From an uncultured Alphaproteobacteria bacterium (GTDB taxonomy: Bacteria; Pseudomonadota; Alphaproteobacteria; Rs-D84), in assembly GCA_944389185.1 (NCBI GenBank), contig CALXLL010000001.1:24061-88060 (forward strand): a stretch of DNA of 64,000 nucleotides. Reading direction: 5' to 3'. Below the pieces are notes generated by a model. It did no database searches. It was not told where the DNA came from and was given only the letters and a program-made list of their open reading frames with translations. The position numbers and the translations under genes were made by a program. This document shows, one piece after another, positions 1 through 64,000 of the stretch (positions are counted from its first letter, which is position 1; each line of letters begins with the position of its first letter).

Positions 1-37
1 AGCGTATAAGCGACTGATAAAAAATAAGGCGTAAGTA

Positions 38-592
38 ATGATAAAGTTTATGGGAAGTTTTGATACAGTTAAAAGTCTACCTAATACAGCTTTTGCCGAA
101 TATGCTTTTGTTGGACGTAGTAATGTAGGTAAGTCTTCTTTGATAAATGCTTTGGTCGGACAAAATGTCGCAAGAACTTCTAATACACCCGGTAGAACAC
201 AGGCTTTAAATCTTTTTAATATAGATGATAAAATCATTCTGGTAGATTTACCGGGGTATGGTTATGCCAAAACAGCCAAGACGAATGCTTTGTCGTGGCT
301 TAAAAGATTAGAGGTATATTTAACAACAAGAAGACAATTGGTGCGTCTTTTTATTTTAATAGATTCAAGAATCGGACCGAAAGATGCCGATTTAGATTTA
401 ATGGATTTTTGTGACGTTCACGCTATACCTTATCAAATAGTGTATACAAAAAAAGATAAAAAAATTCGTGAAGCCGAACAATTATTATTAAATCATCAAG
501 AACATGGTGCTATGGCAGAAGAAATAATTGAAACTTCGGCAGAAAAGAAAATAGGACTAGAAGCTTTAAGGAAAATAATTGGCATTAAATAA
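38..592 (+). CDS. engB: Ribosome biogenesis GTPase EngB/YihA/YsxC
   Basis: G1 GRSNVGKSS, TPGRT, G3 DLPGYG, G4-like TKKD; 184 aa. Confidence 0.95.
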   Translation: MIKFMGSFDTVKSLPNTAFAEYAFVGRSNVGKSSLINALVGQNVARTSNTPGRTQALNLFNIDDKIILVDLPGYGYAKTAKTNALSWLKRLEVYLTTRRQLVRLFILIDSRIGPKDADLDLMDFCDVHAIPYQIVYTKKDKKIREAEQLLLNHQEHGAMAEEIIETSAEKKIGLEALRKIIGIK

Positions 593-3098
593 TAATATTT
601 TTTATTCGACCAACCCCGCAAAAATGTTGGATGCTTTATGGCTTTTGTTGCAAAAGTCTTCTGTTCCACTGGAAAAAGTGCTGATATTTCTTCCAAGTAG
701 ACGTGCAGTCAGAAGCGTTGAAAAAATGTTGGTTCAAAAATCTGGTCACAGTGTATTATTACCAGAATTAGTTGCTTTGGGTGAAGGCTTGGAAGACGAA
801 GAAAAATATAATGATGAATCTTTGCCAGATGTAATTTCTAATATGGAAAGGACTGTCATTTTGGCTAAACTTTTATCAGCGGATTCGGGAATAGGGTCTT
901 TATCTGCTGCTTTACCGGTTGCGCGTGATTTAGTTCGTATGCATAATTATCTTGAAAACGAAGGCGTTAATATAGCTGATATTGATTGGATGGGCTTGGT
1001 AGATGAAAAATATGCAGACCATTTTCAACATAAAGCAAAATTATTAAATATACTTTCTTCCGTATTACCAAATTGTGCGAATGGAAGAATTACAGAAACT
1101 CAAAAACAAAATAAAGATATTCGTTCTTGGATTGACTTTTTAAAGTCTGATAAATGTGATAAGGATTTAATAGTCGTTTGTGGTTCTACGGCCAGCGTTC
1201 CCGCAACGGCTGATTTAATGGAATATATTGCTGGTTCTGATAAAGGTAAAATAATTTTATCTGGTAAAATATCAGGCAGAGAGCAAGATTTTATATTAAA
1301 TACTAATCCTTATAATGCAGAATATAAGTTTTTACAAAGATTGGGAATAAATCAGAAAGATGTATTACCTATTGACGTTGGAAATAGTGCAATAGATTTT
1401 TTTAACTCGGCTTTTGGAAACGATACAACGGATATACCCGAATATAGCTTGGATAATTGTAAGCTGATAGAATGTGCACGTGAAAGTGAAGAAGCTTTAA
1501 CCGTTGCAGTTATAGCAGAGGAAGCAATTAAACAAAATAAAAGCGTTCTTGTTATAACACCTGATGCAGCTGCAAATCAAAGAATTGCTAATGTTTTATC
1601 TGCACGCAATATATCCGCCGATTTTTCTGCTGGTAGACCCGGTAATATGACTTATGCGGGCAGGGCCGTTTTGAATATTTTTGACTATTGGATAGATAAT
1701 GAAAAATCTGAAGATTTTTATAAGTTATACGCACAAGAAAATTATGACTTATTTAAAACAATTTCTGTCTTGGTTGATAGTAAACAGGATTTATTAGAAC
1801 CTTTGTTTGATTTACAAGATGCCGAGTCCTTGCAAATATGGCAAGCTATTAAAAAATTATCAGACAGCTTGAACGCTGCAGAAGTTAAGTTGTCTTTGTC
1901 TGACGCAAGGGCTTTCATTGCTGATGTTATATCAACGGTTTCTATCAGGGAGGAAATGAAAGATGACGTCGATGTTGTGGTTCTGGGAACGATAGAATCA
2001 AGAATGCAAACGGCTGATGTAATTATATTGACCGGACTAAATGACGGTATGTTTCCAGCTGTTGGATATGAAAATGCTTGGTTGCCAAGAAGTATAGGCG
2101 AAAAGATAGGACTGCCGTCACCAGATAGAAAAGTATCATTGATGTCTTTGGATTTTATGAACCTGTCTTGCGGAAAAGAAGTTTATTGGTTAAGAAGTAA
2201 AGTTTCCGGTGGGGTCCAGACAATAGAATCTCGCTTTATATCAAGAGTCATGGTAAAACATGGAAATATATGTTTGGACCAAAGTTTCCTTGGTAAAGCC
2301 CGAGATTTTGATAACGTTATATCAATACCATTAGATTATAGTGCACCAAATCCTCCTGTTGATTGGTCTGATGTATATGTTACAGAGCTTGAAAAATTAA
2401 TAAACAATCCATATGCTTTTTATGTTTCACATATACTAAGATTAAAGGTTTTGGATGATTATTGGGTTATACCAGATGCAAGGAAGTTCGGTAATTTGGT
2501 TCATGAATCTATTCAAAAAGTAAAAAATAGAACACCAGAAAATCTGATTGCTGATATGGATAGGAGAGCTTTGGAAATATTAGGGAAAGATAGTGTATTA
2601 TTTTATTTCTGGCATAAAAGATTCGTAGAAATGGCGCCACTTATTTCTAATGTCATAAATCAGATACCAGAAGGGCTTTTCGAAATACAAGGTCAGGTCA
2701 ATATTAAAAAAAGAAACGTTAAAGCAAGAGCTGATTTTGTTTGGAGCGGCGGTGTAATTGATTTTAAGACAGGGGCGGCACCTAAGAAGTCTCAGCTGCA
2801 AGACGGAACTATGCCACAATTACCGCTGGAAGCATATATATTAAAGCAAGGTGGATTCCCTGTAAAACCGAAAAATCCTGCATATACACCGATAATGATG
2901 TTTCTGCAATTAAAAAATAAAAATGTTAAACCTATTGTATATGAAGATACAGAAGCCGAAAATATGATAAACGCAGCAGTGCTTGAAACTGAAAAATTAT
3001 TTGATTGGTATAGCAGCGGAAAACTTCCGTATGTATATAAAGAAACCAATGACGCCAAATATAAAAATTATGATGATTTAGCGCGAAGATTTGATTGA
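579..3098 (+). CDS. addB: Double-strand break repair protein AddB (inactive helicase fold plus C-terminal PD-(D/E)XK nuclease)
   Basis: IFLPSRRAVR, GSTASVPATA, LGTIESR, GLNDGMFP, NPYAFY, ARAD...IDFKTG, PQLPLEA; TTG start overlapping the engB end. Confidence 0.88.
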   Translation: MALNNNIFYSTNPAKMLDALWLLLQKSSVPLEKVLIFLPSRRAVRSVEKMLVQKSGHSVLLPELVALGEGLEDEEKYNDESLPDVISNMERTVILAKLLSADSGIGSLSAALPVARDLVRMHNYLENEGVNIADIDWMGLVDEKYADHFQHKAKLLNILSSVLPNCANGRITETQKQNKDIRSWIDFLKSDKCDKDLIVVCGSTASVPATADLMEYIAGSDKGKIILSGKISGREQDFILNTNPYNAEYKFLQRLGINQKDVLPIDVGNSAIDFFNSAFGNDTTDIPEYSLDNCKLIECARESEEALTVAVIAEEAIKQNKSVLVITPDAAANQRIANVLSARNISADFSAGRPGNMTYAGRAVLNIFDYWIDNEKSEDFYKLYAQENYDLFKTISVLVDSKQDLLEPLFDLQDAESLQIWQAIKKLSDSLNAAEVKLSLSDARAFIADVISTVSIREEMKDDVDVVVLGTIESRMQTADVIILTGLNDGMFPAVGYENAWLPRSIGEKIGLPSPDRKVSLMSLDFMNLSCGKEVYWLRSKVSGGVQTIESRFISRVMVKHGNICLDQSFLGKARDFDNVISIPLDYSAPNPPVDWSDVYVTELEKLINNPYAFYVSHILRLKVLDDYWVIPDARKFGNLVHESIQKVKNRTPENLIADMDRRALEILGKDSVLFYFWHKRFVEMAPLISNVINQIPEGLFEIQGQVNIKKRNVKARADFVWSGGVIDFKTGAAPKKSQLQDGTMPQLPLEAYILKQGGFPVKPKNPAYTPIMMFLQLKNKNVKPIVYEDTEAENMINAAVLETEKLFDWYSSGKLPYVYKETNDAKYKNYDDLARRFD

Positions 3099-3101
3099 TT
3101 C

Positions 3102-3872
3102 TTATATTATACTTATCATCAAGCCACAATGGTCTGTAGGTTTTTCTGCAAGTCTTGGATCTATATCTATTTCTGAACCTCTTATTATGTCCATTGCCTT
3201 CTTATTAGCTAAGAAATAATCAAGACGCAAACCTTGACGATTACCAACTGTATCACGACCACGATAACCATACCAAGTATAGTCTATGTCTGTCGGATGA
3301 AAATGCCGCCATACGTCAACCCATCCCATGTCTAACCATTCTTGCATTATTTCACGAGCGGCCGGTGCAGATATACTGCTTCCTTCATAGTTTTTAGGTT
3401 TCCATATATCTTTATCTTGAAGCGCTACATTAAAGTCACCGCCGATTATCACAGATTCTTGGGCGTTAATATATTGCGATATATATTTTGTAAAAGCATT
3501 CATCCAGTTAAGTTTATAAGGAAACTTTGGTGAATCTATGGCTTCACCGTTTGGCATGTATACGTTTATAAGTCTTATTCTGCCGTCAATGACACAATTT
3601 ATAAGTCTTGCGTTTGTGTCCGGAAAATCGGGCATACCGAAACTGACGTCTTCAATAGAGTTTTTTGAAAAAACGGCAACGCCATTCCAGCTTTTTTGCC
3701 CGAATACTTTTATATTATATCCAAACTCGTCAAATAGCATATGTGGAAAATTAGCGTTTTCTACTTTAAGTTCTTGCACAAGAATTGTGTCATATTCGCC
3801 GGAACGTAAAATATCCATAAAACTTTCTATGTGCGCGCGGATAGAGTTTATATTTAATGTAAGTATTTTCAT
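3102..3872 (-). CDS. xth: Exodeoxyribonuclease III
   Basis: Likely start MKILTLNINSIR at 3872; QELK, WNGVA, YMPNG, GDFNVA, YTW, GLRLDY, TDHC. Confidence 0.95.
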   Translation of the reverse strand: MKILTLNINSIRAHIESFMDILRSGEYDTILVQELKVENANFPHMLFDEFGYNIKVFGQKSWNGVAVFSKNSIEDVSFGMPDFPDTNARLINCVIDGRIRLINVYMPNGEAIDSPKFPYKLNWMNAFTKYISQYINAQESVIIGGDFNVALQDKDIWKPKNYEGSSISAPAAREIMQEWLDMGWVDVWRHFHPTDIDYTWYGYRGRDTVGNRQGLRLDYFLANKKAMDIIRGSEIDIDPRLAEKPTDHCGLMISII

Positions 3873-3941
3873 ATTTGCAATCTCTTTTTGTATAAGTATA
3901 ATAATGGTTGTCCAATATAAAAACAACAAGGAATTTTTATT

Positions 3942-5522
3942 ATGAATATGTATCAGTTGCTGGAAAGAGCAGCAAATACATGGCCAGATAATTTATTCTT
4001 GGTCCGTGAAAATGTCACTTTTTCCGCTTTCATAGATTTGGTCAAAGCGCGTGCTGCGTCTTTGCATAAAGCTGGCGTTAAACAAGGTGACGTAGTTGGT
4101 ATTTTGGCTCATAATATACCGACTTTTCCAATAACTTTGTTCGCCGTTTGGTATCTTGGTGGTAAAGCTTTATTGCTGGACACTAATCTGACACCTTTTG
4201 AATATGATAATATGACAAAAACAACAGATTGCCATATTGTTTGTGCAGAAAAATCTTTCTTTTATAAAACTAAAAACTTTAAGTTTTATGACATTAATTC
4301 AAAAGATAAAGAAATAGATAAAAAACTGCAACCGGCAAAGGTTGAATCCTTAGATGTTGCAACGTTATCTTTTACGTCAGGTTCTACGGGAACACCTAAG
4401 GTTGTGCCTTTAACTCATTTTAATTTGATAGAATGCTCGAATTCTTTGGAAGATATGCATGAATGGATAAAACCTGGATTTATTATGTATGGCTTTTTGC
4501 CTATGTATCATATCTTTGGTTTCGCTGTTGAACTGCTGGCAACTTTGCATTACGGGGCAGGCGTTTTATTACAACCAACCGTTAATCCAAAAGAAATATT
4601 GGCAGACTTTCAGACTTATCGCCCGCATGTAATACCTGCCGTTCCAAGACTTTGGGAAGTTTTTCGTAATAAAATAATCGATAATATTAAAGCTCAGAAA
4701 AAATGGTGGCTGGCTTCGCTTGTCTTGAAGTATGGTAAGTTGTTAAAGAAAATAGGTTTAGGTGCACTTGTTCGCAAAGTCCAAGAACCTGTTTTGGCCG
4801 TTTTTGGTGGAAGGGCTAAACTTTTAATCGCCGGCGGTGCTGCAACTAAACCAGAAGTTGAAACTTTTTATGAACGGTTGGGTTTAACTTTTATACAAGG
4901 CTATGGTATGACAGAAACTGTCGGACCTATTTGTATATCTAAACCTACAAAAAAACGTTTTCCATTTGCTTTTGGTGGACCGACTACAAACAATGAATGC
5001 GAAATTCGCGATAAAAACGAAGACGGCGTCGGCGTCCTTTGGTTGCGTGGTCACCAGGTTTTTAGCGGTTATTTAAACAATACGGCTGCTAATGAAGAAG
5101 CTTTTGATGAACGTGGGTTCTTTAATACTGGTGATATGGTAAGTATGGACAAAAATGGTGAGCTGCATTTTGCCGGTCGTAAAAAGCAAGTTATCGTTTT
5201 AGATTCAGGAAAGAATGTTTACCCAGACGAATTAGAAGGGTTGTTCATAACAATACCAGGCGTAAAGAATGTCGCGGTGTTCGAACATAAAGTTAAAAAT
5301 AAAACCGTTGCTTATGGCGTATTCAGTGTTGAACCAAGTATGACTTTGGAAAAATTAAGCGCTGCAATCGCACAAACAAATAAAAAAGTAGCTTCTTATA
5401 AGTGGGTAACGCATTTTGCCATGACAACAGATGATTTACCGATGACAAGTACTCAGAAAGTAAAACATCATGTCGTTCGTCAGAACCTGATAGATGGTAA
5501 ATATCCAATTAGAAAAGAATAA
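3942..5522 (+). CDS. AMP-dependent ligase, long-chain fatty acid--CoA ligase-like
   Basis: FTSGSTGTPK, LPMYHIFG, QGYGMTE, FNTGD, GRKK, SGKNVYP, TQKVK. Confidence 0.88.
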   Translation: MNMYQLLERAANTWPDNLFLVRENVTFSAFIDLVKARAASLHKAGVKQGDVVGILAHNIPTFPITLFAVWYLGGKALLLDTNLTPFEYDNMTKTTDCHIVCAEKSFFYKTKNFKFYDINSKDKEIDKKLQPAKVESLDVATLSFTSGSTGTPKVVPLTHFNLIECSNSLEDMHEWIKPGFIMYGFLPMYHIFGFAVELLATLHYGAGVLLQPTVNPKEILADFQTYRPHVIPAVPRLWEVFRNKIIDNIKAQKKWWLASLVLKYGKLLKKIGLGALVRKVQEPVLAVFGGRAKLLIAGGAATKPEVETFYERLGLTFIQGYGMTETVGPICISKPTKKRFPFAFGGPTTNNECEIRDKNEDGVGVLWLRGHQVFSGYLNNTAANEEAFDERGFFNTGDMVSMDKNGELHFAGRKKQVIVLDSGKNVYPDELEGLFITIPGVKNVAVFEHKVKNKTVAYGVFSVEPSMTLEKLSAAIAQTNKKVASYKWVTHFAMTTDDLPMTSTQKVKHHVVRQNLIDGKYPIRKE

Positions 5523-5550
5523 AAAAAAGCCGGTATTACCGGCTTTTTTT
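5521..5550. terminator. Bidirectional intrinsic terminator
   Basis: A-tract GCCGGTA/TACCGGC T-tract between convergent genes. Confidence 0.85.
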
Positions 5551-6853
5551 ATTTGCCCAGACATAACTGAGAAAAGGTTGCGTCCATTACTTCCGCAGTC
5601 GTTATCGTCCCCAGTATTTTACCTATGGCATCAGACGCCATTCTTACATGTTCGGATAGAATATCGTAGTTATCATTAAAATTATTAATTGCTGCTTTTA
5701 GTTCGTTCTTTGCATCTGTAAGTAAAGATTTCGTTCGCTCGTTAATAGACAAATACGATTCACAATTGTCCAGATTTTTGTGTATTTGTGATTTTATTGC
5801 AAACGTCAATTCTTCTATACCTTTCCCGGTTTTAGCAGAAATATAAAAAGCGTCTTTTATATCTCTGTCGTCAGATAAGTCTGACTTATTTATAACAATT
5901 AAACTTTTATCTGATTTTAATATTTTTTTTGGAAGTTTATCTGCGCTGTATACTTGTAAAATTAAGTCAGCATTTTCCATTTCTGCTTTGGTTCTTTCTA
6001 TTCCTATTTGTTCAACCGTATTTTTACTTGATCTTATGCCAGCAGTGTCGGATATGTTTACAAGATAGCCATCTATATCAAGTTGGTGTGATACTACATC
6101 GCGGGTTGTGCCTGGTATGTCCGAAACGATAGCGCGTGCCGAACCAACCAGACGATTAAATAAAGAAGATTTTCCAACGTTAGTTTTCCCAATCAAAGCT
6201 ATATTAAAACCACTGCGGATAGATCTAACCGCTGCATAGCGAGATAATGCAGTTTCTATTTCTTTATATAAACGTTTCGTTGCGTTTAATGTTTTTTCGC
6301 CTATGTTTGCGGGAAGCTCATCTTCTGCATAGTCAAGCATAGCTGCAGCATACGCAGATATTTCTATCATTTTGCTTCGCCAATTTTCATAGACTTTACT
6401 GTCTTGACCAATCATAGACTTTAAGGCATTTTTTCGTTGTGCGTCTGTCTGGGCATCCAGTAATGCTGCTAAGCCATCTATATCTGCAAGGTCCATTTTG
6501 TTGTTATAAAAAGCCTTTCTGGAAAACTCGCCAGGTGTTGCCATGCGAAAACCAAGTTGTTTCAAATAGGAAAATATTTTTTCAATTACAGCGGGTGCAC
6601 CATGACTGTGAATTTCTATTACGTCTTCACCAGTGAAAGAGTGGGGCGATTCAAAATAAACTGCGACAACTTGGTCTATTAAATCGTTTTCTGAATCTTT
6701 TAAGTTTATAAAGTAAGCATGACGTGGTTTAAGTGTTTTATTATTTATAAACTTTAAAAAAGTATCTTTTAGTTTTGCGCCACTTATTCTGATTACTGCA
6801 ACACCGGATTTTCCATGTCCGCTGGACAGAGCAAATATTGTTTCTTTATTCAT
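5549..6853 (-). CDS. mnmE: tRNA modification GTPase MnmE
   Basis: ETIFALSSG, SFTGEDVIEIHSHG, GEFSRKAF, GKTNVGKSS, GTTRD, DTAG, NKSD, C-terminal CLGK. Confidence 0.97.
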   Translation of the reverse strand: MNKETIFALSSGHGKSGVAVIRISGAKLKDTFLKFINNKTLKPRHAYFINLKDSENDLIDQVVAVYFESPHSFTGEDVIEIHSHGAPAVIEKIFSYLKQLGFRMATPGEFSRKAFYNNKMDLADIDGLAALLDAQTDAQRKNALKSMIGQDSKVYENWRSKMIEISAYAAAMLDYAEDELPANIGEKTLNATKRLYKEIETALSRYAAVRSIRSGFNIALIGKTNVGKSSLFNRLVGSARAIVSDIPGTTRDVVSHQLDIDGYLVNISDTAGIRSSKNTVEQIGIERTKAEMENADLILQVYSADKLPKKILKSDKSLIVINKSDLSDDRDIKDAFYISAKTGKGIEELTFAIKSQIHKNLDNCESYLSINERTKSLLTDAKNELKAAINNFNDNYDILSEHVRMASDAIGKILGTITTAEVMDATFSQLCLGK

Positions 6854-7431
6854 TATTTATTTCCACTTATTTCTTTTAATGCAATTGGAACCAGCTTGGC
6901 AACGTCTGCTGATGGGTTTTCTGATACCAATTTTTGTGCCATGTCAACTATGTCTAATCTTCTGTATCCCAACGATTCAAGCGCAGACAGCAAATCTGAT
7001 AATACAGAAGTTGCACCATGTGACGTATCAAAATCAAAAGACGTGCCACCAACTTTGTTCTTTAATTCTACTATTATTTTTTCAGCCATCTTTTTACCAA
7101 CACCAGGTGCCGTAGATATAGTTTTAGCGTCACCAGTTGCAATTGCCGACATAAGAGTGTCAGATTTAATAGATCTTAAAATAGATAAAGCCACTTTTGG
7201 TCCAACACCAGATACGCCGGTTAACATATTAAACAGATTTTGACTGGATGTATTTTGAAAACCGAAAAGCCTTATAGAATCTTCACGCACTATCGTTTCT
7301 ACCCAAAGTGATACCGTTGATTTAGGTGTCAGATATTCCGGTGTATAGACTTTGTATCCAACCCCACCACACATTATAATTACAAAATCATCGCTTATAT
7401 AATCAACTTGCCCTTGCAATTTACCAATCAT
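6853..7431 (-). CDS. ruvA: Holliday junction branch migration protein RuvA
   Basis: MIGKLQG, GGVGYKV, VREDSIRLFGF, HhH GVGPKVAL and PGVGKKMA. Confidence 0.96.
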   Translation of the reverse strand: MIGKLQGQVDYISDDFVIIMCGGVGYKVYTPEYLTPKSTVSLWVETIVREDSIRLFGFQNTSSQNLFNMLTGVSGVGPKVALSILRSIKSDTLMSAIATGDAKTISTAPGVGKKMAEKIIVELKNKVGGTSFDFDTSHGATSVLSDLLSALESLGYRRLDIVDMAQKLVSENPSADVAKLVPIALKEISGNK

Positions 7432-7482
7432 TTGTTATCCTTTTGTGGTAATTATAATCAAATAAAATCAAAAGGTCAAAAT

Positions 7483-8199
7483 ATGAGTGGACATAGTAAA
7501 TGGCATAATATTCAACATAAAAAAGGGGCAGTAGACGCCGCACGTAGCGGTTTGTTCACTAAACTTGCCCGCGAAATTACAATGGCGGCAAAGCTGGGTG
7601 ATAAAAACCCTGATAATAACCCAAGATTACGTTTGGCTGTTTTAACAGCTAGAAAAAACTCTATGCCGAACGACAATATCAAGCGCGCTATTGAAAAAGC
7701 TTCTGGTTCTAATACAGAAAATTACGAATCTGTTAGATATGAAGGATACGGACCTGGTGCCGTTCCCGTAATTGTAGAGGCTTTGACAGATAATCCACGT
7801 AGAACCGTTCCAGAAATTAGAAATATTTTTGCTAAAAACGGCGGTAATATGGGTGAAGAAGGATCTGTTGTATTTATGTTTACACGTGCCGGACAAATCT
7901 TTTACCCGGCTTCTATCGGTAAAACAGAAGATGAAATGATGGAAATCGTGATGGATGTTAATGCAGATAATTTGGAAACTTCTGATGAAGGTTTTATTAT
8001 AACAACAAAACCAGATGATTTCATAAACGTTCAAAAAGCTTTAAACGATAAGTTAGGTGAACCAGAAAGTGCAGAACTTACGTGGTTACCGAATATGCCT
8101 ATGGATTTAGATGATGAAACTTATGCTAAACTGGAAAAATTAGTGGATGCTTTGGACGATAATGATGATGTTCAGAAAGTGTTTACTGCTGCTGCATAA
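7483..8199 (+). CDS. yebC: YebC/PmpR family protein
   Basis: Likely start MSGHSKWHNIQHKK at 7483; NPRLR, RYEGYGP, TDN, DDVQ. Confidence 0.96.
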   Translation: MSGHSKWHNIQHKKGAVDAARSGLFTKLAREITMAAKLGDKNPDNNPRLRLAVLTARKNSMPNDNIKRAIEKASGSNTENYESVRYEGYGPGAVPVIVEALTDNPRRTVPEIRNIFAKNGGNMGEEGSVVFMFTRAGQIFYPASIGKTEDEMMEIVMDVNADNLETSDEGFIITTKPDDFINVQKALNDKLGEPESAELTWLPNMPMDLDDETYAKLEKLVDALDDNDDVQKVFTAAA

Positions 8200-8215
8200 A
8201 TGTATTATAATATAT

Positions 8216-8244
8216 AAAAATCCCCTTTGTTTAGGGGATTTTTT
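8216..8244. terminator. Bidirectional intrinsic terminator
   Basis: AAAAATCCCCT...AGGGGATTTTTT between convergent yebC and ruvC. Confidence 0.85.
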
Positions 8245-8722
8245 ATATAAACTTTGACATGTTTGTGTGGGCAAGTGCAATTGCTATTGCGTCACTTTCG
8301 TCCGCAGTTTTTGGCTTGGCTGCCGGTAATAATATTTTTAACATTTTATATATTTGTTCTTTGTCTGCATGACCTGCACCAGTTAGTGCTTTTTTTATCT
8401 TATTCGGTTCGTATTCGTATATTGGAATATTATGGGTAGATACAGCAACTATGGCTGCAGCGCGTGCATGACCAAGTATTAAAGTCGTTTTCGGATTCAT
8501 ATTTACGAAAGTTATTTCTATACTGCATTCGTCTGGTAAAAATGTTTCACAGAGTTTGGAAACTTCTTGAAAAATTATTGATAATCTTTCAGGTAAGGGC
8601 AGGTTAGTTTTCGGTAAAATTACACCGCTGGCGATATATTTTCTTTCGCTGCCTAAAGATTCTATTACTGCCCAACCTGTATGTAATAATCCTGGGTCTA
8701 TACCAAGAACTCTTTTTACCAT
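8243..8722 (-). CDS. ruvC: Holliday junction resolvase RuvC
   Basis: LGIDPG, SIE, LGHARA, IKKALTGAGHADKEQI, DESDAIAIALAH. Confidence 0.97.
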   Translation of the reverse strand: MVKRVLGIDPGLLHTGWAVIESLGSERKYIASGVILPKTNLPLPERLSIIFQEVSKLCETFLPDECSIEITFVNMNPKTTLILGHARAAAIVAVSTHNIPIYEYEPNKIKKALTGAGHADKEQIYKMLKILLPAAKPKTADESDAIAIALAHTNMSKFI

Positions 8723-8726
8723 TTGT

Positions 8727-9056
8727 TTATTTCCTGAAACTTATTTTTTCTACTGCATCGTAACCAAAGTATTTATTTATTTTTTGTTTAATTTCTTCAG
8801 TCATGTATGACAATTCCAACGTTAATGCAGGATTCGTCGGTCTAAGCGTTATATTGAATTTTTTATTTCGCGTCTTTTTTATTGCTGCTAGTTTTGCAAT
8901 AGAAGATATATTATTCCCCATAATTTCTTCCCATCTTGCACTAAGGTCTGAATCTGAAGCACGAATGCCAAAGATTTTAAGTAACCCACCAACAGCCCCT
9001 GCAAGAGTCTGAGGCCTGGAATATCTGTTTGATATTTTATTTGCTTGGTTTGACAT
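8727..9056 (-). CDS. DUF721/DciA-like protein
   Basis: RWEEIMG, LELSY, IKQKINKYFGYDAVEKISF resemble alphaproteobacterial DUF721 proteins. Confidence 0.75.
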   Translation of the reverse strand: MSNQANKISNRYSRPQTLAGAVGGLLKIFGIRASDSDLSARWEEIMGNNISSIAKLAAIKKTRNKKFNITLRPTNPALTLELSYMTEEIKQKINKYFGYDAVEKISFRK

Positions 9057-10140
9057 AACTGTATTCTTTCGGCATCAATATAAACATTTGACCTTGTGCG
9101 TGTTGCCCGTGCGCAAACTTGTATGCTTCGTCACCTTTACCAAAGAATATGTCTGCACGTATCCAACCCTTTATAGCGCTGCCCGTATCTTGGGCTATCA
9201 TAAGTCTGCGGAACCTACGCCCGTCAGATAAGTTAGTGTCTATATATACAGGTAATCCCAAAGTATATATATCATCGTCCATAGCTATACTACGAATCTT
9301 TGATAAAGGCGTTCCCAATTTTCCTATAACATCAGGTGGAACAGACTCGTAAAAATATACGTATCTTGGATTCTTATATATAACGTCTTTTGCCAAAGCT
9401 GGGTTTTGCTTTAAGTGCTTCCAAACCGCATCCGCAGAATATCCACCAGCAGGTCTTATACCGCGACTTCTTAATTCTTCACCAATTGATTTAAATGGCA
9501 TATCGTTTACGGCCGCAAAATTAAGCTTAACTAGTTTGCCGTCTTCCAGTTGCAACATACCACTGCCTTGTATTTGTATGTTCTGAACGTCTACTATGTT
9601 TGCCCAGTATAGAACGCGACCAATTCGATTGTTAACAATAGTTTTTTTGTCTACGCCTTTATAGTTTCGGCCATCTGTCGGAACCCCCATTAATGGTTCG
9701 TTACATTCTGCCGTTTGCGTTCTGCATGCCGGAATTATAGGAGAATAATATCCTGTATAAGTTCCCTTTGTCCCGCCGTTTTCGTTATAAACTTGGTATG
9801 GTTGAAAGTTTGATTCAAACCATGCCCGTATCGTTGCAACGTCTGCGCTGGCACTGGGCAGCATTCTGCACTTTTCTTCCAATAAAGCCCTGTCTGGTAT
9901 CACGCGACCTGAATATTGAATCTTTGCTTTACAAGTATTTCTGAAAGCCTGTAAAGCATAACGAACATCGTCGTCTTTCCAGCCGGGTAAGTCTGAATAA
10001 GATACTTTTTTTAAATTTGATGGAATTACTGAATCGTCACCACGATGTGTCGGCGTTGATAAATCGCAAGATGACAATATGAATGCACAAAATATAGATA
10101 TAAATAATTTTATAAATATGTTTTTAGAAAAATATCTCAT
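9037..10140 (-). CDS. mltA: Membrane-bound lytic murein transglycosylase MltA (lipoprotein)
   Basis: Lipobox LSSC, TGYYSP, QIQGSG, NPRYVYF, 3D domain AQDTGSAIKG..RADIFFG; start probably 10140. Confidence 0.93.
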   Translation of the reverse strand: MRYFSKNIFIKLFISIFCAFILSSCDLSTPTHRGDDSVIPSNLKKVSYSDLPGWKDDDVRYALQAFRNTCKAKIQYSGRVIPDRALLEEKCRMLPSASADVATIRAWFESNFQPYQVYNENGGTKGTYTGYYSPIIPACRTQTAECNEPLMGVPTDGRNYKGVDKKTIVNNRIGRVLYWANIVDVQNIQIQGSGMLQLEDGKLVKLNFAAVNDMPFKSIGEELRSRGIRPAGGYSADAVWKHLKQNPALAKDVIYKNPRYVYFYESVPPDVIGKLGTPLSKIRSIAMDDDIYTLGLPVYIDTNLSDGRRFRRLMIAQDTGSAIKGWIRADIFFGKGDEAYKFAHGQHAQGQMFILMPKEYSYVKPSK

Positions 10141-10222
10141 TTTTCTTGGCTCCCCCACTTGTAAAATCTTTTTATAATGCTATATTACCATAAAATGATG
10201 CGGAAAAAAAGGAGCAAAAGCA

Positions 10223-10651
10223 ATGGCAAAATTTAACATCATTTCTCAATTCTTGAAAGATATATCTTTTGAAAGTCCAAATGTCCCAGAATTGTTCTTT
10301 AAAAAAGAAAATACTCAGGCTAAAATTGAAATCAATATAGATATTCAAATCAAGGGTGCAGAAAATAATTTGTTTATGGTGGATTTAATCACAAAAGTTC
10401 ATTCTAAATTGGATGAAGGTGATAAAACTATATTTTTAATTGAATCTACTTATTCTGGGCTTGTTCAAATGGAAGAGGAAAAAGACGAAGAAGTTAAAAA
10501 ACGCACTTTGTTAATTGATGTACCAACCATGTTGTTCCCAGCCGTTCGTGCTTTGGTTACGCGCTTGACAGCAGAATCTGGTTTCCCAGCATTTACTATG
10601 CAGCAAGTAGATTTTGCTCGTTTATATGAACAAAAGAACGCAAAAAAATAA
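10223..10651 (+). CDS. secB: Protein export chaperone SecB
   Basis: QFLKDISFESPN, PTMLFP, GFP, VDFARLY. Confidence 0.93.
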   Translation: MAKFNIISQFLKDISFESPNVPELFFKKENTQAKIEINIDIQIKGAENNLFMVDLITKVHSKLDEGDKTIFLIESTYSGLVQMEEEKDEEVKKRTLLIDVPTMLFPAVRALVTRLTAESGFPAFTMQQVDFARLYEQKNAKK

Positions 10652-10670
10652 GTTTTAGTTTTTTTATGTT

Positions 10671-10697
10671 GCCCCGCTTTTTTGCGGGGCTTTTTTA
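10671..10697 (+). terminator. Intrinsic terminator after secB
   Basis: GCCCCGC-TTTTTT-GCGGGGC followed by T6. Confidence 0.85.
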
Positions 10698-10730
10698 TGA
10701 TACAATATATATACTTATGTAGGAAAGTAT

Positions 10731-11915
10731 ATGGCAAAAGATAAATATTTATCTGTTCGAGATTCTGTTAGTGGGTTTTCTTTCGCAAACCTGGGGCTTT
10801 TTACAGGATTTGCAGACGGTATTTATAACGCCGTGTATTCTTTGGTGTTATTAGAGATTTTTCGTAGTTCTGCAATCGTCGGTATTTACGTTTCTGTATA
10901 TGCAGCTTTTTGTATGATTGTCGGTTTGTTCGCAAACGAGCTTTTTCGTCTTTTTTCAAAAGTTAAAGTATTTTATTTTTCTATGCTTTTTCTGGGCTTG
11001 TGTTATTTGATGATGAGCTTTTCTATCAAACCAAGCACATTTATTATATTAGATTACGTAACAGGAATAGCTGTAACGCTTGTCGGTGTGCTTATTCCGT
11101 TGTTTATGTCTGATTTTTCAAATCATATAGGAATGTCAAAGCTTAATTCCAGGTATCACTTATGGTTAAATGTTGGCGCTTTAATAGCACCTTTGATAGC
11201 AGTTAATATCGCAAACGCTTTTGATAATAGGTCTGCATTTTTTGCCGCTGGAATTATATATATAGCAGGTTGGTTGTTCTTTAAATATTTTAAAATAGTT
11301 CAAGAAAACAAACAAATTAAACAAGTAAACCCCAGAAGAACTATTAAGTCGTTATGGAGAAATACTTTGGGGTTCTTTTCAAAGTCTGTTTTTGTAAGGG
11401 CGTATATTATAAACTTTTCGTATTATGCTTTAAGAGCTATGAGGTATCTGTATGTGCCGATTGTCGTCATAGAGGCTGGTTTTTCAAAAGATGTTTTGGG
11501 GTGGGTATTGGCTATCGGGATTATTCCTTATTTGATAATGACAGAATTGATGAGTAGCTTGGTTAAAAAGTTTGGAAAAAAGTTTTGGTTGGTTGTAGGT
11601 TTTTCTTCTTTTGCTATGTTTTCAAGTTTTGCAATATTTACTAATGGTTATTTGTTGCTGGCTATTTTTATTGCTTGGCAGTTTTCAGGCGCCGTTATGG
11701 AATCTGTTCATGATTTATTATTTTTTGATAATACAAAAAAAGCAGAACAAACTAAATATTACGGTATATTCAGAACCAGCGTTAATTTGCCAAATGTTTT
11801 AGTCTCTATAATGGCGGCTGGTTGTATAACTGCTTTTGGAACAACGTCTGCAGTATGGATAACAACCGCTGTAATCGGTTTTATGGCTGTGCTTATTTTA
11901 ATGATGAAAAAATAG
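10731..11915 (+). CDS. MFS transporter, substrate unknown
   Basis: 394 aa, about 12 hydrophobic segments in a 6+6 arrangement with a central hydrophilic loop. Confidence 0.8.
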   Translation: MAKDKYLSVRDSVSGFSFANLGLFTGFADGIYNAVYSLVLLEIFRSSAIVGIYVSVYAAFCMIVGLFANELFRLFSKVKVFYFSMLFLGLCYLMMSFSIKPSTFIILDYVTGIAVTLVGVLIPLFMSDFSNHIGMSKLNSRYHLWLNVGALIAPLIAVNIANAFDNRSAFFAAGIIYIAGWLFFKYFKIVQENKQIKQVNPRRTIKSLWRNTLGFFSKSVFVRAYIINFSYYALRAMRYLYVPIVVIEAGFSKDVLGWVLAIGIIPYLIMTELMSSLVKKFGKKFWLVVGFSSFAMFSSFAIFTNGYLLLAIFIAWQFSGAVMESVHDLLFFDNTKKAEQTKYYGIFRTSVNLPNVLVSIMAAGCITAFGTTSAVWITTAVIGFMAVLILMMKK

Positions 11916-11981
11916 TCATATTTTGATTGCACCAATGCGGTTTTCTTTGTATTATTTCCTTGATAAGAAAAGGGGATATTT

Positions 11982-13067
11982 ATGGCAAAAAAAGAAGCAG
12001 TAAAAGAAACAAACGCACCAGCAAAAAATCCAGCTTTGGAATCAGCTTTGGCACAAATTCAAAAGCAATTTGGTAAAGAAGCTATTATGAAAATGGGGGA
12101 CGGCAGTCAGCAACAAATAGAAGCTATATCATCAGGTTCTTTGGGACTTGATATTGCTTTGGGTGTTGGCGGTTACCCACGTGGTAGAATAGTTGAAATA
12201 TATGGACCTGAAAGTTCCGGTAAAACAACTCTGGCGTTGCACGCGGTTGCGGAAGCTCAGAAAAAAGGTGGAACTTGCGCTTATATTGATGCAGAAAATG
12301 CTTTGGACCCTCATTATGCTAAAAAATTAGGCGTGGATGTTGCTAATTTGATTATATCTCAGCCTGATTCCGGTGAACAAGCGTTGGAAATCGCAGATAC
12401 TTTAATAAAATCTGGGGCTGTTGATGTTGTTGTAATCGATTCGGTTGCGGCGTTGGTCCCAAAGGCTGAATTGGAAGGTAATATCGGTGATTCTTTTGTT
12501 GGAACTACAGCAAGATTGATGTCACAATCTTTGAAAAAATTGGCGGGCAGCGTTTCCAGAAGTAATACTTTATTGATATTTATAAATCAGATTCGTATGA
12601 AAATTGGCGTTATGTTCGGTAACCCTGAAACTACGTCTGGCGGTAATGCTTTGAAGTTCTATGCGTCAGTCCGCTTGGATATTCGCAGAACAGGTCAGAT
12701 AAAAGATAAAGAAACTATTGTTGGTAATGAAACAAGAGTAAAAATCGTAAAGAATAAAGTTGCACCGCCTTTTAAAACCGTTGATTTTAAGATTATGTAT
12801 GGTGAAGGTATATCAAGAATAAGCGAGATTCTGGATATGGGTGTAAAATGTGATTTAATAGAAAAAGCCGGAAGTTTTTATTCTTATAATAACGAACGTA
12901 TGGGGCAGGGCGAAGCGAATGCAAGAGCTTGGTTGAAAGACCACCCAGAAGTTCAAAAAGAATTACAAGATAAAATTATGGCTAAATCTTCGGGAATAGC
13001 AGAAGAAATGACAACGGGTCCTGTCAATGAAGAAGAGGAAGACGATATTTTACCGATTGAAGAATAA
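11982..13067 (+). CDS. recA: Recombinase RecA
   Basis: [44 protein letters not shown]. Confidence 0.99.
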
Positions 13068-13081
13068 GAAAAGGAGTTCTT

Positions 13082-13978
13082 ATGGCAGCTGCAAGATTTT
13101 ATGCAACTTTAAATATAATCTTTCGCGGGCACATATTTAATTGGTTTTGGCGCCCAAAAGAAAAAAGAAGGGCCGTTAGATATAAAGTAATTTCAGATGT
13201 AATACCGAAATATTTAGAAAGATATTTACCTGCGGCTGCCAAAATAAAAGAAAGAAAAGTAGTTAAAAACGATAAAAACGAAAAAATATTCTCGATTTGG
13301 TTGCAGGGTGAAGAAAATGCACCAGCTTTAGTAAAAGCTTGTTTTAGAAATATTCGTAAATACTGTAAGCAAGAATTGGTTGTTTTGGACGAAAAAACTT
13401 TATTTAAGTATATAACTTTACCAGATTATATCCTAGAAAAACGTAAAAATGGTTTGATAAAAAATGCTCATTTCGCCGATATTTGCAGGGTAGAACTGTT
13501 GTATGAATATGGTGGTATATGGCTGGATGCTACGGATTTTGTCACTTCTGATATACCACAATGGATTATAGACGAAGATTTTTTCGTATATTTGGTAGGT
13601 AAGAAAGGGTCGTTTTCGTATAGTTTTATGCAGAATTGTTTTATAAGGTCAAGAAAAGGTGCTTATTTACTTGACGCGTGGCGCGCAATGATTCTTGATT
13701 ATTGGAAATATGAAAATCATACTTTTGATTATTTTGTTCATCAGCTATTATTTAAAACTTTGGTCACAAACGATGAAAGAGCAAAAAAATATTTTGACAA
13801 AATGCCACATGTGGACCAAGATCCAACTCATACGGTTTGGTGGCAGTATCGTAATAAACCCTTTAATAAAGAACTTTTTAGTAAACTAACATCCGGTGCG
13901 TTTTTTCAGAAAACTAATTATAAAAATATAAAAGAACCAATCCCGGGAAGTTTTGCCGAAGTAATGATGGATATGTAA
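13082..13978 (+). CDS. Capsular polysaccharide synthesis protein (DxD glycosyltransferase, GT32-like)
   Basis: WLQGEENAP.LVKAC, HFADICRVELLYEYGGIWLDAT, DYF. Confidence 0.85.
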   Translation: MAAARFYATLNIIFRGHIFNWFWRPKEKRRAVRYKVISDVIPKYLERYLPAAAKIKERKVVKNDKNEKIFSIWLQGEENAPALVKACFRNIRKYCKQELVVLDEKTLFKYITLPDYILEKRKNGLIKNAHFADICRVELLYEYGGIWLDATDFVTSDIPQWIIDEDFFVYLVGKKGSFSYSFMQNCFIRSRKGAYLLDAWRAMILDYWKYENHTFDYFVHQLLFKTLVTNDERAKKYFDKMPHVDQDPTHTVWWQYRNKPFNKELFSKLTSGAFFQKTNYKNIKEPIPGSFAEVMMDM

Positions 13979-13994
13979 TTTTAAGGAGTCTTTA

Positions 13995-15017
13995 ATGCCA
14001 GCTGTTTCCGTAATAATACCTGTTTATAATGTAGAAAAGTATTTGCGTAGGTGTTTGGATAGTGTATTAAATCAGACCTTTACAGATTGGGAAGCAATAT
14101 GCGTAAATGATGGCAGCCCAGATAATAGTTTAGACATCCTTAAAGAATATGCTAAAAAAGATTCAAGATTTAAAATCGTTGATAAAAAAAATGGTGGTTT
14201 ATCGGATGCTAGAAACGCGGGTATGAAAATAGCAACTGGTGATTATATTTTATATTTAGATAGCGATGATTTTATCCATCCACAGACTGTGGAGATAACA
14301 CATTATTTGGCTAAGAAAGATGGGGCAGATATCGTTTCTTTTACTTATGATAGAATATATAGACCGCAGTTAATGGTGCGCTATAAGCTTGGTTTAGATA
14401 CGGATAACGTAATACCGACAAGAATAAAAAAGAAATACAATTTATCAAAAATCAAAACGTTGGTTACGGAAGACGTTTTTGAGTATGCAACAGAGAAAAC
14501 TCATAATATGTTTAACCCGAAAAGAAAATGGTTAATAAAACATTGTCAGGTTTGGAAAAATCTTTATAAGAAAGACTTGATTAAAGACATACCTTTTATA
14601 AAAGGAATCTTGTTTGAAGACTTTCCTTGGTGGAGTGAAGTTATGTTGCGTAATCCGAAAGTAACTATAGCTCCGTTACCGTTATATTTTTATATACCTA
14701 ATTTTAAGGGAATTGTTTTATCTGCTAAACAGTTAAAGATTATGCAAAGCTTGGTTGAAGGTATTAAATATTCTTATAACTTATATAAAAATAATGCAAA
14801 CGAATATCAAATGAAAAAATGGTCAGAAAACTTTCGTTGGTTTTTCGTTTATTGGGCATTTCGCAAGCTTAAATATTTAGATAATAATACAGATATTGAA
14901 ATAGCTCGAAAGCTTTTGTTGGATTTAGAAAAAAATGGCGTTTTAGACAACCCACCAACAAAACAAGCAAAAAAGCTTCGTTGCAATATTTGCAAGTTTA
15001 TAAAAACTTGCAAATAA
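13995..15017 (+). CDS. Glycosyltransferase family 2
   Basis: SVIIPVYNVEKYL..CLDS, VNDGS.D, NGGLSDARN, LDSDD, FED. Confidence 0.93.
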   Translation: MPAVSVIIPVYNVEKYLRRCLDSVLNQTFTDWEAICVNDGSPDNSLDILKEYAKKDSRFKIVDKKNGGLSDARNAGMKIATGDYILYLDSDDFIHPQTVEITHYLAKKDGADIVSFTYDRIYRPQLMVRYKLGLDTDNVIPTRIKKKYNLSKIKTLVTEDVFEYATEKTHNMFNPKRKWLIKHCQVWKNLYKKDLIKDIPFIKGILFEDFPWWSEVMLRNPKVTIAPLPLYFYIPNFKGIVLSAKQLKIMQSLVEGIKYSYNLYKNNANEYQMKKWSENFRWFFVYWAFRKLKYLDNNTDIEIARKLLLDLEKNGVLDNPPTKQAKKLRCNICKFIKTCK

Positions 15018-15022
15018 TAAAA

Positions 15023-16024
15023 TTATTTTTCAAACGGTGATTTTTCTGGAAAACGCTTTTCCATATAGTTTGCATTGTTTTTTAAGATTTGTTCATCGGT
15101 ATCTATCGAATCGTTTATGCAAAATATCGGTGCACGTTTAAGTGCTTTTGCAGCCGTTTTGGTGTCAGTGCAATATACGGGTGATTTTTTCGTTTGAAAG
15201 TAAAACATCGTATTGTATAAAAACGAAAGAATAGGGAACTTGGAATGTTTCATTGCTCGGGCATGATAAAACTTTGCTTTCCCATGCACAAAATCATATA
15301 AGTTAAACATCCAACGCTGAATTTCATTATTTGTTCTGAATTTATTTCTTATTTGTTCGTCTATTTGCTTGTTAAATAAAGGATGGTTTCGACAGACTTC
15401 CCAAGATGATTTTATATAAGGGTCAATTCCATGCGAAGGACGGTATTTATAAACGTTCTTTTTATATATGTCGCTTATCTTTTTTGCAGATAATATAAGC
15501 GTTTGAGTGTAAGCGTCTTCTTTTTCTAGCCAACGTCCGACATTTTTACTTTTCTGCTTCATGGAAGCATATAAAACTTTTGCACGACCTTTCTTATCAT
15601 AAAAGAAATCTGGACTTAAAGGTCTGTTGAAAAAGAAATCATCATTCATAAGTAAAAAATGTTCTGAAAGTCCTTTTATATTAGGTATGCACATTTCTAT
15701 AGCATTAGAATTAAAAGTTGGTAAAGCATCAGCTGGAAAAATATCTTCGTGCGGAATGATAGTAATTTTTGGGTGCTTGGCGTTTAACCATTTGGGAACC
15801 TGATTAAAACCAGTAATTATATAAATATGGTTTACCCAAGGTGCATATTTGGCAACACTTCGCAAAGAGTGTTTAAATTCTCCGTTGTCGCGCCAACGTG
15901 ATTCGTCATACGCATATTCTGGGACGTTTTCAGCACCTTTAATTATCTTTTCCCATTTATTTTTTGTTGCCCGCCATTTTTTATCTGCGCTATCCACCCA
16001 TAAATATACAATATCTATTTTCAT
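15023..16024 (-). CDS. Stealth family protein (polysaccharide hexose-1-phosphotransferase)
   Basis: CR1 IDIVYLWVD, CR2 SLRSVAKYAPWVNHI...LPTFNSNAIE...GLSEHFLLMNDD, CR4 FCIND...FPEKSPFEK. Confidence 0.92.
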   Translation of the reverse strand: MKIDIVYLWVDSADKKWRATKNKWEKIIKGAENVPEYAYDESRWRDNGEFKHSLRSVAKYAPWVNHIYIITGFNQVPKWLNAKHPKITIIPHEDIFPADALPTFNSNAIEMCIPNIKGLSEHFLLMNDDFFFNRPLSPDFFYDKKGRAKVLYASMKQKSKNVGRWLEKEDAYTQTLILSAKKISDIYKKNVYKYRPSHGIDPYIKSSWEVCRNHPLFNKQIDEQIRNKFRTNNEIQRWMFNLYDFVHGKAKFYHARAMKHSKFPILSFLYNTMFYFQTKKSPVYCTDTKTAAKALKRAPIFCINDSIDTDEQILKNNANYMEKRFPEKSPFEK

Positions 16025-16035
16025 ATTTTTCGCCT

Positions 16036-16479
16036 TTATATCATTCTTATTCCAAGTAAATAATATTTCTTTTTATTATCTAATTCAGAAACTTTTATTT
16101 TAAATAAAGATAAAACTTTTAATAATAAAAAGTCGTGCTTAATACCGTCATTATATTCATATATTAAGCCACCAAGTATTTTTTTATATGTCATAAATTG
16201 TCTATATAAAATATTTTTTATTATTTTATTGGTTCTTTTATCTGTGTTGTTAAAATTATAATTTTCTGATATAAAAGGTTGACATAAATCAAATATTTCT
16301 TGTTTGTATTTATCTTTTTTTGCATAACTTTTTGCTATTTTTAACGAAGCGTCTGTGCTGCAATCATCAACACATATTATTTCTATGTCTTTATATGTTT
16401 GATCTATTAAAGATTTTAAGCATTTGTCTAAATATTGTTCTAAATTATATATTGGAACAATTATTGATATCTCTGCCAT
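16036..16479 (-). pseudogene. Internally deleted GT2 glycosyltransferase remnant
   Basis: First ~56 aa are a GT2 N-terminus (ISIIVPIYN, VDDCSTD, YAKKD); NxGxSxARN and DxD motifs are missing; only 147 aa. Confidence 0.7.
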
Positions 16480-16482
16480 TTA

Positions 16483-17316
16483 TTATATTCCTGTTTTAAT
16501 AAAACTTTCTGGTATTTCTGTTACCCATTTTAACCCAAACATTGCAGGTTTGTTTAAGTCGTATATAGGACGCACAAAGGTCTGCAAGATTCTTGCCAGC
16601 GTTTTAGACTTATTTTTTTTCTTTGATTCGCTGATTAAGTAGATTGTTTTGGCACGCTTTTTTAAGTGCTTTTCCCAAGAAGGATTTCTATCCCCGATTT
16701 TGTTCTTTATCATTTCTAAATCTACGCTGCCAAAGTGTAATAAATAAAGGTTCTTGTCTATATGAAAGTTGTGACCTTTGACGCTATGAAAACCGCTGCC
16801 CCAAATTGCCGGTTTAAATAAAACAACAGGCTTTGTATACCTGGTTGATAATAAAGCATGCTTTCGTTGCTCTAAAAAAGGTTTGTTTGTGTCTAAACTT
16901 TTTTCTGTTTGTAAATCTTGCCCTATGTCCAGACCTAAACCAGATACAGATGTCCTATTTTTTATTCCAGATAGGTATTCTGGTAAACTTATGTTTAAAG
17001 CAGGGTCAATAACCAAAAATTCGTCACAATCACAACCTATGACGATATCATAGCCTTCGTTGAACAGTTTCTTTGCTAAATCTGATAAAAGCAGTATTCT
17101 TGTTTTGTCCCCTTTTTGAACTTGTTCTTCTTTATGCGGAAGTTTCGTTATATTTGATTTACCGGCTTTTGATGGATTTTTTTGGTCTAATCCATCTAAA
17201 TATATATACAGGTTTTCTTCACCAAGTAAACTACCATAATATTTTATCCAACGGTTTAAAAAAAACTCGTCATTTCTTGCCATTGTTATGGCTGCTATTT
17301 TTTTTTCTTTTTTCAT
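16483..17316 (-). CDS. Glycosyltransferase family 2-like protein (Glyco_tranf_2_4 type)
   Basis: ITMARNDEFFLNRWIKYY, CDCDEFL, WGSGFH, LLHFG. Confidence 0.8.
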   Translation of the reverse strand: MKKEKKIAAITMARNDEFFLNRWIKYYGSLLGEENLYIYLDGLDQKNPSKAGKSNITKLPHKEEQVQKGDKTRILLLSDLAKKLFNEGYDIVIGCDCDEFLVIDPALNISLPEYLSGIKNRTSVSGLGLDIGQDLQTEKSLDTNKPFLEQRKHALLSTRYTKPVVLFKPAIWGSGFHSVKGHNFHIDKNLYLLHFGSVDLEMIKNKIGDRNPSWEKHLKKRAKTIYLISESKKKNKSKTLARILQTFVRPIYDLNKPAMFGLKWVTEIPESFIKTGI

Positions 17317-18161
17317 ATTCCCTCTATAAAAAGCTTTATAAATAAACGGCGTATACTTCTATATGCTATTTTAATAGGATTTTTTGTTAAAAGCCAGTAT
17401 ATATATTTTTCCCCATAAACACGTTTCGCATTTTGTAAAATAGCATACCTTATTTCAGGTGATATACTTTTCATAACGTATAATACCTGTGTGCCAAGCG
17501 TCCCTTGCTTTGCATAAAAAGCGGTCTTTTTCATAAACGGTAACTTCTTTTTATATAAGTATTTTATTCTATTATATATACCTCGGCCCTTAATAGTATA
17601 TAAACAATAAAAGCTTAATTTATTTTTTATCAATTTGTCCGTAAAACCGTTTTCATATAATATACATATATAAGCTTTGTTTTCTTGTTTTGTTACAGAT
17701 TTTATAAAATCGTCAAACCAATTAGATAAAAATACTTTCTGGGTCATTCCGATAAACCATGATTGTATGTGCGGATGTTTTTTATGCGGATTATAAACCA
17801 GACCAAAAGCATCTTTTTTACTATTTTCCATCTTTTCTAAATATGGTTGTAAGTCGTATAACGGACCATATACAGAGTCGTTAACTAGATATAAATAATC
17901 GTAATTTTTTAATAAATCATGCTCTTTGGCATATAAATAAGCTCTTTTATAAGAACCGAAATCATATTCTTTATGACGATTTCCACTTGCAAATATAACG
18001 AAAGGTTTTACTTTATCCAGTTGCGTTTCGTCGCAATCGCTATCCATTACTAAAATAGCATCACCAAGCTTAGATAAAGACGATACCTGATGAATTAACG
18101 ATTCGTCTATTATACCGTCCTTATCATAACCTGCTATTAGAAATAAGCGTTTAGGCTTCAA
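17313..18161 (-). CDS. Rhamnan synthesis F (RgpF)-like protein
   Basis: RHKEYDFGSYK, LVNDSVYGP, HIQSWF, YENGFT, PFMKK; TTG start overlapping the typA stop. Confidence 0.8.
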   Translation of the reverse strand: MKPKRLFLIAGYDKDGIIDESLIHQVSSLSKLGDAILVMDSDCDETQLDKVKPFVIFASGNRHKEYDFGSYKRAYLYAKEHDLLKNYDYLYLVNDSVYGPLYDLQPYLEKMENSKKDAFGLVYNPHKKHPHIQSWFIGMTQKVFLSNWFDDFIKSVTKQENKAYICILYENGFTDKLIKNKLSFYCLYTIKGRGIYNRIKYLYKKKLPFMKKTAFYAKQGTLGTQVLYVMKSISPEIRYAILQNAKRVYGEKYIYWLLTKNPIKIAYRSIRRLFIKLFIEGI

Positions 18162-19983
18162 CGTTTTTCCTTGTCTTTTTTCTTATGTTACTATCAAGTT
18201 CCTTTTTGCGCAAACGAATCGTAGCAGGGGTGACTTCTACTAATTCATCGTCTTGAATATAAGATAAAGCTTCTTCCAAAGACATTTTACGTGGTGGTGC
18301 AAGGAATAGTTTTTCATCTGCCGTAACTGATCTGATATTTGTCAGCTCTTTACCTTTTACAGGGTTTACTTCTAAGTCGTTTTCTTTGCTGTGTTCACCT
18401 ATAATCATGCCAGAGTAAACTTCTGTTTGTGGACCTACAAACAGCGTTCCACGTGGTTGTAAGTTAAATAAAGCGTATGTTGCCGTAACCCCGTTTTCCA
18501 TAGATACTAAAACACCTGGTCTATACTGTGATATAGGACCACGATACGCTTCATAACCAGAAAATACTCGGTTCATAATACCAGTTCCGCGTGTGTCTGT
18601 TCTGAATTCAGATAAATAACCGATTAAACCGCGCGATGGTGCAGAAAATACGATTCGCGTTTTCCCAGCACCGGAAGATTTCATCTCGGTTATAGTTGCT
18701 TTACGTTTTGTCATTTTTTCAATAACAACACCGCTATATTCATCGTCTACATCAATGACAACTTCTTCAATTGGTTCAAGCTTTTCACCGTTTGGACCTT
18801 CTTTCATTACAACGCGTGGGCGGCTGACGCTGAGTTCAAAGCCTTCGCGGCGCATGGTTTCTATTAATATCCCAAGTTGTAATTCACCGCGCCCAGATAC
18901 TTCGAATGCTTCGTTGTTTTCACTTTGCGTAACTTTCAAAGCAATGTTTGTTTCTGCTTCTTTGAATAATCTTTCACCAATCATTCTGGAAGTTAATTTC
19001 TTGCCGGATTTTCCTGCCAAAGGTGAAGTGTTAACAAAGAACGTCATCGTTAAAGTTGGTGGGTCAATAGGCATAGCTGGGATAGGTTCGATGACTTCAG
19101 GTGCACAAAGCGTATCTGCAACGGTTGCCTTTGAAAATCCCGCTATAACAACAATGTCACCAGCAGAAGCAGAATCCAGTGATACTTTTTCAACACCACG
19201 GTGTTCTATGATTTTGGTTATTTTAGCGTTTTCAATAAATTCACCTTTCATATTTATTGCTTTCACTGCTTGACCAACTTTTACGGTCCCTGATTCTATT
19301 TTACCCGTTAATATTCTGCCAACATAAGGGTCGGCTTCCAACGTAGTGGCAAGCATTTTAAATGGTGCGTCTATTTGGCATCTTGTCCCGTTACAATCCG
19401 GTGCAGGAACGTGATCGATGATTAATTGAAATAAAGGCGTTAAGTCTTTGTGTTCGTCTTTTAAATCACGGACTGCCCAACCGTCACGACCGACAGAATA
19501 TAAATATGGAAAATCAAGTTGAGAATCTGTTGCACCAAGCTTATCAAATAAATCAAAAGTTTCGTTTAAAACTTCTTCTGGACGGGCGTCAGCTCTATCT
19601 ACCTTGTTTATGCATACGATGGGACGAAGCCCAAGTTTAAGTGCTTTTGATAGCACGAACTTCGTTTGTGGTAACGGACCTTCTGCTGCGTCAACCAGCA
19701 AAACAACACCGTCAACCATAGATAAAATACGTTCAACTTCACCGCCAAAATCTGCGTGCCCAGGTGTGTCTACTATGTTTATTTTATAACCGTTCCATAA
19801 TATAGAAGTTGGTTTTGCGGAAATTGTGATGCCGCGTTCGCGTTCTATATCACCGCTGTCCATAACCCTATCTTCAACTTTTTCATTTGCACGAAATGTT
19901 CCTGCTTGCTTTAACATATTATCAACCAAAGTCGTCTTACCGTGGTCAACATGAGCAATAATTGCAATATTGCGAATTTTCAT
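18151..19983 (-). CDS. typA: Translational GTPase TypA/BipA
   Basis: RNIAIIAHVDHGKTT, RERGITI, DTPGHADFGGEVER, NKVD, GRGELQL, DDELVEVTP. Confidence 0.98.
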   Translation of the reverse strand: MKIRNIAIIAHVDHGKTTLVDNMLKQAGTFRANEKVEDRVMDSGDIERERGITISAKPTSILWNGYKINIVDTPGHADFGGEVERILSMVDGVVLLVDAAEGPLPQTKFVLSKALKLGLRPIVCINKVDRADARPEEVLNETFDLFDKLGATDSQLDFPYLYSVGRDGWAVRDLKDEHKDLTPLFQLIIDHVPAPDCNGTRCQIDAPFKMLATTLEADPYVGRILTGKIESGTVKVGQAVKAINMKGEFIENAKITKIIEHRGVEKVSLDSASAGDIVVIAGFSKATVADTLCAPEVIEPIPAMPIDPPTLTMTFFVNTSPLAGKSGKKLTSRMIGERLFKEAETNIALKVTQSENNEAFEVSGRGELQLGILIETMRREGFELSVSRPRVVMKEGPNGEKLEPIEEVVIDVDDEYSGVVIEKMTKRKATITEMKSSGAGKTRIVFSAPSRGLIGYLSEFRTDTRGTGIMNRVFSGYEAYRGPISQYRPGVLVSMENGVTATYALFNLQPRGTLFVGPQTEVYSGMIIGEHSKENDLEVNPVKGKELTNIRSVTADEKLFLAPPRKMSLEEALSYIQDDELVEVTPATIRLRKKELDSNIRKKTRKNVEA

Positions 19984-20137
19984 ATTTTTTTACCCTTTAC
20001 ATTATATTTTTCACACATATAGGATATATCTTTTTTCTTGTTTTTCAACTTATTAAGAAAAAAAGTTTACAAAAAACTTGATTTTTGTCAACTTTGGTTT
20101 ATATTATATGTGTCATACTTATTAAAAGGATTAAAAT

Positions 20138-20551
20138 ATGGCTATAGATTATGATTTAACTATTAAGAAAGCTTTTTCTGATTGCTTGGAATATTTGAAC
20201 GCCTGTAAGCAAAAAACAAAAAGCTCTTATAGTTATAGTTGCTTGAACTGTAATATACAGTCTTTAAAAAAGATTTCTTCTAACCCAAAGCAGTTCGTTA
20301 ATATTCATAAAAGAGTTAAATATGCTCCGATTGTTTCTATTAATGAAATAAACCCAAAATTTGACCAAACTTTAAATAACTTTTTGGATAAAATAGATTC
20401 TTATTATTCTGCCGAAGCAACCAAGCCAGAAGCAACAAAGGCTTTGGTAGATTCAATAGAATCTTTACACGTTGTTATAGATAAATGTAATTTAAAGACC
20501 TTATGGTTAGATTTAGTAAAGCCAAAAAGATTTCTTGTAAAAACAAGATAA
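20138..20551 (+). CDS. Hypothetical protein
   Basis: 137-aa ORF with AAAGGA RBS, followed by a terminator; no family recognised. Confidence 0.75.
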   Translation: MAIDYDLTIKKAFSDCLEYLNACKQKTKSSYSYSCLNCNIQSLKKISSNPKQFVNIHKRVKYAPIVSINEINPKFDQTLNNFLDKIDSYYSAEATKPEATKALVDSIESLHVVIDKCNLKTLWLDLVKPKRFLVKTR

Positions 20552-20577
20552 AAAAACGGGGATTACCCCGTTTTTTT
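20551..20577. terminator. Bidirectional intrinsic terminator
   Basis: A-tract CGGGG-ATTA-CCCCG T-tract between convergent genes. Confidence 0.85.
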
Positions 20578-21856
20578 AATGTTTACCACCAATTTTAGTT
20601 CTGCCGCCCATCAATGCTTGCAGCTTTTTTGGAATATTTATAGAACCATCTGCATTTTGATGATTTTCTATTATTGGGACCAAAGCACGCGGAACCGCTA
20701 TGCCTGTATTATTAAGCGTTGCAACGTATTTTACTTCACCTGTTGCGTTTTCACGATATCTGGTGTTTGTGCGTCTTGCTTGGAATTGACCTATGGACGA
20801 GCAACTGCCAAGTTCTTTATAGGCGTTTTCGCTTGGAACCCATGCTTCTACGTCATTCATCTTTATTTTGTTAAAGCCCATATCACCAGTAGAATTGGCA
20901 ATAACCCTGTAAGGTAATTCAAAATCTTCCATTACTTCACACAAATTATTCAAAATTAATTCGTGCATAGCGTCAGAGTCTTCAGGTTTACAATATACAT
21001 ATTGTTCTACTTTATTAAATTGATGAAAACGTGCAAGACCACGAGTATCCCGACCAGCCGCACCGGCTTCTTTGCGGAAACACGGTGAAAAACCGGCGTA
21101 TTTAATAGGCAGGACATTTTCAGGTAATATTTCACCGCTATGAAGACTGTTTAATATTATTTCCGCTGTTCCTGCAAGGCATCTGTCTGTTCCTTGTAAA
21201 ATAAATACATCATTGTCCATTACAGATAAGTCAGACCCCATAAAGTGACCGGCGTTAAATATGGTTTGCGGTTTCGTTATTGCAGGGCATTCTATAAATG
21301 TAAAACCTTTGGATATAAGCTTTTGGATAACATAAGTTTCTATAGCTAGCTGTAATTCCGCGGCTTCACCGACCAAGCAATATGTTCTTGTCCCACATAT
21401 TTGTGCTATCTTTTCAGGCATCCACCAATTATTCATATCCAATAAGTCCCACTGTGCACGTGGGGTAAAATCAAACTTTGGTGGTTTGCCAACTCTGCGA
21501 ACTTCAACGTTTGCGCTGTCATCAGGACCAATTGGGGCTTCTGGGCTTGGTATCTGAGGAACGCGATGTAACAAGTCATTTAATTTATCTTCTTTTTCTG
21601 CTAATTCGGCAAGCTCTTCTGCTATCTCTTCACCGATTTCTTTTGATTTTGCAATAAGCGGTGCTTTGTCTGTCGCAGTAGGTATTTCTTTTGTTATTCT
21701 GTTCTTTTCTGCCGTTTTCGTTTGTGTAAGCGTTTTTAATTCGCGAACACGCATATCAAGTGCAAGTATTTCATCAGTAAAATCTTCAAACCCCTTTACT
21801 TTACATGCGTTTTTTACAATTTCTGGGTTTTCACGAATAAATCTTATATCCAACAT
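20576..21856 (-). CDS. serS: Seryl-tRNA synthetase
   Basis: Likely start MLDIRFIRENP at 21856 with AAAGGA RBS; TAE, motif 2 CFRKEAG..RFHQFNKVE, motif 3 TLNNTGIAVPR. Confidence 0.97.
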   Translation of the reverse strand: MLDIRFIRENPEIVKNACKVKGFEDFTDEILALDMRVRELKTLTQTKTAEKNRITKEIPTATDKAPLIAKSKEIGEEIAEELAELAEKEDKLNDLLHRVPQIPSPEAPIGPDDSANVEVRRVGKPPKFDFTPRAQWDLLDMNNWWMPEKIAQICGTRTYCLVGEAAELQLAIETYVIQKLISKGFTFIECPAITKPQTIFNAGHFMGSDLSVMDNDVFILQGTDRCLAGTAEIILNSLHSGEILPENVLPIKYAGFSPCFRKEAGAAGRDTRGLARFHQFNKVEQYVYCKPEDSDAMHELILNNLCEVMEDFELPYRVIANSTGDMGFNKIKMNDVEAWVPSENAYKELGSCSSIGQFQARRTNTRYRENATGEVKYVATLNNTGIAVPRALVPIIENHQNADGSINIPKKLQALMGGRTKIGGKH

Positions 21857-21917
21857 TTTTGTTTCCTTTGGAAGTATAGTTATATTTAAAGTTATTTTGT
21901 TTTTGTGACAACGAAAA

Positions 21918-21971
21918 TTATTCCCCAAAAGGGGATGATGATTTATTAAAAAAACTTGTTTTTAACCACAT
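21918..21971 (-). CDS. Putative serS leader peptide MWLKTSFFNKSSSPFGE
   Basis: 17-codon ORF with TCA TCA TCC run plus one AGT, ending 61 nt before the serS ATG; overlaps TCCCC-TTTT-GGGGA hairpin. Confidence 0.75.
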   Translation of the reverse strand: MWLKTSFFNKSSSPFGE

Positions 21972-21978
21972 GGTTAAA

Positions 21979-22007
21979 ATTATATATAAATTATATATAA
22001 AAATCAA
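21979..22007 (-). promoter_or_regulatory. sigma70-type promoter for the serS leader
   Basis: TTGATT (22007-22002), 17 nt, TATAAT (21984-21979); leader ATG begins 8 nt after the -10 box. Confidence 0.75.
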
Positions 22008-22089
22008 ATATTTTACTGCTTATAAAAAGATTTGCGAAGCTTTGCTTATTATGTTATGCTGACCCAGAAAGGCATTTAGGAGATTTTAT

Positions 22090-23001
22090 ATGAACGACAT
22101 TATTATGCATGATGTTATAATTTTAGGTTCTGGGCCTGCTGGTTTAACTGCTGCGCTTTATTGTGCACGTGCCGGAAAAAAAACATTAGTCCTTGGGGGG
22201 GATAGGTTAGGTGGGCAGACTGCTGGTATCGCGGTGCTGGAAAATTATCCGGGTTGGCAGGGAAGTGGTCAAGAGTTAGCCGAGTTCATGAAAAAACAAG
22301 CAGAAACTTTTGGTGCAGAAATTATTTTTACTTCTGCAAAAAACGTTTCCGGAGATGCAGAAAGCGCTTTCAATATTTTGGCAACAGACGGGAAAAGATA
22401 TGTTGGTAAAACACTTATCATAGCAACAGGTGCTTCCCCGCGTAAGCTGGAAATAGAAGGTGCTCGCGAATTATTCGGTAAAGGCGTTTCTTATTGTGCA
22501 ACTTGTGACGGATTCTTTTATGCATATAAAGACGTTATTGTTTTAGGTGGGGGTAATTCAGCTTTGAACGATGCTTTGTATTTAGCCGATATTGCAAAAA
22601 GCGTAAAAATCGTTTATAGGAAAGCTGCTTTTACGCGCGCCGAAGCCGTATTGCGTAATCGCGTTGCAGAACGAGAAAATATAGAATGCTTGTTTAATAC
22701 AGACTTGAAAAAGATTTCTACGTTACCAGATTCTGATAGGCTTGTTGTGACGACAACCGATGATACGGAAATAATATGTGATGGTTTGTTCGTTGCTATA
22801 GGGCATGAAGCTAATACCGATTATTTACCAGAAGATATTTTACGTGATAATATGGGGCGCTTAATACCATCAGAATTACCAGAAGGTATGTTCGTTGCCG
22901 GTGACGTTCAATCCGAATTAAAAATGCAAATTGCAACCGCTGTTGGGACAGGGTGCAGTTCTGCCATGGATGCAATCGCATATTTAAATTCGCGTGGTTA
23001 A
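22090..23001 (+). CDS. trxB: Thioredoxin reductase
   Basis: GSGPAG, GVSYCATCDG, GGGNSA, FVAIGH, AGDV. Confidence 0.92.
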   Translation: MNDIIMHDVIILGSGPAGLTAALYCARAGKKTLVLGGDRLGGQTAGIAVLENYPGWQGSGQELAEFMKKQAETFGAEIIFTSAKNVSGDAESAFNILATDGKRYVGKTLIIATGASPRKLEIEGARELFGKGVSYCATCDGFFYAYKDVIVLGGGNSALNDALYLADIAKSVKIVYRKAAFTRAEAVLRNRVAERENIECLFNTDLKKISTLPDSDRLVVTTTDDTEIICDGLFVAIGHEANTDYLPEDILRDNMGRLIPSELPEGMFVAGDVQSELKMQIATAVGTGCSSAMDAIAYLNSRG

Positions 23002-23037
23002 AAAATAAAGCTCTGTTTTATCAGAGCCTTATTTTTT
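23001..23037. terminator. Probable bidirectional terminator
   Basis: GCTCTG...CAGAGC stem flanked by A- and T-rich tracts between convergent genes. Confidence 0.6.
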
Positions 23038-23532
23038 ACCAAAGTGTTTTTTTAATGTTTCATATGCTTCCGATATTTTTGTGAATTGCTTGGCAGCTGT
23101 TGATTTTTCTTGTGCTGTATCGGGGTGATATTTTTTTGCTAACGTGCGATACTTTGTGCTTATTTCACGCCACGAAGCACTGATTGGTAACCCAAAAACC
23201 GTTAAAGCTGATATTATTTTAGATGGTAGTTTTGATGGGGTAGGTGACTTGTCAAAAGAACTTCGCCCCATTATAAAATCGTTTAAAAACTTTATATAAT
23301 CTGCCGATTCAGCTTCTGACTTTGCTTTATCCTTTAATGGAGCACCAAAAGTTTGTCTTTCCCAATCTTCTTCTATTTCTTCAGGGCTCATGTTTTCATA
23401 ATAATTCCAGTTTTTATTGTATTCTGCTGCGTGTTCTTGGCAGAAAAACCAATAATCTTTTAAGTCTCTATTTTTTGGCGCACGACAAGTCCCAGCCTTG
23501 GTGCAACCAGGGTGATCACATTTTTTTATCAT
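23029..23532 (-). CDS. Alphaproteobacterial J-domain protein with Cys/His-rich N-terminus
   Basis: CDHPGC...RAPK...WFCQEH.AEYNKNWNYY and C-terminal J domain with HPD. Confidence 0.88.
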   Translation of the reverse strand: MIKKCDHPGCTKAGTCRAPKNRDLKDYWFFCQEHAAEYNKNWNYYENMSPEEIEEDWERQTFGAPLKDKAKSEAESADYIKFLNDFIMGRSSFDKSPTPSKLPSKIISALTVFGLPISASWREISTKYRTLAKKYHPDTAQEKSTAAKQFTKISEAYETLKKHFGKK

Positions 23533-24395
23533 TTATCTGCTGCCTTTATTTCCCCAAGCGGATGATGTTTTAAAACTGTTTCTTTTAATTTGTCTGGCAA
23601 TACATGCGTATATATCTGAGTAGTAGAAATGTCTTCGTGACCAAGCATCGTCTGTATAATACGTAAATTAGCACCGCCTGCTAGTAAATGTGAGGCAAAA
23701 GAATGCCTTAATACGTGTGGACTGACCCTGTGTGGATCTATGCCAGCAAGAATTGCACACTGTTTCAGTATCTTAAAAAAACCGTCCCTTGTGATATGAC
23801 CTGTTTTACTGTTGCTGGGGAAAACGTATTTTGATTTATCGTCTTCACGTAATGCCAGCCATTTTTGTAAAGCGTGCATAGCCGTTTCATGTATTGGAAC
23901 GATTCGTTCTTTCGCACCTTTGCCGTGTATTAGCAACTTGTCACCAAGAATCGCAGATGTTGGAAGTTCACACAATTCCGATACGCGCAACCCAGATGCG
24001 TATAGTAATTCTATCATGGCGCGTAATCGGACGCTGTGTCTGGTATCGCCGGCTGATGATATTAATAGTTCTATCTCGTCAACAGATAAAAACTTTGGTA
24101 AAGCTCTGTTTCTTTTCGGCAATTCTAAATTAGCAGCAGGATTTTCTGTAATTATTTTTTCTAGCATTAAAAACTTATAAAAACCGCGCAAAGCACTTGC
24201 TTTCCTGGCAATAGAAGAGGGTCTGTCAGGTAGCGAAGACAAATATGCCTGGACTTGATTTTGGCTTGCTTTTAATAAACCACCAGAAATGCTTTCGTCT
24301 GCATGATTCAAGTCACTTGCATAGCTTTCAAGCGTTTTTTGACTTCTTCCTTTCTCGGCTGACAAAGCTTCTAAAAATATATCTATATAGTTCAT
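23529..24395 (-). CDS. xerD: Tyrosine recombinase XerD
   Basis: LYASGLRVSEL, GKGAKER, SPHVLRHSFASHLL.GGA.LR, LGHEDISTTQIYTH. Confidence 0.9.
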   Translation of the reverse strand: MNYIDIFLEALSAEKGRSQKTLESYASDLNHADESISGGLLKASQNQVQAYLSSLPDRPSSIARKASALRGFYKFLMLEKIITENPAANLELPKRNRALPKFLSVDEIELLISSAGDTRHSVRLRAMIELLYASGLRVSELCELPTSAILGDKLLIHGKGAKERIVPIHETAMHALQKWLALREDDKSKYVFPSNSKTGHITRDGFFKILKQCAILAGIDPHRVSPHVLRHSFASHLLAGGANLRIIQTMLGHEDISTTQIYTHVLPDKLKETVLKHHPLGEIKAADK

Positions 24396-24520
24396 GGATA
24401 TAAAACTATTTCTGTCATATTTTGAACAGGGTCAAAAGATATTATCATTAATATTATTAATATAATAATAACCCCAAGTATTAAATATTTTTTATAAGAT
24501 TTGTTTTTCTTTATAGGCAT
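24392..24520 (-). CDS. Small membrane protein (42 aa), not in ORF track
   Basis: MPIKKNKSYKKYLILGVIIILIILMIISFDPVQNMTEIVLYP; GAGGA RBS; ATGA overlap with the xerD start. Confidence 0.7.
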   Translation of the reverse strand: MPIKKNKSYKKYLILGVIIILIILMIISFDPVQNMTEIVLYP

Positions 24521-24535
24521 ATTTTGTCCTCGTTT

Positions 24536-25597
24536 TTATATTGTATCAAAACTAGCAATAAACGCACCTGCGCCAGCTATTATTATAAGTGGGGGCGCTA
24601 TTATAGCAAGCAGTGGCGGTAAAGCACCTGTGGCACCAAGTGCGTTAAACATGTTCGTTAAAAAATATACGGCAAAGCAGGTTAATATACCTAAACCAAA
24701 CTTTAACCCAAAACTGTAATTTCTGCGTTGCCTTGTCTGAGAAAAAGCAATGCCTAATGTAGCCATTGCTATCATGGTTAAAGGTAGAAATAACAGTGTC
24801 CAAAATTGAACCAAGTGACCTCGAACAGGGGCCCCTATAGATTCCATTTTTTTTATAAAACCCGCTAAATCCCAAAATGAAATCTGATCGGGCTGTAAGT
24901 ATCTATCTAAGACTGTTTGTGGCGTAATTAACGTTTGTATATGCCAATCTTGCCTTTTATGCGTGCCGTTGTTATCCCATATATCGGCATTCGTGGCTGA
25001 TAAACCTTTATCAGATAAAATAACCGATTCAGATTCTATCCTGTTTGTTAATTTAAAGTTTTTATCTTGTGTATATATATTAGTAGTGTAAAACACAAGA
25101 TTATCGCCTTGCTTTTGCATACCTTTTGCATTCAAGGTTATATATCCAATATCGGACGATTCTCTTAACCATATAGAGTTATCTACTAGCTGTAAATGAT
25201 CAGGAGTTATGTTTTTTGAATTAAGACCAACAGAATACGGATTTATTACCGTGGTGGCAAATATACCTATTAAAGCAGCACCAATTAAAAACGGTTTTGA
25301 TGATTGATATGGTGATAAACCTGCGCTGGACACAATGATACTTTCGCTGGATTTTATAAGATTATAAGAAGCAAACAACGTTCCCATGAAAACTGCCAAA
25401 GGTAAAAAAAGCGGAACGTATTCCATTAGTCTTACCCAAGATTCTATTAACGCGTCTATAGCCGTAGGATTATCCGGCAGTCTTTCGACAAAGGTTACTG
25501 CTAATATTATACCGCAAACTATCAGCATAATAAGACCAAAGCCAGAAAAAAATCTGCGCATCAGAAATCTTGTTAATATTTTAGGTTTCAATACCAT
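24536..25597 (-). CDS. LPS export permease, LptF/LptG family (LptG-like)
   Basis: 3 TM + periplasmic domain + 3 TM; SSAGLSPYQ, IWLRE, ALPPLLAIIAP. Confidence 0.85.
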   Translation of the reverse strand: MVLKPKILTRFLMRRFFSGFGLIMLIVCGIILAVTFVERLPDNPTAIDALIESWVRLMEYVPLFLPLAVFMGTLFASYNLIKSSESIIVSSAGLSPYQSSKPFLIGAALIGIFATTVINPYSVGLNSKNITPDHLQLVDNSIWLRESSDIGYITLNAKGMQKQGDNLVFYTTNIYTQDKNFKLTNRIESESVILSDKGLSATNADIWDNNGTHKRQDWHIQTLITPQTVLDRYLQPDQISFWDLAGFIKKMESIGAPVRGHLVQFWTLLFLPLTMIAMATLGIAFSQTRQRRNYSFGLKFGLGILTCFAVYFLTNMFNALGATGALPPLLAIIAPPLIIIAGAGAFIASFDTI

Positions 25598-25699
25598 ATC
25601 CTTTATATTTATAGATATAAAAGTATAACTTGTTCAATTGACAATTGCAAAATTAAAATGAATGCTTATAATTTCATAATAAAAATAGGATTGAATAAA

Positions 25700-26170
25700 A
25701 TGGAAAAAAAGCCGGTTTCGCGCGAAGGTTTTGATGCGCTTGTTAAAGAACTTAAAGATTTAAAAGAAGTTCAAAGACCTGAAATATTAAAAACTGTTCA
25801 ATGGGCAAGGTCTTTGGGCGATTTGTCAGAAAATGCAGATTATAGCGCTGCAAAGGAAAAACAAAGACAGATTGATAAAAGAATTCAATTTATAGAATCT
25901 TTTATAGATAATGCCGTTGTAATAGATATAGACAGTCTGTCCGGGGATAGGGTCGTTTTTGGGGCAAAAGTTATTGCAGAAGATGAAAACGGTAATAAAA
26001 TGCAATGTCGTATATTGTCCGATATAGAATCTGACGGTAAGCAAGTTATATCTTGCACTTCTCCGGTTGGTAGGGCTTTGATAGGTAAATGCGTAGGCGA
26101 TACGTGCATTGTGAAATTGCCAAGCGGCGAAAAAGAATACGAGATTCTAGAAATAAAATTCAAGGAATAG
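25700..26170 (+). CDS. greA: Transcription elongation factor GreA
   Basis: ARSLGDLSENADY.AAKE, ISCTSPVGRALIGK; start probably MEKKP at 25700. Confidence 0.95.
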   Translation: MEKKPVSREGFDALVKELKDLKEVQRPEILKTVQWARSLGDLSENADYSAAKEKQRQIDKRIQFIESFIDNAVVIDIDSLSGDRVVFGAKVIAEDENGNKMQCRILSDIESDGKQVISCTSPVGRALIGKCVGDTCIVKLPSGEKEYEILEIKFKE

Positions 26171-26174
26171 TTTG

Positions 26175-27899
26175 ATGCCTATAAGGGTGCTACCTGATTT
26201 TTTAATAAATCAAATTGCTGCGGGTGAAGTAGTTGAAAGACCTGCCAGCGTTGTTAAAGAGCTGGTTGAAAACGCTTTGGATGCAGGTGCAGACGAAATC
26301 GTAATAGATGTAACAGATGGTGGCAGAACCCTTATAAGTGTTATGGATAATGGTTGTGGAATGTCAAAAGAAGACTTGCAGAACAGTATTCAAAGACACG
26401 CCACTTCTAAATTACCTGATGATGATTTATTAAATATTTCTTATATGGGGTTTCGTGGGGAAGCTTTACCTTCTATCGCTTCAGTATCAGATATGACGAT
26501 AGATACGTGTAATGGTATCGATGATAACGGATGGTCTTTAAATTGTAATACAGGCGAAATAAGACCTTGTGATTGGGAAAGTGGGACAAGAATACGTGTT
26601 AAAAACTTATTCGCAAGAACTCCTGCCAGATTAAAGTTTTTACGAACCGATAAGGCAGAAATGATGTCCGTTCTGGAAGTTGTTAAGCGTTTAGCTATGG
26701 CTTGTAATGACGTAGGTTTTACTTTAAATAATAAATGGCGATTCCCGAAAAAACAAGATTTTCAAGAACGTATAGTTGCCATTATGGGTGAAGACGTTAG
26801 AGGTAGAATGCTGGAAGTCCAAGCACAGTCTTTATCTAATTCTAGGTTAAAATTAAAAGGCGTTATTTCAGAACCTACGTTAAGAAGGGCTTCTTCTGTT
26901 GACCAATATTTATTTGTAAACGGTAGACCTGTTAAAGATAAGGTTTTGGTGGGTGCGTTAAGGGCCGCATATATGGATGTAATGCATGCACGTGAGTTCC
27001 CGCTATGTGCACTGTATCTTGACATAGATCCACGTCATGTTGATGTAAATGTTTCCCCCGCGAAAACAGAAGTCCATTTCTTGGAACCTTCACACGTTCG
27101 GGGGTTTATTATAAAAAACCTTCGCGAAGTTTTATCCAAGACTTTGTCTGAAAGACAATCAAGTAAAACTAGTTTCGACTTTGTATCAGCTTCTATACCT
27201 GTGTATAAACCAAAACAAGATTTTTCTGTAAATGTTGATTTGTTCAGATTGCATTCTCCGGATAAACCAACAGATGTTGGCGAGTTTATGCAAGCGTTTG
27301 TCGATAAAAAAAATCAAGACTTTTCATCTAATCTTTTACCCTTGGGAAAGGCAATAGGACAAATTGGCAATAAATATATTCTGGCCGAAAAAGAAAATGC
27401 TTTGGTAATAATAGATCAGCATGCTGCACACGAAAGAATAACTTATGAAAAAATAAGAAATCATACAGTTAAAACTCAACCTTTGTTAACGCCGATCGTT
27501 GTCGGTTTAAAAACAGAAGATGTAGATGCTGTGTTAACTATTGAATCAGAACTTAGAGCGTCTGGGCTGGTAATAGAAGCTTTCGGAGAAGATGCCATAG
27601 CCATTTTTGAAAAACCTGCTGATTGGGATTTAAATTGGAAAGAAGTTTTTCAGGCTATTGCAGATGAAGTTCGTGCAAACGGTCATTCGTCTGTCCTTAA
27701 CGAAAAGCTGCATTTGAAATTGGCTAATTACGCTTGCCATCATTCTGTCAGGGCAGGTCAAAAATTAGACTTAAATCAAATGAATGCGTTGCTGCGTGAT
27801 ATAGAAAATACTGAACGCGGGTCTGAATGTAATCATGGTAGACCAGTTTATAAAATTATACCTTTTTCAGAGTTGGATTCTTGGTTTGAAAGAATATAA
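26175..27899 (+). CDS. mutL: DNA mismatch repair protein MutL
   Basis: NQIAAGEVVERPASVVKELVEN, GFRGEAL, DQHAAHERI endonuclease motif, ACH, CNHGRP. Confidence 0.98.
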   Translation: MPIRVLPDFLINQIAAGEVVERPASVVKELVENALDAGADEIVIDVTDGGRTLISVMDNGCGMSKEDLQNSIQRHATSKLPDDDLLNISYMGFRGEALPSIASVSDMTIDTCNGIDDNGWSLNCNTGEIRPCDWESGTRIRVKNLFARTPARLKFLRTDKAEMMSVLEVVKRLAMACNDVGFTLNNKWRFPKKQDFQERIVAIMGEDVRGRMLEVQAQSLSNSRLKLKGVISEPTLRRASSVDQYLFVNGRPVKDKVLVGALRAAYMDVMHAREFPLCALYLDIDPRHVDVNVSPAKTEVHFLEPSHVRGFIIKNLREVLSKTLSERQSSKTSFDFVSASIPVYKPKQDFSVNVDLFRLHSPDKPTDVGEFMQAFVDKKNQDFSSNLLPLGKAIGQIGNKYILAEKENALVIIDQHAAHERITYEKIRNHTVKTQPLLTPIVVGLKTEDVDAVLTIESELRASGLVIEAFGEDAIAIFEKPADWDLNWKEVFQAIADEVRANGHSSVLNEKLHLKLANYACHHSVRAGQKLDLNQMNALLRDIENTERGSECNHGRPVYKIIPFSELDSWFERI

Positions 27900-27996
27900 T
27901 TTTTCCCTTTGATAATACAAAAGTTTTATTGAAAGTATTTACTTTACAGACTGTGCATTTTTTACTATTCTAGAACAATAATATAAGGAGAAATCT

Positions 27997-28311
27997 ATGG
28001 AAAATACAGCAGAAGTTATAAATACTGCAAATCAAGCGATTAACCAAACCGCACCACAAACAGATTGGTGGGGAATGATTTTGTATTGCATAATCGTTTT
28101 CGGAATTATTTATTTTTTAATGGTTCGTCCAAATAAAAAACGTATGGCAGAATATCAGAAAATGTTAGATTCTTTACAAATAGGTAATCGTGTTATTGCT
28201 GCTGGTATTTATGGAACGATAAAAAAAATAAATGAAAAAACAATAGAAATGGAAATAGCCAAAGGCGTTGTTATAGAAGTTAGTAAAAACGCTGTCGCAA
28301 GTGTTGAATAA
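27997..28311 (+). CDS. yajC: Preprotein translocase subunit YajC
   Basis: YFLMVRP, GIYGTI, EIAKGV; directly upstream of secDF. Confidence 0.93.
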   Translation: MENTAEVINTANQAINQTAPQTDWWGMILYCIIVFGIIYFLMVRPNKKRMAEYQKMLDSLQIGNRVIAAGIYGTIKKINEKTIEMEIAKGVVIEVSKNAVASVE

Positions 28312-28322
28312 AGGACAGGATT

Positions 28323-29882
28323 ATGTTTAAAAAATTAGCTATTATTTTTGTTGCTGTTTTTGGTGTGTTGCTGGCGGTTCCTACGTTGACGCCAAGTTTA
28401 GCACCTTATTTCCCTTCTTGGATACAACCAATTCCTTTGGGATTGGACTTAAAGGGGGGCGCACAACTGTTGCTGGAAGTTGATACGCAAACTATGTTTA
28501 AGGAAAAAGCTACTCAGTTATATGACGATGTGCGTAGTTGCTTGATAGATAGAAGTAAAGGCGTTATACGTTTTTCTGGGCTTCGTAATAATGACGGTGT
28601 AGTATCGTTGGTGGTGCGTAATGAAGACGAGGTTTCAAAAGCAAAAGGACGACTTAGAAGTGAATTAGGAACCGGTGTTGATATTTCTTCTGACGGAAAA
28701 ACAATTACTGTTTCTTACACCGATAAGCAAAAAGAAGAAATGGTTCAAGATGCTTTGACGCGTAGTATTGAAATTGTGCGTCGTCGTATTGATGCGCTGG
28801 GAACAAAAGAACCTTCTATTCAAAGCCAAGGCGGTAAATATATTTTGGTTCAGTTACCCGGTGTAAGTAATCCAGAACACATAAAAGAACTTATAGGGCA
28901 AACTGCAAAAATGACTTTTCATTTAGTTAATGAGAATGTTACAGCAGAACAAATTGCTTCTGGTAGGGCACCAAATGGAACGGCTTTCTTGCCTTTAATG
29001 GATGCGCCCGATCAAAAAATCCCGGTTTATACAAGGGTAGAAGTTTCTGGCGAGTCTTTAAAAGATTCTCAAGCGGATTTTGATCAGAATAATATGCCTG
29101 TTGTTACAACTGTTTTTGATACGACTGGTGCGCGAAAGTTTGCGAAACTTACAACTGAACATGTTAATGAAAGATTTGCGATTGTATTAGATGATAAAGT
29201 ATTATCTGCGCCGACTATTCGTGAACCTATACCTGGTGGACGCGGTCAGATATCAGGTGGTTTTACTTTACAGGGGGCAAAAGACTTAGCTGTTTTATTG
29301 CGAAGCGGTGCTTTGCCTGCGCCATTACAAGTAATAGAAGAAAGAACTGTTGGGGCAGGTTTGGGGGCTGATACTATCGAAGCCGGTAAAATAGCTTCTT
29401 TGGCAGGATTGGTATTCATAATTATATTTATGATATTCTGTTATCGTGAATTCGGGGTAATAGCAAGTTTTATGCTTATTATTAATCTTGCTATGATTAT
29501 AGGTATTTCAGCTTTGTTAGGTGCAACGCTGACTTTGCCTGGTATCGCGGGTATTGTATTAACGCTGGGAATGGCGGTTGACGCTAATATTTTACCGTTC
29601 GAAAGAATTCGTGATGAAATAAGAGAAGGTGCCACACCTTTACGAGCCGTTGATGCGGGATTTCATCGTTCTATGAAGGCGGTTTTGGACGGTAATTTAA
29701 CTAATTTAATTTGTTCTTTGATTTTGTTCCAATTCGGTGCCGGTCCAATACGAGGCTTTGCCGTAACATTATCTGTAGGTGTTATAACAACTTTGTTTAC
29801 TTGCGTGTCTTTGTCAAAAGTCGTTATAGACTGGTATATGAACGGTAAAAATAAAAAAATAAGTTACGTAAAAAATAAGTAA
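28323..29882 (+). CDS. secD: Protein translocase subunit SecD
   Basis: LGLDLKGG, RRIDALG..EP, LLRSGALPAP, TLPGIAG, GMAVDAN, GPIRGFA. Confidence 0.97.
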   Translation: MFKKLAIIFVAVFGVLLAVPTLTPSLAPYFPSWIQPIPLGLDLKGGAQLLLEVDTQTMFKEKATQLYDDVRSCLIDRSKGVIRFSGLRNNDGVVSLVVRNEDEVSKAKGRLRSELGTGVDISSDGKTITVSYTDKQKEEMVQDALTRSIEIVRRRIDALGTKEPSIQSQGGKYILVQLPGVSNPEHIKELIGQTAKMTFHLVNENVTAEQIASGRAPNGTAFLPLMDAPDQKIPVYTRVEVSGESLKDSQADFDQNNMPVVTTVFDTTGARKFAKLTTEHVNERFAIVLDDKVLSAPTIREPIPGGRGQISGGFTLQGAKDLAVLLRSGALPAPLQVIEERTVGAGLGADTIEAGKIASLAGLVFIIIFMIFCYREFGVIASFMLIINLAMIIGISALLGATLTLPGIAGIVLTLGMAVDANILPFERIRDEIREGATPLRAVDAGFHRSMKAVLDGNLTNLICSLILFQFGAGPIRGFAVTLSVGVITTLFTCVSLSKVVIDWYMNGKNKKISYVKNK

Positions 29883-29893
29883 GAGGATTTCTA

Positions 29894-30757
29894 ATGAAGT
29901 TAAAGTTTATGAAATATCGTAAATTATCATACTGGATTTCCGGTGTTTTAATTGCGTTGTCAGTCTTGTCTTTGTCGATAAAAGGCTTAAATTACGGAAT
30001 TGATTTCGCTGGTGGTATTTCTATGGAGGTAAAACCAATAGAACAAAGTTATACCATTGATAAAATGAGAGCTGACTTAGAAGCTTTTAACCCAGAATTG
30101 CAGACCGTTGACGGTAATGCAATATTAATTCGTGTCGGGTTACCAAAAGGTGCTGATGACGCTCAACAAAATCAGAGAGTAAGCGAAATAAAGGCTATAC
30201 TGGGTGATAAAGTAGAATATTCACAAGTGCAAATAGTCGGACCAAAAATTGGCGGTGAGTTAGTTCGTGGCGGTATATTGGCTATATTATTTTCTTTCGT
30301 TATGATGTCCATATACGTTTGGATTAGGTATCGCGGCGGTTATGCTGTGGGCTCTTTTATTTCTTTGATATTAGATTTTATAATAATTTTCGGGTTCTTT
30401 TCTATTACAGGACTTGAGTTCACTCAGACAGCAATTGCCGTTATATTAATGGGCGTCGGTTATTCTATTAATGATAAAGTTGTTAATTATGATAGAATAG
30501 AAGAAAATATTAAAAAATATCATAAAATGCCTATGGATGATTTGATAGATTTATCAGTTAATGAAATGTTGCGCAGAACTATTATGACTGGCGTTTCTAC
30601 AATATTGGCCATGGTCGGTTTATATTTATTCGGTGGCGATATGCTGAAAGAGTTCGCTATTGCTATGACTTTTTCTATTGTTATGGGAACTCTTACAAGT
30701 ATTTATATATCTAACGTTATCTTGTATCACTTTAATTTAAGAGATACTGATAATTAA
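29894..30757 (+). CDS. secF: Protein translocase subunit SecF
   Basis: GIDFAGG, VGPKIG, GYSIND.VV.YDRI.E, RTIMT. Confidence 0.96.
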   Translation: MKLKFMKYRKLSYWISGVLIALSVLSLSIKGLNYGIDFAGGISMEVKPIEQSYTIDKMRADLEAFNPELQTVDGNAILIRVGLPKGADDAQQNQRVSEIKAILGDKVEYSQVQIVGPKIGGELVRGGILAILFSFVMMSIYVWIRYRGGYAVGSFISLILDFIIIFGFFSITGLEFTQTAIAVILMGVGYSINDKVVNYDRIEENIKKYHKMPMDDLIDLSVNEMLRRTIMTGVSTILAMVGLYLFGGDMLKEFAIAMTFSIVMGTLTSIYISNVILYHFNLRDTDN

Positions 30758-30790
30758 AATGATATAAGCAAGGAATAAAAGGGGGAGATT

Positions 30791-32296
30791 ATGAAATTAT
30801 TTAATTTGATTTTCTTATCGTTTTTTTCCTTGCTTGTTTTGCCGGTTCGTGCAGAAAGTTTGTTCTTTGAAGACGAACCTGTGCAATTGGGGTTAAACGT
30901 TTTTGATGTATCTGATACTTTTTCAGACATTTATGAAAAACTGGATGCTGTAAATTGGGCAGGAAAAAATATAAATGTTGCAATTGAAAGCTTGGAAAAA
31001 CTTAATTCAAATGCTCATATAGCCGCCACAGACGAAAGGGTAGTCTTGGTTTGGAAAGATTCTATAATTGCAAACTATCCGCGCCCAACACCAAAAGATT
31101 GGAATGGGTTCGGTGAAATTACTACGGCCATTGTTCTTAAAATTAGGGAAAACGATCCTGCGTTTAGAAAAAAAACAGAAAGTGAAATGTATCAAGCCGT
31201 TGTTGATAGCTTGATGAAAGGTATTGACGAAAATGGTCGATATATTTTTTCTAGGCAAGCAGAAATAAACGAAGATAATCGTATATTGACCAGTGTAGGA
31301 TTGCAGGGAAATCGCGATAATCGCGGTAATTTTCGTATATTTGGGGTTTTTAAGGGCTCGCCTGCAGATAATGCTGGAATAAAACCAGGTGATTTGATTT
31401 CTGAAATAAACGGCGTTTCAATTAAAAATATATCCGATTCTGAATTAAATGATGTTTTGTCTGGGTATAATTCTTCTACTTCAAAAATAAAACTTTTAAC
31501 TCCTGCCGGTAATCAAGACGTGGTATTAAGAAAAGCAAGCGTTATATTAGCTGATTCTGATATCGTGTATAGAAATGCTGACGATGAAAATGCAGTGCTT
31601 GAAATCATTGTTCATAAAATATCTGATGGGGCAGTTGATATTATAAAAGAAGCTTTAAATAAATACCCAAATGCAACTGGTATTATTCTTGATTTACGCT
31701 CTGCAACCGGTGACGATGAAAAAGCAGCAGCAAAATTGGCAGGGTTGTTTATCGGTAAAAATCCTGTAATGAGAATCGTAGAAACTGCAAAAGATGAAGT
31801 AGAGGTTGTCCCAGGGGGCGATGCCGTCACAGATGCACCTGTTGTTGTATTAATGTCTAATATGACGCGTGGAACGGCAGAAGCCGTTGTTGCTAGCTTT
31901 TATGAAAATCAGCGCGGCGTTTTGGTCGGAACACCTACGGCAGGTCAGGCAAGAATTGCTTCAAGAATAAATCTTGATAATGGCGGCGCTTTGGAATTGC
32001 TTAATAAAGCTATTAAAACAGGTTCCGGAAAAATAATTGATGGCAGAGGCGTTTTTCCAATAGTCTGCTTGTCTAATATAAGAACTGCAAGCCAACAAAA
32101 TGCTTTCTTTTTAAACGTTGTAAATAATGATTTTAATTTTCAAGATTTTAATAAAGACGATTCTATTAACCCAGAAAGTATAAGAAAGGGTTGCCCCGTC
32201 ATAACTAGTGGAAAAGACGAAGATGCCGTGTCTATGGCGGTTTCTGCAAAAATATTAACTGATAAGAAACTTTATAATAAACTAATAGCTGAATAG
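30791..32296 (+). CDS. S41/CtpA-like PDZ protein, probably catalytically inactive
   Basis: Signal peptide, PDZ GSPADNAGIKPGD, ILDLRS, PVVVL, GRGVFP; catalytic Ser and Lys motifs degenerate. Confidence 0.8.
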   Translation: MKLFNLIFLSFFSLLVLPVRAESLFFEDEPVQLGLNVFDVSDTFSDIYEKLDAVNWAGKNINVAIESLEKLNSNAHIAATDERVVLVWKDSIIANYPRPTPKDWNGFGEITTAIVLKIRENDPAFRKKTESEMYQAVVDSLMKGIDENGRYIFSRQAEINEDNRILTSVGLQGNRDNRGNFRIFGVFKGSPADNAGIKPGDLISEINGVSIKNISDSELNDVLSGYNSSTSKIKLLTPAGNQDVVLRKASVILADSDIVYRNADDENAVLEIIVHKISDGAVDIIKEALNKYPNATGIILDLRSATGDDEKAAAKLAGLFIGKNPVMRIVETAKDEVEVVPGGDAVTDAPVVVLMSNMTRGTAEAVVASFYENQRGVLVGTPTAGQARIASRINLDNGGALELLNKAIKTGSGKIIDGRGVFPIVCLSNIRTASQQNAFFLNVVNNDFNFQDFNKDDSINPESIRKGCPVITSGKDEDAVSMAVSAKILTDKKLYNKLIAE

Positions 32297-32297
32297 G

Positions 32298-33002
32298 GTG
32301 AATAATATGTTTTTAACCAAAGAAAATAATATTAAATGGAACTGGCTTGCTTATGGAAGTTTTGTGACTTTATTCCTTGTCTTTACTGGTGTTTTTTTGT
32401 TTGACAAACCTTTGTATTTACTGTTAAGAAACTATGATTGCAGATTATGGCATATCTTTGACGCCCTTTTTCAAGCAGAAATATGGATTGCTGCTTCTTT
32501 AATAGTTCTTGTGATTTTTTATATAAAGAAAATCTTGGTTGAAAATGTTAAATATAGAAATAATAAGGGACATATTTGTTTAAAAACTTTTATAATAGAT
32601 GCTGTAAATAAGACTAAAAATAGCTATGCTTTTTATGTTTTCGTTTCGGTTGTGTCTGCAAGCTTGATTGCACAAGTATTAAAAGTAATTATAGGTAGGG
32701 CCAGACCGATATTTTACGAAGCTTTAAATATGACTGGTTTTTTCCCGTTTACTGTTGATTGGGCTTTTAATTCTATGCCATCGGGGCATACAACTGCGTC
32801 TTTTGCTGGTTTGGTTATGTTGGGGTTACTTGCACCAAAAATTAAATGGTTTACTTGGACTTTAGCGGTTATAATAGGGGTTTCAAGGGTTTGTTGCGGC
32901 GCACATTGGCCAACAGATGTTATTTTAGGGGCTTTTATAGGAATGGTGGTCGCAGATTTTGTAAAGCATATATTAAAGAAACATTTTCATGTCCAATTGT
33001 AA
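32298..33002 (+). CDS. PAP2 family membrane phosphatase (LpxE/undecaprenyl-PP phosphatase-like)
   Basis: C1 KVIIGRARP, C2 PSGH, C3 SRVCCGAHWPTDV. Confidence 0.9.
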   Translation: MNNMFLTKENNIKWNWLAYGSFVTLFLVFTGVFLFDKPLYLLLRNYDCRLWHIFDALFQAEIWIAASLIVLVIFYIKKILVENVKYRNNKGHICLKTFIIDAVNKTKNSYAFYVFVSVVSASLIAQVLKVIIGRARPIFYEALNMTGFFPFTVDWAFNSMPSGHTTASFAGLVMLGLLAPKIKWFTWTLAVIIGVSRVCCGAHWPTDVILGAFIGMVVADFVKHILKKHFHVQL

Positions 33003-33029
33003 CATTTTTGCTTTTTTTATGATATAATT

Positions 33030-35267
33030 GTGAATATGAAAAAAAACTCTAAGCTTTTACCGGAAAGAATATCGGACGCGTTAAAGTCATTAATAAAGCG
33101 TTTCGTTGGTTTGGTTTTACTGGTTTTGGGCGTATGGGCCGTTTTCGCAATATTGTTTTTTGACCCTTATTTAGAAGGTTTTTCCGTTGCTAGCACTTTT
33201 GGAACTCAAAATGTAATGGGATGGTTTGTAGGCGGGGCTATTTTTTTAATCGGGACTTTGCCAAGTTTGTTCTTGGCTTTGTGGATTTCAAGGTTGGGGT
33301 TATCTTGGTTGGCTGGTTGGGAATCTAACGATTCGCCGGAATATAACTTATTACGCGGTTTTATTGCGTTATGCGTGGGGGCGGCTGGTTTTGGATTGAT
33401 TCTACCATCTTATAATTTAGGCGGAATGATGGGGGCAATAGTAAATGCCGATTTAAACAGCATATTGGGTAATTGGACATTATTAATAGGAATTATTTTA
33501 ATATTAGAGTTTTTCGTGCTTGTTGCAAGCTTGTTGCGTATTAAATGGAAGCATATAAAATCAGTCGGTGCTTACTTATATAAAGGATTTATGTGGTTGC
33601 TGTCTGTGTTCCATTTGTCTTCTTATAGGGTAGACCAGATATCAGAAGAAGAAAACGAAGAAGTTGTTGATTCGGAAGAAGTAACTCAAGAAAAAAAGAA
33701 ATTAAAAAAGACTGTGACCGCAAAGAAAAAAGCGCTTAAAAAAAGCGAATATCAGGAATCTGATATTAAAGATCATAAATATGAACTTCCTGATCCTATG
33801 TTCTTGGAAAAATCTAATTTTGGAAAAAACGTAGTTACGCCAGAATTAAAAAGAAATGCTGCCGCTATGGAAGAGCATTTCGCAGAATACGGGGTTCACG
33901 GTAAAGTTGTTGGTATTCGTCCAGGGCCAATCGTAACGTTATACGAGTTTATGCCAGCAACAGGCGTCCGTATGGTGGATATAAATAAAACCGTAAAAGA
34001 TATGACGCGTGCCATGGCAACAGAAAATATTCGTATCGCACATATCCCCAGCACCCAATTAATAGGCGTGGAAATGGTAAACCTGAATAGGCAGACTGTG
34101 CGTTTTCAATCTTTGGTGGATAATGAAACATTTATTAATTCTAAGTATCGAATACCATTGGCTTTAGGGGTAGATATCGGTGGAAATCCAATGTATTTCG
34201 ATTTAGCTAAAATGCCACACGTTTTGATAGCTGGAAGAACCGGGTCTGGTAAATCTGTATTCGTTCAATCTATTATAATGTCTATTTTATATCATTTTAC
34301 GCCGGATAAATGTAAATTGATGATAGTTGACCCAAAAGGTGTTGATTTTACTTTATGGAAAGATATACCACATTTAATTACACCAGTATTAACAGACGCA
34401 AATGATTCTGTAAATGCTTTGAAGTGGTCTGTGCGTGAAATGGAAGAAAGATATAAAAAACTGCAATTAATGGGCGTTCAGAATATAGAAGGCTATAACC
34501 AGGTAGTTGCTGCTAAACGAGAATCTGGTGAAGTTATGACAAGACAAGTTGCGGTTGGAACAAATGAAGAAACAGGAGAACTAGAATTTGAAACCCAGGA
34601 AGTTGATTTATCTGATATGCCTTACTTGGTTATCATAATAGACGAAGTAGCAGATTTGATGTCTGTTGCAAGAAAAGACGTAGAAGCTTGTGTCCAAAGA
34701 TTGGCACAAAAAGCTCGTGCTGCAGGAATTCATTTGGTTGCGGCTACTCAAAGACCTGATACTTCCGTTATAACGGGGGTTATAAAAGCGAACTTCCCAA
34801 CGCGTATATCTTTCCAAGCAAGAAGCACAATAGATTCTATGACTACATTAGGCGAAAAAGGTGCAGAGCAATTGCTGTCTTGTGGCGATATGTTATTTAG
34901 TGAAGCAGGGCGCGTGCCTGTGCGTATTCATGGTGCTTTCATAGAAAACACAGAAATTAATCGTGTCGCAGATTTCTTAAGAGCAGAAGGTGAACCAGAA
35001 TATGTTTCTGGTATATCGGATGCAGAAGATTCAGCAGGCGGCGTAAGTGCTGACATTCCAGGTATGCCGGTTTCAAAAGAAGATAAAGACGCAGATTTGT
35101 ATACGCAAGCAAAAGAATATGTCATAAGAGATAAAAAACCTACAATTTCTTATATACAAAGAAGATTACGTATAGGATACAATAAAGCTGCTGGTTTTAT
35201 AGAAAGAATGGAACAAGAAGGCATAATTAGTCAGCCAGACGGTAATAATAAACGTCATATCTTGTAA
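33030..35267 (+). CDS. ftsK: DNA translocase FtsK
   Basis: N-terminal TMs, MPHVLIAGRTGSGKS, DPK, IIDEVADLM, ATQRP, gamma domain QRRLRIGYNKA. Confidence 0.97.
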   Translation: MNMKKNSKLLPERISDALKSLIKRFVGLVLLVLGVWAVFAILFFDPYLEGFSVASTFGTQNVMGWFVGGAIFLIGTLPSLFLALWISRLGLSWLAGWESNDSPEYNLLRGFIALCVGAAGFGLILPSYNLGGMMGAIVNADLNSILGNWTLLIGIILILEFFVLVASLLRIKWKHIKSVGAYLYKGFMWLLSVFHLSSYRVDQISEEENEEVVDSEEVTQEKKKLKKTVTAKKKALKKSEYQESDIKDHKYELPDPMFLEKSNFGKNVVTPELKRNAAAMEEHFAEYGVHGKVVGIRPGPIVTLYEFMPATGVRMVDINKTVKDMTRAMATENIRIAHIPSTQLIGVEMVNLNRQTVRFQSLVDNETFINSKYRIPLALGVDIGGNPMYFDLAKMPHVLIAGRTGSGKSVFVQSIIMSILYHFTPDKCKLMIVDPKGVDFTLWKDIPHLITPVLTDANDSVNALKWSVREMEERYKKLQLMGVQNIEGYNQVVAAKRESGEVMTRQVAVGTNEETGELEFETQEVDLSDMPYLVIIIDEVADLMSVARKDVEACVQRLAQKARAAGIHLVAATQRPDTSVITGVIKANFPTRISFQARSTIDSMTTLGEKGAEQLLSCGDMLFSEAGRVPVRIHGAFIENTEINRVADFLRAEGEPEYVSGISDAEDSAGGVSADIPGMPVSKEDKDADLYTQAKEYVIRDKKPTISYIQRRLRIGYNKAAGFIERMEQEGIISQPDGNNKRHIL

Positions 35268-35349
35268 TTAATCCTAGATTATATAGAAATATTAAAACTT
35301 TTTTATAAAGGCTTTTTATGGTATAATTTATACCAAAAGGAGATTTTAT

Positions 35350-36582
35350 ATGAAAGCAAAAATATCGTTGTTAGTGTTATTAATGGCTTGTATCGGGGGT
35401 GAACCGGCTTTCGCTGCGACCAATTCCGGTACCAGGGCCGCTTCAAGCGCAGATTTAACAAGCGCTCCAGCCGTTAGAACAAGAACAAATGTTAATTATG
35501 AAAAATACGAAACAAAAACTTCAACTAAAACGTATGACGTAAATAACAATAACTCTAATTTATATTATACGCAACCAGAGAATAGAAGTGCTTTATATAG
35601 ACAATATGATTCGTCAAATGCTTCACAAAATATCCGCACAAGCAGATCTGAAACTGTCAGAGAACAGTTAAAAAGAAAATATTATTTGGCCCATCCTTTC
35701 TTTCAACCTTTGAAAGGTAAATTCGGTTCCGTTACTGATCTGTCTTATGCTATGAATTCTTATGACGTCGGTTTGTCTATAAGTCAAGACTTTACAGATT
35801 CTACTGGTGTTTCTCTTAGCGATTTAAATGCTAAATGGAATACTAACCAATTTACTATAAAAGAAGATTTTAGTTATGGTATTACAGATACAATCGCCGT
35901 ATTGGCTATGCTGCAATATAATATGTCCGATTACAAATTAGATTGGTCGGCTTCACCCGATGACAGCATGGATGATTCTGGTATAAACTTGTTCGGTGTT
36001 GGTGCACAGTGGCGCTTTGTAGATAATACAGATTGGATTGCAACGTTGTCTGGTTATTATCAGCACCAAAAAGATATTTCTAATAACTTTATATTAGATT
36101 TAAAAGCTGGATATAAAATTTCTTCTTCTACTATTTATGGTTTGGCCAGAGGCTGGTTGTTAGATTTTGAAGGAAATACCTATGGTAATGGTATGTCAGG
36201 AACAACAACAGATGGCACAGTATCTTCTATATTCATTGCTTATGATACAAACGTAAGTTCTGTATTTTATGCAGAAGGCGGATTAGGTGTATTTTCCGTA
36301 TTAGATGAAGACTGGACTTTGAATCTTGAAGCTGTATTTGGGTATTATGATTGGCACAATCAAGCAACTTTAAAAGCTGCTGTTGGATGGCAACCAAATG
36401 ACTGGGTTGCTTTGAATCTTTATGCAAAAACAGCAATATATGACAGTGCAGACGGTAAAAATCTTAGCTTCTGGTGGCTGGAACCAGGAAAAGGTTTGGA
36501 TCAATGGACCGTTGCAGGGACTGCTAATATAGATAATTATTCAGAAACATCTATTGGATTGCAGGCTGTATTTCTATTTTAA
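35350..36582 (+). CDS. Putative outer-membrane beta-barrel protein
   Basis: Signal peptide (AFA), alternating amphipathic strands, C-terminal GLQAVFLF. Confidence 0.7.
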   Translation: MKAKISLLVLLMACIGGEPAFAATNSGTRAASSADLTSAPAVRTRTNVNYEKYETKTSTKTYDVNNNNSNLYYTQPENRSALYRQYDSSNASQNIRTSRSETVREQLKRKYYLAHPFFQPLKGKFGSVTDLSYAMNSYDVGLSISQDFTDSTGVSLSDLNAKWNTNQFTIKEDFSYGITDTIAVLAMLQYNMSDYKLDWSASPDDSMDDSGINLFGVGAQWRFVDNTDWIATLSGYYQHQKDISNNFILDLKAGYKISSSTIYGLARGWLLDFEGNTYGNGMSGTTTDGTVSSIFIAYDTNVSSVFYAEGGLGVFSVLDEDWTLNLEAVFGYYDWHNQATLKAAVGWQPNDWVALNLYAKTAIYDSADGKNLSFWWLEPGKGLDQWTVAGTANIDNYSETSIGLQAVFLF

Positions 36583-36590
36583 TTAAGTGC

Positions 36591-36626
36591 GTTTTGCCCC
36601 GGTATGTCTTGGGGCAAAACTTTTTT
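36591..36626 (+). terminator. Intrinsic terminator
   Basis: GTTTTGCCCC...GGGGCAAAAC followed by T6. Confidence 0.8.
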
Positions 36627-36658
36627 ATATTATTTATAAAAATAACATGGTGTGGGGA

Positions 36659-37378
36659 ATGTTAAAAAAATTAATTTGTTTTTCTTTCTTAATAAGTGCT
36701 TTTATTGTTTTTCCTGTAAAAGCTAATACCTTAAATAATGATACTTCGGATCCTTTGTTTATGTTGTATCAGGAAGGCGTATTATCTAAAACAACCTTAA
36801 CTTATTGGGATAATATATTAAGAGCCGGACAATATGTTTCTTACGGTTTGAATAATAGGCTTACTATCGGTGCAAATATTCATTTTCAACAAGATTTTGA
36901 CGGACCAGAAGATGGTTTTTCCGCCATAGATTTAGGGGCTGTCTATCGTCTTGCAGGTGCAGAAAGTAATAGCGCAAGAATAATATATGACTTGTTATTA
37001 GGTTTTAAATTCGGTGGCAGTGAAAAAGTAAGAACTCCATTCTTTGCAGATTCTACTTATTATGCAGGGTTGCGTTTCGGAAGACAATGGGCGGGGGTAA
37101 CTTTGGCCGCAACTATTCAATCTAGTTGGATTTTTGATGAAACGCGTGGAATGTCGTATATAGATTTTATACCAGAAGCTTATTTCAGAGTTTCCCAAGA
37201 TTGGCGTCTAGGCGGAGGTTTAACTTTAAGAAAATCTACTAATCCAGCTTTTAATCAAGAATGGGTTAACTTTAAGTTTTTACGTCAATACGGCAGAACA
37301 CAGTATATAGGTCATGTAGATTACGAGTTCGAAAGCGATGAATTTCAATTGGGTATGCAGGTAAATATTTTATTTTAA
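36659..37378 (+). CDS. Putative outer-membrane beta-barrel protein
   Basis: Likely start MLKKLIC at 36659; signal peptide; beta-strand pattern; C-terminal GMQVNILF. Confidence 0.65.
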   Translation: MLKKLICFSFLISAFIVFPVKANTLNNDTSDPLFMLYQEGVLSKTTLTYWDNILRAGQYVSYGLNNRLTIGANIHFQQDFDGPEDGFSAIDLGAVYRLAGAESNSARIIYDLLLGFKFGGSEKVRTPFFADSTYYAGLRFGRQWAGVTLAATIQSSWIFDETRGMSYIDFIPEAYFRVSQDWRLGGGLTLRKSTNPAFNQEWVNFKFLRQYGRTQYIGHVDYEFESDEFQLGMQVNILF

Positions 37379-37398
37379 CCGTAATATCTTGAATGTAT

Positions 37399-37430
37399 AA
37401 AAGCGCTGTATTCAGCGCTTTTATTTTTTA
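37399..37430. terminator. Bidirectional intrinsic terminator
   Basis: AAAAGCGCTG-TATT-CAGCGCTTTT between convergent genes. Confidence 0.8.
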
Positions 37431-38698
37431 TTTAGTTTTTCTCTTAAACCATCCCAATAATCAAGACGTTTTTTTATTTCTCGTTCAAATCCGCGCTCAA
37501 TAGGTATATAAAACTTTTGTCTTGGCATTGTTTCTGGAAAACAGTTTTGACCGCTGAAACCAAGCTCGGTATCAGGTTCGTAAATATAGTTTGCACCGTA
37601 ACCAAGTTTTTTCATCATTTTTGTCGGTGCGTTTAATATATTTTTTGGCGGCATTAAACTGCCTGTTGTTTTTGCAACTGCGTATGCAGATGTCTGGGCT
37701 TTATAATTACTGGTGCTTTTGGGGCATGTTCCAAGATATATAACAAGTTCTGTTAAAGCAAGATCGCCTTCTGGACTGCCCATTCTTTCATATATTTGCC
37801 ATGCACTTAAGGCAATTTGCATGGCATTCGGATCTGCAAGACCTATGTCTTCCATAGCAAAACGTGTAAGCCTGCGGAATAAATACATTGGGTCTTGACC
37901 AGATGTCATCATTCGGGCAGTCCAATACAATGCTGCATCAGTATCACTTGCACGCAAAGATTTATGCACAGCAGAAATTAAATTATAATGCTCGTCACCG
38001 GATTTGTCGGATAAAGGAGCCCGCTTTTGTATAGCGTTGTCTAATCCGTCGCTATCTAATTTTTTCTTAAAATTTGCTGATACAAGGTATTCAATAGTAT
38101 TTAATAAAAATCTGGCATCTCCATCTGCCATTTGGGCAAGATGAATTTTGGCGTTTTCGTCTAATGGGACTTTCTTGTTTAGGTATTTTTCTGCCCGTTC
38201 AAGTAATGTTAATAGGTCTTTTTCATTTAATGGTTCTAACACACCTATGTGACATCTTGATAACAACGCGTTATTTAAGTTAAAACTGGGGTTTTCTGTC
38301 GTGGCACCTATAAACACAACTGTCCCATCTTCTAAGTATGGTAACAATGTATCTTGCTGGGTTTTATTAAATCTATGAATTTCATCTATGAAAAGTAAGG
38401 TTGATCGCCCCATTTGCTGATTAAGTTTTGCTGCTTCCATTGCTTTCTTTATATCTGCAGTTCCTGAAAATACGGCGGACATAGGAACAAAATCCATATC
38501 AACGGAATTAGCAAGCGCTTTCGCAATAGTCGTTTTTCCACATCCTGGGGGACCCCATAAAATTAAATTTGATAGTTTACGATTTTCTACCATGCGACGC
38601 ACCAAGCCATTGTCACCAAGTAATTGCTGTTGACCGACTATTTCATCTATCGTTTCGGGACGCATTAAATCTGCAAGTGGTCTGGTTGAGTCTTTCAT
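37421..38698 (-). CDS. rarA: Replication-associated recombination protein RarA/MgsA
   Basis: PLADLMRP, GPPGCGKTT, DEIHRFNK, GATTENPSF, SAVHKSLR, EDIGLADP. Confidence 0.96.
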   Translation of the reverse strand: MKDSTRPLADLMRPETIDEIVGQQQLLGDNGLVRRMVENRKLSNLILWGPPGCGKTTIAKALANSVDMDFVPMSAVFSGTADIKKAMEAAKLNQQMGRSTLLFIDEIHRFNKTQQDTLLPYLEDGTVVFIGATTENPSFNLNNALLSRCHIGVLEPLNEKDLLTLLERAEKYLNKKVPLDENAKIHLAQMADGDARFLLNTIEYLVSANFKKKLDSDGLDNAIQKRAPLSDKSGDEHYNLISAVHKSLRASDTDAALYWTARMMTSGQDPMYLFRRLTRFAMEDIGLADPNAMQIALSAWQIYERMGSPEGDLALTELVIYLGTCPKSTSNYKAQTSAYAVAKTTGSLMPPKNILNAPTKMMKKLGYGANYIYEPDTELGFSGQNCFPETMPRQKFYIPIERGFEREIKKRLDYWDGLREKLNKK

Positions 38699-38778
38699 GG
38701 TTTTATTTATTACCTAAGTTTTATTTACATTTTATTTGTGGTATAATTAATTGTATTAAATAACACAAGGATTATCAA

Positions 38779-39141
38779 TTGGTAAATAATAATAAAAATT
38801 CAGAGTTTGCTTTGGCGGTCGCTAATTTAGCAGCAGCAGCTATGACGTCTAATCCTTCCTTGTCTATGAAAGAAGCAGTAGCTATGGCAAGAAATAATTT
38901 ATTGGGAACGTCTTTAACGGAAAAGCAAATACAAGAATCTGTGTTGCCAGAAAAGATAAAGTGCTTTGAAGATGGAACTTGGCACATAATGTTGCGAAGG
39001 TATTTAAAAAGAAAGTTTAATATGACACCTTCACAATATAAACAAAAATGGGGTTTACCAGACGATTATCCTTTGGTCGCACCTAATTATACTAAAAAGC
39101 GCTCTAAGATAGCGAAAAAAACGGGGCTGGGCAAAAAATGA
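38779..39141 (+). CDS. mucR: MucR/Ros family nucleoid-associated regulator
   Basis: IKCFEDG...MLRRYL...MTPSQYKQKWGLPDDYPLVAPNY..KRSKIAKKTGLG; TTG start with AAGGA RBS. Confidence 0.9.
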   Translation: MVNNNKNSEFALAVANLAAAAMTSNPSLSMKEAVAMARNNLLGTSLTEKQIQESVLPEKIKCFEDGTWHIMLRRYLKRKFNMTPSQYKQKWGLPDDYPLVAPNYTKKRSKIAKKTGLGKK

Positions 39142-40877
39142 ATAAATCTAAAACGGTTACAGAAAAACTTGGGGTAGCACCCGATAGGGTAATAGAAACT
39201 CTTAAAAACGCACGTATCGGTTTACAAGCGAAAACTAAGCAAACAAAACTAGGTAAAGCAGGAAAATTAACCGGCGTATCTTTCTTATGGTTGTCTGAAT
39301 ATCTAATAAGATTCATTGATACAACTTTTATAAATAATTACGTTCTTAGAAAATCTGAAAGTTTTATAAAGAATAATCCTTGGGTGGTTTCTTATCTTGC
39401 TTATTTCGCCGTTTTGTTTGGGGCAGGGGTTACTATAAAAGGCGCATTAAATAAAATATTTGATAAAAATGTAAATGATAAAGAAACAGAAACAGAAAAT
39501 ATCGCTGTTGCGTCTCCAAAGATTTCTTATATTTCACCAGAAAGACCAGATTTTATCAATAAAGCTTTTGAAGAATATTGGTTCGAAATAGCCGTCGGTT
39601 TGACGGAATTAGAAACTTATAGAGCAACACCAGCTAAACACTGGGGTGAAAAACGATATACAAATGGTTTGGGGTTGACTTGGTATTATTTTATTAATTC
39701 AGCAGGAAACTTGATTCAAACTCCGAATAATAAAAATACTGCTGCAAGATCAAAAGAAGATAATTATGATCAAGTAAAGCGCCATTTACAGTATGAGACT
39801 TTAAAATATTTAAAAAATGCCACAATCGGTAAAAAAAATATGAATGAAAGATATGCCATAGCTTTGGTCCTGGCAGGATATCAAATACCTTCGGATATGA
39901 AGCATATAGCCGCCGGTATAGAAAGCGCAAAAACAAAGCAAGATGTTGCAGATGCTTTTATGTATATCGGAAAGCAAAGTAAAAATTGGGAAGAAGGAAC
40001 TCTGAAACGTAGATGGGTGTGTGCTGCGTATGCGTTAAATCTTATAAACTCTGCCGATTTGTTGAAAATGAATCGGGATTGCTTTTCAAGAGTTGAACTG
40101 AACAGTATTGTAAGAAACGGGCATTTTTTATTGGGACCGGAAACGGTAAAATATGTTCTTAGTATGACTAACTCTAATTCCACCGTTGAAAACTTTTTAA
40201 GCGATTTTACAACTGGTAAAAGCATTTTGGCAGAAGTGCATAGTTTAAAGCAAGATAGAACCATAGATATAGAAGTCTTTAACCAGCAAGATAAGACAAT
40301 AGAAGAATCTATGGCTTTAGTTAATAAAGCAAATTATTACTTTAAACATAAAAAATATGAATCTGCTGCCGAAACTTATATACAGGCAATAGAAATAGAT
40401 CCGGATAATATGGATGCTTATACTTTGTTGGCAGAAACTTATAATATACTTGGGGCAAAGAATAATTCTATAGAATATTATGAAATGGTTACTAAAACAG
40501 TAGTAAAATGTAATACAAGAATGAATGCAAATAAGGCTTTGCTGTATGATAGAGATGTAAAAGCCGAAACTTATTATACGGCTGGTTTAGCACGTCAAGC
40601 AATGGCTGATTTATATATGCAGGAAGATAATAAAGATTTGGCACAAAAAAATTATAGATTGGCAAAAAAGAACTTTGAAACAGCAATTTATAATTGTGAA
40701 AAAGGCAGTGCAGATATAAATACTTTAAATAAATATAAAGATTCTTTAAATAAGGCTGATGATAAGTTGAAGAATAAATCTATAGCGTTTAATGCTGGAA
40801 AAGTAAAAATAAAATCTGATGTAGATGCACGAAACAGCCGTATACAAGCTTTATCTAATTTAGACAAAAGAGTATAA
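39138..40877 (+). CDS. Membrane-anchored protein with putative lysozyme-like domain and C-terminal TPRs
   Basis: One TM near aa 83-103; TPR KANYYFKHKKYESAAETYIQAIEIDPDNMDAY; ATGA overlap with mucR. Confidence 0.7.
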   Translation: MNKSKTVTEKLGVAPDRVIETLKNARIGLQAKTKQTKLGKAGKLTGVSFLWLSEYLIRFIDTTFINNYVLRKSESFIKNNPWVVSYLAYFAVLFGAGVTIKGALNKIFDKNVNDKETETENIAVASPKISYISPERPDFINKAFEEYWFEIAVGLTELETYRATPAKHWGEKRYTNGLGLTWYYFINSAGNLIQTPNNKNTAARSKEDNYDQVKRHLQYETLKYLKNATIGKKNMNERYAIALVLAGYQIPSDMKHIAAGIESAKTKQDVADAFMYIGKQSKNWEEGTLKRRWVCAAYALNLINSADLLKMNRDCFSRVELNSIVRNGHFLLGPETVKYVLSMTNSNSTVENFLSDFTTGKSILAEVHSLKQDRTIDIEVFNQQDKTIEESMALVNKANYYFKHKKYESAAETYIQAIEIDPDNMDAYTLLAETYNILGAKNNSIEYYEMVTKTVVKCNTRMNANKALLYDRDVKAETYYTAGLARQAMADLYMQEDNKDLAQKNYRLAKKNFETAIYNCEKGSADINTLNKYKDSLNKADDKLKNKSIAFNAGKVKIKSDVDARNSRIQALSNLDKRV

Positions 40878-40879
40878 AA

Positions 40880-42883
40880 ATGAAAGTTTATGTAAATATT
40901 AATGACAAAAGATGGAATAAATATAAAATTGATTTTGATAAAATCGCTAATATGGTGGCGGGAAAAAAATATTTAAATTCAGAGGTTTCTATAATCCTTA
41001 CTAATGATGAAGAAATTCAAGCGTTAAATACACAATATAGACATATTAATAAACCTACTAATGTTTTATCTTTTGAATTAAATGATGATATTTTATTAGG
41101 TGATATATATATATCTTTTGACACTGTGTATAAGGAGGCCGCTGAACAAAATATATCTTTCGTTGATCACACTGCGCATATGGTTGTTCATGGTATTTTA
41201 CATTTACTTGGTTTCGATCATCTGACAGATAAACAAGCTTTGGTAATGGAATCAAAAGAAATTAAAATATTAAAGAAACTAGGTATAAAAAATCCTTATG
41301 ATGAAAATATTTGTAAAGATGTTTCTTGTTGCCCAGGGGGAAGATTTTCTGCTTTTGTTCAAAAAATAAAAATTAAACAAGATGGTTTCTGGCAATATAT
41401 TATAATGGCATTACTTGGGGCGTTGACTTCTTTTGGTTTTGCGCCGTTTTATATGTGGTATTGTTCTGTTATTGGTATCGCAGGGGCTTATTATTTAATG
41501 ACTAGAAGAACAAAAACGAACTGGCTTAAATCGTTTTTTGCTGTTTTACCTTTTTCTGCCTTTTATTCTATATGTATGTTTTGGTGGGTTTTAAACTCTA
41601 TATATGTTGTTCCTGAACTTGCACAACAATTCGCAATATGGACGATACCCGCATTGATAGGGATTGGTTTAGTCGGCGGAATTATTTTTGCTATTCCTTT
41701 TGTTGTAATATCGTCTATGTGCACGATTCCAGCGTGTAGACCGTTTTTGTTTGCTGGAATATGGACTTTGGTTTTATGGTTGCGAGAATGGTTGTTGACA
41801 GGTTTTCCTTGGAATCCGATTGCTAATATAACCATGAAAGCACCACTTTTATCTAATTCAATGTCTTTGTGGGGCGCTTTGGGTTTGACTTTTATTATAG
41901 TTGGTATAACTGCAGCAACTGTTGAATTGGTTAAATCAAAAAAATACACAAGTGTTTTTGTTACTTATGTTATATTTTTGCTGTTGATAGTTATAGCCGT
42001 GGCTTACGGTAAATATAATATTAGAGAATCACAGATTGTGAATCAGAATGATAGTCCTTTGATTCGTGTTATACAACCAGCACAAAGTGCACAACAAAAA
42101 GCTACTCATTCAAGAAAAGAAGCTGTTTTAAATGCAGAAAGAAATATTAAAAAATTGGCAGATTTATCCATGATAGATGGTGATTATGATTTATTAGTTT
42201 TCCCGGAAACCGTGTATCCTTTTACTGTCGTTGATACTGATTTCCCTATGTCTGCGGCTTTGAAGAAAGATATTATTATCGGGGCAAATTATTATTCAGC
42301 TGGTAAGTTTTATAACTCTATGTTAATAGCAGATAAAAACGGTTTTATAAGTCATATATACAGTAAATCACATCTGGTTCCGTTCGGTGAATATAGACCT
42401 TTGGGTGATTTAATACCAACGCCTGGGCAATTATCACAAGGAAATGGTGCCGAGATAATAAACATTGATATTAATGGTAATACTTTTTCTTTCGCGCCTG
42501 CAATTTGTTATGAAATAATATTTTCTGATTCTATTTTGCCTGACGGGAAAATACCAGATGCTATCGTTAATATAACAAATGATACGTGGTTTGGTAAAAC
42601 GCCCGGTGTATATCAACATTTAGATATGGTGCGTAGATATGCAATAGAATCTGGTGTGCCGATAATTAGGGCCAATTATTCCGGTATAAGTGCCTTCATA
42701 GCTTCGGATGGCAGCGTGATTTCTTATCTTCCGGTCGGAGAAGAGGGCGTTTTAGACGGCTTCGTCTGGGGAAGTCATGAAACTTTATACCATAAAATCG
42801 GAAGAAATGGTTGGTTAATAATTATTCTTTCGTTTGCTTGTATTTGTTCAATATCCATATACGGATTGCGGAAGAAAGGTTAG
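40880..42883 (+). CDS. lnt: YbeY endoribonuclease - apolipoprotein N-acyltransferase (Lnt) fusion
   Basis: N-term YR..NKPTNVLSF, LGDIYI, HMVVHGILHLLGFDH; C-term GFPWN, FPE, KSHLVPFGEY, ICYEIIF, TNDTWFG, RANYSGIS. Confidence 0.92.
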   Translation: MKVYVNINDKRWNKYKIDFDKIANMVAGKKYLNSEVSIILTNDEEIQALNTQYRHINKPTNVLSFELNDDILLGDIYISFDTVYKEAAEQNISFVDHTAHMVVHGILHLLGFDHLTDKQALVMESKEIKILKKLGIKNPYDENICKDVSCCPGGRFSAFVQKIKIKQDGFWQYIIMALLGALTSFGFAPFYMWYCSVIGIAGAYYLMTRRTKTNWLKSFFAVLPFSAFYSICMFWWVLNSIYVVPELAQQFAIWTIPALIGIGLVGGIIFAIPFVVISSMCTIPACRPFLFAGIWTLVLWLREWLLTGFPWNPIANITMKAPLLSNSMSLWGALGLTFIIVGITAATVELVKSKKYTSVFVTYVIFLLLIVIAVAYGKYNIRESQIVNQNDSPLIRVIQPAQSAQQKATHSRKEAVLNAERNIKKLADLSMIDGDYDLLVFPETVYPFTVVDTDFPMSAALKKDIIIGANYYSAGKFYNSMLIADKNGFISHIYSKSHLVPFGEYRPLGDLIPTPGQLSQGNGAEIINIDINGNTFSFAPAICYEIIFSDSILPDGKIPDAIVNITNDTWFGKTPGVYQHLDMVRRYAIESGVPIIRANYSGISAFIASDGSVISYLPVGEEGVLDGFVWGSHETLYHKIGRNGWLIIILSFACICSISIYGLRKKG

Positions 42884-43034
42884 TCTTGTTATCACGCTTT
42901 TCATCTATGTCACAAACTATCGCTGCAATAGATTTATTCTCTGTTGTGGCGATTTCTTTTAAAGAGTCTATAAACTCTTGCTCTAATGAAATGCTTGTTT
43001 GGTGACCGTATAAAGATACTGATATTTTCTTCAT
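42822..43034 (-). CDS. Ribbon-helix-helix domain protein (RHH_4-like)
   Basis: SVSLYGHQTSISLE.EF...LKEIA...NLSSAIR; start probably 43034. Confidence 0.85.
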   Translation of the reverse strand: MKKISVSLYGHQTSISLEQEFIDSLKEIATTENKSIAAIVCDIDEKRDNKTNLSSAIRIWILNKYKQTKE

Positions 43035-43044
43035 ATAACAATTA

Positions 43045-43479
43045 TTAAAACTTTCCGGCAATTAAGCAATCAATTATTGCTTGCTGCGGATTCGTATACG
43101 TTTTTAAAGGCTTTAGGTTAAGGTTGTTTCTCATTGTGCAAACACCAAACGAATCGCAAGAAAACCAAAATAAATCATTACGACCAAAAACAGTATTCCC
43201 TCGCATACCTTGAATTGTTGATATGTCTTCGTTTACTTGTAATATGTTGGGAATAAAAAAGCCTGATTTAAATGATATTTCATTTGGTCCAAATATATAA
43301 CCGTTACCAAGATTTATTCCACCGGTTATTTTATATAAATCTATCAAAAAAGCCGGAAGCATTGCAGCAAAAATATTTTGCAGAGAATTATTTGCAAGCG
43401 TTATTGTGTTTATGTTTGCAGCAGGTGCAAATAAAGCATTTTGGTCTTTTAATTTGTTTACTAGTTCTTGCGGCGTCAT
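43045..43479 (-). CDS. SMI1/KNR4 (SUKH)-like protein
   Basis: PAANINTI...LPAFLIDLYKITGG...YIFG...VFGRNDLFWFSCD resembles the SUKH pattern; start probably MTPQ at 43479. Confidence 0.55.
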   Translation of the reverse strand: MTPQELVNKLKDQNALFAPAANINTITLANNSLQNIFAAMLPAFLIDLYKITGGINLGNGYIFGPNEISFKSGFFIPNILQVNEDISTIQGMRGNTVFGRNDLFWFSCDSFGVCTMRNNLNLKPLKTYTNPQQAIIDCLIAGKF

Positions 43480-43480
43480 T

Positions 43481-43981
43481 TTATTCCATTCCTCTGCCTG
43501 CTGCAAGTTGTGCAGCTATTTGACTAAGTCTATCTTCTGTTGCATTACCTCCATCACCTCCAGACGCTGTATGTGCTGGAATATAAATCTTTTTTGCTGG
43601 ATTCGGTAACCATATAATAGGTTTTTCAGACTGTTCTATTATAAATCTGTCCATGTTGTAGGAGTGAGGAAAAGTTTTACACATAAACATATTTTCTGAA
43701 TCTATTTTCCCACCCCATAATATCGGTATCCTGAATCTTATAGATAGATTGTTCGGTATGCTGGTTCCCATAAGAAGCCCGATAAATTCGTCTTGTGAAA
43801 GATTTAGCATCGCAAGTTCTTGAACCGAATCGGATAAACCTTGTATGAATTCTTTACATGCTTTTTTATATTCCTTAAACCAATCAGAACTAAGGCTGTT
43901 TGGACGAGGCTGAAATTGCATAATGGGCAAATCGTCCATTCGTAAATCTGCTAATCGTCTTTCAGCATCTTTTTTTTCCAT
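43481..43981 (-). CDS. Hypothetical protein, degenerate HNH toxin-like
   Basis: PNNLSIRFRIPILWGGKIDSENMF resembles P.G..VHH..PL..GG.N...NL with the His residues lost. Confidence 0.5.
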   Translation of the reverse strand: MEKKDAERRLADLRMDDLPIMQFQPRPNSLSSDWFKEYKKACKEFIQGLSDSVQELAMLNLSQDEFIGLLMGTSIPNNLSIRFRIPILWGGKIDSENMFMCKTFPHSYNMDRFIIEQSEKPIIWLPNPAKKIYIPAHTASGGDGGNATEDRLSQIAAQLAAGRGME

Positions 43982-43985
43982 TTGT

Positions 43986-44861
43986 CTAGCCTCGATTTAT
44001 AAAGTCTATCACAACATTTATATATTCTGAAAATGCGTTAAAAGTCTCTAATTCGTCTTTATCTGTGGGCGTCGGATCCGCAGGGTTAGACTTTATGAAG
44101 TCTGCTAGCTCTGATATAGAGTTGAATATAAATATATCGTCGTTGTTATCAGTTGTATCAGATGGTTTAAATATAAAAGCATTTATGTTTATTGTTAAAT
44201 CTTCAAGACTGTCTACGAATAATTTATTTAGTTCTGTAACTGCTTGCTTCATTTCTAGCGTGGAAATGTTCTCGGCGCCCATCCATACAACTTCATTTGG
44301 GGCAATTGCAAATAAAACTGTTTTTATACCCGATATATTAGGAGTCTTTTTTATTGTGTATCCATATCTTTTAAAGATGTCTATGATATCGTCTTTTTGG
44401 GTTGTATACGATGGTTCTATTGGTAAAGTTTTTGGTGTGCTGTCGTGTATCACTGGAATATGTTGAATGGTTTGTTTTGGCAGGTTTAATTTTGGTGGTC
44501 GTATATCGCTGTATGAAGATGTGGGTGTGGACTGCAAAGTTTTTTCTTCGTTGATATCTGTGTTTTCTTTATCTTTGGTTTGGTTTGAAGTGTTTGTTGC
44601 TGATGCAAAGTTTATTTTTCTAAATCTTGGTCTTATTATAATATACAAACCAAGTAATGTTATTAATGTTGCAATCGCTAAAGAGATATAAAAAGACACA
44701 TTTACGGAATTATTGGTTGCTTGTAGTTGCGCCAGGTATGACCAATGCGCACCAGAAAATAAGTCAAAACCAAATCTTATGTTAAACCAAAAGCTTGTAG
44801 CTAAAACTGCTGCAAGCAGCCAAAGTATACCAAGTAAAAAGTTATCTATTCTTTTTTTCAT
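43986..44861 (-). CDS. Two-TM membrane protein with Pro/Thr-rich linker and cytoplasmic domain
   Basis: Two N-terminal hydrophobic helices, low-complexity linker, alpha/beta C-terminal domain. Confidence 0.75.
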   Translation of the reverse strand: MKKRIDNFLLGILWLLAAVLATSFWFNIRFGFDLFSGAHWSYLAQLQATNNSVNVSFYISLAIATLITLLGLYIIIRPRFRKINFASATNTSNQTKDKENTDINEEKTLQSTPTSSYSDIRPPKLNLPKQTIQHIPVIHDSTPKTLPIEPSYTTQKDDIIDIFKRYGYTIKKTPNISGIKTVLFAIAPNEVVWMGAENISTLEMKQAVTELNKLFVDSLEDLTININAFIFKPSDTTDNNDDIFIFNSISELADFIKSNPADPTPTDKDELETFNAFSEYINVVIDFINRG

Positions 44862-44904
44862 TTGGTTTTAATTATATCATATTTATGATAAACTATAAAG
44901 CGTT

Positions 44905-45579
44905 ATGATAAACTATGATTACATTTTGCAAGATTTTCCCTTTGTTAAAGCGGCTTGGGCAAAGCAGATAGATGATGATATGGATTTAGCACGAATCGCT
45001 GATTCGGCTTTGCAAAATAAAATTGCTGACCTGTCGGTTCAGCCGGAATACGTGTCTAAGTTATGGGCATGGTTAGAAAATAAAAAAGTAAAAATTATTG
45101 CTAGGTTTTATGCAGAAAATATAAAAAAAAATACAGAAAATAATATTTCTTTGTTAACCGAAAATATTAATGCTTGTTTTAAGCAAGGGGCCGACGGGGT
45201 TCAGGTTTTTATAAAGAAAAATGATGTTTCTGTTTTCGCGGATCAATTATGCTTAATTCGTGATGATTTGTTTTTTAACAAAACGCTTTCCATAGGTTTA
45301 AATCTATCAGATTTGTATACTGCAGATTTAAAATCTTTATTTATTTCGTTAAAAAAAATAAAAGCCGATTCGTTGCTTCTTGTTCTGACAAAAGACGAAG
45401 GTGATAAGTCTGATTTTGTTGGAAGAGTATATGGGATTCTTTCTTCTTGGGATGACGAATTTTATGGTGCTTTGCATTTTGTAATTGGCGATAACTCAGT
45501 TAGAGTCGAACAAGTAATAAGATTGGTTCAAAAGGTTCGACCAGAGCTTTTACAAAAAATAAGATTTTTTATGAGTTAG
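44905..45579 (+). CDS. Hypothetical protein, possible degenerate DeoC-like TIM barrel
   Basis: LSVQPEYV and ACFKQGADGVQVFI recall aldolase barrel strands; low certainty. Confidence 0.6.
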   Translation: MINYDYILQDFPFVKAAWAKQIDDDMDLARIADSALQNKIADLSVQPEYVSKLWAWLENKKVKIIARFYAENIKKNTENNISLLTENINACFKQGADGVQVFIKKNDVSVFADQLCLIRDDLFFNKTLSIGLNLSDLYTADLKSLFISLKKIKADSLLLVLTKDEGDKSDFVGRVYGILSSWDDEFYGALHFVIGDNSVRVEQVIRLVQKVRPELLQKIRFFMS

Positions 45580-45608
45580 TATTCTTGTATATACAGCTTG
45601 TATATACA

Positions 45609-46244
45609 TTAAATCTGGGGTTTTTCAAATATTAAGTATTTTGGATGGTTTGTTTCTGCCATGTTCTTTCTTTGATATCTTGTTTGAATTGTGTGTAGGT
45701 CTGGTTCTGAAAATGTTAAACCTGATTTAGTCGCTTTTTCTTTTATCCAATCAAAATATCCCCAGTGGTCTGTGCCTATGATTATTTGACCAGAAGGTGC
45801 CAGCCTGTTTAATAAGAGCTTTATAAAATCTGGTTGTAAAAGACGCCTTTTTTCATGTCTTGCTTTTGGCCATGGGTCTGGGTGTAAAATCCATATTTCT
45901 TCAAAGAGATATTGCGAATCGATAAGAATCTGTCTTACGTCATCTGGCCAAATCCTGATGTTTTTATATTGTGGCAAGATACCGTTTCTTTCGTCTGTAA
46001 TTGCAGAAAGCAGGGCAGCAACACCATTTACGAAAGGTTCGGCACCAATAATGGTCTTGTTTGGGTGTTCTAAGGCAAGCGTGCGAAGGTGTTCGCCGGC
46101 ACCAAAGCCTATTTCTAGTATTAAGTTTTTTTCTTTAGATGTCGGTAAAATGTTTGGTAAAACATTTTCAATCAGCCATAGTTTTCTGGCGGATAGCTTT
46201 TTACCATGTCTGCGTCCAAATGTTCTTATTTCTTGTTTTTCCAT
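45609..46244 (-). CDS. trmB: tRNA (guanine-N7)-methyltransferase TrmB
   Basis: LEIGFGAGEHL, GAEP, PDPWPKARHEKRRL, TD, TRYQRK. Confidence 0.96.
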   Translation of the reverse strand: MEKQEIRTFGRRHGKKLSARKLWLIENVLPNILPTSKEKNLILEIGFGAGEHLRTLALEHPNKTIIGAEPFVNGVAALLSAITDERNGILPQYKNIRIWPDDVRQILIDSQYLFEEIWILHPDPWPKARHEKRRLLQPDFIKLLLNRLAPSGQIIIGTDHWGYFDWIKEKATKSGLTFSEPDLHTIQTRYQRKNMAETNHPKYLIFEKPQI

Positions 46245-46291
46245 ATTATTAGTATAAAATTGAAAAAAGCATAAAACAAGGAATTAAAAAA

Positions 46292-46843
46292 ATGGTAGAT
46301 TTTCCAAAAAGGATAAAATCAGATGGTTTTTGGCTTGAAAAGGTAAAACCAACTTTTGAAGTTGCTAATCATTTATTTAATATCGTGAAAAATCAGAGGG
46401 CTTATTTGGCAAAGTGGTTAGAATGGGTTGATTTTTCAAATAGCCCGGAAGATATGTATCCACATCTGTTAAAATCTTCGCAAACCAATAATGCAAATTA
46501 CTATATTGTTTTGAATAAAGAAGTTATAGGTGCTATTAGTTTTGTTAATTTTTCAGAAAAAAATAAAATTGCAGAAATTGGTTATTGGTTGTCTTTTACT
46601 TATAATGGTAAAGGCATAATGACAAAGGCTGTTAAAACTTTGGAAGATTATGGTTTTCAAAAATTAAAGTTAAATAGAATCGAAATAAGGGCTGATATTG
46701 AAAATAAAAAATCATGGAAAGTTCCTGTTAGGGCAGGTTATAAAAAAGAAGGTATACTTAGACAGTCTTATATGTTGCGTGGCGAAGCACGTGATATAAT
46801 TGTTTATTCAAAATTGAAATCGGAATGGGAAAAAGGGAAATAA
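46292..46843 (+). CDS. GNAT acetyltransferase, RimJ/RimL family
   Basis: AEIGYWL...GKGIMT, LNRIEI, N.KS..VP.R.G..KEG.LR. Confidence 0.9.
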   Translation: MVDFPKRIKSDGFWLEKVKPTFEVANHLFNIVKNQRAYLAKWLEWVDFSNSPEDMYPHLLKSSQTNNANYYIVLNKEVIGAISFVNFSEKNKIAEIGYWLSFTYNGKGIMTKAVKTLEDYGFQKLKLNRIEIRADIENKKSWKVPVRAGYKKEGILRQSYMLRGEARDIIVYSKLKSEWEKGK

Positions 46844-46845
46844 AA

Positions 46846-48426
46846 ATGCGTAAAGGTTTGTCAGCAGATTTGATTAGTCGTGTGCTGGGTGGGGCACCAA
46901 AATATACTTTGGCAGAATTAGAAGCAAAGTATCCACCGCGTGATTTGCCAGATGGCGCTTTTGTTACGCGTTTTGCACCCAGCCCAACCGGATATATGCA
47001 TATTGGTGGTGTGTATCAAGCTTTGATTGATTATAAGTTAGCTCAACAATCTGGCGGTGTTTTTATGCTTCGTATAGAAGATACAGATACTAAACGTGAA
47101 GTAAAAGATGCTGTTAAAGTTATCGAAGATTCTATGCATAGATTTGGTTTTGAATACGACGATAAAGAACAGTATGGACCTTATTTTCAATCTGAAAGAA
47201 AAGATATTTACCATAGTATTGCAGCCGATTTGCTGGCTCGTGGGTTAGCTTATCCTTGCTTTTTGACCGCAGAAGAAATGGAAAAAATTCGTGAAAATCA
47301 AAAAGCTGCAGGATTCCCAACCGGTATTTATGGTGAATTTGCACGTGACCGCGATATTTCAGAAGAAGAGATAGTTCGTCATTTGGATGCCGGTGAAGTT
47401 CCTTCTATTCGTTTGTATTCAATGGGTAACCCAGAAAATAAGATTTTTTGCAAAGACGCTGTTCGTGGCTCTATTGGGTTTCCAGAAAATAACGAAGATA
47501 TAGTTTTAATAAAATCAAATGACGGTTTACCAACATACCATTTCGCTCATTTATGTGACGACCACTTTATGCGCACAACGCACGTTGTTCGTGGTGAAGA
47601 GTGGCTGCCTTCATTCCCGCTGCATACACAACTTTTTCGTATGATGGGCTGGCAACAACCTTTATATATTCATACTGCAACTATTGACAAAATTGATCCA
47701 GAAACGGGTAAACAAAGAAAGTTATCAAAACGTCACGACCCAGAAGCTAATGTAGTGTTTTTCTTGGCGGATGGTTGGCCCGTTAAAGCAATTATAGATT
47801 ATCTGGGTAATATAGCTGCTTCTGGATACGAAGAAGCAAAGGTAAAAGGGCAGGTTAAATCTTTTTGGGATTTTGAATTGCGTCCAAAGAAAATACCTAT
47901 GTCTGGCGTTCTTTTTGATATGAAAAAGCTAGAGTGGTGGGCAAAAGAGTATATCGGGACGTTGCCTGTTGATGAATTGGTAAAATATGTTCGTGATTGG
48001 GCGAATGAATATGATGCGCAATGGGCGGCTCGAATCGCGATTTCTCCAGAATATTTGAAAAACATATTGGCGATTGAACGAGATAATCCAAAACGTATCC
48101 GTAAAGACTTCATTACTTGGAAGCAAACTTTGCAGGAAGTATCTTACTTCTGGGACGATTTGTATGTGCCGAACGCAGAATATGAATTTAATAAAGATGT
48201 ATTAAACGCATTTTTAGAAAACTTTGATATCTGTGATGATAAAGACGCTTGGTGGGCAAAAATCGTAGAAATTGCGAATCGCTTTGGTGTTAAAAATGGT
48301 GACGTTGCTATGAATTTGCGCGTTGCTTTGTCGGGACGCACCAATACACCAGACTTGTATTCTATTATGCAGGTTATGGGTAAAGACAGAGTTATTGGAC
48401 GCATAAAGGATATAATAAATGGTTAA
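46846..48426 (+). CDS. gltX: Glutamyl-tRNA synthetase
   Basis: TRFAPSPTGYMHIG, LRIEDTD, PTYHFA, HVVRGEEW, KLSKR. Confidence 0.95.
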   Translation: MRKGLSADLISRVLGGAPKYTLAELEAKYPPRDLPDGAFVTRFAPSPTGYMHIGGVYQALIDYKLAQQSGGVFMLRIEDTDTKREVKDAVKVIEDSMHRFGFEYDDKEQYGPYFQSERKDIYHSIAADLLARGLAYPCFLTAEEMEKIRENQKAAGFPTGIYGEFARDRDISEEEIVRHLDAGEVPSIRLYSMGNPENKIFCKDAVRGSIGFPENNEDIVLIKSNDGLPTYHFAHLCDDHFMRTTHVVRGEEWLPSFPLHTQLFRMMGWQQPLYIHTATIDKIDPETGKQRKLSKRHDPEANVVFFLADGWPVKAIIDYLGNIAASGYEEAKVKGQVKSFWDFELRPKKIPMSGVLFDMKKLEWWAKEYIGTLPVDELVKYVRDWANEYDAQWAARIAISPEYLKNILAIERDNPKRIRKDFITWKQTLQEVSYFWDDLYVPNAEYEFNKDVLNAFLENFDICDDKDAWWAKIVEIANRFGVKNGDVAMNLRVALSGRTNTPDLYSIMQVMGKDRVIGRIKDIING

Positions 48427-49168
48427 GTCAAAAAAAGAAATTCGCACAAAGTTAAAGCAAGTGAAAAAAGATAAGCATGCTTCAAGATTGCTTCGTATAT
48501 TAAGAGCAACAGGGCTTTTTCGTTGGGAACGTCCTTCAACTAAATCAGAAGAAGTTTTGAACATTTTGACGCACGGTATTGGTATAGGTTTGGCTATTGC
48601 AGGTTTAACTTTGCTTGTCGTGTTTGCTTCTTTGAAGGGTGATCCTTGGGCTATCGTATCTTGCGCTATTTTCGGTCTTACCATGTTTACTTTGTATTTC
48701 GGGTCTACAATGTGTCATGCAACAATCGGAAAAAAGAGCGAATGTTTCTTTGAGGTTTGGGATAGCGCTGCTATCTATGCGTTGATAGCCGGCACATACA
48801 CGCCTTTTTTACTTGTTAATCTAAGAGGTGCTTTGGGGTGGACAGTGTTCGGTATTTTATGGGCTATCGTTATATTCGGTTCTATTATGAAAATGCGCAG
48901 CCCAAAGCAACAACCAAAGTGGATGGTGCTTTTATATCTTATTATGGGGTGGACTTTGATCTTTATTTTACCCGCTATGTTAAAAGCAATACCTGCGCGC
49001 GGTTTATGGTTCATCTTGGCAGGCGGTTTGTCTTATACTATCGGAGTCATTTTCTATGTATGGCGTAAAATGAAGTATTCTCACGTAATTTGGCACTTGT
49101 TCGTTATTGCCGGCAGCGTTTGTTTCTTTTTCGCCGTTTTGTTCGGTTGCGTAATAGACGTAATATAA
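48419..49168 (+). CDS. Hemolysin III / PAQR family membrane protein
   Basis: EEVLNILTHG, S..CH, D.AAIY.LIAGTYTP, GG..YT.G, HVIWHLFV. Confidence 0.92.
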   Translation: MVKSKKEIRTKLKQVKKDKHASRLLRILRATGLFRWERPSTKSEEVLNILTHGIGIGLAIAGLTLLVVFASLKGDPWAIVSCAIFGLTMFTLYFGSTMCHATIGKKSECFFEVWDSAAIYALIAGTYTPFLLVNLRGALGWTVFGILWAIVIFGSIMKMRSPKQQPKWMVLLYLIMGWTLIFILPAMLKAIPARGLWFILAGGLSYTIGVIFYVWRKMKYSHVIWHLFVIAGSVCFFFAVLFGCVIDVI

Positions 49169-49170
49169 GA

Positions 49171-49199
49171 TTGACTTAGCGACTTTTTGGTATTAATAT
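49171..49199 (+). promoter_or_regulatory. sigma70-type promoter for the thrS leader
   Basis: TTGACT (49171-49176), 17 nt, TAATAT (49194-49199). Confidence 0.7.
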
Positions 49200-49209
49200 A
49201 AAGCTTGTT

Positions 49210-49269
49210 ATGAATTATTTTTGTAAGATTTTCTTTATAACTAATACCACAACCCCTTTGGGGGTATAG
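49210..49269 (+). CDS. Putative thrS leader peptide MNYFCKIFFITNTTTPLGV
   Basis: 19-codon ORF with ACT AAT ACC ACA ACC, ending 78 nt before the thrS ATG; overlaps ACCCC-TTTG-GGGGT hairpin. Confidence 0.75.
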   Translation: MNYFCKIFFITNTTTPLGV

Positions 49270-49347
49270 TTTCTATTTGCGATTGTTCGCGCTCTTTTAT
49301 ATAATCTGTTTAATTAAAAAAATAATAACAATAAAAGGATTTTTATT

Positions 49348-51081
49348 ATGTCTTATCCAATTGAAATGATGCGTCATTCTCTGGCTCATGTTATGGCGGC
49401 CGCCGTTCAAAAATTATTCCCAGATGTTAAGTTCGCAGGTGGACCTGCTATCGAAAATGGTTTCTATTATGACTTTGATACAGAACACCGCTTTTCAGAA
49501 GAAGATTTCGATAAAATTGAAAAGGAAATGCGCGATTTGATAAAGTCTAATGGACGATTTGAACAAAGAAACGTTAGCCTGGAAGAAGCAAAAGAAATAT
49601 TCGCTAATCAACCTTATAAAATGGAGTGGTTGAACGAATATGATGCAGCAGGTGAAGCCTTATCGATATATACTTTTCGTGATTTCGTTGATTTATGTCG
49701 CGGACCGCACGTCGAATCTTCGAAAGATTTACCAAAAGACGGTTTCAAAATTAAAACTGTTGCTGGAGCTTATTGGAAGGGTGACTCTAAAAATAAAATG
49801 CTGCAACGTATTTATGTAGATGCTTTCGCAAGCGCAGAAGAATTACAAGAACATCTTAAAATGATGGAAGAAGCCGCAAACCGCGATAACAGAAAACTGG
49901 GTAAAGAAATGGATTTATTCCATTTTGAACCTGATTATGCTCCGGGTGCCGTTTTCTGGCATGATAAAGGTTATAGAATCTATCGTCGTTTAATAGATTA
50001 TATCCGTATGCGCCAAGAAAAAGCAGGTTATCTGGAAATATCTACACCTTCTGTTATGGATAGGTCTTTGTGGGAACGTAGCGGTCACTGGGCTAAATAT
50101 GGCGAGCATAATTATTCCGGTAAAACCCAAGACGGTAAAACTTTCTGTGTAAAACCTATGTCTTGTCCCGGTGGAATGCTGGTGTTTAGACAAGGTATTA
50201 AGTCTTATAAAGATTTACCTATGTATCTTGCCGAATTCGGCAAAGTAAATCGTTACGAGGCTGCTGGCGGTTTGTCTGGGCTTATGCGCGTGCGTGAGTT
50301 TACTCAGGACGACGCTCACATATTTTGCACAGAAGAACAATTAGAAGAAGAAGTAGTTAAAGTTTTGCGCTTTATCAAAGATATTTATAGTAAGTTCGGA
50401 TTCGATAAAATATCTATGAAACTGGCAACAAGAAAAGAGTCCGAATTCCGTATCGGTTCAGATGAAATATGGGATAAAGCTGAAGGCGCGTTAAAGCATG
50501 CTTTGGATGCAAACGGTATCGAATATGAAATTGCCGAAGGTGACGCCGCTTTTTATGGACCAAAGATTGATAATTACTTGAAAGATTCTATGGGGCGCGT
50601 ATGGCAGTGCGGAACGGTGCAGTTAGATATGAATCTTCCTGAAAGATTTGACTTATCTTATATCGGGGAAGACGGAGAAAAACATCGTCCGATTATGTTG
50701 CACCGTGCTATGCTGGGGTCAATAGAACGTTTTATGGGGATTTTGCTAGAATCAACAGGTGGTAATTTACCTTTGTGGTTGTCACCAGAACCTGTAGTAG
50801 TAGTTCCTGTCTCCGAAAGATTTAAGGATTATGCAGAAGAAGTAGTTAATTCTTTGGAAGAGGTCGGTGTTAAATGTCATGCTGACTTGCGCGACGAAAA
50901 GGTTAACTATAAAATCCGTGAATTATCTTTATCTAAAACACCGATTATAGCCGTGGTCGGTGAAAAAGAAATGACAGATAAAAACGTAACTTTGCGTTAT
51001 CTTGGACAAGAAAAACAAGAAGTTATGCCTTTGGCTGATTTCGTAGAGAAAATGAAAAACGAAGTAAAAATGCCGAAGTAA
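49348..51081 (+). CDS. thrS: Threonyl-tRNA synthetase (no N-terminal TGS domain)
   Basis: RHSLAH, DLCRGPH, KPMSCPG, GLMRVREFTQDDAHIF, AFYGPK, HRAMLGSIERF. Confidence 0.98.
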   Translation: MSYPIEMMRHSLAHVMAAAVQKLFPDVKFAGGPAIENGFYYDFDTEHRFSEEDFDKIEKEMRDLIKSNGRFEQRNVSLEEAKEIFANQPYKMEWLNEYDAAGEALSIYTFRDFVDLCRGPHVESSKDLPKDGFKIKTVAGAYWKGDSKNKMLQRIYVDAFASAEELQEHLKMMEEAANRDNRKLGKEMDLFHFEPDYAPGAVFWHDKGYRIYRRLIDYIRMRQEKAGYLEISTPSVMDRSLWERSGHWAKYGEHNYSGKTQDGKTFCVKPMSCPGGMLVFRQGIKSYKDLPMYLAEFGKVNRYEAAGGLSGLMRVREFTQDDAHIFCTEEQLEEEVVKVLRFIKDIYSKFGFDKISMKLATRKESEFRIGSDEIWDKAEGALKHALDANGIEYEIAEGDAAFYGPKIDNYLKDSMGRVWQCGTVQLDMNLPERFDLSYIGEDGEKHRPIMLHRAMLGSIERFMGILLESTGGNLPLWLSPEPVVVVPVSERFKDYAEEVVNSLEEVGVKCHADLRDEKVNYKIRELSLSKTPIIAVVGEKEMTDKNVTLRYLGQEKQEVMPLADFVEKMKNEVKMPK

Positions 51082-51085
51082 TAAA

Positions 51086-51118
51086 CCGGTGTGCCTATCT
51101 TGGCACACCGTATATTTA
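51086..51118 (+). terminator. Hairpin / probable terminator after thrS
   Basis: CGGTGTGCC-TATCTT-GGCACACCG followed by TATATTT. Confidence 0.6.
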
Positions 51119-51133
51119 TAAAGGAAGGAATAT

Positions 51134-51277
51134 ATGAAAAAAGTATTTTTTGCGCTGGTTTTGTTATCTGTGCCTGTGGTTTTGGCTTCGTGTGCAAAAC
51201 AATGCGAAACAGAACCAATCGTTGAAGAAAATCATAAACTTATCGTGCCACCAAACTTTGGGCAAATGCCTAAATAA
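51134..51277 (+). CDS. Small lipoprotein (47 aa), DUF3035-like; not in ORF track
   Basis: MKKVFFALVLLSVPVVLASCAKQCETEPIVEENHKLIVPPNFGQMPK; AAGGAAGG RBS; lipobox LASC. Confidence 0.8.
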   Translation: MKKVFFALVLLSVPVVLASCAKQCETEPIVEENHKLIVPPNFGQMPK

Positions 51278-51365
51278 AAAGGCATAAAAAAATTACGAGA
51301 TATTCTTTGTTATTAGCCTTTTTTATGATATAATAGGCATATACATAAGAAATTGGAGGCATCAG

Positions 51366-52181
51366 ATGAATAACGATGACAACTTGGATTTACTAGATTT
51401 AGACGACGGGACATCAATGGATAGTTTACCTGATGCTGTTCCTTTTAATGCGCCAAGACCTAAAAAACCTTGGTTGTTATTAGGGTTGGGTGCTGTAATT
51501 ATAATTCTTGCTACTTATATCATAATCAGCACGATACGTGACGATTCTTCGTCTTCTATGGAAGTAGATTTAGATGCTCCAATTGTTCTAACAGAAGAAC
51601 AGCAAGTTCCTGTACCTGTTGATACTGTGGAAGTTAAAAACGTAGAAATACAGAAAGCAGAACCTATTGTCGTTCCGGCAAAAAAATCTGTGCCGGAAGT
51701 AGAAAAAGTTGCAGAAAAACCAGTTCAAAAGACTTCTGTAAAGCCCGTTGTAAAACAAGAACCAAAAGAAGAACCTGTTAAAGCTTCTGCAGGTGTTCCT
51801 GTAAGGGTTATAGAAGATAGAAAAGAAGTCACTTTTAATCCTGAAAAAGAAACTGTTCAGCAACCAGTCAGGAAACAACAAACAAAACCTGTGGCAACAA
51901 ATCAGGCTAAAAAGCAAGTAAGTCAGGCACCGGCTAAATCTAATTGGTATGTTCAGTTCGGGTCTTACAGCACAAGGGCTTTGGCGGAATCTGCTGAAAA
52001 GAAAATAAGGGCAGGTCATCAATCTCTGTTTTCTGGTAAGCAATTCGTTATATTGGCCGCCGTCTTGCCAAATGGGAATACAACATACAGATTACGTATC
52101 GGATTTACAACTTCAAACGAGGCAAATGGTTTTTGCAGAAATGCAAAGTCTGATGGCGTAGATTGTTATGTGGCAAAATAA
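51366..52181 (+). CDS. SPOR domain cell-division protein (FtsN/DamX-like)
   Basis: Single TM, Pro/Lys/Glu-rich linker, SPOR domain WYVQFGSYS...YRLRIG...FC...C. Confidence 0.88.
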   Translation: MNNDDNLDLLDLDDGTSMDSLPDAVPFNAPRPKKPWLLLGLGAVIIILATYIIISTIRDDSSSSMEVDLDAPIVLTEEQQVPVPVDTVEVKNVEIQKAEPIVVPAKKSVPEVEKVAEKPVQKTSVKPVVKQEPKEEPVKASAGVPVRVIEDRKEVTFNPEKETVQQPVRKQQTKPVATNQAKKQVSQAPAKSNWYVQFGSYSTRALAESAEKKIRAGHQSLFSGKQFVILAAVLPNGNTTYRLRIGFTTSNEANGFCRNAKSDGVDCYVAK

Positions 52182-52201
52182 TATAAAAAAGGAATTATAA
52201 C

Positions 52202-52396
52202 ATGTTTGGACGTTTTGGTTGGGCCGAAATACTTGTTATTGTCGTGTTGGTTTTGATTTTATTTGGGCATAATAAAATACCGGGCATGATGAAAAACTTA
52301 GCTAATGGCATAAATATTTTTAAAAAAGAGATTAAAAACCCAGAAGCTAAAAAAGCTCAAAAAGGGGATAAAAAGAAATCTGTAAAAAAGAAATAA
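52202..52396 (+). CDS. tatA: Twin-arginine translocase TatA
   Basis: GWAEILVIVVLVLILFG..KIP...GINIFKK. Confidence 0.92.
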   Translation: MFGRFGWAEILVIVVLVLILFGHNKIPGMMKNLANGINIFKKEIKNPEAKKAQKGDKKKSVKKK

Positions 52397-52458
52397 TTCT
52401 TGCTTCTTGAAACATAAATAATGGGAGTATTACAGGTTTATTATTTTCCTGGTTTATA

Positions 52459-52485
52459 AAAAAAACGGCGTTTGCCGTTTTTTTT
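52459..52485. terminator. Bidirectional intrinsic terminator
   Basis: A-tract CGGC-GTTT-GCCG T-tract between tatA and dksA. Confidence 0.75.
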
Positions 52486-52491
52486 TATTTA

Positions 52492-52923
52492 TTATTTATT
52501 CCTCATTTCGTGTTCTTCTTGCTCTTCAATAGTCATGGTCGCTAATGGGCGAGCAAGCATTCTTGATAAACCGATTTCTTCACCAGATACAACACTATAA
52601 CCAAATGTCCCGTTTTCTATTCTTTCCAGTGCGGCATTTATTTTCTTTAATAAATTATTGTCGCGCTCGGACATACGTAAGTCCATGGTTATATCTTGTT
52701 CAAAACTTGCATTGTCTTGTTCGTCGCCAACACCTGCTGTTTGCGCTTTTTCACCAAGCCTTACGGCGTTTAATACATCGGATTTATCGTGTAATATCTC
52801 TTCTTTTTGCCCGTTTAATAGCTTGTAAAAATAAGCCAATTGTTCAGGGCACATATATGGTTCAGACTTTTTTGGAACATACTTTTCCGGTAGTTCTATA
52901 TCTTTATAGTTCTTTGCTGCCAT
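52492..52923 (-). CDS. dksA: RNA polymerase-binding factor DksA
   Basis: EPYM...QLAYF, DxxDxA tip (DEQDNA), LLKKINAALERI..GTFGY...GEEIGLSR..ARP. Confidence 0.92.
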   Translation of the reverse strand: MAAKNYKDIELPEKYVPKKSEPYMCPEQLAYFYKLLNGQKEEILHDKSDVLNAVRLGEKAQTAGVGDEQDNASFEQDITMDLRMSERDNNLLKKINAALERIENGTFGYSVVSGEEIGLSRMLARPLATMTIEEQEEHEMRNK

Positions 52924-52924
52924 A

Positions 52925-53245
52925 TTAGGCTCCTTTTAATTCTCTTATCCAATCTGATAGAGTCTCTTCATCCATAAGTCCTGTCCGAGCCTCTATAAGT
53001 TCACCGTTTCTAAATGCAAGTATACTTGGAATACTTCTTATTCCATACTTTGCCGGAGTGCGACGGTTCGATTCATCAATTTCAAATTTTACAAATTTTA
53101 CATCAGGTATTTTTTCCGAAACCGATTCAAATATTGGACCGAACATACGGCATGGACCACACCAAGATGCCCAGAAATCGACCAAGGATATACCGTCTTT
53201 TATCATTTCTTCAAATGTAGAATCGTTTGCGTGTTGTAAAGACAT
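52925..53245 (-). CDS. trxA: Thioredoxin
   Basis: Start MSLQHAN at 53245; VDFWASWCGPC, YGIRSIP. Confidence 0.96.
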   Translation of the reverse strand: MSLQHANDSTFEEMIKDGISLVDFWASWCGPCRMFGPIFESVSEKIPDVKFVKFEIDESNRRTPAKYGIRSIPSILAFRNGELIEARTGLMDEETLSDWIRELKGA

Positions 53246-53318
53246 CTTTTTCTCCTTCGTTATTGATATTTTGAAAGAGTTTATTATAATCAAAGCAAAA
53301 TGCAAGAGAAATAATAAA

Positions 53319-54461
53319 ATGAATAATATCATATATTTAGATGCTGCAGCGTCAAGTTTGAAACCGGTTTCGGTTATAGATGCAGAAATGAATTTTCTTC
53401 GTAATTCATATTCAAATGCTGGTCGTGGCGTTTGTGCGCGTGCAGGTAAGGTTGATGAAGCTGTTGATAGCGCACGTAAAAAAGTTGCCGATTTTATAGG
53501 TGCTTCTTCACCGAAGCAAATAGTGTTTACTTCCGGAACAACAGACGGAATGAATAGAATAGCAAAAATAATAGACGACCCGGTTTGTGGCAAATCTTTG
53601 AAAAGTAAAACTATAATGGTATCGGACTTAGACCACCATTCCGCGCGCTTACCATTCGAGGTTTTATCTGATTCTATCGGTTGTAAAATTATTCTTTGTC
53701 CGATGGATAGCAGTTATAACTTATCGTCTTCAGATATTCCTAGGGCGGATGTTTTCGTAATAACAGCAATGTCTAACGTCCTTGGCGTTGCACAAGATGT
53801 GGCAAGTTTAATTTCTGCCGCACGTGAAAAAAATCCAGACGTTATCACTGTTGTAGATGCTGCGCAATATGTAGTGCACGAAAAAATTGATGTGCAAAAA
53901 TGGGATTGTGATTTTTTATGTTTTTCTGCGCATAAAATAGGGGCTGATACAGGATTGGGGGTTATGTATATAAAAGAACCTAATCGTTGGATAGCACCAG
54001 ATAAATTTGGCGGTGGTATGGTATCTAGAATAACGGGTAGTGCAGCAATTGGTAATTATTCTATTCAATGGGAGCCTGTTCCTGCTAAATTTGAAGCGGG
54101 AACTTTACCTGTAACGCAGATTATCGGTTTACCAGCGGCCATAGATTATATTGAAAAACATAGACCTAATTTGGAATTGATAAAGTATTTGTATGATAGA
54201 TTATCAAAAAACGAAAATATTCAAATTATTACAGAACGTGATTCTTCTATGTTTACATTCGTTCCAAAAAATATGCACGTTTTAGATTTCGGCGTAATGG
54301 CTGGAACAATGGGTTTGTGTTTGCGCGTTGGTAATATGTGCGCTTCGTGGATTCATAATTTGCTTGGATTGAAAGGGTCGGTCAGGATTTCTGTCGGACC
54401 TTGGAACTCTATGACGGATATTCAAAAAGCAGCTTATATTATAGAAGGTATAATTAAGTAA
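53319..54461 (+). CDS. sufS: Cysteine desulfurase, SufS-like
   Basis: Start MNNIIYLDAAA at 53319; DHHS, DAAQ, SAHK (PLP Lys), FEAGT, RVGNMCA. Confidence 0.88.
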   Translation: MNNIIYLDAAASSLKPVSVIDAEMNFLRNSYSNAGRGVCARAGKVDEAVDSARKKVADFIGASSPKQIVFTSGTTDGMNRIAKIIDDPVCGKSLKSKTIMVSDLDHHSARLPFEVLSDSIGCKIILCPMDSSYNLSSSDIPRADVFVITAMSNVLGVAQDVASLISAAREKNPDVITVVDAAQYVVHEKIDVQKWDCDFLCFSAHKIGADTGLGVMYIKEPNRWIAPDKFGGGMVSRITGSAAIGNYSIQWEPVPAKFEAGTLPVTQIIGLPAAIDYIEKHRPNLELIKYLYDRLSKNENIQIITERDSSMFTFVPKNMHVLDFGVMAGTMGLCLRVGNMCASWIHNLLGLKGSVRISVGPWNSMTDIQKAAYIIEGIIK

Positions 54462-54769
54462 TGAATAAAGATGTTGTTATAGAAGCTTTAAAGTCTGTAT
54501 ATGACCCAGAAATACCAGTTAATATATGGGACTTAGGCTTGGTTTATGATATAAAAATAACTGAAAAAGAAATAGACTTAAAGATGACTTTTACAAGTCC
54601 AACTTGCCCCATGATGGAAGAGTTGTTAGAGCAGGTAAAAAATACCGTGTCTTCGGCAACTGGTGGTTTATCAGTAAAAGTTGATTTAGTATGGGACCCA
54701 CCTTGGGATTTATCTAAGATGTCAGATGCGGCAAGAATTGAATTAGACTTAACTGAAAGTGGTTGGTAA
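54461..54769 (+). CDS. SufT / DUF59 Fe-S assembly protein
   Basis: VYDPEIPVNIWDLGLVY, TSPTCP, VWDPPW. Confidence 0.92.
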   Translation: MNKDVVIEALKSVYDPEIPVNIWDLGLVYDIKITEKEIDLKMTFTSPTCPMMEELLEQVKNTVSSATGGLSVKVDLVWDPPWDLSKMSDAARIELDLTESGW

Positions 54770-54770
54770 A

Positions 54771-55133
54771 ATGACGTATCAAGAAATGAAATCTTTATTA
54801 AATAGCGTTGACAATCCAATAGAAAAACTGGAAATGGTTATGGATTTCGGTAAAGATTTATTGCCTGTTCCGGTTAATGCAAAATGCGCTGAAATAATAG
54901 GTTGCTCTTCTTTTGTAGAGATTTGTCGGGTTGGAAATAATTTTTTCGCCAAAGCCGATTCGGCTTTGGTTCGCGGAATAGTCGCAATAATAATTTCTAT
55001 GGTTAACGGTAAATCAGTTCAAGATATAAAAAAAATGGATTTAAGAAAAGAATTCAATACACTGAATCTGAACTTAGGGGCAAGTCGCTTAAACGGCGTA
55101 AACTCTATGATTAGTTTTTTAGAAAATTTATGA
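54771..55133 (+). CDS. sufE: SufE sulfur-acceptor protein
   Basis: IIGCSS, ADSALVRG, SRLNG. Confidence 0.88.
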   Translation: MTYQEMKSLLNSVDNPIEKLEMVMDFGKDLLPVPVNAKCAEIIGCSSFVEICRVGNNFFAKADSALVRGIVAIIISMVNGKSVQDIKKMDLRKEFNTLNLNLGASRLNGVNSMISFLENL

Positions 55134-55164
55134 TAAACTTATATATTGGATGTAAGGGATAGGA

Positions 55165-55461
55165 ATGAGCGAAGATCAAAAAATGTTCCAAATAGGTGCT
55201 TGGGCGCTGGGAATAGTTTTTGTTTTAATGATAGGTTTGCAAGTGGGATACAGAACACAGCGTCGTTCTATTAGCCGTGTCGCAAACGATATTGTAAAAA
55301 CTCAACAGGAAATAGCCATTGCGCAGGCCAATTTTGCTTCTTTCGTCAGACCAGAAGTATTAAGAAACTCTGTTTTAATGATTGCACCAAAATCAGAAAC
55401 CGTCAGCTTTCATAAATCTGTTCTGGTTTCACAATTGCCAGATAAAAAACTTGATGAATAA
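55165..55461 (+). CDS. ftsL: Cell division protein FtsL-like
   Basis: One TM, coiled coil, RPE motif; immediately upstream of a class B PBP. Confidence 0.7.
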   Translation: MSEDQKMFQIGAWALGIVFVLMIGLQVGYRTQRRSISRVANDIVKTQQEIAIAQANFASFVRPEVLRNSVLMIAPKSETVSFHKSVLVSQLPDKKLDE

Positions 55462-55463
55462 AT

Positions 55464-57092
55464 ATGTATGAAGTAGGAACTGATATTTTTCGTAACGGTT
55501 TTAAAGGCGCTGTTAATAACGTGACAGGGCACGGCAGATTGCGTTTTATTTATGGCGTGTTTTTAGTAGCTTTTATAATTTTTGCCGGACGAACTTTGTG
55601 GTTAGGGGTCCAGGGAATTGATAAATCAAGAATAGGAACAGGAAGTGATGCTTGGATAGTTAGCAGGGCTGATATCGTTGATAGAAACGGTGATATATTA
55701 GCTAAAAATGTTATGTCTGGACATATAACTTTACATCCGCAAAAAATTCAGGATAAAGAAAAAGCGGCTGGCATTATCCACCAAGTTTTACCTGTTCAAT
55801 ATTCTTTATCAGATGCCTTAAAATTAGTTAATTCTTCTAGACGATTCGTTTATGTTAAAAAGTATGCTACGGATAAAGAAAGGCAAGCTATTAAAAACGC
55901 AAAAATCGTCGGCTTGGAAATAGAAAATATTCAAACCAGAAGATACCCAAAACGAAGATTGTTTGCGCATGCCGTCGGCTTCGTAGGTGCAAATGGAAAT
56001 GGTTTAGAAGGGGCAGAAAGAATATATAATGATTATTTGATTGAAAATACAGACCCTTTAGTATTATCACTGGATTCAAGAATACAGTCTGTGTTTTATG
56101 AACAACTGTCCGCTGCAATGCAGAAATACGAAGCAAAAGCCGCTATGGGTTTGCTTATGAATTCGCGGACTGGTGAAATGATTGCTATGGTTTCTTTACC
56201 AGATTTTGACCCCGAAAATCTATCTTTAGATTCTTCCGCAAATCGTCTTTTTAAGCCTTTAAGAAGCGTTTATGAAATGGGGTCTATATTCAAAATATTT
56301 AATACCGCAATGGCGATAGAAAACGGAATAGGAGATAAGTCTTACTATATAGCAGAACCTTTCATAATACCTGATAAATTCGGCAGACCAGCCGCAAAAA
56401 TATCAGATATAAGAAGCTTTAAACCACCAAGACCGGAACTTAACGTTGAAGAAATTATGGCTTATTCTTGTAACGTCGGAAGCGCCCAAATTGCATTAGA
56501 TTTGCCAGACGGAACTCAGCAAGAGTTCTTTCATAGACTTCATATGGATGATGCGCTGGATTTAGAATTCGGACGTTCCGAAAAACCGCTTTGGCCACAA
56601 AAATGGGGGCCCGTTGAAAGAGCTACGGTTTCTTATGGACACGGTATTTCTGTTTCCCCGATTCATTTAATGTTGGCTGTGAATGCCGTTTCTAATGGTG
56701 GAATATATATATATCCTACTTTGCTTAAACGGTCCGTAGGTGTCGTTGAAGGTGAAAGAGTTTTATCAAGTGAAATATCTGAAAAATTAAGAAGTATAAT
56801 GTTTCGGGTGGCAGAAGAAACAAGCGGTAAGCAGGCAAGAGTTGCAGGTATTAAAATAGGCGGAAAAACCGCCACCGCAGAAAAATATACAAATAGGCGC
56901 GTAGATCATAGAAGAAATCTTACTTCTTTTATAGGCGTTTTCCCTATTAACGCACCGCAATACGTAATTTTAGTCGTATTAGATGAACCCAAAGCAACTA
57001 AAGAATCTTCTTACGTCAGAACAGCTGCTTATAATGCCGTCCCAACAACAGGTAAAATACTTGATAGTATACTGCCGTTGCTATTTGAATAA
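55464..57092 (+). CDS. ftsI: Class B penicillin-binding protein FtsI/PBP3
   Basis: RADIVDRNG, RRYP, GLEG, SxxK (SIFK), SCN, KTA. Confidence 0.9.
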   Translation: MYEVGTDIFRNGFKGAVNNVTGHGRLRFIYGVFLVAFIIFAGRTLWLGVQGIDKSRIGTGSDAWIVSRADIVDRNGDILAKNVMSGHITLHPQKIQDKEKAAGIIHQVLPVQYSLSDALKLVNSSRRFVYVKKYATDKERQAIKNAKIVGLEIENIQTRRYPKRRLFAHAVGFVGANGNGLEGAERIYNDYLIENTDPLVLSLDSRIQSVFYEQLSAAMQKYEAKAAMGLLMNSRTGEMIAMVSLPDFDPENLSLDSSANRLFKPLRSVYEMGSIFKIFNTAMAIENGIGDKSYYIAEPFIIPDKFGRPAAKISDIRSFKPPRPELNVEEIMAYSCNVGSAQIALDLPDGTQQEFFHRLHMDDALDLEFGRSEKPLWPQKWGPVERATVSYGHGISVSPIHLMLAVNAVSNGGIYIYPTLLKRSVGVVEGERVLSSEISEKLRSIMFRVAEETSGKQARVAGIKIGGKTATAEKYTNRRVDHRRNLTSFIGVFPINAPQYVILVVLDEPKATKESSYVRTAAYNAVPTTGKILDSILPLLFE

Positions 57093-57134
57093 TTTTCTAT
57101 TATAATAATTCTTGATAATAAAAAAGAGTAAAGA

Positions 57135-58895
57135 GTGAAAAAAGTTGTAGATAAGTCTATGCTTGGAAAAGTATGGACGGTGGCTGGGTATGATGACGAT
57201 TCGTTTTTGGCTGGGCAGGAAGATTTAGTAACCAAAATACTTTGGGCTCGTGGTATTAAGGGTGATGACCAGATACAAAAGTTTTTAAATCCAACCATAA
57301 AAGAATATATGCCGGATCCGTCTTGTTTAAAAGATATGGATATTGCCGCAAAATTAATCGCAGGTTCTATTTTAAATAAAGAAAAAATAGCTGTTTATGG
57401 TGATTATGACGTTGATGGAATTACCTCTACCGCGATTTTCGTAAAGTATTTGAAAGAATTGGGTTGTGACGTTGTTTGGCACTTACCTACTAGGGAAGGT
57501 GAAGGGTATGGTTTGAATATTCAAGCTTTACAAGATATTGTGAATCAACAAGTAAATCTGGTTATTACTGTGGATTGTGGCATAAGCGGGCAAAAAGAAA
57601 TAGATTTTGCTAAATCAAATGGTTTAAAGGTAGTAGTTACAGATCATCATTCCCCAGATTCAACGCTTCCAAATGCCGATGCCGTTGTTAACCCTAAAAG
57701 AAAAGATGACGATTCCGGTTTAGATTATTTGGCTGGCGTGGGAGTTGCTTTTTTGACTTTGGTCGCTGTAAACCGAGAATTGAAAAAATTATCACAAGAT
57801 AAAAATCTGCAAGAAAAATTAAACAAAATTAATTTATTAAATTATTTGGACTTGGTGGCTTTGGGGACTATTTGTGACACTATGCCATTAATAGGACTAA
57901 ATAGGGCTTTGGTTGCAACTGGTTTAAAAGTTTTGTCTTTGCAACAAAATCTTGGATTGAAAACTTTAATGAAAATAGCCGGTATAAGAAAACCTTCGGT
58001 ATATGCTGCAGGATTTGGTTTGGGGCCAAGATTAAACGCTGCGGGCAGATTGGATTCTGCGTCACCTGCGTTGGAATTATTGCTGACAGATAACCCTTTG
58101 ATAGCCAATGATTTAGCAAATAAATTACATAAGATGAACCAAGAAAGAATAGATATTCAAAACGCTATTATGTTGTCAGCAGGTGAAAAAGCAAAGTGCT
58201 GTTGCGATTCCGGTAAATGCAGTTTATTCATTTGTGGTGATAACTGGCATGGTGGGGTTATGGGAATAATTGCAGGTAGGCTGAAAGATAAATATAATAT
58301 GCCTGCTTGTGTCGCAACAAGATGCGATGGAATAATAAATGGTTCAGGACGTTCCATACCAGAAATTGATTTAGGTAAAATTATACATGATGCTTTGGCT
58401 GCGGGGGTTTTATCAGAAGGTGGCGGTCATGCGGCGGCGGCAGGTTTTTCTTTAAGTGCCGACAAAGAAGAGGAGTTTTGTCGCTTTCTAGAAAAAGCTG
58501 TTATAGAGCAATTACACGGTGAAAAACCAAAATTAGAAATTGTTGCAGATGCAGAATTGGATGCAGCCGGTGCAAATATCGATTTGATAAAAAAAATATT
58601 GGTTTTGGAACCTTTTGGACAGGGAAATCCAGAACCTACGTTGATTTTATATGGGGCTTGTTTACACCATGCTATGGTAATGGGAAATGGAGCGCATCTG
58701 CGCGGAACCGTGACAATAAGTGCCGGTAATCAATTGTCGTTTGTTGGATTTAATTTAGTCGGAACGCCCGTAGGTGATTTTTTACTGGACGATGCTAACA
58801 CAAATACTAAAATAATGATGTTGGGCAAATTGAAAGAAAATGAGTATAATGGAAGAATAAGCGCTCAGTTCGTGTTGGAAGATATAGCTAAATAA
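57135..58895 (+). CDS. recJ: Single-stranded DNA exonuclease RecJ
   Basis: GDYDVDG, TVDCG, TDHH, PRLNAAGRL, GSGRS, GGHAAAAG, EPFGQGNPEP. Confidence 0.97.
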   Translation: MKKVVDKSMLGKVWTVAGYDDDSFLAGQEDLVTKILWARGIKGDDQIQKFLNPTIKEYMPDPSCLKDMDIAAKLIAGSILNKEKIAVYGDYDVDGITSTAIFVKYLKELGCDVVWHLPTREGEGYGLNIQALQDIVNQQVNLVITVDCGISGQKEIDFAKSNGLKVVVTDHHSPDSTLPNADAVVNPKRKDDDSGLDYLAGVGVAFLTLVAVNRELKKLSQDKNLQEKLNKINLLNYLDLVALGTICDTMPLIGLNRALVATGLKVLSLQQNLGLKTLMKIAGIRKPSVYAAGFGLGPRLNAAGRLDSASPALELLLTDNPLIANDLANKLHKMNQERIDIQNAIMLSAGEKAKCCCDSGKCSLFICGDNWHGGVMGIIAGRLKDKYNMPACVATRCDGIINGSGRSIPEIDLGKIIHDALAAGVLSEGGGHAAAAGFSLSADKEEEFCRFLEKAVIEQLHGEKPKLEIVADAELDAAGANIDLIKKILVLEPFGQGNPEPTLILYGACLHHAMVMGNGAHLRGTVTISAGNQLSFVGFNLVGTPVGDFLLDDANTNTKIMMLGKLKENEYNGRISAQFVLEDIAK

Positions 58896-58904
58896 GGGCC
58901 TTGC

Positions 58905-59855
58905 ATGGCAAGTAAAATAGACGTCTTTATAGATAAAATAAAAAAATCTAAAAGCATACTTATAGTAGGACATAAAAATCCTGACGGGGATTCTTTATGC
59001 TCGGTTTTGGCTTTGGCAGGTATAATAAAGCAGAACTTTGGTAAAGAACCCGTTTGTTTGTATGACGGTAATATACCTGATTATTTAGATAAAGTTCCGT
59101 ATCGTGATGATATAATTTTTTGCGAACATTTTAATTTATCCGTTCGCTTTGATTTGGCTATTGTTTTAGATTTTGGAACAGTGGCGCATATAGGTGGGGC
59201 TTTGCCGTTAGTAAAAAACTCCGCTTTTAGAATTGAAATAGATCATCATAAAAACTTCGATCATATCGGTGATTTGTGTATAAATAAAGAAACTGCTTCT
59301 TCTGTTGGTGAAGTGTTATATGAAATAGCAAAGTCAAAAGATTTAATATATGATAAAGATGTGGCAGAACTTATAACGGTATCCATTTTAACTGATACGG
59401 GTAATTTTAAATATTGTCAAACTGGTAAAGCTTTAAGAATAGTTGCAGATTTAGTTGATAAAGGTATTTATATAAAAAATATTACCGATAAACTAAATAA
59501 TAAACCTTGGAAAACTGTGAAAACAGAAGCTGCAGTGGTTGCAAAGACAGAGTTCTTTTATGATAGAAAACTTGCTGTGGCAATCGTTGATGCCAAAGAT
59601 TATAAAAATCTTGATGGCCGAGGCGATATAATTCTTGGCTTGTTAGAGCAAACAAAAGGCATCGAATATATAGTTTTATTAAAACAACAGAAAATCAATC
59701 AGATTGGTATATCTTTCAGAAGTAGAGAAAAAAGTATTTTACATATAGCTGAATCTTTCGGTGGCGGTGGGCACCCTTGCGCAGCTGGGGCGGTTGCTTT
59801 TGATAGCCTTGAAAACGTGAAAAAACAAGTTATAAAAGCTTTTAAGGGGCAATAA
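58905..59855 (+). CDS. DHH/DHHA1 phosphoesterase (NrnA-like)
   Basis: HKNPDGD, IDHH, TDTGNF, SFRS, GGGGH..AAG. Confidence 0.92.
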   Translation: MASKIDVFIDKIKKSKSILIVGHKNPDGDSLCSVLALAGIIKQNFGKEPVCLYDGNIPDYLDKVPYRDDIIFCEHFNLSVRFDLAIVLDFGTVAHIGGALPLVKNSAFRIEIDHHKNFDHIGDLCINKETASSVGEVLYEIAKSKDLIYDKDVAELITVSILTDTGNFKYCQTGKALRIVADLVDKGIYIKNITDKLNNKPWKTVKTEAAVVAKTEFFYDRKLAVAIVDAKDYKNLDGRGDIILGLLEQTKGIEYIVLLKQQKINQIGISFRSREKSILHIAESFGGGGHPCAAGAVAFDSLENVKKQVIKAFKGQ

Positions 59856-59856
59856 T

Positions 59857-60474
59857 ATGAAAAAAATATTTATCGCAGTTTTTTCTTTGTTCACTTTTGT
59901 TTGTTCCGCTGGGGCAGAAGTAGATAAAAGTCTTATTTCCTTGGCAGAAAATTATTTAAATTCTATTACTGGTTTAACTGGCGGTTTTATTCAAACCGCT
60001 AATGGTAAGCAGGAAAAAGGAACTTTTTCTATGCTAAGACCCGGAAAGGTTAGGTTAGATTATGATAATATGCCAGTTCAACTAATTTCTGACGGTAAAG
60101 ATTTATATTTTTTCGATAGATCCTTGGATCAAATCACAACTGTTCCTTTAACAAGCACGCCGGCAGGAATACTGGTAAGGAAAAATATAGATTTACAAAA
60201 CGCAGATATAAACGTTATTGAAACTGGAAAAGATAAGAATACATTTTCTTTGAAACTGAATTTAAAGGGACAAGAAGGACTGGGTAATATGACCGTTGTA
60301 TTTGATTATAATCCAGTAAAGTTAAATTCGTGGAGCGTTACAGATGCAACAGGGGCAAAAACTGATGTGGTTTTCCAAAACTTAAAAGAAAAAACTAACT
60401 TCGATAAAAATTATTTTCAAATTCAAAGACATAAAACAATAAGCACAAGCGGCGGCGATTCGTTTTATGATTAA
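59857..60474 (+). CDS. lolA: Outer-membrane lipoprotein carrier LolA
   Basis: Signal peptide, FIQ, RPGKVRLDY, ISDG, PL.STP. Confidence 0.88.
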   Translation: MKKIFIAVFSLFTFVCSAGAEVDKSLISLAENYLNSITGLTGGFIQTANGKQEKGTFSMLRPGKVRLDYDNMPVQLISDGKDLYFFDRSLDQITTVPLTSTPAGILVRKNIDLQNADINVIETGKDKNTFSLKLNLKGQEGLGNMTVVFDYNPVKLNSWSVTDATGAKTDVVFQNLKEKTNFDKNYFQIQRHKTISTSGGDSFYD

Positions 60475-60479
60475 ATAAA

Positions 60480-60770
60480 ATGTTTGGTATAAGTTGGACA
60501 GAGTTTTTAGTTATCGTATTGGTTGCTGTGCTGGTAATCCCAGCAAAGCATTGGCCTGATGTCGCCAGGTTTTTGGCGGGACTTGTTAATTTTATAAGAA
60601 GTCTTTTATGGAAAATAACGGACGCATCCGAAAAAATAAAACAACAAATTGATTTAGAAAAGCCGATAGATGAATTAGTCAGAACTACAACAGAAGATGT
60701 TTTAAAAGATTTTTCTAGCCCTATAAAAAAAGTAAAAGTCAAAGCCGTAAAGAAAAAGGCTAAAAAATGA
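60480..60770 (+). CDS. tatB: Twin-arginine translocase TatB
   Basis: MFGISWTEFLVIVLVAVLVIP; directly upstream of tatC. Confidence 0.85.
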   Translation: MFGISWTEFLVIVLVAVLVIPAKHWPDVARFLAGLVNFIRSLLWKITDASEKIKQQIDLEKPIDELVRTTTEDVLKDFSSPIKKVKVKAVKKKAKK

Positions 60771-61483
60771 AAGAGATGACGCTTATGCAACATTTCGGTG
60801 AACTTCGTAGGCGCATATTATGGGTCTTGTTGTTTTTTGTTGCTGCTTTGTGCTTTGGATGGTGTATCTCGCCTTTTTTGCAGACTTTTTTAACAGAGCC
60901 TTTATTAAATATATGGAAAGAAGGTGAATTACTATACAGTAATTTATCAGATGGTTTAATGATTCGTTTTTCTTTGTCTGTATTATTTGCTTTGGTCGTT
61001 ATAATACCAATCGTTTTATGGCATATATGGGCTTTTGTTGCACCGGGGTTGCGTAAAAATGAAAAAAAATTGATATGGCCGATTTTGGTTATGTCTCCTA
61101 TATTATTTGCTTTGGGTGCGGCGTTTGCCTTTTATTTATTGCTGCCTTTCGTATTTAAGTTTTTTATAGATTTAAACCAGACTTCGCCAGTTCCGGCAGT
61201 TATGTTGCCAATAGCAAAAGACTATCTGGGGTTTGCTATTGGTATGCTTAAAGTTTTCGGCGTGGCTTTTCAATTACCTTTGGTATTGGTCTTATTGAAT
61301 AGAATAGGGGTTTTATCAAAATATAGAGCCGTTAAATTACGTCGATATGCAATCGTGTTTATCGTAATTATAGCCGCTGTTTTAACGCCACCTGATGTTG
61401 TGTCTCAGATAATTCTGGCGCTGCCTATGTGGGCTTTATTTGAAATAAGCTTGTTGTTTATGAAAGACGATAAGAATATCTAG
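60767..61483 (+). CDS. tatC: Twin-arginine translocase TatC
   Basis: HFGELRRR, WAFVAPGL..NE, FGVAFQLP, LTPPDVVSQ. Confidence 0.96.
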   Translation: MKEMTLMQHFGELRRRILWVLLFFVAALCFGWCISPFLQTFLTEPLLNIWKEGELLYSNLSDGLMIRFSLSVLFALVVIIPIVLWHIWAFVAPGLRKNEKKLIWPILVMSPILFALGAAFAFYLLLPFVFKFFIDLNQTSPVPAVMLPIAKDYLGFAIGMLKVFGVAFQLPLVLVLLNRIGVLSKYRAVKLRRYAIVFIVIIAAVLTPPDVVSQIILALPMWALFEISLLFMKDDKNI

Positions 61484-61519
61484 ATTTATTTATATCTATT
61501 TTTATGTTATAATAAGTCT

Positions 61520-62818
61520 GTGAAAAAAATCATTTGTTTTTTTTGCTTTATGGCTTTAATTGGACTGACAGGGTGTGATTTACAACCTAAAATTGTTTCT
61601 TTACCCGATTCGGTCGGTGCTTTCATAGCACAACGATATCCTGCTTTGCTGGCAGACCCAGAAGCTGAACCAGAAATATATAATTCTGCTGCAATAGACT
61701 ATGGCGTTTACGCATCACCCGATTTATACGGTTCCGAATCTAACCAAGATTATGTTTTATATGCAAGCGTTGATGATTATATTGTCCCACCGCAAGAAAA
61801 TCAAAATATGTATGGCGATTTACCCGCAGATAAGGGACAAGATATAATTATTACTGATGCTGATAATAATATTGAACCTTTTCAGGATGATTATCTGGTG
61901 GTGCCGGCAAGAACCGTTATATCAAGTAAAGATGAAATCACTGTTGTCGCAGGTGATACATTATATTCTTTGGCGCAAAGATACGGTATGACAGTAGAAG
62001 AGCTTGCACAACTAAATAACTTATCTTTGCCATATACTTTGTCTGTCGGGCAGAAATTACAAGTTTGGAAAAAATCTGTTCCAGAAGATGCAATATTATA
62101 CGGAACAGACAAAACTAATGATAAAACCATAGTCGGAAATGCCACTACAACTAAAGTTGCATTGAAAGAAATTACAGTTAATGCGGGTGATACTTTATAC
62201 TCATTGTCCAGGGCTTATTCTATACCAGTAAATGATTTGGCTGTTATGAATAATTTGGCTGCGCCTTTTACTTTGTCTGTCGGGCAAAAATTGAAAGTTC
62301 CTAATCTGGCCGCAAAAGATATAAGAGTTGCTAGTTCCGTTGTATCAAATAATACACCTGTTAAAACAACAACTAGTCCGCAGGAAAAGAAAAAAATATC
62401 TTCTGACCCAAATAAAAAGCTACCAAAATTATCGGCAAGATCTTCTTCTAAGTTTTCCTGGCCGGTAAAAGGTAAAATATTGTCTAATTATGGTGCTAAA
62501 AGTGGCGGGTTATTTAATGACGGGATAAATATTGGTGCCGCAAAAGGAACTGCTGTAAAATCTGCAGAAAATGGTGTTGTCGCATATGCAGGAAATGAGG
62601 TTAAAGGTATGGGTAATTTAATAATTATTCAGCATTCTGGTGGGTGGATGACCGTATATGCACATATGGATTCTATGATCGTTCGTCGTGGAACAAAAGT
62701 AAATGTTGGGCAACAAATAGGAACAGTTGGTGAAACAGGAAAGGTGGATGAACCGCAATTGCATTTTGAAATAAGGAAAGGAACCAAAGCGTATAATCCG
62801 TCTTCTTATTTAAAATAA
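61520..62818 (+). CDS. LysM + M23 domain lipoprotein (NlpD/DipM-like)
   Basis: Lipobox LTGC, two LysM (GDTLYSL), degenerate M23 (NDGINI, YAH, QLHFEIR). Confidence 0.9.
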   Translation: MKKIICFFCFMALIGLTGCDLQPKIVSLPDSVGAFIAQRYPALLADPEAEPEIYNSAAIDYGVYASPDLYGSESNQDYVLYASVDDYIVPPQENQNMYGDLPADKGQDIIITDADNNIEPFQDDYLVVPARTVISSKDEITVVAGDTLYSLAQRYGMTVEELAQLNNLSLPYTLSVGQKLQVWKKSVPEDAILYGTDKTNDKTIVGNATTTKVALKEITVNAGDTLYSLSRAYSIPVNDLAVMNNLAAPFTLSVGQKLKVPNLAAKDIRVASSVVSNNTPVKTTTSPQEKKKISSDPNKKLPKLSARSSSKFSWPVKGKILSNYGAKSGGLFNDGINIGAAKGTAVKSAENGVVAYAGNEVKGMGNLIIIQHSGGWMTVYAHMDSMIVRRGTKVNVGQQIGTVGETGKVDEPQLHFEIRKGTKAYNPSSYLK

Positions 62819-62828
62819 TAACTTATAA

Positions 62829-62853
62829 AAAAGGCCGATGAAATCAGCCTTTA
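62829..62853. terminator. Probable bidirectional terminator
   Basis: AAAGGC.GAT/ATC.GCCTTT imperfect stem between the LysM-M23 gene and the tRNA. Confidence 0.55.
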
Positions 62854-62859
62854 ATTTAT

Positions 62860-62935
62860 TGGTGGGCGCGCAGGGATTCGAACCCTGGACCCACTGATTA
62901 AGAGTCAGTTGCTCTACCAACTGAGCTACGCACCC
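62860..62935 (-). tRNA. tRNA-Lys (CTT)
   Basis: GGGTGCGTAGCTCAGTTGGTAGAGCAACTGACTCTTAATCAGTGGGTCCAGGGTTCGAATCCCTGCGCGCCCACCA; 76 nt, anticodon CTT, encoded CCA. Confidence 0.97.
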
Positions 62936-62976
62936 ATGGGTCTTTTATTAAGGTATCTTTTTTATAAGACTTGCAA

Positions 62977-63004
62977 ATTATAGACTTTTTTTTAATAAAT
63001 GCAA
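62977..63004 (-). promoter_or_regulatory. Probable promoter of tRNA-Lys
   Basis: TTGCAT, 16 nt, TATAAT on the minus strand. Confidence 0.6.
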
Positions 63005-63140
63005 GTTTTTATCTGAATGCTTTTAAGACAGTTTTCTTATTTCGTGCACAGGGATCCATACCTATGCAATTTTTAATATCTGTTTGATAAAATCATATTG
63101 TTGACATGAATAAACAACCGCAAACTTAAAAGGAGAAGAA

Positions 63141-63755
63141 ATGAAAAAAATAGTTGTATCAGCTTTAGCTTTGGTAGTTGCTTGCCCAGCTTTTGCAGGT
63201 AATGGAACGAAACATGAAAAACCAACTGTATGGAATATGTGGAACTTGGATACTTATATGTCAGTAGGTATCGGTGCTAGTTATATTAACTTAAATTATA
63301 ATTATGCTGATACCAAAGAAAGCTTGACAGATATGATTTATCAAGGTCACGTGGCTTTCGGTGCAGAGGTTAATAAAACGCTTAGAATGGAATTAGAACT
63401 GTCCATGTTCAGCGAATTAAAAGATAATGCCGATTTCGGAGCTGTTAAAGACGTAGAAGTTAAATCTCAGATGACTAACTTGTTGTTCAATACGTATATG
63501 GAATTCGGGCACTTCCATACAATTAGACCTTTCGTAGGTTTGGGTGCTGGTGTTGCATTTACTGATATTTCACATACTGTTGCAGGTTATGAAGAAGGTA
63601 AAAGCTCTACAAAGTTCGCAGCAATGGGCGCCTTGGGCTTGACTTTTGATATGCAAAGATACGCAATTGATGTTGCAGCAAGATATAATTATGTAGACGT
63701 TCAGTCCGGTTTACATGATTTCGGCGGTGATATCGGTATCAGATTTATGTTCTAA
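63141..63755 (+). CDS. Small outer-membrane beta-barrel protein (opacity/OmpA-like membrane domain)
   Basis: Signal peptide AFA, LRMELE, RPFVGLGAGVA, DVAARYNY, C-terminal GIRFMF. Confidence 0.85.
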   Translation: MKKIVVSALALVVACPAFAGNGTKHEKPTVWNMWNLDTYMSVGIGASYINLNYNYADTKESLTDMIYQGHVAFGAEVNKTLRMELELSMFSELKDNADFGAVKDVEVKSQMTNLLFNTYMEFGHFHTIRPFVGLGAGVAFTDISHTVAGYEEGKSSTKFAAMGALGLTFDMQRYAIDVAARYNYVDVQSGLHDFGGDIGIRFMF

Positions 63756-63764
63756 ATATTATTT

Positions 63765-63790
63765 ATATCCCATCTTTACGATGGGATATA
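63765..63790 (+). terminator. Hairpin / probable terminator
   Basis: ATATCCCATC-TTTAC-GATGGGATAT. Confidence 0.6.
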
Positions 63791-63825
63791 TCACTTGATT
63801 TTATGCTTGTTTGAAGGAGATAAAT

Positions 63826-64000
63826 ATGAAAAAAATATTTAAAAAATCATTAATGTTAGCCTCTTTGTTCGGTATAGCTTTTGCTTTATCTGGCTGTATG
63901 TCAGGGCCAAAACATCATAAGCAACAACCTGGTTGGCAACAGCAAAATACAGAAACGTTCGTTTTCGTGGAAACTGTAGAGGAAATGGACGTTAATAAAG
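63826..64000 (+). CDS. Lipoprotein, partial (runs off the window)
   Basis: AAGGAG RBS; MKKIFKKSLMLASLFGIAFALSGC lipobox. Confidence 0.75.
   Translation, partial: MKKIFKKSLMLASLFGIAFALSGCMSGPKHHKQQPGWQQQNTETFVFVETVEEMDVNK

What the first reader, a model, noticed from the sequence alone, without database searches (positions are those of the whole stretch)
21857..49347. Two aminoacyl-tRNA synthetase genes share one compact leader-peptide design: a candidate undescribed attenuation system
Seen: serS (leader 21971-21918, minus strand) and thrS (leader 49210-49269, plus strand), 27 kb apart, have the same upstream layout. A sigma70-like promoter is followed 7-10 nt after the -10 box by an ATG with no Shine-Dalgarno. 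The 17-19 codon ORFs both fit FF-x(2-3)-[cognate amino acid x3]-P-[F/L]-G-x-stop (FFNKSSSPFGE*, FFITNTTTPLGV*). In both, the last cognate codon supplies the start of a CCCC-TTT(T/G)-GGGG hairpin. After the stop come similar short elements (TTTTCGTTGTCAC / TTTGCGATTGTTCGC), then an AT-rich spacer to the synthetase RBS. The triplet matches the downstream synthetase in each case, which is unlikely by chance. Known: serS and thrS are controlled by T-boxes in Firmicutes, and thrS by a tRNA-mimic operator in E. coli; leader-peptide attenuation of a synthetase is classic for E. coli pheST and uses alternative terminator/antiterminator stems. I do not see such alternative stems here. Inference: a ribosome stalled on the cognate codons physically covers the single hairpin or a Rho-loading region and permits read-through. 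This would be a minimal, near-leaderless attenuator that may be used across the synthetase regulon of this lineage.
Basis: partly seen in the sequence, partly recalled or inferred. Interest (0 to 1): 0.92.

Follow-up and report, generated by a model that had tools for sequence, protein, structure and literature searches.

The report
Compact leader peptides before tRNA synthetases
Short upstream reading frames rich in the matching amino acid, each running straight into a small hairpin, precede several tRNA-synthetase genes in a tiny-genome gut bacterium and probably let it sense shortage of that amino acid; the kind is known, this minimal form is not.

Summary
Both leader ORFs are where stated, and CCCC-N3-5-GGGG occurs in the 796-kb genome only at these two sites. 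The lineage is a reduced-genome gut alphaproteobacterium; the closest named ThrRS records are Candidatus Enterousia, order Rs-D84.

Conservation:
- thrS leader: 26 of 29 relatives' loci.
- serS leader: 13 of 30 loci.
- Cognate codons vary synonymously, and Ser uses both AGY and TCN codons.

The hairpin is the conserved element, not the P-x-G tail. Some relatives stop inside the loop, and one has a compensated CCGC/GCGG stem.

The same design also precedes hisS and trpS: a promoter, a start codon 5-10 nt after the -10 box, about 14 codons, and a hairpin starting in the last cognate codon. ileS and lysS carry classical terminator/antiterminator leaders, and aspS has a T-box-like leader. Ten other synthetase genes showed nothing.

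Leaderless leader peptides before synthetase genes are already reported in Streptomyces, so this is a new variant of a known kind. The mechanism is not shown. Most likely a ribosome stalled on the cognate codons masks a weak terminator. No expression data could be obtained.

The parts
49171..49199 (+). P1, promoter-like site of the thrS leader (TTGACT-17-TAATAT). The ATG follows 10 nt after the -10 box, so the leader mRNA is inferred to be leaderless or nearly so.
   Evidence: 9 of 12 matches. The -35 and -10 columns are conserved in the 23-sequence alignment A2. The gap from -10 to the start codon is 4-10 nt, mode 7, in 25 of 26 thrS leaders.
49210..49269 (+). thrS leader ORF, MNYFCKIFFITNTTTPLGV*.
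   Evidence: An equivalent ORF is present in 26 of 29 relatives' thrS loci that have upstream sequence.
49246..49254 (+). Three consecutive Thr codons (ACC ACA ACC), codons 13-15. A further Thr codon lies at 49240-49242.
   Evidence: the last three codons before the hairpin are Thr in 23 of 23 genus leaders. Third positions vary (codon -2: ACT 15, ACA 5, ACC 3).
49252..49265 (+). H1, hairpin ACCCC-TTTG-GGGGT. It starts at the first base of the last Thr codon and lies inside the ORF.
   Evidence: -8.9 kcal/mol. It is invariant in 23 genus sequences and flagged terminator-like by the scan.
49266..49277 (+). U-rich tail after H1 (ATAGTTTCTATT). It holds the stop codon TAG at 49267-49269.
   Evidence: mean U fraction 0.50 in the 15 nt after H1, against 0.31 in the rest of the spacer (26 thrS leaders).
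49278..49291 (+). H2, second hairpin TGCGA-TTGT-TCGCG. It overlaps the -35 and spacer of P2.
   Evidence: A 3-6 bp hairpin is predicted at this place in 23 of 23 genus leaders. Stem sequences differ and stay complementary (GCGA/UCGC, GCGG/CCGC, GCAC/GUGC, GCGC/GCGC; read by eye).
49277..49305 (+). P2, second promoter-like site (TTGCGA-17-TATAAT), 42 nt before the thrS ATG.
   Evidence: 10 of 12 matches; a match of at least 9 of 12 lies between H1 and thrS in 21 of 26 leaders, against 4.6 expected from shuffles.
49335..49339 (+). Shine-Dalgarno-like AAGGA of thrS.
   Evidence: Read; aligned AAGG.
49348..51081 (+). thrS, threonine--tRNA ligase.
   Evidence: TIGR00418, 693.1 bits (cut-off 383.65).
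21979..22007 (-). P1, promoter-like site of the serS leader (TTGATT-17-TATAAT). The ATG follows 7 nt after the -10 box.
   Evidence: 10 of 12 matches; the same geometry is found in 10 of 12 serS leaders.
21918..21971 (-). serS leader ORF, MWLKTSFFNKSSSPFGE*.
   Evidence: Present in 11 of 24 genus loci and 2 of 6 loci from other families.
21933..21941 (-). Three consecutive Ser codons (TCA TCA TCC), codons 11-13.
   Evidence: the last two codons are Ser in 13 of 13 leaders. Further upstream, Ser is written with both AGT and TCT/TCG.
21922..21935 (-). H1, hairpin TCCCC-TTTT-GGGGA. It starts at the first base of the last Ser codon.
   Evidence: -9.1 kcal/mol. Flagged terminator-like by the scan.
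21907..21921 (-). U-rich tail after H1 (ATAATTTTCGTTGTC). It holds the stop codon TAA at 21920-21918.
   Evidence: No promoter-like site follows in this genome.
21864..21868 (-). Shine-Dalgarno-like AAGGA of serS.
   Evidence: Read.
20576..21856 (-). serS, serine--tRNA ligase.
   Evidence: TIGR00414, 402.9 bits (cut-off 301.65).

Best explanation
These are translated leader peptides on leaderless or nearly leaderless transcripts. They report, in cis, how well the cognate tRNA is charged.

Proposed sequence of events:
1. Promoter P1 starts an RNA at or just before the ATG.
2. About 14 codons in, the ribosome meets 2-3 or more codons for the amino acid of the downstream synthetase.
3. The last of these codons forms the first pair of the only conserved hairpin, H1. 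With its U-rich tail, H1 acts as a weak intrinsic terminator or pause for P1 transcripts.
4. A ribosome waiting on the last two or three cognate codons holds the 5' arm of H1 in its mRNA channel. H1 cannot form, and transcription runs on into the synthetase gene.
5. Without such a ribosome, H1 forms and part of the P1 transcripts end.

thrS, and hisS in most relatives, have in addition their own promoter-like site P2 downstream of the leader. P2 would give a basal level to which read-through is added. serS of this genome has no such site and would depend on read-through.

Shown: the anatomy, its conservation, selection on the cognate codons at the amino-acid level, and restriction of the design to synthetase genes.
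Inferred: the transcription start, translation of the ORF, termination at H1, and the sign of the response.
For: Cognate link and coding constraint:
- thrS leader in 26 of 29 loci, serS in 13 of 30, hisS in 20-21 of 21 genus loci, trpS in 10 of 23 genus loci.
- Thr codons vary only at the third base.
- Ser is written with AGT (4), TCT (4) and TCG (1) at one leader position.

Hairpin rather than peptide:
- The stop codon lies in the loop in 2 thrS relatives.
- One serS stem is CCGC/GCGG.
- hisS stems differ and stay complementary (CGCCC/GGGCG, CACGCUG/CAGCGUG, CACGCCAC/GUGGCGUG).
- On the fixed-register hisS alignment, 3 of 500 shuffles reach the observed paired share or the observed double changes.

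Geometry:
- The first paired base lies 0-3 nt into the last cognate codon in all four families.
- Exactly the last three Thr codons are invariant, 23 of 23. These are the positions from which a stalled ribosome would reach the stem. Codons further upstream are Thr in only 15-19 of 23.
- Start to last cognate codon is 12-16 codons, mode 14.

Terminator likeness:
- Both window hairpins pass the terminator scan, against 0.1-0.2 expected.
- H1 energies (means -6.2 to -9.9 kcal/mol) overlap those of the genome's hairpin+T5 sites (median -9.45).
- U fraction after H1 is 0.45-0.55, against 0.29-0.38 further on.
- In this genome's trpS leader the tail is UAUCUUUUU.

Specificity:
- A genome-wide scan for promoter + short ORF + hairpin + downstream gene returns only the thrS, trpS and hisS leaders. 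serS is lost to an ORF-overlap filter.
- The motif ACNACNACCCC-N3-4-GGGG is found in 263 of 328 genomes of the order, nearly always at one site.

Precedent in the same genomes: ileS has a leader (4 Ile codons, -10 box 7 nt before the ATG in this genome) with a classical terminator in 24 of 24 genus loci.
Against: - There is no antiterminator, and only one conserved structure.
- With one hairpin that lies inside the ORF, a ribosome that passes normally also melts it. A ribosome closely coupled to the polymerase cannot be nearer than roughly 30 nt (recalled figure). The design therefore does not by itself explain how termination would be favoured when the amino acid is plentiful. Timing or pausing must be assumed.
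- The U tract is interrupted and starts 2-8 nt after the stem.
- P2 lets thrS and hisS be transcribed without the leader.
- The covarying hairpins H2 (thrS) and the one after the hisS -10 box lie upstream of the predicted P2 start. They must act in read-through RNA in a way this model does not explain.
- The serS leader is missing in 13 of 24 genus loci, so it is dispensable.
- No transcript starts, ends or ribosome footprints could be obtained.
- Single-sequence folding is not significant.
Confidence: 0.5

Rival explanations
1. Control after transcription. H1 does not terminate. A ribosome held on the cognate codons near the 5' end stabilises or processes the P1 transcript. Two routes are possible: it shields the 5' end from decay, or cleavage at the stalled ribosome leaves H1 as a protective 5'-terminal stem-loop.
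For: - A lasting stall differs from a passing ribosome only for slow processes on finished RNA. This avoids the timing problem.
- The hairpin starts 0-3 nt into the last cognate codon, so a cut there would leave a hairpin almost flush with the new 5' end.
- The stall site lies about 40 nt from the 5' end in all four leader families.
- Stabilisation of erm mRNA by stalled ribosomes, and protection by 5' stem-loops, are recalled from the literature and not looked up here.
Against: - Nothing was tested.
- It does not explain the U-rich tail.
- It does not explain why the classical ileS and lysS leaders of the same genomes use true terminators.
- The nucleases involved were not searched for.
Confidence: 0.15
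2. Rho-dependent attenuation. The G-poor, C-containing leader RNA is a Rho entry site. A stalled ribosome, with others queued behind it, covers the site and spares the transcript. H1, H2 and the -10-like box act as pause sites.
For: - rho is present (TIGR00767, 657.3 bits).
- The cognate runs plus the 5' arm are C-rich and G-free (ACNACNACCCC, UCAUCAUCCCC).
- There is no antiterminator.
- Seliverstov et al. raise Rho for leader peptides without terminators (PMC1262725, passage).
- tnaC is a recalled precedent.
Against: - The exposed stretch is only about 45-55 nt and is U-rich rather than C-rich.
- The spacer to the gene is A-rich and short, 60-90 nt.
- It does not explain why the codons must abut the hairpin.
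Confidence: 0.12
3. A coupling gauge with the opposite sign, as in pyrBI. A ribosome that keeps up with the polymerase prevents H1 and gives read-through. Slow decoding of cognate codons lets the polymerase run ahead, so H1 forms and transcription ends. Synthetase output then follows translation capacity.
For: - H1 lies inside the ORF, and the stop codon is in or just after it, as in the recalled pyrBI leader.
- The fixed 14-codon distance is close to what a ribosome loaded at the 5' end needs to stay just behind a polymerase that reaches the U tract (own estimate).
- Long Thr runs of 5-7 codons begin too far upstream for an early stall to reach H1.
Against: - The best-conserved cognate codons are the last two or three, which touch the stem.
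- hisS and trpS leaders have only 1-2 cognate codons, placed at the junction. A delay device would not need that placement.
- Making less synthetase when charging is low runs against all known synthetase controls.
Confidence: 0.1
4. Translational attenuation, as in the mycobacterial poly-Cys short ORFs. The stalled ribosome opens a structure that otherwise hides the synthetase ribosome-binding site.
For: - The leaderless short ORF with cognate codons is the same layout (10.1101/834739, abstract).
- In this genome's thrS leader the best fold pairs CUCUUUUA with the Shine-Dalgarno region.
- Predicted accessibility rises somewhat for hisS (0.45 to 0.58) and trpS (0.36 to 0.47).
Against: - For thrS and serS the predicted accessibility of the Shine-Dalgarno-to-AUG stretch hardly changes: 0.49 to 0.51 and 0.53 to 0.59.
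- H1 lies 60-90 nt from the site, and its 3' arm has no conserved partner.
Confidence: 0.05
5. Not regulatory. The ORFs are chance frames, or small genes with their own terminator, that merely lie upstream of the synthetase genes.
For: - No expression data.
- P2 could serve thrS alone.
- The serS leader is often absent.
Against: - Four different synthetase genes each have the matching codons at the same place.
- Conservation extends across 17 of 30 genera for the thrS motif.
- Synonymous variation in the cognate codons.
- The genome-wide scan finds the design nowhere else.
Confidence: 0.03

Closest known systems
Leaderless leader peptides upstream of synthetase genes in Streptomyces lividans TK24 (thrL-thrS, alaL-alaS, trpL2-trpS, leuL2-leuS; PMC8079986, passages seen)
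   Same: Leaderless short ORFs with cognate codons directly upstream of the matching synthetase gene. For thrL the paper prints MKRVRPFLETTPGFVPAR* (Thr-Thr-Pro-Gly) and notes one hairpin and no U-rich stretch, much as here.
   Different: Another phylum, and found there by RNA-seq. No common geometry, no hairpin starting in the last cognate codon, and no serS or hisS leader is described in the passages I saw.
Classical leader-peptide attenuators of synthetase genes: E. coli pheST (recalled; named in PMC1262725) and the predicted trpS and leuS attenuators of Streptomyces (PMC1262725, passages)
   Same: A short ORF with codons for the amino acid of the downstream synthetase, and control of read-through by the position of the ribosome.
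   Different: Those have mutually exclusive antiterminator and terminator hairpins downstream of the ORF. Here there is a single hairpin inside the ORF and a start codon without a Shine-Dalgarno. The ileS and lysS leaders of this same genus are of the classical type.
Poly-cysteine leaderless short ORFs of mycobacteria, the 'Cys ribulon' (bioRxiv 10.1101/834739, abstract seen)
   Same: Leaderless short ORFs with consecutive cognate codons. A stalled ribosome blocks one RNA structure. Several loci share one signal.
   Different: [quoted passage not shown] Here the hairpin is far from the site, predicted accessibility barely changes, and the targets are synthetases.
pyrBI and pyrE attenuators of E. 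coli (recalled, not looked up)
   Same: The leader ORF runs into the terminator hairpin, and the ribosome prevents the hairpin physically, without an antiterminator.
   Different: The signal there is UTP-dependent pausing of the polymerase, not decoding of particular codons. There are no cognate codon runs.
T-box leaders (Rfam RF00230), the usual control of thrS and serS in Firmicutes
   Same: Same target genes and the same signal, charging of the cognate tRNA.
   Different: No T-box match at either leader. T-boxes bind tRNA directly and are about 200 nt long. A weak T-box-like match does precede aspS in this genome (29.3 bits).

Membership tests
Classical leader-peptide transcription attenuator (trp, his, pheST type) | A short ORF with a run of codons for the amino acid tied to the downstream gene | tested here: met
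   TTT before thrS and SSS before serS, conserved with synonymous variation.
Classical leader-peptide transcription attenuator (trp, his, pheST type) | A Rho-independent terminator between the leader and the gene | tested here: inconclusive
   H1 passes the simple terminator scan. Its stem energy is like that of other terminator-like sites in the genome. But the stem has only 4-5 pairs and the U tract is interrupted. Termination was not measured.
Classical leader-peptide transcription attenuator (trp, his, pheST type) | A mutually exclusive antiterminator structure | tested here: not met
   RNAalifold on 23 thrS leaders predicts only H1. On 21 hisS leaders it predicts only part of H1. No partner for the H1 3' arm was seen.
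Classical leader-peptide transcription attenuator (trp, his, pheST type) | A response of read-through to supply of the cognate amino acid | not testable with these tools
   Uncultured organism. The public runs held only contigs.
Leaderless sensory short ORFs (mycobacterial Cys type; Streptomyces leader peptides) | The transcript starts at or next to the start codon | tested here: inconclusive
   A conserved -35/-10 pair with the start codon 4-12 nt (mode 7 or 9) after the -10 box in 61 of 67 leaders examined, and no Shine-Dalgarno. No 5'-end mapping.
Leaderless sensory short ORFs (mycobacterial Cys type) | The stalled ribosome opens a duplex that hides the downstream ribosome-binding site | tested here: not met
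   Predicted unpaired probability of the Shine-Dalgarno-to-AUG stretch: thrS 0.49 free against 0.51 stalled; serS 0.53 against 0.59. This is a prediction only.
T-box riboswitch (RF00230) | A match to the covariance model, including specifier loop and T-box sequence | tested here: not met
   No match in the window at the gathering score. No match at E up to 1 on the loci holding the two leaders.
Known Rfam leader families (Thr, His, Trp leaders and others) | A match to any Rfam 15 model | tested here: not met
   nothing on the thrS, serS, hisS, trpS or ileS leaders.
pyrBI-type attenuator | The leader ORF overlaps the terminator hairpin | tested here: met
   H1 lies within the ORF. The stop codon is in the loop or 0-9 nt after the stem.
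pyrBI-type attenuator | The signal is nucleotide-dependent polymerase pausing | not testable with these tools
The cognate codons point to an amino-acid signal instead.

The most novel reading that the evidence does not exclude
A mechanistically new, minimal class of ribosome-sensing attenuator. It is a re-targetable cassette: a leaderless start, about 14 codons, then cognate codons fused to one small hairpin. It works without any alternative RNA structure.

Two routes could make it work:
- The distance from the 5' end is tuned to the ribosome-polymerase complex.
- A cut at the stalled ribosome leaves the hairpin as a protective 5' cap.

The cassette would have spread by duplication and codon exchange to at least four synthetase genes. 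Together they would form a synthetase 'ribulon' in bacteria that have lost amino-acid biosynthesis.
Probability: 0.3. Interest if true: 0.8.

Novelty: new variant of a known kind. Interest (0 to 1): 0.6.

Why it matters
Leader-peptide attenuation is a textbook mechanism, explained by competing RNA structures. Here four synthetase genes use a form with only one structure and a fixed geometry, alongside classical leaders (ileS, lysS) and a T-box-like leader (aspS) in the same 0.8-Mb genome.

If the single hairpin really gives an amino-acid-specific response, it would show the least that is needed for a ribosome to signal to the polymerase or to RNA decay. It would also be an easily re-targeted sensor, because changing three codons changes the amino acid sensed.

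It also shows where regulation is kept in a strongly reduced genome without amino-acid biosynthesis (PMC12306168, passages): on the charging enzymes themselves.

Serine-specific leader peptides before serS did not turn up in my literature searches. Those searches cover only the held library.

Tried and rejected
**Programmed frameshifting at the hungry codons.** The +1 frame after the Thr codons is open up to thrS in this genome. It is closed in 25 of the 26 thrS leaders, and the other frame in 24, so the idea was rejected.

**Translational attenuation through the Shine-Dalgarno.** Predicted accessibility is nearly unchanged for thrS and serS.

**A partner for the H1 3' arm, or any antiterminator.** None was found.

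**H2 as the regulated terminator.** No U tract follows it in most relatives.

**Peptide motif P-x-G.** Rejected in favour of the hairpin.

**Fixed-register covariation count on hisS.**
- Only modest: 78.9% of cells paired, 4 cells with a double change, 2 of 7 pairs with a change on both sides, which 120 of 500 shuffles also reach.
- Several stems are shifted in register, so per-sequence folds were used instead.
- The per-sequence script also returned false picks, which I dropped by eye before counting: L166 and L171 for hisS; L181, L196 and L198 for trpS. For L183 I replaced the script's pick with a leader read by eye.

**Single-sequence folding.** Gave no significance.

**Rfam.** Nothing on the leaders.

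**Expression.**
- The run search returned only assembled contigs.
- Laying X1-X4 on window 48800-50000 showed no starts or ends.
- The one true RNA run had no contig over the leader, which proves nothing.

**Other proteobacteria.** Of the 80 thrS loci scanned, only the 2 closest (L061, L062; 86% ThrRS identity, leader already known) and one spurious hit (L107) hold a Thr-rich short ORF; the remaining 77 have none.

**Left untested.**
- The short ORF with two Cys codons before cysS was not followed in relatives.
- The identities of several synthetase genes without leaders rest on Pfam hits alone.
- PF09334 and PF01406 were not searched, nor pheT or the amidotransferase route.

Full report
**What is there**

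- serS leader: window 21971-21918 on the minus strand, MWLKTSFFNKSSSPFGE*.
- thrS leader: window 49210-49269 on the plus strand, MNYFCKIFFITNTTTPLGV*.

The downstream genes are serS (20576-21856, TIGR00414 402.9 bits) and thrS (49348-51081, TIGR00418 693.1 bits).

Each ORF is preceded by a promoter-like site whose -10 box ends 7 nt (serS) or 10 nt (thrS) before the ATG, with no Shine-Dalgarno in between. In each ORF the last cognate codon supplies the first pair of a 5-pair hairpin: 21935-21922 and 49252-49265.

CCCC-N3-5-GGGG occurs nowhere else in the 796,082-base assembly. Folding of single sequences is not significant against shuffles, so the case rests on comparison.

**Whose genome**

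The assembly has 15 contigs and 36-41% G+C. The closest named ThrRS records, at 86% identity, are metagenome-assembled genomes titled Candidatus Enterousia sp. or Alphaproteobacteria bacterium from animal guts.

A paper on this group describes genomes under 1 Mbp in the order Rs-D84 that lack pathways for amino-acid biosynthesis (PMC12306168, passages). I took only the name of the lineage from those titles.

**Conservation and coding constraint**

thrS:
- Of 30 thrS loci from 41 related genomes, 29 have upstream sequence.
- 26 of these carry the leader: 23 of 23 in the genus, this genome included, and 3 of 6 from other families.

serS:
- 11 of 24 genus loci and 2 of 6 other-family loci carry the leader.
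- Where it is missing, serS either follows trxB directly or has a simple promoter.

Codon level:
- In the 23 genus thrS leaders the last three codons before the stem are always Thr.
- Their third positions vary: ACT 15, ACA 5, ACC 3 at codon -2.
- Codons further upstream are Thr in only 15-19 of 23.
- In the 13 serS leaders, one position writes Ser as AGT (4), TCT (4) and TCG (1). These are two unrelated codon boxes, which argues for selection on the amino acid rather than on the bases.

The motif ACNACNACCCC-N3-4-GGGG is found in 263 of 328 genomes of the order: 236 of 256 other genomes of the genus, and 17 of 30 genera. It is nearly always at one site, and the reversed control hits about ten times. 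Of the 80 proteobacterial thrS loci scanned, only L061 and L062 (the closest relatives, same leader) and L107 (spurious) hold a Thr-rich short ORF; the other 77 have none.

**The hairpin, not the peptide tail**

- Two thrS relatives end ..TTTP* or ..TTTTP*, with the stop codon in the loop.
- One serS relative has the stem CCGC/GCGG and the peptide ..SSSAMRG*.

The P-[F/L]-G-x ending is therefore what CCCC-loop-GGGG happens to encode.

**The design recurs**

I looked upstream of 16 further synthetase genes of this genome (identities of six confirmed).

hisS has MFYNALFFAGFHHTRMGGCF*, with a hairpin that starts in the last His codon.
- 20 of 21 genus loci show the same, and one is degenerate.
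- The stems differ and stay complementary. The fixed-register count is only modest.

trpS has MIDFDSYFVNLVWWRR*, with the stop codon in the hairpin loop and a UAUCUUUUU tail.
- 10 of 23 genus loci have such a leader, most with a single Trp codon at the junction (some script picks were dropped or replaced by eye, see Tried and rejected).

Features shared by all four families:
- The start codon lies 4-12 nt after a conserved -10 box.
- The last cognate codon is codon 12-16, mode 14.
- The first paired base lies 0-3 nt into that codon.

An unbiased genome scan for promoter + short ORF + hairpin + downstream gene returned only the thrS, trpS and hisS leaders. serS was lost to my ORF-overlap filter.

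**Other synthetase genes use other devices**

- ileS has a leader with four Ile codons followed by a clear antiterminator and terminator, in 24 of 24 genus loci and 0 of 6 others.
- lysS has a short ORF with 1-3 Lys codons and a conserved alternative pairing plus a terminator with U5-7, in all 20 genus loci fetched (read by eye).
- aspS has a weak T-box match: 29.3 bits against a gathering score of 93, E 0.002, with the AGGGUGGCACCGCG box.
- Ten further synthetase genes showed no cognate short ORF by eye.

The 'synthetase regulon' idea therefore holds for a subset only.

Between the thrS leader and thrS lies TTGCGA-17-TATAAT (49277-49305, 10 of 12 matches). A promoter-like match of at least 9 of 12 between H1 and the gene was counted against shuffles:

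| Gene | Leaders with a match | Expected from shuffles | Note |
|---|---|---|---|
| thrS | 21 of 26 | 4.6 | |
| hisS | 12 of 20 | 3.1 | 11 of the 12 with a TG-extended -10 box |
| serS | 9 of 12 | 2.5 | at varying places; none in this genome |
| trpS | 1 of 9 | 1.5 | |

- In thrS a second hairpin, H2 (49278-49291), sits in the -35 and spacer. It is predicted in 23 of 23 genus leaders, and its stems covary.
- In hisS a covarying hairpin follows the -10 box (read by eye).
- Both hairpins lie upstream of the predicted P2 start. They can exist only in RNA read through from P1. I have no tested explanation for them.

**How it most likely works**

The arguments for a cis-acting sensor of the cognate charged tRNA are strong:
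- The matching codons.
- Selection at the amino-acid level.
- Restriction to synthetase genes.
- The placement: exactly the codons from which a stalled ribosome would reach the stem are invariant.

That H1 is a weak terminator or pause rests on three points:
- The scan flags it.
- Its stem energies overlap those of the genome's hairpin+T5 sites.
- The U-rich tail.

The weak point is kinetic. A normally passing ribosome also melts a hairpin that lies inside the ORF, and there is no antiterminator. How termination is favoured in plenty is therefore not explained by the sequence.

Four rivals stay open:
- Control of RNA stability or processing.
- Rho, which is present.
- A coupling gauge of opposite sign.
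- Translational control, with less weight.

Frameshifting was excluded.

My odds:
- About 0.85 that these are cis-acting leader peptides that sense the cognate amino acid.
- About 0.5 for the full statement with H1 as a ribosome-masked terminator.

**Compared with what is known**

- Leader-peptide control of synthetase genes is known for E. coli pheST (recalled; also named in PMC1262725).
- It was predicted for trpS and leuS of Streptomyces (same paper, passages).
- It was proposed for hisS paralogues of bacilli (PMC2965389, passages).
- It was reported from RNA-seq, as leaderless ORFs before alaS, thrS, trpS and leuS, in S. lividans. That thrL peptide holds T-T-P-G, and the authors note one hairpin and no U stretch (PMC8079986, passages).
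- Leaderless poly-Cys short ORFs of mycobacteria act by unmasking a ribosome-binding site (10.1101/834739, abstract).

My searches found nothing on this lineage's leaders, on a serS leader peptide, or on such leaders in Alphaproteobacteria. The library is partial.

**Verdict**

It is a new variant of a known kind, found in a new lineage, with a minimal and uniform architecture shared by four synthetase genes. The mechanism and the sign of the response are inferred.

**Limits**

- No expression data.
- Paper supplements were closed.
- Counts for relatives come from a draw of 40 genomes, or 20 for lysS. Related genomes are not independent.

Noticed in passing
G000 contig C3, about 37550-37700 (-); locus L143/L207: ileS is preceded by a short ORF, MKQLNIIIIR* (-10 box 7 nt before the ATG), and a classical antiterminator/terminator (GGGGCGC-AUG-GCGCCUC followed by U7). 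The same is seen in 24 of 24 genus loci and in 0 of 6 loci from other families.
   Followed up: yes
G000 contig C13, 2643-2705 (-); locus L141/L147: hisS leader MFYNALFFAGFHHTRMGGCF*, with a hairpin starting in the last His codon. In relatives a TG-extended -10 box (TGATATAAT) follows, and then a further covarying hairpin plus a UUUUCCAUA motif. The role of that hairpin and motif is unexplained.
   Followed up: partly
G000 contig C8, 16141-16191 (-); locus L142/L177: trpS leader MIDFDSYFVNLVWWRR*, with the stop codon in the hairpin loop. Many relatives have a single Trp codon (..CWRVAA*) and extra GCCC/GGGC elements downstream. I could not resolve those elements into a structure.
   Followed up: partly
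G000 contig C1, 2941-3093 (+), upstream of aspS; locus L144:142-294: A weak T-box match (RF00230, 29.3 bits against a gathering score of 93, E 0.002). The AGGGUGGCACCGCG box and an AGUAGGG box are present, most of Stem I is missing, and GAC may be the specifier. A T-box in an alphaproteobacterium would be unusual.
   Followed up: partly
G000 contig C8, about 21100-21260 (-), upstream of lysS; loci L146, L237-L256: A short ORF with 1-3 Lys codons (MKINSKKSYN*; in relatives ..IKRF.. or ..KKF..). It is followed by a conserved GUGCGACC...GGACGCAC pairing and a terminator, GGACGC-loop-GCGUCC with U5-7, in all 20 genus loci fetched. Whether the ORF or another ligand is the sensor is open.
   Followed up: partly
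G000 contig C7, about 130-177 (+), upstream of cysS; locus L145: A short ORF, MRLFNINIYCCQSFH*, with two adjacent Cys codons and its own Shine-Dalgarno-like AAGGA. No GC hairpin follows. It may be chance.
   Followed up: no
window 21979-22100 and relatives L034-L054: serS lies head to head with a thioredoxin-reductase gene (22090-23001, TIGR01292 281 bits, below its cut-off of 343). In eight relatives serS instead follows that gene directly on the same strand and has no leader, so the leader comes and goes with gene order.
   Followed up: partly
window 49210-49350 (+): In this genome only, the best fold pairs CUCUUUUA (just after H2, overlapping the -10-like box) with UAAAAGGA at the thrS Shine-Dalgarno. 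The pairing is not conserved in relatives.
   Followed up: partly

What the first reader, a model, noticed from the sequence alone, without database searches (positions are those of the whole stretch)
21857..22007. Ser-rich leaderless uORF upstream of serS
Seen: TTGATT-17-TATAAT, a 7-nt gap, then ATG TGG TTA AAA ACA AGT TTT TTT AAT AAA TCA TCA TCC CCT TTT GGG GAA TAA. The ATG sits about where +1 is expected, so the mRNA would be leaderless. The hairpin TCCCC-TTTT-GGGGA is followed by ATAATTTT, an imperfect U-tract. The ORF track hides this by extending serS to a TTG at 21928. I am not aware of a described serine-sensing leader peptide for serS. Function is inferred.
Basis: partly seen in the sequence, partly recalled or inferred. 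Interest (0 to 1): 0.85.

Follow-up and report, generated by a model that had tools for sequence, protein, structure and literature searches.

The report
Serine-sensing leader peptide before serS
A tiny, conserved, serine-rich reading frame that starts at the very beginning of its transcript and runs into a small hairpin sits in front of the seryl-tRNA synthetase gene, and sister versions rich in threonine, histidine, tryptophan or isoleucine sit in front of the matching synthetase genes, so it very probably lets the ribosome report amino-acid supply to these genes.

Summary
On the minus strand lie TTGATT-17-TATAAT, 7 nt, then ATG..TAA (MWLKTSFFNKSSSPFGE*). The hairpin TCCCC-TTTT-GGGGA begins in the last Ser codon. 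serS really starts at ATG 21856, not TTG 21928.

It is not chance. The same promoter, uORF and hairpin precede serS in 11 of 24 same-genus genomes. By a strict pattern they precede it in at least 107 of 328 genomes of the order; the reversed-pattern control gave 0.

In 61 distinct leaders the -10 box lies 7-10 nt before the ATG in 60. Start-to-Ser distance is fixed at 12-13 codons. One further Ser position uses both AGY and TCN codons.

The same scaffold with a Thr run (MNYFCKIFFITNTTTPLGV*, window 49210-49269) precedes thrS. His, Trp and Ile versions precede hisS, trpS and ileS.

Best reading: a leaderless or near-leaderless leader-peptide attenuator. A ribosome stalled on the Ser codons would keep the terminator-like hairpin from forming.

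Termination itself, the transcription start and the response to serine are not shown. No antiterminator was found and the U-tract is imperfect.

Leader-peptide control of synthetase genes is already known (pheST; Streptomyces trpS and leuS). My searches found none for serS or thrS. Verdict: a new variant of a known kind, in gut Alphaproteobacteria with reduced genomes (related records are titled Candidatus Enterousia).

The parts
22002..22007 (-). P1 -35 hexamer TTGATT
   Evidence: The arrangement TTGNNN-16..18-TANNNT-5..11-ATG is present in 60 of 61 distinct serS leaders.
21979..21984 (-). P1 -10 hexamer TATAAT, 7 nt before the uORF ATG
   Evidence: The -10-to-ATG spacing in 61 leaders is 9 nt (33), 10 nt (18), 8 nt (6), 7 nt (3) and unassigned (1). 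This implies a 0-3 nt 5' UTR; the start site is inferred, not measured.
21918..21971 (-). Leader uORF of 17 codons plus stop: MWLKTSFFNKSSSPFGE*
   Evidence: The homologous uORF consensus is M-x3-F-x-F-F-S-x-x-S-S-P-[LF]-G-[EV]*.
21933..21941 (-). Three consecutive Ser codons TCA TCA TCC (codons 11-13); a fourth Ser (AGT) is at 21954-21956
   Evidence: TCA TCC was fixed by the search pattern. The unconstrained neighbouring positions are also Ser-rich: position -1 is Ser in 36 of 61, and position -3 is Ser in 39 of 61, encoded by AGT 29, AGC 2 and TCT 5 among others.
21922..21935 (-). Hairpin TCCCC-TTTT-GGGGA; its 5' arm starts with the last Ser codon
   Evidence: -9.1 kcal/mol. The CCCC/GGGG stem is kept while the loop varies. 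Other families show compensated variants, TCCGC/GCGGA and CCCAC/GTGGG.
21909..21921 (-). U-rich but interrupted tail (A TAA TTTT CGTTG), which contains the uORF stop codon
   Evidence: The mean is 5.4 T in the 12 nt after the stem across 61 leaders. It is not a canonical U7-8 tract like the terminators of neighbouring genes seen.
21857..21917 (-). 61-nt spacer between the uORF stop and serS, with the Shine-Dalgarno AAGGA at 21864-21868
   Evidence: In 30 of 61 relatives' spacers a second promoter-like element TTGNNN-16..18-TANNNT occurs, against 4.8 expected from shuffles. In this window only a weak TTGTCA-17-TAAATA is present, read by eye.
20576..21856 (-). serS (426 aa), the regulated gene
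   Evidence: TIGR00414 serS scores 402.9 bits against a cut-off of 301.65. The start is conserved.
49171..49269 (+). Sister element before thrS. It comprises TTGACT (49171-49176)-17-TAATAT (49194-49199), 10 nt, then uORF 49210-49269 MNYFCKIFFITNTTTPLGV*. The hairpin ACCCC-TTTG-GGGGT is at 49252-49265.
   Evidence: thrS at 49348-51081 matches TIGR00418 with 693 bits. Thr-run leaders were found in 23 of 23 usable same-genus loci and 3 of 6 other-family loci.

Best explanation
This is a cis-acting leader-peptide sensor for serS. A sigma-70-type promoter starts a transcript at or within about 3 nt of an AUG, so the RNA is leaderless or nearly so. A ribosome translates a 17-codon frame whose last sense codons include a run of Ser codons. 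The final Ser codon (TCC) is itself the first three bases of a 5-bp G+C hairpin, which is followed by a U-rich tail and the stop codon. When seryl-tRNA is scarce, the ribosome stalls on these codons. Its footprint then covers the 5' arm, the terminator-like hairpin cannot form, and transcription from this promoter runs on into serS. When seryl-tRNA is plentiful, or no ribosome is close behind the polymerase, the hairpin forms and many transcripts end or pause before serS. Shown here: the anatomy, its conservation, and the switch of the codon run with the downstream synthetase gene. Inferred: the start site, translation of the frame, termination at the hairpin, and the direction of the response.
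For: (1) Conservation before serS.
- The uORF and hairpin are present in 11 of 24 same-genus loci and in 3 of 6 other-family loci, two of those with compensated stems.
- A strict pattern anchored to the serS start matched 71 and 37 of 328 genomes of the order, which is 107 distinct genomes. The reversed-pattern control gave 0 of 328 in both calls.
- The four nearest relatives, missed by that pattern because of an Arg codon in the anchor, also carry it.

(2) Evidence that it is a translated frame and not only an RNA motif, from 61 distinct leaders.
- All have an in-frame ATG.
- 60 have TTGNNN-16..18-TANNNT ending 5-11 nt before that ATG.
- The ATG-to-penultimate-Ser distance is 12 codons (49 leaders) or 13 codons (12 leaders).
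- Stop codons vary (TAA 47, TAG 12, TGA 2) but stay in frame.
- The Ser three codons upstream of the fixed TCA is encoded by AGT or AGC (31) as well as TCN.
- The Phe codons vary between TTT and TTC.

(3) Cognate-codon logic.
- Ser leaders are 23.9% Ser against 7.0% in long ORFs of the genome.
- The same scaffold before thrS is 29.8% Thr against 6.1%, with 0.3 Ser per peptide.
- Only 2 of 9 CCCC-N3-7-GGGG sites in the whole genome lie in short ORFs, and they are these two.
- A covariance model of the scaffold hit 27 thrS leaders, 10 serS leaders and 2 contig ends, and nothing else, in 41 genomes. The model was built from these leaders.

(4) More members.
- A His leader precedes hisS in 16 of 16 usable same-genus loci, one with a GTG start read by eye; its stems show many compensated changes.
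- A Trp leader precedes trpS in 6 of 17 same-genus and 3 of 12 other-family loci.
- An Ile leader precedes ileS in 15 of 15 same-genus loci, there with alternative hairpins and a canonical U-tract terminator.
- One other-family ileS leader uses the TCCCC/GGGGA scaffold.
- These rest. In each case the sensing codons abut or form the 5' arm of the hairpin.

(5) Hairpin size. Five-bp G+C stems with tetraloops are the size of genuine terminators of neighbouring genes in these genomes, for example CACCC-GTTT-GGGTG plus T7.
Against:
- The U-tract is interrupted by AAUAA or the stop codon, so termination may be weak or absent.
- No mutually exclusive antiterminator was found. RNAalifold on 23 thrS leaders returns only the one hairpin, with no covariation within the genus.
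- The whole-leader fold in the window is not unusual (z = -1.39).
- There is a kinetic puzzle, and this is my inference. A ribosome that reads through to the stop codon just behind the hairpin would also cover the hairpin. It is therefore unclear how the replete state yields termination unless ribosomes usually lag behind the polymerase or the polymerase pauses.
- Half of the spacers hold a second promoter-like element (30 of 61 against 4.8 expected). serS may therefore not depend on read-through at all in those species.
- More than half of the same-genus genomes examined (13 of 24) lack the serS leader, so it is dispensable.
Confidence: 0.7

Rival explanations
1. The same ribosome-stalling sensor is at work, but the output is not transcription termination. 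The hairpin or the stalled ribosome would act on the finished RNA, through pausing, RNA stability, or access to the serS ribosome-binding site. This is how the leaderless poly-Cys short ORFs of mycobacteria work.
For: The U-tract is imperfect and there is no antiterminator. The abstract of 10.1101/834739 describes leaderless sensing ORFs that control translation of the next gene.
Against: The hairpin lies 59-102 nt from the serS start. I saw no conserved complementarity to the Shine-Dalgarno region, and the loops vary freely. The ileS member of the set has a textbook terminator with U6-7, which suggests the group acts on transcription.
Confidence: 0.14
2. The logic is reversed and the element is a coupling gauge. 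Only a ribosome that follows the polymerase closely prevents the hairpin, so smooth translation gives read-through. Stalling at the upstream Ser and Phe codons would lower serS expression.
For: This follows from footprint geometry (my inference). The conserved upstream F-x-F-F-S codons lie far enough from the hairpin that a stall there would leave it free.
Against: The invariant sensing codons are those that overlap the hairpin arm, in the Ser, Thr, His, Trp and one Ile leader alike. Lowering a synthetase when its amino acid is short runs against every known synthetase control that I recall (T-box, pheST).
Confidence: 0.08
3. The hairpin is an operator bound by SerRS, for example as a mimic of the long variable arm of tRNA-Ser, and the ORF is incidental. 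This would resemble ThrRS autoregulation in E. coli.
For: A G+C stem-loop lies in a synthetase leader. E. coli thrS is autoregulated through an RNA mimic (recalled; it is mentioned in passing in PMC2965389).
Against: The identical CCCC/GGGG hairpin precedes thrS and, in one family, ileS, so it is not specific to SerRS. It does not resemble the variable arms of the three tRNA-Ser genes examined: the stem orientation and loops differ. The in-frame ATG, the fixed length and the AGY/TCN Ser codons are left unexplained.
Confidence: 0.03
4. It is an independent small gene, or a chance ORF in a promoter region, with its own terminator. serS would be driven by a separate downstream promoter, and the peptide would have some other role or none.
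For: A second promoter-like element lies in 30 of 61 spacers. The promoter match in the window is not above chance by itself.
Against: The amino-acid run changes with the downstream synthetase gene in five gene families. The N-terminal residues are poorly conserved, while the codon run, the length and the hairpin are conserved. The motif was found nowhere else in 41 genomes and at no other place in this genome.
Confidence: 0.03

Closest known systems
[quoted passage not shown]
   Same: A short upstream ORF rich in the cognate codons controls an aminoacyl-tRNA synthetase gene through ribosome stalling. PMC1262725 states that classical attenuators occur before trpS and leuS in Streptomyces and before pheST in gamma-proteobacteria (passages seen).
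   Different: Those are described as classical attenuators with alternative hairpins. Here there is one hairpin whose 5' arm begins in the sensing codon, no antiterminator was found, the transcript is leaderless or nearly so, and the genes are serS, thrS and hisS. The ileS member of this genome is of the classical type.
Leaderless poly-cysteine short ORFs of mycobacteria (cysteine-responsive attenuators)
   Same: They are leaderless sensing ORFs with a run of one codon type. Several loci respond to the same amino acid through the ribosome (abstract of 10.1101/834739).
   Different: [quoted passage not shown] Here the hairpin is 59-102 nt from the gene start and looks like a weak terminator. 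The targets are synthetase genes, each with its own amino acid.
Histidine leader peptide predicted before hisS paralogues in bacilli
   Same: A His-codon uORF lies before a histidyl-tRNA synthetase-family gene (PMC2965389, passages seen).
   Different: It belongs to a different phylum, with no sequence likeness claimed. Here two His codons (CAT CAC) directly form the start of the hairpin arm.
T-box leaders of Firmicutes synthetase genes
   Same: The same task is done: more synthetase is made when the cognate tRNA is uncharged.
   Different: A T-box binds tRNA directly and needs no translation. No Rfam family of any kind matched either leader.
pyrBI attenuator of E. coli
   Same: It has a single terminator hairpin inside or at the end of a leader ORF, and the hairpin is blocked physically by a closely following ribosome.
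   Different: That system senses UTP through polymerase pausing, not an amino acid through codon choice.

Membership tests
Ribosome-mediated (leader-peptide) transcription attenuators | A short ORF in the leader carries a run of codons cognate to the regulated gene's amino acid | tested here: met
   The window has 4 Ser in 17 codons, three of them consecutive. Across 61 leaders Ser is 23.9% against a 7.0% background. The run switches to Thr, His, Trp or Ile before the matching genes.
Ribosome-mediated (leader-peptide) transcription attenuators | The ORF is translated | not testable with these tools
   The support is indirect: an in-frame ATG in 61 of 61 leaders, a promoter placed for a 0-3 nt leader in 60 of 61, a fixed length, AGY/TCN Ser codons and varying in-frame stop codons. 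There are no ribosome or peptide data.
Ribosome-mediated (leader-peptide) transcription attenuators | An intrinsic terminator lies between the leader ORF and the structural gene | tested here: inconclusive
   A conserved 5-bp G+C hairpin of -6.5 to -9.4 kcal/mol is present. The simple scan lists it as terminator-like, but the tail is interrupted, with 5.4 T in 12 nt on average. No 3'-end data exist.
Ribosome-mediated (leader-peptide) transcription attenuators | A mutually exclusive antiterminator structure exists | tested here: not met
   Single-sequence folds and RNAalifold on 23 thrS leaders give only the one hairpin. The serS and thrS leaders therefore work like an attenuator at most in a minimal form. 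The ileS leader does have alternative pairings, read by eye.
Ribosome-mediated (leader-peptide) transcription attenuators | Read-through rises on starvation for the cognate amino acid | not testable with these tools
T-box riboswitch | Specifier loop, T-box sequence and terminator/antiterminator, as captured by the Rfam model | tested here: not met
   No Rfam match better than E = 0.58 was found in either leader, and none was to a T-box or to any leader family.
Rfam amino-acid leader families (Thr, His, Trp, Leu, Phe leaders) | A match to the curated covariance model | tested here: not met
   run with permissive filters up to E = 10, gave no such match.
Leaderless sensing short ORFs (mycobacterial Cys type) | The transcript begins at the start codon | tested here: inconclusive
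   The -10 box ends 7-10 nt before the ATG in 60 of 61 leaders. That geometry fits a 0-3 nt leader. The start site was not measured.
Leaderless sensing short ORFs (mycobacterial Cys type) | The stalled ribosome opens a duplex that hides the next gene's ribosome-binding site | tested here: inconclusive
   No conserved pairing between the hairpin region and the serS Shine-Dalgarno region was seen by eye. It was not tested formally.

The most novel reading that the evidence does not exclude
These genome-reduced gut Alphaproteobacteria run a ribosome-read regulon of their aminoacyl-tRNA synthetase genes. It is built from one minimal, copyable module: a promoter, a leaderless frame of about 13 codons, and a single hairpin whose 5' arm starts inside the last sensing codon. 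The module has been duplicated and re-coded (TCC-CC for Ser, ACC-CC for Thr, ATC-CC for Ile; related forms for His and Trp). It would work without any antiterminator, by direct occlusion of a terminator or pause hairpin by the stalled ribosome. In organisms reported to lack amino-acid biosynthesis, it would be the main way of matching each synthetase to the supply of its amino acid.
Probability: 0.4. Interest if true: 0.8.

Novelty: new variant of a known kind. Interest (0 to 1): 0.66.

Why it matters
Control of synthetase genes is textbook material for only three schemes: T-box, ThrRS-type autoregulation, and the pheST attenuator. A serine-sensing or threonine-sensing leader peptide before serS or thrS did not turn up in five full-text searches.

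This element would add the following:
- Two or three new amino-acid specificities.
- A very small architecture, about 65 nt, with one hairpin and no antiterminator. It raises a clear mechanistic question about how a single hairpin can discriminate a stalled ribosome from a passing one.
- A natural example of one scaffold re-coded for different amino acids, which is attractive as a compact synthetic sensor of tRNA charging.
- A first look at gene regulation in an uncultured, genome-reduced gut lineage said to lack amino-acid biosynthesis (abstract of PMC12306168).

It also corrects gene calls. The serS start is ATG 21856, and the short leader ORFs should be annotated.

Tried and rejected
Rfam. 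Nothing relevant was found in either leader.

tRNA mimicry. The variable arms of tRNA-Ser(UGA, GGA, CGA) do not resemble the hairpin.

Other copies in the genome. There are none besides the thrS leader. A Leu/Phe-rich candidate on contig C6 lies antisense inside a gene and was dropped.

Bare pattern CCCC-N3-7-GGGG in five other genomes. It gave 18-97 hits per strand, and the reversed control was also high. It was too unspecific and was dropped without following its loci L222-L236.

Global exact-pattern scan of 185,579 species genomes.
- It returned 100 stretches.
- 45 have serS (at least 75% identical) starting 84-115 nt after the motif.
- The listed titles among those are Candidatus Enterousia or unnamed (Alpha)proteobacteria MAGs; only 80 of the 100 titles were printed.
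- The other 55 have no serS in the locus. A few are the same group cut at a contig end; the rest are unrelated taxa, about what chance predicts by my own estimate of roughly 70.

Class-level sample.
- Of 29 loci fetched, 24 gave a usable serS upstream region.
- One (L296) has a Ser leader.
- Three other Ser-rich short frames lie off-frame inside tatC and were rejected.

Second hairpin or second promoter after the leader.
- It is clear in many thrS leaders and in a subset of serS leaders.
- The automated stem count was only modest: 12 of 26 and 8 of 61 have at least 3 G-C pairs.
- I make no claim beyond the promoter-like enrichment.

Expression data.
- The look-up of sequencing runs listed 9 runs, all kept as contigs. 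Two hold half or more of the words, and two are on record as RNA with shares of 0.05-0.07.
- None could be laid, so they count as no evidence of expression or habitat.

Other synthetase genes of this genome.
- No convincing leader was seen before proS, glyQS, valS, leuS, aspS, gltX, tyrS, pheS, argS or alaS.
- The features before cysS, lysS and metG were not followed up.

Not used. Complex prediction, structure prediction and the large protein searches were not used, because nothing here turns on a protein fold. The supplements of the papers were not opened. They may list predicted attenuators that I could not see, which bears on the claim that serS and thrS leaders are not in print.

Unpublished genome. 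G367 was flagged as unpublished. It enters only the tally 39 of 41. No sequence of it was fetched or used.
Full report
WHAT IS THERE.

Read on the minus strand, the 233-nt gap between serS and the divergent trxB holds the following elements. trxB lies at 22090-23001 (TIGR01292 at 281 bits, below that model's cut-off of 343).
- TTGATT (22007-22002), a 17-nt spacer, then TATAAT (21984-21979).
- Seven nt, then ATG (21971-21969).
- A frame of 17 codons, MWLKTSFFNKSSSPFGE, with TAA at 21920-21918.
- Codons 11-13 are TCA TCA TCC. TCC begins the hairpin TCCCC-TTTT-GGGGA at 21935-21922 (-9.1 kcal/mol).
- ATAATTTTCG follows the hairpin.

serS itself starts at ATG 21856, behind AAGGA. The N-terminus MLDI(R/K)FIRENP is kept in all 30 relatives examined. 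The protein is a full-length SerRS (TIGR00414, 402.9 bits). The TTG at 21928 given by the mechanical ORF list is an artefact.

IS IT MORE THAN CHANCE?

Taken alone, no. The region has 7 promoter-like sites against 6.4 expected. The leader does not fold unusually well (z = -1.39). Rfam has nothing. The case rests on relatives.

The window's genome is 0.8 Mb in 15 contigs with 37% G+C. It sits in a genus of 256 species genomes and an order of 328.

First draw of relatives:
- 11 of 24 same-genus loci have the same arrangement before serS. One of these is cut at a contig end.
- The other 13 have serS directly behind trxB or another gene, or have a short leaderless spacer.
- Of 6 loci from other families, one has the canonical form. 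Two have the same design with compensated stems: TCA TCA TCC GCC..GCGGA, and GTA TCC CAC TAA GGTGGG with the stop codon in the loop.

Pattern search across the order:
- The pattern was TCATCCCC-N3-7-GGGG, then 60-90 or 91-121 nt, then the serS start.
- It matched 71 and 37 of 328 genomes, which is 107 distinct genomes.
- The reversed pattern matched none.
- This is a lower bound. The four nearest relatives (SerRS 89-90% identical) were missed only because their fifth serS codon is CGA. All four carry MI(K/H)..YSSPFGV(R/C)FNY* behind a TATGAT box.

EVIDENCE FOR A TRANSLATED, SERINE-SELECTED FRAME.

From 61 distinct leaders:
- Every one has an in-frame ATG.
- 60 have TTGNNN-16..18-TANNNT ending 5-11 nt before it. 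The spacing is 9 nt in 33, 10 in 18, 8 in 6 and 7 in 3.
- There is no room for a Shine-Dalgarno sequence, so the RNA must start at or within about 3 nt of the AUG.
- The distance from the ATG to the penultimate Ser is 12 codons (49 leaders) or 13 codons (12 leaders).
- The stop codon is TAA, TAG or TGA, but always in frame shortly after the hairpin.

Positions that my search pattern did not fix are informative:
- The residue before the fixed TCA is Ser in 36 of 61 leaders.
- The residue three codons before the fixed TCA is Ser in 39 of 61, written AGT (29) or AGC (2) as well as TCN. That is hard to explain by selection on RNA sequence.
- Two Phe positions vary between TTT and TTC.
- The N-terminal residues are barely conserved.
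- Serine makes up 23.9% of these peptides, against 7.0% of long ORFs in the genome.

THE DECISIVE CONTEXT: SISTER LEADERS.

A genome-wide scan for leaderless short ORFs ending at a hairpin found a second element inside the window:
- TTGACT-17-TAATAT, 10 nt, then ATG at 49210.
- The peptide MNYFCKIFFITNTTTPLGV* (49210-49269).
- The hairpin ACCCC-TTTG-GGGGT.
- It lies 78 nt before thrS (49348-51081; TIGR00418, 693 bits).

Only 9 CCCC-N3-7-GGGG sites exist in the whole genome. Only these two lie in short ORFs.

Thr-run leaders (..FFTTTTTTPLGV*) precede thrS in 23 of 23 usable same-genus loci and in 3 of 6 loci from other families. They hold 29.8% Thr (background 6.1%) and 0.3 Ser per peptide.

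The aligned Ser and Thr leaders share the start, the F-F block, the hairpin and the stop. They differ in the codon run. A covariance model of this scaffold found 27 thrS leaders, 10 serS leaders and 2 hits at contig ends, and nothing else, in 41 genomes. The model was built from these sequences. The point is the absence of other hits.

Looking before the other synthetase genes of this genome showed more members.

hisS leader:
- MFYNALFFAGFHHTRMGGCF*, with CAT CAC running into CACCC-GTAT-GGGTG (G000 contig C13 2643-2705, minus strand).
- It recurs in 16 of 16 usable same-genus loci, one with a GTG start read by eye.
- The stems vary in a compensated way: GCCC/GGGC, GCCAC/GTGGC and GCTG/CAGC.
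- It appears in 0 of 7 loci from other families.

trpS leader:
- MIDFDSYFVNLVWWRR*, with TGG TGG forming the 5' arm and the stop codon in the loop (C8 16141-16191, minus strand).
- It recurs in 6 of 17 same-genus loci and 3 of 12 other-family loci.

ileS leader:
- MKQLNIIIIR*, followed by alternative pairings and a canonical terminator with a U-run (C3 37630-37662, minus strand).
- It recurs in 15 of 15 same-genus loci. The script listed 14 and one was read by eye.
- In another family the ileS leader reads MFQINQEIIFRIPVWGN*, on the TCCCC-GTTT-GGGGA scaffold.

Five synthetase genes thus carry short, promoter-proximal frames enriched in their own amino acid. In the single-hairpin forms the sensing codons always touch or form the 5' arm of the hairpin.

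HOW IT MOST LIKELY WORKS.

The cognate-codon rule is the signature of ribosome-mediated sensing of tRNA charging. The constant overlap of the last sensing codon with the hairpin arm suggests a minimal mechanism: a ribosome stalled there covers the arm, so the hairpin cannot form.

The hairpin has the size of genuine terminators of neighbouring genes in these genomes, for example CACCC-GTTT-GGGTG followed by T7. Its tail, however, is interrupted by the stop codon, with 5.4 T in 12 nt on average. It may be a weak terminator or a pause signal.

I therefore favour attenuation of transcription from P1, relieved by stalling at the Ser codons. The following remain open:
- No antiterminator exists.
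- A ribosome that reaches the stop codon would also mask the hairpin. Discrimination would need ribosomes that normally lag, or a polymerase pause. This is my inference and is untested.
- Half of the spacers (30 of 61, against 4.8 expected from shuffles) hold a second promoter-like element. It is very clear before thrS and hisS (TTGCGA-17-TATAAT; TGATATAAT). This suggests a constitutive promoter next to the gene plus a regulated upstream one.

The rival readings are listed with their odds:
- A post-transcriptional output of the same sensor.
- Reversed logic.
- A SerRS operator.
- An unrelated small gene or a chance ORF.

The operator and small-gene readings are hard to keep, because the same hairpin serves different synthetase genes and the peptide changes with the gene.

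WHO CARRIES IT.

An exact-pattern scan of one genome per species (185,579 species) gave 100 stretches:
- 45 have a closely related serS 84-115 nt downstream.
- Their printed titles are Candidatus Enterousia sp. or unnamed (Alpha)proteobacteria MAGs.
- The remaining 55 have no serS in the locus. A few belong to the same group but are cut at a contig end; the rest are unrelated taxa, at about the number chance predicts (my estimate of roughly 70).

In a sample of 24 usable serS upstream regions from other orders of the class, one has the leader (MLKAFFNIAVSSKSSPSGV*). It is a 0.9-Mb genome whose SerRS is 49% identical.

PMC12306168 (abstract and passages seen) places Ca. Enterousia in order Rs-D84. 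It describes genomes under 1 Mb that lack amino-acid biosynthesis pathways. That fits sensors placed on synthetase genes rather than on biosynthetic operons.

WHAT IS KNOWN.

Already in print:
- A His leader predicted before hisS paralogues in bacilli (PMC2965389, passages).
- Leaderless poly-Cys sensing ORFs in mycobacteria (10.1101/834739, abstract).

Five full-text searches found no serine or threonine leader peptide before serS or thrS. A search for Enterousia listed 16 papers. From their listed titles and abstract starts, none is about gene regulation, and I opened only one of them. Supplements were closed.

I file the element as a new variant of a known kind. It works like a leader-peptide attenuator, but it fails the antiterminator criterion of the classical family.

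LIMITS.
- No expression data were obtained.
- Counts across relatives are not independent events.
- The pattern counts fix the hairpin and two Ser codons by design.

Noticed in passing
window 49171-49290 (+), before thrS 49348-51081: A threonine version of the same leader lies here: MNYFCKIFFITNTTTPLGV*, with the hairpin ACCCC-TTTG-GGGGT. It is followed by a good promoter-like TTGCGA-17-TATAAT whose -35 region forms a small inverted repeat with the spacer. In relatives that repeat varies in a compensated way (GCGA/TCGC, GCGG/CCGC, GCAC/GTGC).
   Followed up: yes
G000 contigs: C13 2643-2705 (-), C8 16141-16191 (-), C3 37630-37662 (-); loci L238, L239, L237: Cognate-codon leader ORFs lie before hisS (..FHH..), trpS (..VWWRR*) and ileS (..NIIIIR*, with a classical attenuator and a U-tract terminator). 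All three are conserved in relatives. Together with serS and thrS, this means 5 of about 19 synthetase genes surveyed carry such leaders.
   Followed up: yes
G000 loci L240 (lysS), L241 (metG), L242 (cysS): lysS and metG each have a canonical terminator about 30 nt before their ribosome-binding site, with no room for a promoter after it. Short ORFs lie upstream: MKINSKKSYN* before lysS and MRMQN* before metG. cysS has an upstream ORF MRLFNINIYCCQSFH* with its own Shine-Dalgarno sequence. These are possible further attenuators. Conservation was not checked.
   Followed up: no
relatives' serS spacers (loci L032-L091 and others); window 21857-21917: A second promoter-like element lies between the leader and serS in 30 of 61 distinct leaders, against 4.8 expected from shuffles. 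Examples are TTTACA-17-TAGAAT and TTGCGA-17-TAACAT. In the window only a weak TTGTCA-17-TAAATA is present.
   Followed up: partly
window about 22030-22062 (+ strand sense), upstream of trxB 22090: The trxB promoter appears conserved across the genus. It reads TTGCGN, about 17 nt, then TGTTATGCTG, like an extended -10 (read by eye). The orientation of trxB relative to serS flips between species: divergent where the leader is present, and co-directional with serS right behind it where the leader is absent.
   Followed up: partly
L296 (G358, same class, other order): A 0.9-Mb genome outside the order has a Ser leader, MLKAFFNIAVSSKSSPSGV*, with CCCC-GTCC-GGGG behind TTGCAT-17-TAAGAT-9 nt-ATG. Its SerRS is only 49% identical. 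The element therefore reaches beyond the order as it is defined in the genome taxonomy.
   Followed up: partly
window 20138-20551 (+), next to the 3' end of serS: A 137-aa ORF lies in a markedly A+T-rich stretch (26% G+C against about 38% around it). Its identity was not examined.
   Followed up: no
G000 C1 upstream of aspS: A G+C-rich, apparently structured leader of about 130 nt lies before aspS, with several hairpin-like repeats and no cognate ORF. It may be a different kind of RNA element. It was not examined.
   Followed up: no

Follow-up and report, generated by a model that had tools for sequence, protein, structure and literature searches.

The region upstream of thrS

The stretch of DNA analysed here (the window, 64,000 nt) belongs to Candidatus Enterousia, a member of the alphaproteobacterial order Rs-D84 with a genome of 796 kb (about 0.8 Mb). 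It carries thrS, whose 577-residue threonyl-tRNA synthetase (ThrRS) contains the Pfam domains tRNA_SAD, tRNA-synt_2b and HGTP_anticodon and gives no Pfam match to an N-terminal TGS domain. Read from 5' to 3', the region before thrS consists of a candidate promoter (P1), a short thrL-like leader ORF, a hairpin (hairpin 1), the stop codon of the ORF, a U-rich tract and a further candidate promoter (P2) (Table 1).

Table 1. Features of the thrS upstream region and of the serS leader in the window
Feature	Position	Strand	Basis and remarks
P1 -35 box TTGACT	49171..49176	+	sequence and consensus scan; 17-nt spacer to -10 box
P1 -10 box TAATAT	49194..49199	+	sequence and consensus scan
Leader ORF (thrL-like) MNYFCKIFFITNTTTPLGV, stop included	49210..49269	+	19 codons; open in 76/76 relatives; ATG at 49210, stop at 49267-49269; peptide end T-N-T-T-T-P-L-G-V
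Regulatory codon run (putative) ACT AAT ACC ACA ACC (T N T T T)	49240..49254	+	sequence; Thr codons ACT 49240, ACC 49246, ACA 49249, ACC 49252
Hairpin 1 ACCCC-TTTG-GGGGT	49252..49265	+	consensus scan; arms 49252-56 and 49261-65
U-rich tract TTTCTATTT	49270..49278	+	after stop codon; candidate termination or pause zone
P2 -35-like box TTGCGA	49277..49282	+	P2 scan match 10/12; last bases form 5' arm of hairpin 2
Hairpin 2 (T)GCGA-TTGT-TCGC(G)	49278..49291	+	scan and covariation; core GCGA-TTGT-TCGC at 49279-49290, then GCTCTTTTAT
P2 -10 box TATAAT	49300..49305	+	consensus scan; 17-nt spacer
thrS Shine-Dalgarno AAGGA	49335..49339	+	sequence; A-rich stretch
thrS	49348..51081	+	ORF list; ATG at 49348; 577 aa
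serS leader ORF MWLKTSFFNKSSSPFGE, then stop	21918..21971	-	same window; serS ATG at 21856
serS-leader hairpin UCCCC-UUUU-GGGGA	21922-21935	-	same window
serS-leader TATAAT box	21979-21984	-	7 nt before leader ATG

No Shine-Dalgarno sequence precedes the leader ATG, and since this ATG stands only a few bases past the -10 box, the P1 transcript is probably leaderless or nearly so, with its predicted start at the ATG or a few bases from it; the ORF is presumably translated. Four of five consecutive codons near its end specify Thr, hairpin 1 begins in the last of them, and the stop codon lies 1 nt past the stem. The initial annotation had described P1, this Thr run abutting the palindrome, and a second stem with the tract that follows it, all of which are present in the window; it had overlooked P2 (49277-49305), which scores better than P1. 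The start sites of P1 and P2 are predictions from their boxes.

A consensus scan of the window for promoter-like sites and terminator-like stems gave counts no better than those from shuffled sequence (8 promoter-like sites against 10.3 expected, and 4 terminator-like stems against 3.1). That the element is more than a chance assembly is concluded from comparative evidence, namely its uniqueness in the genome and its recurrence in 76 relatives. The palindrome ACCCC-N3-5-GGGGT was found once in a pattern search of the whole 796-kb genome, and genome-wide no other upstream short ORF with an ATG start matches the thrS leader in having at least four Thr in six codons.

An Rfam scan of positions 48900-49600, carried to E = 10, returned no T-box and no other meaningful family, in line with the earlier remark that neither a T-box nor an anticodon-mimic operator was apparent. 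Three weak matches to small RNAs in Rfam (sau-13, rliB and ARRPOF) were judged meaningless, and the scan of the whole window at gathering level gave one tRNA, located elsewhere. Parts of the stretch are present as contigs in one metatranscriptome and two "metagenomic RNA-Seq" runs; such contigs are uninformative on starts, ends or levels, and the parts that they leave uncovered carry no meaning.

Conservation of the leader in the order Rs-D84

The whole arrangement recurs in all 76 distinct sequences collected from relatives. The leader ORF and its hairpin were seen in every one of the 25 thrS upstream regions first examined, which comprised the window's own, 23 from the same genus and one from family f5; a second f5 genome (G032) also bears the leader. 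Among named loci with upstream DNA it was found in 53 of 78; restricting the set to a ThrRS identity of 74% or more leaves 54 loci, of which 53 carry it. Outside the genus, 9 of 19 readable loci carry it, in families f1, f2, f3 and f6, so that five families of the order are represented. Losses also occur, both in some close relatives (L083) and in whole genera (g3). Beyond Rs-D84 the leader was found in one genome. A class-wide pattern scan matched 23 of 401 genomes, with the reversed control pattern likewise matching many, and of 11 of these loci that were checked one precedes thrS.

At the level of the start signal, a TAnnnT hexamer stands 4-10 nt before the leader ATG in 76/76 relatives, fitting leaderless initiation, and a TTG lies 17 nt upstream of this hexamer in 67/76; the spacing from the -10 box to the ATG is 7 nt in 32 sequences, 9 nt in 23 and 10 nt, as in the window, in 10. 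The N-terminal half of the peptide is hydrophobic with a recurrent FF motif and is otherwise freely variable, and the C-terminal residues are fixed by the sequence of the hairpin. Between these parts, all 76 distinct leaders hold three to eight Thr among their last eight codons, just before the hairpin. These codons all begin with AC and take any base in third position (A 213, T 97, C 93, G 22). The distance from ATG to hairpin is 33-45 nt, and the stop begins 2 nt past the G-run in 66 of the 76.

Hairpin 1 has a mean folding energy of -8.0 kcal/mol. Its four C-G pairs are invariant in 75/75 aligned sequences and its central 4 nt vary; no covariation was detected in this alignment, not even the synonymous change of ACC to ACU, and therefore something besides pairing must constrain it. 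As a terminator it offers 5 bp only and an interrupted U-tract that starts 4 nt past the stem, and the canonical terminators of these genomes have long stems and U-runs. The 14 nt past hairpin 1 contain on average 7.4 U over the 76 sequences, the commonest tail being GTAATTTCTATT; a similar U-rich tail, UGUUUCUAG, is found in the leaders of hisS.

P2 is itself conserved. In the alignment of 75 sequences its TTGC columns show little or no variation, the pattern TTG-16..18-TAnnn(T/A/C) is present in 63 of 76 sequences, with an exact TATAAT in 40, and the other 13 read by eye as TGnAATAAT or similar. The predicted 5' UTR of P2 transcripts has a median of 38 nt. Hairpin 2 lies within the P2 spacer and forms a stem of at least 4 bp at the anchored position in 73/76 sequences. 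Its arms covary (TGCGG/CCGCG, TGCGC/GCGCG, TGCGA/TCGCA, TGCAC/GTGCG, TGCGT/ACGCA), and its mean stem of 5.11 bp exceeds that of 200 chimeric controls (4.65, sd 0.09, maximum 4.89). Hairpin 2 is therefore a real RNA hairpin. The initial annotation had suggested that it could be the actual terminator. Both stems are picked up by the loose terminator scan, but hairpin 2 sits inside a conserved promoter, is often not followed by a U-tract, and is without an equivalent in the leader of hisS. Possibly it serves as a back-up terminator or as a stabiliser of the short transcript.

Beyond these two stems little is shared. RNAalifold on 75 sequences returned hairpin 1 alone, and per-sequence folds of 25 sequences gave no consistent alternative structure that could act as a mutually exclusive antiterminator. 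When the 5' arm was removed in all 76, the freed GGGG re-paired in 44 with partners that differ between species, and nothing was conserved. No consistent pairing involves the thrS Shine-Dalgarno region either, in the folds of 25 sequences or in RNAalifold on 75. Pairing of the hairpin-1 loop and G-run with the 3' arm of hairpin 2 is restricted to a subset with CGCG or UGCG loops and was rejected as a general mechanism because it is absent from the UUUG and GUUG forms. Pairing of the thrS ribosome-binding site with the Thr codons or the TATAAT box was seen only in isolated species and was likewise rejected. An Hfq-type (ARN)n motif in the ACA repeats was discarded, the third positions varying over all four bases, as was binding of ThrRS to an anticodon-like loop: the hairpin-2 loop of the window, UUGU, contains UGU, and the loop is not conserved. 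Also set aside were a site for a global regulator (the palindrome occurs once in the genome), a small ORF that would begin with the TTG of P2 (not conserved, with stops within 2-5 codons in relatives), and a class of inverted repeats in promoter spacers, since the 23 candidates from a genome-wide scan were uneven in quality and did not form a clear class. Rho is encoded in the genome; the spacer of about 80 nt is A-rich and C-poor and gave no particular reason to favour Rho-dependent termination.

Leaders of other synthetase genes

Leaders with codons for the cognate amino acid also occur, in the same genome and genus, before serS, hisS, trpS, lysS, ileS and cysS. The serS leader lies in the same window (Table 1), and a Ser run followed by UCCCC-N4-GGGG was read by eye before serS in 12 of 30 loci of the genus. 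Its hairpin retains the CCCC/GGGG core of thrS hairpin 1 with the outer pair swapped, so that the outer base of the stem follows the cognate codon. In the hisS leader an HH pair lies within a covarying hairpin (27/30 loci). A trpS leader was found in 9 of 20 loci and a cysS leader in 16 of 20. Before lysS, KK occurs in 12 of 24 loci, and all 24 have a canonical terminator and antiterminator; ileS has runs of three to five Ile in 16/16 loci, together with a canonical terminator. The leaders of hisS, trpS and serS share the placement of few regulatory codons in the 5' arm or right beside it. A T-box-like element before aspS is the only T-box motif in the genome. This swapping of the cognate amino acid from one synthetase leader to the next is hard to explain except by sensing of charged tRNA. 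According to an excerpt of a published account of this lineage (PMC12306168), amino-acid biosynthesis is absent from it, and synthetase genes are therefore natural regulatory targets.

A wider reading, which we offer tentatively and at somewhat less than even odds, is that the order Rs-D84 possesses a synthetase "ribulon" in which one re-codable leaderless attenuator cassette was copied to thrS, serS and hisS with the sensed codons alone changed, other designs being in use at trpS, lysS, ileS and cysS. The cassette would consist of a promoter, a short hydrophobic ORF, a run of cognate codons, a minimal GC hairpin that starts within the last codon sensed, then a stop codon, a U-rich tract and the promoter of the gene itself. 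Under this reading the stalled ribosome alone would act as antiterminator of a minimal terminator, and the sensor would thus fit in about 60 nt.

A model for thrS regulation and its alternatives

With a probability of roughly 0.68, we read the thrS leader as a ribosome-mediated attenuator of P1 transcripts that reports the charging of tRNA-Thr. Thr-tRNA-sensing attenuation had already been proposed for this locus, and comparison lends it support through the Thr-rich frames of all the collected leaders and the cognate leaders before six other synthetase genes; the Thr codons, on whose conservation the earlier proposal had been made to depend, are kept in 76/76. In the model, P1 would give rise to a leaderless or nearly leaderless transcript whose short coding sequence closes with a run of Thr codons; the last of these (ACC) forms with the following Pro codon the 5' arm of a small all-GC hairpin. 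With ample Thr-tRNA, ribosomes would pass the Thr run and leave at the stop codon, hairpin 1 would form, and most P1 transcripts would terminate or stall within the U-rich tract that immediately precedes P2; P2 itself would supply a basal level of thrS mRNA. When Thr-tRNA is scarce, a ribosome would wait at one of the final three or four Thr codons, and hairpin 1 could not form because the footprint of the stalled ribosome would cover ACCCC; P1 transcripts would then run through P2 into thrS. The ribosome itself would be the antiterminator, making alternative RNA pairing unnecessary. Ribosomes cover roughly 12 nt ahead of the A site, as known from footprint and toeprint data, and the run of 4-7 Thr codons spans a zone of about this length ahead of the A site. 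Both termination at hairpin 1 and the direction of the response are inferred.

Several points speak against the attenuator. An unstalled ribosome close behind the polymerase would also melt hairpin 1, and the expected polarity therefore needs a pause of the polymerase. A stall on the first codons of a run of six or seven Thr codons would not reach the hairpin, and hairpin 1, with its 5 bp and its delayed, interrupted U-tract, is a weak terminator candidate. Moreover, the presence of P2 means that the leader can control only part of thrS transcription. The lack of covariation in hairpin 1, the absence of a conserved antiterminator and the losses of the leader in some close relatives and whole genera also count against the model.

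The same parts could also work by the reversed logic known from E. coli pyrBI. Active translation of the leader would then allow read-through, and with a ribosome absent or held up early in the Thr run, hairpin 1 would fold and terminate transcription from P1. Under this logic a shortage of Thr-tRNA would lower thrS expression from P1, or this expression would chiefly reflect translation capacity. In its favour, the ORF runs through hairpin 1, with its stop 1-2 nt beyond in 66/76, no antiterminator is conserved, and more than 12 nt separate the stem from the first codons of long Thr runs upstream of it. We nevertheless regard such a response as unlikely, given that in hisS, trpS and serS the regulatory codons stand in or at the 5' arm, where any stall masks the hairpin, and that the same genomes carry lysS and ileS leaders of classical layout, where a stall favours read-through. 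To our knowledge, every synthetase control of the T-box or leader-peptide type characterised so far raises expression when charging is low. Slightly less probable still is a post-transcriptional action. Ribosome stalling in the erm leaders of Bacillus alters the stability or processing of the transcript, and here a ribosome stalled 25-45 nt from the 5' end, or the hairpins, might affect P1 transcripts in the same way, so that the step under control would not be termination; alternatively, the short leader RNA might work in trans, as rnTrpL does in Sinorhizobium. In favour of this reading, both hairpins depart from canonical terminators, hairpin 2 covaries although no partner role is evident for it, and rnTrpL (PMC6614838) offers a precedent within the Alphaproteobacteria. 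This explanation is countered by the lack of any structure sequestering the thrS ribosome-binding site, whose A-rich stretch is open in the folds, and by the clear intrinsic terminators of the ileS and lysS sister leaders.

The remaining two explanations dispense with sensing by the ribosome. ACCCC-N4-GGGGT could be a DNA operator at which a dimeric regulator controls P2, whose predicted start is about 50 bp downstream, the ORF being incidental; a perfect palindrome with arms invariant in 75/75 without covariation and a variable centre of 4 nt is the usual signature of a protein site, and P2 is conserved. This is nevertheless very improbable: the site occurs once in the genome, conservation extends independently of the palindrome to the frame, the Thr codons and the spacing of the start codon, the serS version retains CCCC/GGGG and swaps the outer pair, this outer base follows the cognate codon, and the hisS counterpart covaries. 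We give even less credence to a separate small gene for a hydrophobic 19-residue peptide, with a promoter and terminator of its own, placed beside thrS by chance or for co-expression and having no role in sensing. It would account for the promoter P1, for the conserved ORF and for the hydrophobic N-terminal half with its FF motif, but not for an enriched residue that matches the downstream synthetase in seven genes, nor for an N-terminal half that varies freely and C-terminal residues dictated by the hairpin. The attenuator remains the preferred reading.

Relationship to known systems

Synthetase control in proteobacteria is usually told through a few cases from E. coli, such as the thrS operator and the pheST leader, and T-boxes are found mainly in Firmicutes. 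The same gene, thrS, is regulated by a T-box leader in Bacillus and by an anticodon-mimic operator in E. coli, which have in common with the proposed attenuator the sensing of tRNA-Thr charging or of ThrRS level. Unlike these, the Enterousia region 48900-49600, scanned at E up to 10, gives no covariance-model match to the T-box family (RF00230), and hairpins 1 and 2 have freely variable loops and stand at least 55 nt before the Shine-Dalgarno sequence. The E. coli attenuators of pheST (pheM), itself a synthetase operon, and of thrABC (thrL) rely on an ORF rich in cognate codons in which ribosome stalling controls read-through, as is proposed here. They differ in having a Shine-Dalgarno sequence, mutually exclusive terminator and antiterminator hairpins and a canonical U-run, whereas the Enterousia leader is predicted to start leaderless and has no conserved antiterminator. 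Rfam Thr_leader (RF00506) gave no match in 48900-49600 at E up to 10, nor in the window at gathering level. In pyrBI, the terminator lies within the leader ORF, and its hairpin is kept from folding when a ribosome follows the polymerase closely; the likeness lies in an ORF that traverses a single hairpin, whose folding is decided by the positions of ribosome and polymerase without an antiterminator. Unlike the Enterousia leader, pyrBI senses UTP via polymerase pausing and has no run of cognate codons.

A full-text search, with subscription journals outside its scope, found no description of such leaders for Alphaproteobacteria or Enterousia. What is new is a variant of already known leader-peptide and leaderless synthetase leaders, for which a Streptomyces precedent exists. 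An order of gut Alphaproteobacteria with reduced genomes appears to control at least seven synthetase genes by short, mostly leaderless sensory ORFs, and aspS by a T-box-like element; if this is true for Rs-D84, we know of no broader set of synthetase leader peptides in one small genome. It would also illustrate clearly how one sensor cassette can be re-used for different amino acids, and its very compact design with one hairpin could find use as a portable amino-acid sensor. Automatic annotation of metagenome-assembled genomes (MAGs) very probably misses such short ORFs, and leader ORFs flagged in this way are testable markers of the amino acids that limit an uncultured symbiont.

The closest precedent is Streptomyces lividans TK24, for which the consulted excerpt of Droste et al. 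2021 (PMC8079986) reports leaderless leaders at thrL-thrS, alaL-alaS, trpL2-trpS and leuL2-leuS. As in Enterousia, a leaderless short ORF stands directly upstream of thrS and is followed by a single hairpin without a clear U-tract, several synthetase genes per genome bear such leaders, and the ThrL peptide contains T-T-P-G (PMC8079986, same excerpt). ThrL of Streptomyces has two Thr codons, against three to eight in the Rs-D84 leaders, and the CCCC/GGGG stem starting from the last Thr codon and the second promoter are not mentioned for Streptomyces in that excerpt; the Streptomyces leaders were found by RNA-seq (PMC8079986), whereas the Enterousia leader is known from comparison. Streptomyces is, moreover, an actinobacterium with a large GC-rich genome. 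Mycobacteria possess leaderless short ORFs with polycysteine runs, termed the "Cys ribulon" in the part of the preprint drawn on here (Canestrari et al., bioRxiv 10.1101/834739). There, as proposed for Rs-D84, leaderless sensory ORFs carry a run of cognate codons, a stalled ribosome directly blocks an RNA structure, and several loci answer together through the ribosome (10.1101/834739, same part). Unlike in the Cys ribulon as described there, the ribosome-binding site of thrS is unstructured and lies at a distance of about 70 nt, and where the mycobacterial ORFs target cysteine metabolism genes (10.1101/834739), those of Rs-D84 target synthetase genes for at least seven amino acids.

Organization of the thrS leader

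The region 48800-49700 contains all the elements that the initial annotation had described at the places given for them, namely a promoter (P1), a Thr-rich leader ORF (uORF) with its Thr codons, and two stems, hairpin 1 and hairpin 2. Hairpin 1 starts in the last Thr codon; hairpin 2 lies in the spacer of a second promoter (P2), which the consensus scan added to the initial annotation. Upstream are the gene of a HlyIII-family protein, ending at 49168, and, before it, that of a GluRS-like protein. Downstream, thrS encodes a threonyl-tRNA synthetase (ThrRS) of 577 aa in which a Pfam search recovered the tRNA_SAD, class II core and anticodon-binding domains and no TGS domain. No Rfam family matched the leader region. 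Within the range found in relatives, the uORF of the window stands at the weak end, with four Thr codons, an interposed Asn codon and 10 nt from the -10 box to the ATG. The promoter-like and terminator-like counts of the consensus scan in the window were no better than those of shuffles, and therefore one window alone proves nothing.

The host assembly (G000; 796 kb, 15 contigs, 37% G+C) has three tRNA-Thr genes, with anticodons CGU, GGU and UGU; ACC is the rarest Thr codon in its long ORFs and is also the fixed last codon of the uORF Thr run. The named records whose ThrRS is 74-89% identical are gut MAGs of animals and humans, labelled Candidatus Enterousia or 'uncultured Alphaproteobacteria/Rickettsiales'. 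PMC12306168 assigns Enterousia to the order Rs-D84 and describes genomes below 1 Mb without amino acid, nucleotide and lipid pathways.

Features of the thrS locus and of the leaders at other aminoacyl-tRNA synthetase (aaRS) genes; every peptide listed ends at a stop codon
Feature	Position	Strand	Content	Basis or remark
P1	-35 49171-76; -10 49194-99	+	TTGACT, 17-nt spacer, TAATAT	window sequence read, consensus scan
uORF	ATG 49210; stop 49267-69	+	MNYFCKIFFITNTTTPLGV	reading of 48800-49700
uORF Thr codons	49240, 49246, 49249, 49252	+	ACT, ACC, ACA, ACC	sequence reading
Hairpin 1	49252-65	+	ACCCC-TTTG-GGGGT	sequence reading, consensus scan
Hairpin 2	49279-90	+	GCGA-TTGT-TCGC	sequence reading, consensus scan
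P2	49277-49305	+	TTGCGA-17-TATAAT	consensus scan; match better than P1
thrS	49348-51081	+		ORF call
serS leader	21918-21996; serS ATG 21856	-	MWLKTSFFNKSSSPFGE	Ser run; TATAAT 7 nt before ATG
hisS leader	G000, outside window		MFYNALFFAGFHHTRMGGCF	HH; hairpin starts in second His codon, then UGUUUCUAG and TGATATAAT box
trpS leader	G000, outside window		MIDFDSYFVNLVWWRR	WW; UGG within GC stem
lysS leader	G000, outside window		MKINSKKSYN	KK; terminator and antiterminator
ileS leader	G000, outside window		MKQLNIIIIR	IIII; canonical terminator
cysS leader	G000, outside window		MRLFNINIYCCQSFH	CC; then GCAAAC...GUUUGC hairpin

Conservation and distribution

The proposal that the uORF senses threonine is backed by comparison, both by the Thr run kept in relatives and by cognate leaders at other aaRS genes. 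None of the 25 thrS upstream regions compared first (the window, 23 of the same genus and one of family f5) lacks the arrangement, and a second f5 genome (G032, genus g8) likewise carries it, with the leader MKLTQIFFFITTTTPLGE. Among 80 named thrS loci, two without upstream DNA were left out; the leader is present in 53 of the remaining 78 and in 53/54 of those with a ThrRS at least 74% identical, the sole exception being locus L083, and is absent from 24 loci at 50-61% identity, where in the six that were read (sample L079, L080, L085, L086, L089, L092, L094) ThrRS is longer, being extended at its N terminus. Statistics were computed on 76 distinct leader sequences. In every one of them the frame is open, and 3-8 Thr codons stand among its last eight, with AC fixed and a variable third base (A 213, T 97, C 93, G 22). 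Between a TAnnnT box and the ATG there are 4-10 nt (7 in 32 sequences, 9 in 23, 10 in 10 and 6 in 9), and in 67/76 a TTG stands 17 nt upstream of the box. From the ATG to hairpin 1 the distance is 33-45 nt; the stop begins 2 nt past the G-run in 66/76. Such a pattern is that of an ORF selected for threonine and translated, probably from a leaderless transcript.

Beyond the genus, 22 Rs-D84 thrS loci were taken and 19 compared, the start not being placeable in three. A Thr leader with a CCCC-N4-GGGG hairpin was present in nine, belonging to families f1, f2, f3 (genera g14-g16) and f6, and absent in ten, comprising all eight of genus g3, f2/g2 and f4; both f5 genomes compared also have the leader. 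In some f2 and f5 leaders, such as MKENFVILHFSTTTTP, the stop codon falls inside the hairpin loop. The f6 leader stands before a ThrRS beginning MIHISFPDG or MIQISFPDG, which we take to be a TGS domain. The ThrRS of Enterousia has 577 aa and no N-terminal TGS domain; in other Rs-D84 families and in relatives about 60% identical, ThrRS has 640-660 aa and starts with MIKITFPDG or MVAIKLPDG (L085-L106, L300, L303, L308). A class-wide pattern scan matched 23/401 genomes, a reversed control pattern also matching many. Of 11 such loci inspected, ten are situated within long ORFs or not near thrS; the remaining one (G118, a different family) encodes MSWIVNKTTTRLTTTP and is found about 95 nt upstream of a thrS homologue. 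From this family-by-family and class-wide distribution, the leader is old within Rs-D84, repeatedly lost and rare elsewhere in the sample.

Hairpins, second promoter and alternative pairings

The four C-G pairs of hairpin 1 are identical in 75/75 aligned sequences, around a variable loop, with a mean folding energy of -8.0 kcal/mol; the 14 nt that follow contain 7.4 U on average, the commonest tail being GUAAUUUCUAUU. Hairpin 2 has at least 4 bp in 73/76 sequences and covaries at two positions (TGCGG/CCGCG, TGCGC/GCGCG, TGCGA/TCGCA, TGCAC/GTGCG, TGCGT/ACGCA), its mean stem of 5.11 bp comparing with 4.65 (sd 0.09, maximum 4.89) in 200 chimeric controls. Its U-G closing pairs on the + strand fit an RNA hairpin of the sense transcript, and its 5' arm doubles as the end of the -35-like TTGCGN of P2. 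The latter reads TTG-16-18 nt-TAnnn(T/A/C) in 63/76 sequences, with an exact TATAAT in 40, and by eye TGnAATAAT, an extended -10 form, in the other 13. Because these boxes recur and the TTGC and ATAAT columns of the alignment are invariant or almost so, P2 is taken as the putative own promoter of thrS, which would give its mRNA a 5' UTR of about 38 nt and confine hairpin 2 to P1 transcripts. Inverted repeats between -35 and -10 boxes occur at several G000 promoter-like sites, one of which, the fully palindromic, apparently bidirectional TTGTAA...TTACAAT, lies between divergent genes outside the window (contig C1, about 136124-136152).

When the first 25 sequences were folded one by one, hairpins 1 and 2 recurred and no other structure did. 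When a stalled ribosome was mimicked by deleting the 5' arm of hairpin 1 in all 76 sequences, the freed GGGG found another partner in 44. This partner depended on the species: in some it is the adjoining AUUUCU, in others the hairpin 2 3' arm or a sequence farther away. The thrS leader therefore does not have the classical three-hairpin layout.

Leaders at other synthetase genes

A genome scan for short upstream ORFs in which a single residue is enriched returned the Ile-rich ORF before ileS, and inspection of aaRS genes with long upstream gaps gave further leaders, each compared in relatives; the five outside the window lie on contigs C3, C13, C8 and C7 (loci L107-L111). The serS leader, seen by eye in 12/30 genus loci, has the hairpin UCCCC-UUUU-GGGGA, thus CCCC-N4-GGGG as in the thrS leader, and in some relatives also the TTGCGA-loop-TCGCA...TATAAT module. 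Before hisS, a uORF with at least two His codons is found in 27/30 genus loci; in the 23 loci used for the hairpin test (left out were five in which no hairpin could be picked cleanly and two whose rows were mis-picked or variant), 81% of cells pair and three pairs changed on both sides, values reached by 0-1 of 500 shuffles. The leader of trpS occurs in 9/20 genus loci, that of ileS in 16/16 (3-5 Ile) and that of cysS in 16/20 (2-5 Cys). By eye, a conserved antiterminator (GUGCG:CGCAC) and a U-run terminator accompany lysS in 24/24 loci, of which 12 have KK and 12 K-R. The enriched residue is always the cognate of the downstream synthetase, and this match is the strongest argument for charged-tRNA sensing.

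Common to the thrS, serS and hisS leaders are a hairpin placed at the last sensed codon, a tail (GGGGUGUAAUUUCUAU in thrS versus GGGUGUGUGUUUCUAG in hisS) and a promoter after it, and the shared layout is read as a sign of probable common origin. In relatives' thrS, serS and hisS leaders, the sensed codons come straight after a U-rich motif with aromatic residues (VFF, IFF or SFF; codons UUU, UUC), which could be a pause site, reflect a need for an unstructured 5' end or act through the nascent peptide.

Other upstream regions outside the window show further elements. T-boxes are unusual in Alphaproteobacteria; a T-box-like element precedes aspS (C1, about 2940-3157; L113:142-294), its motif AGGGTGGCACCGCG being the only one in the genome, with a possible GAC specifier by eye and a weak Rfam match (29.3 bits at E 7e-4, where the gathering score is 93). 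Upstream of metG (C3, about 44100-44250; L112) are a five-codon ORF, MRMQN, and a GACGCCC...GGGCGUC terminator with a U-run, for which a competing ACGGG:CCCGU pairing is possible; tyrS is preceded by the tiny ORF MEY. Directly before the ileS leader (C3, L107:408-480) lies a tRNA gene that has a terminator of its own and, by eye, the anticodon CGU (Thr); tRNA genes likewise precede the metG, lysS, cysS and valS/leuS upstream regions.

Proposed mechanism and alternatives

A ribosome footprint reaches about 12 nt ahead of the A site, and from each of the final three or four Thr codons ACCCC is within that reach. We infer, in part, a mechanism of attenuation in which a ribosome awaiting Thr-tRNA at these codons would hold hairpin 1 open, while unstalled ribosomes would be released at the stop codon adjoining it. 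Hairpin 1 and the U-rich tract would then make P1 transcripts end or stall just before P2, and stalling would let them extend into thrS, on top of basal P2 transcripts.

This model has weaknesses: the stem of hairpin 1 is short, its U-tract is delayed, and a ribosome at the first codons of a long Thr run would be too far from the hairpin. The stem would also be melted by an unstalled ribosome close behind the polymerase, and a polymerase pause must therefore be assumed. Nor does the model account for CCCC/GGGG being wholly invariant, without so much as a synonymous change of ACC to ACU. Rival readings are a reversed-polarity, pyrBI-like logic, a post-transcriptional action of the leader, and use of the hairpin 1 palindrome as an operator. 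The uORF might also be an unrelated small gene, but the enriched residue fits the synthetase at every sister leader.

Comparison with known systems

For aaRS operons, pheST of E. coli is a textbook case of control by a leader peptide. In Streptomyces lividans, leaderless leaders before alaS, thrS, trpS and leuS have been reported from RNA-seq (PMC8079986), among which thrL encodes MKRVRPFLETTPGFVPAR and has one hairpin without a U-tract. Mycobacterial polycysteine leaderless ORFs, from which the term 'ribulon' originates, block an RBS-sequestering structure, according to bioRxiv 10.1101/834739. In full-text literature outside subscription journals, a search for leader peptides at aaRS genes in Alphaproteobacteria returned a single, unrelated review, and no gene-regulation topic appeared among the Enterousia matches listed. 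The principle of the thrS leader is thus the same as that of known leader-peptide control and the lineage is new, the distinct traits here being the single hairpin embedded in the ORF and the second promoter, together with an unusually wide range of aaRS targets with leaders in one small genome.
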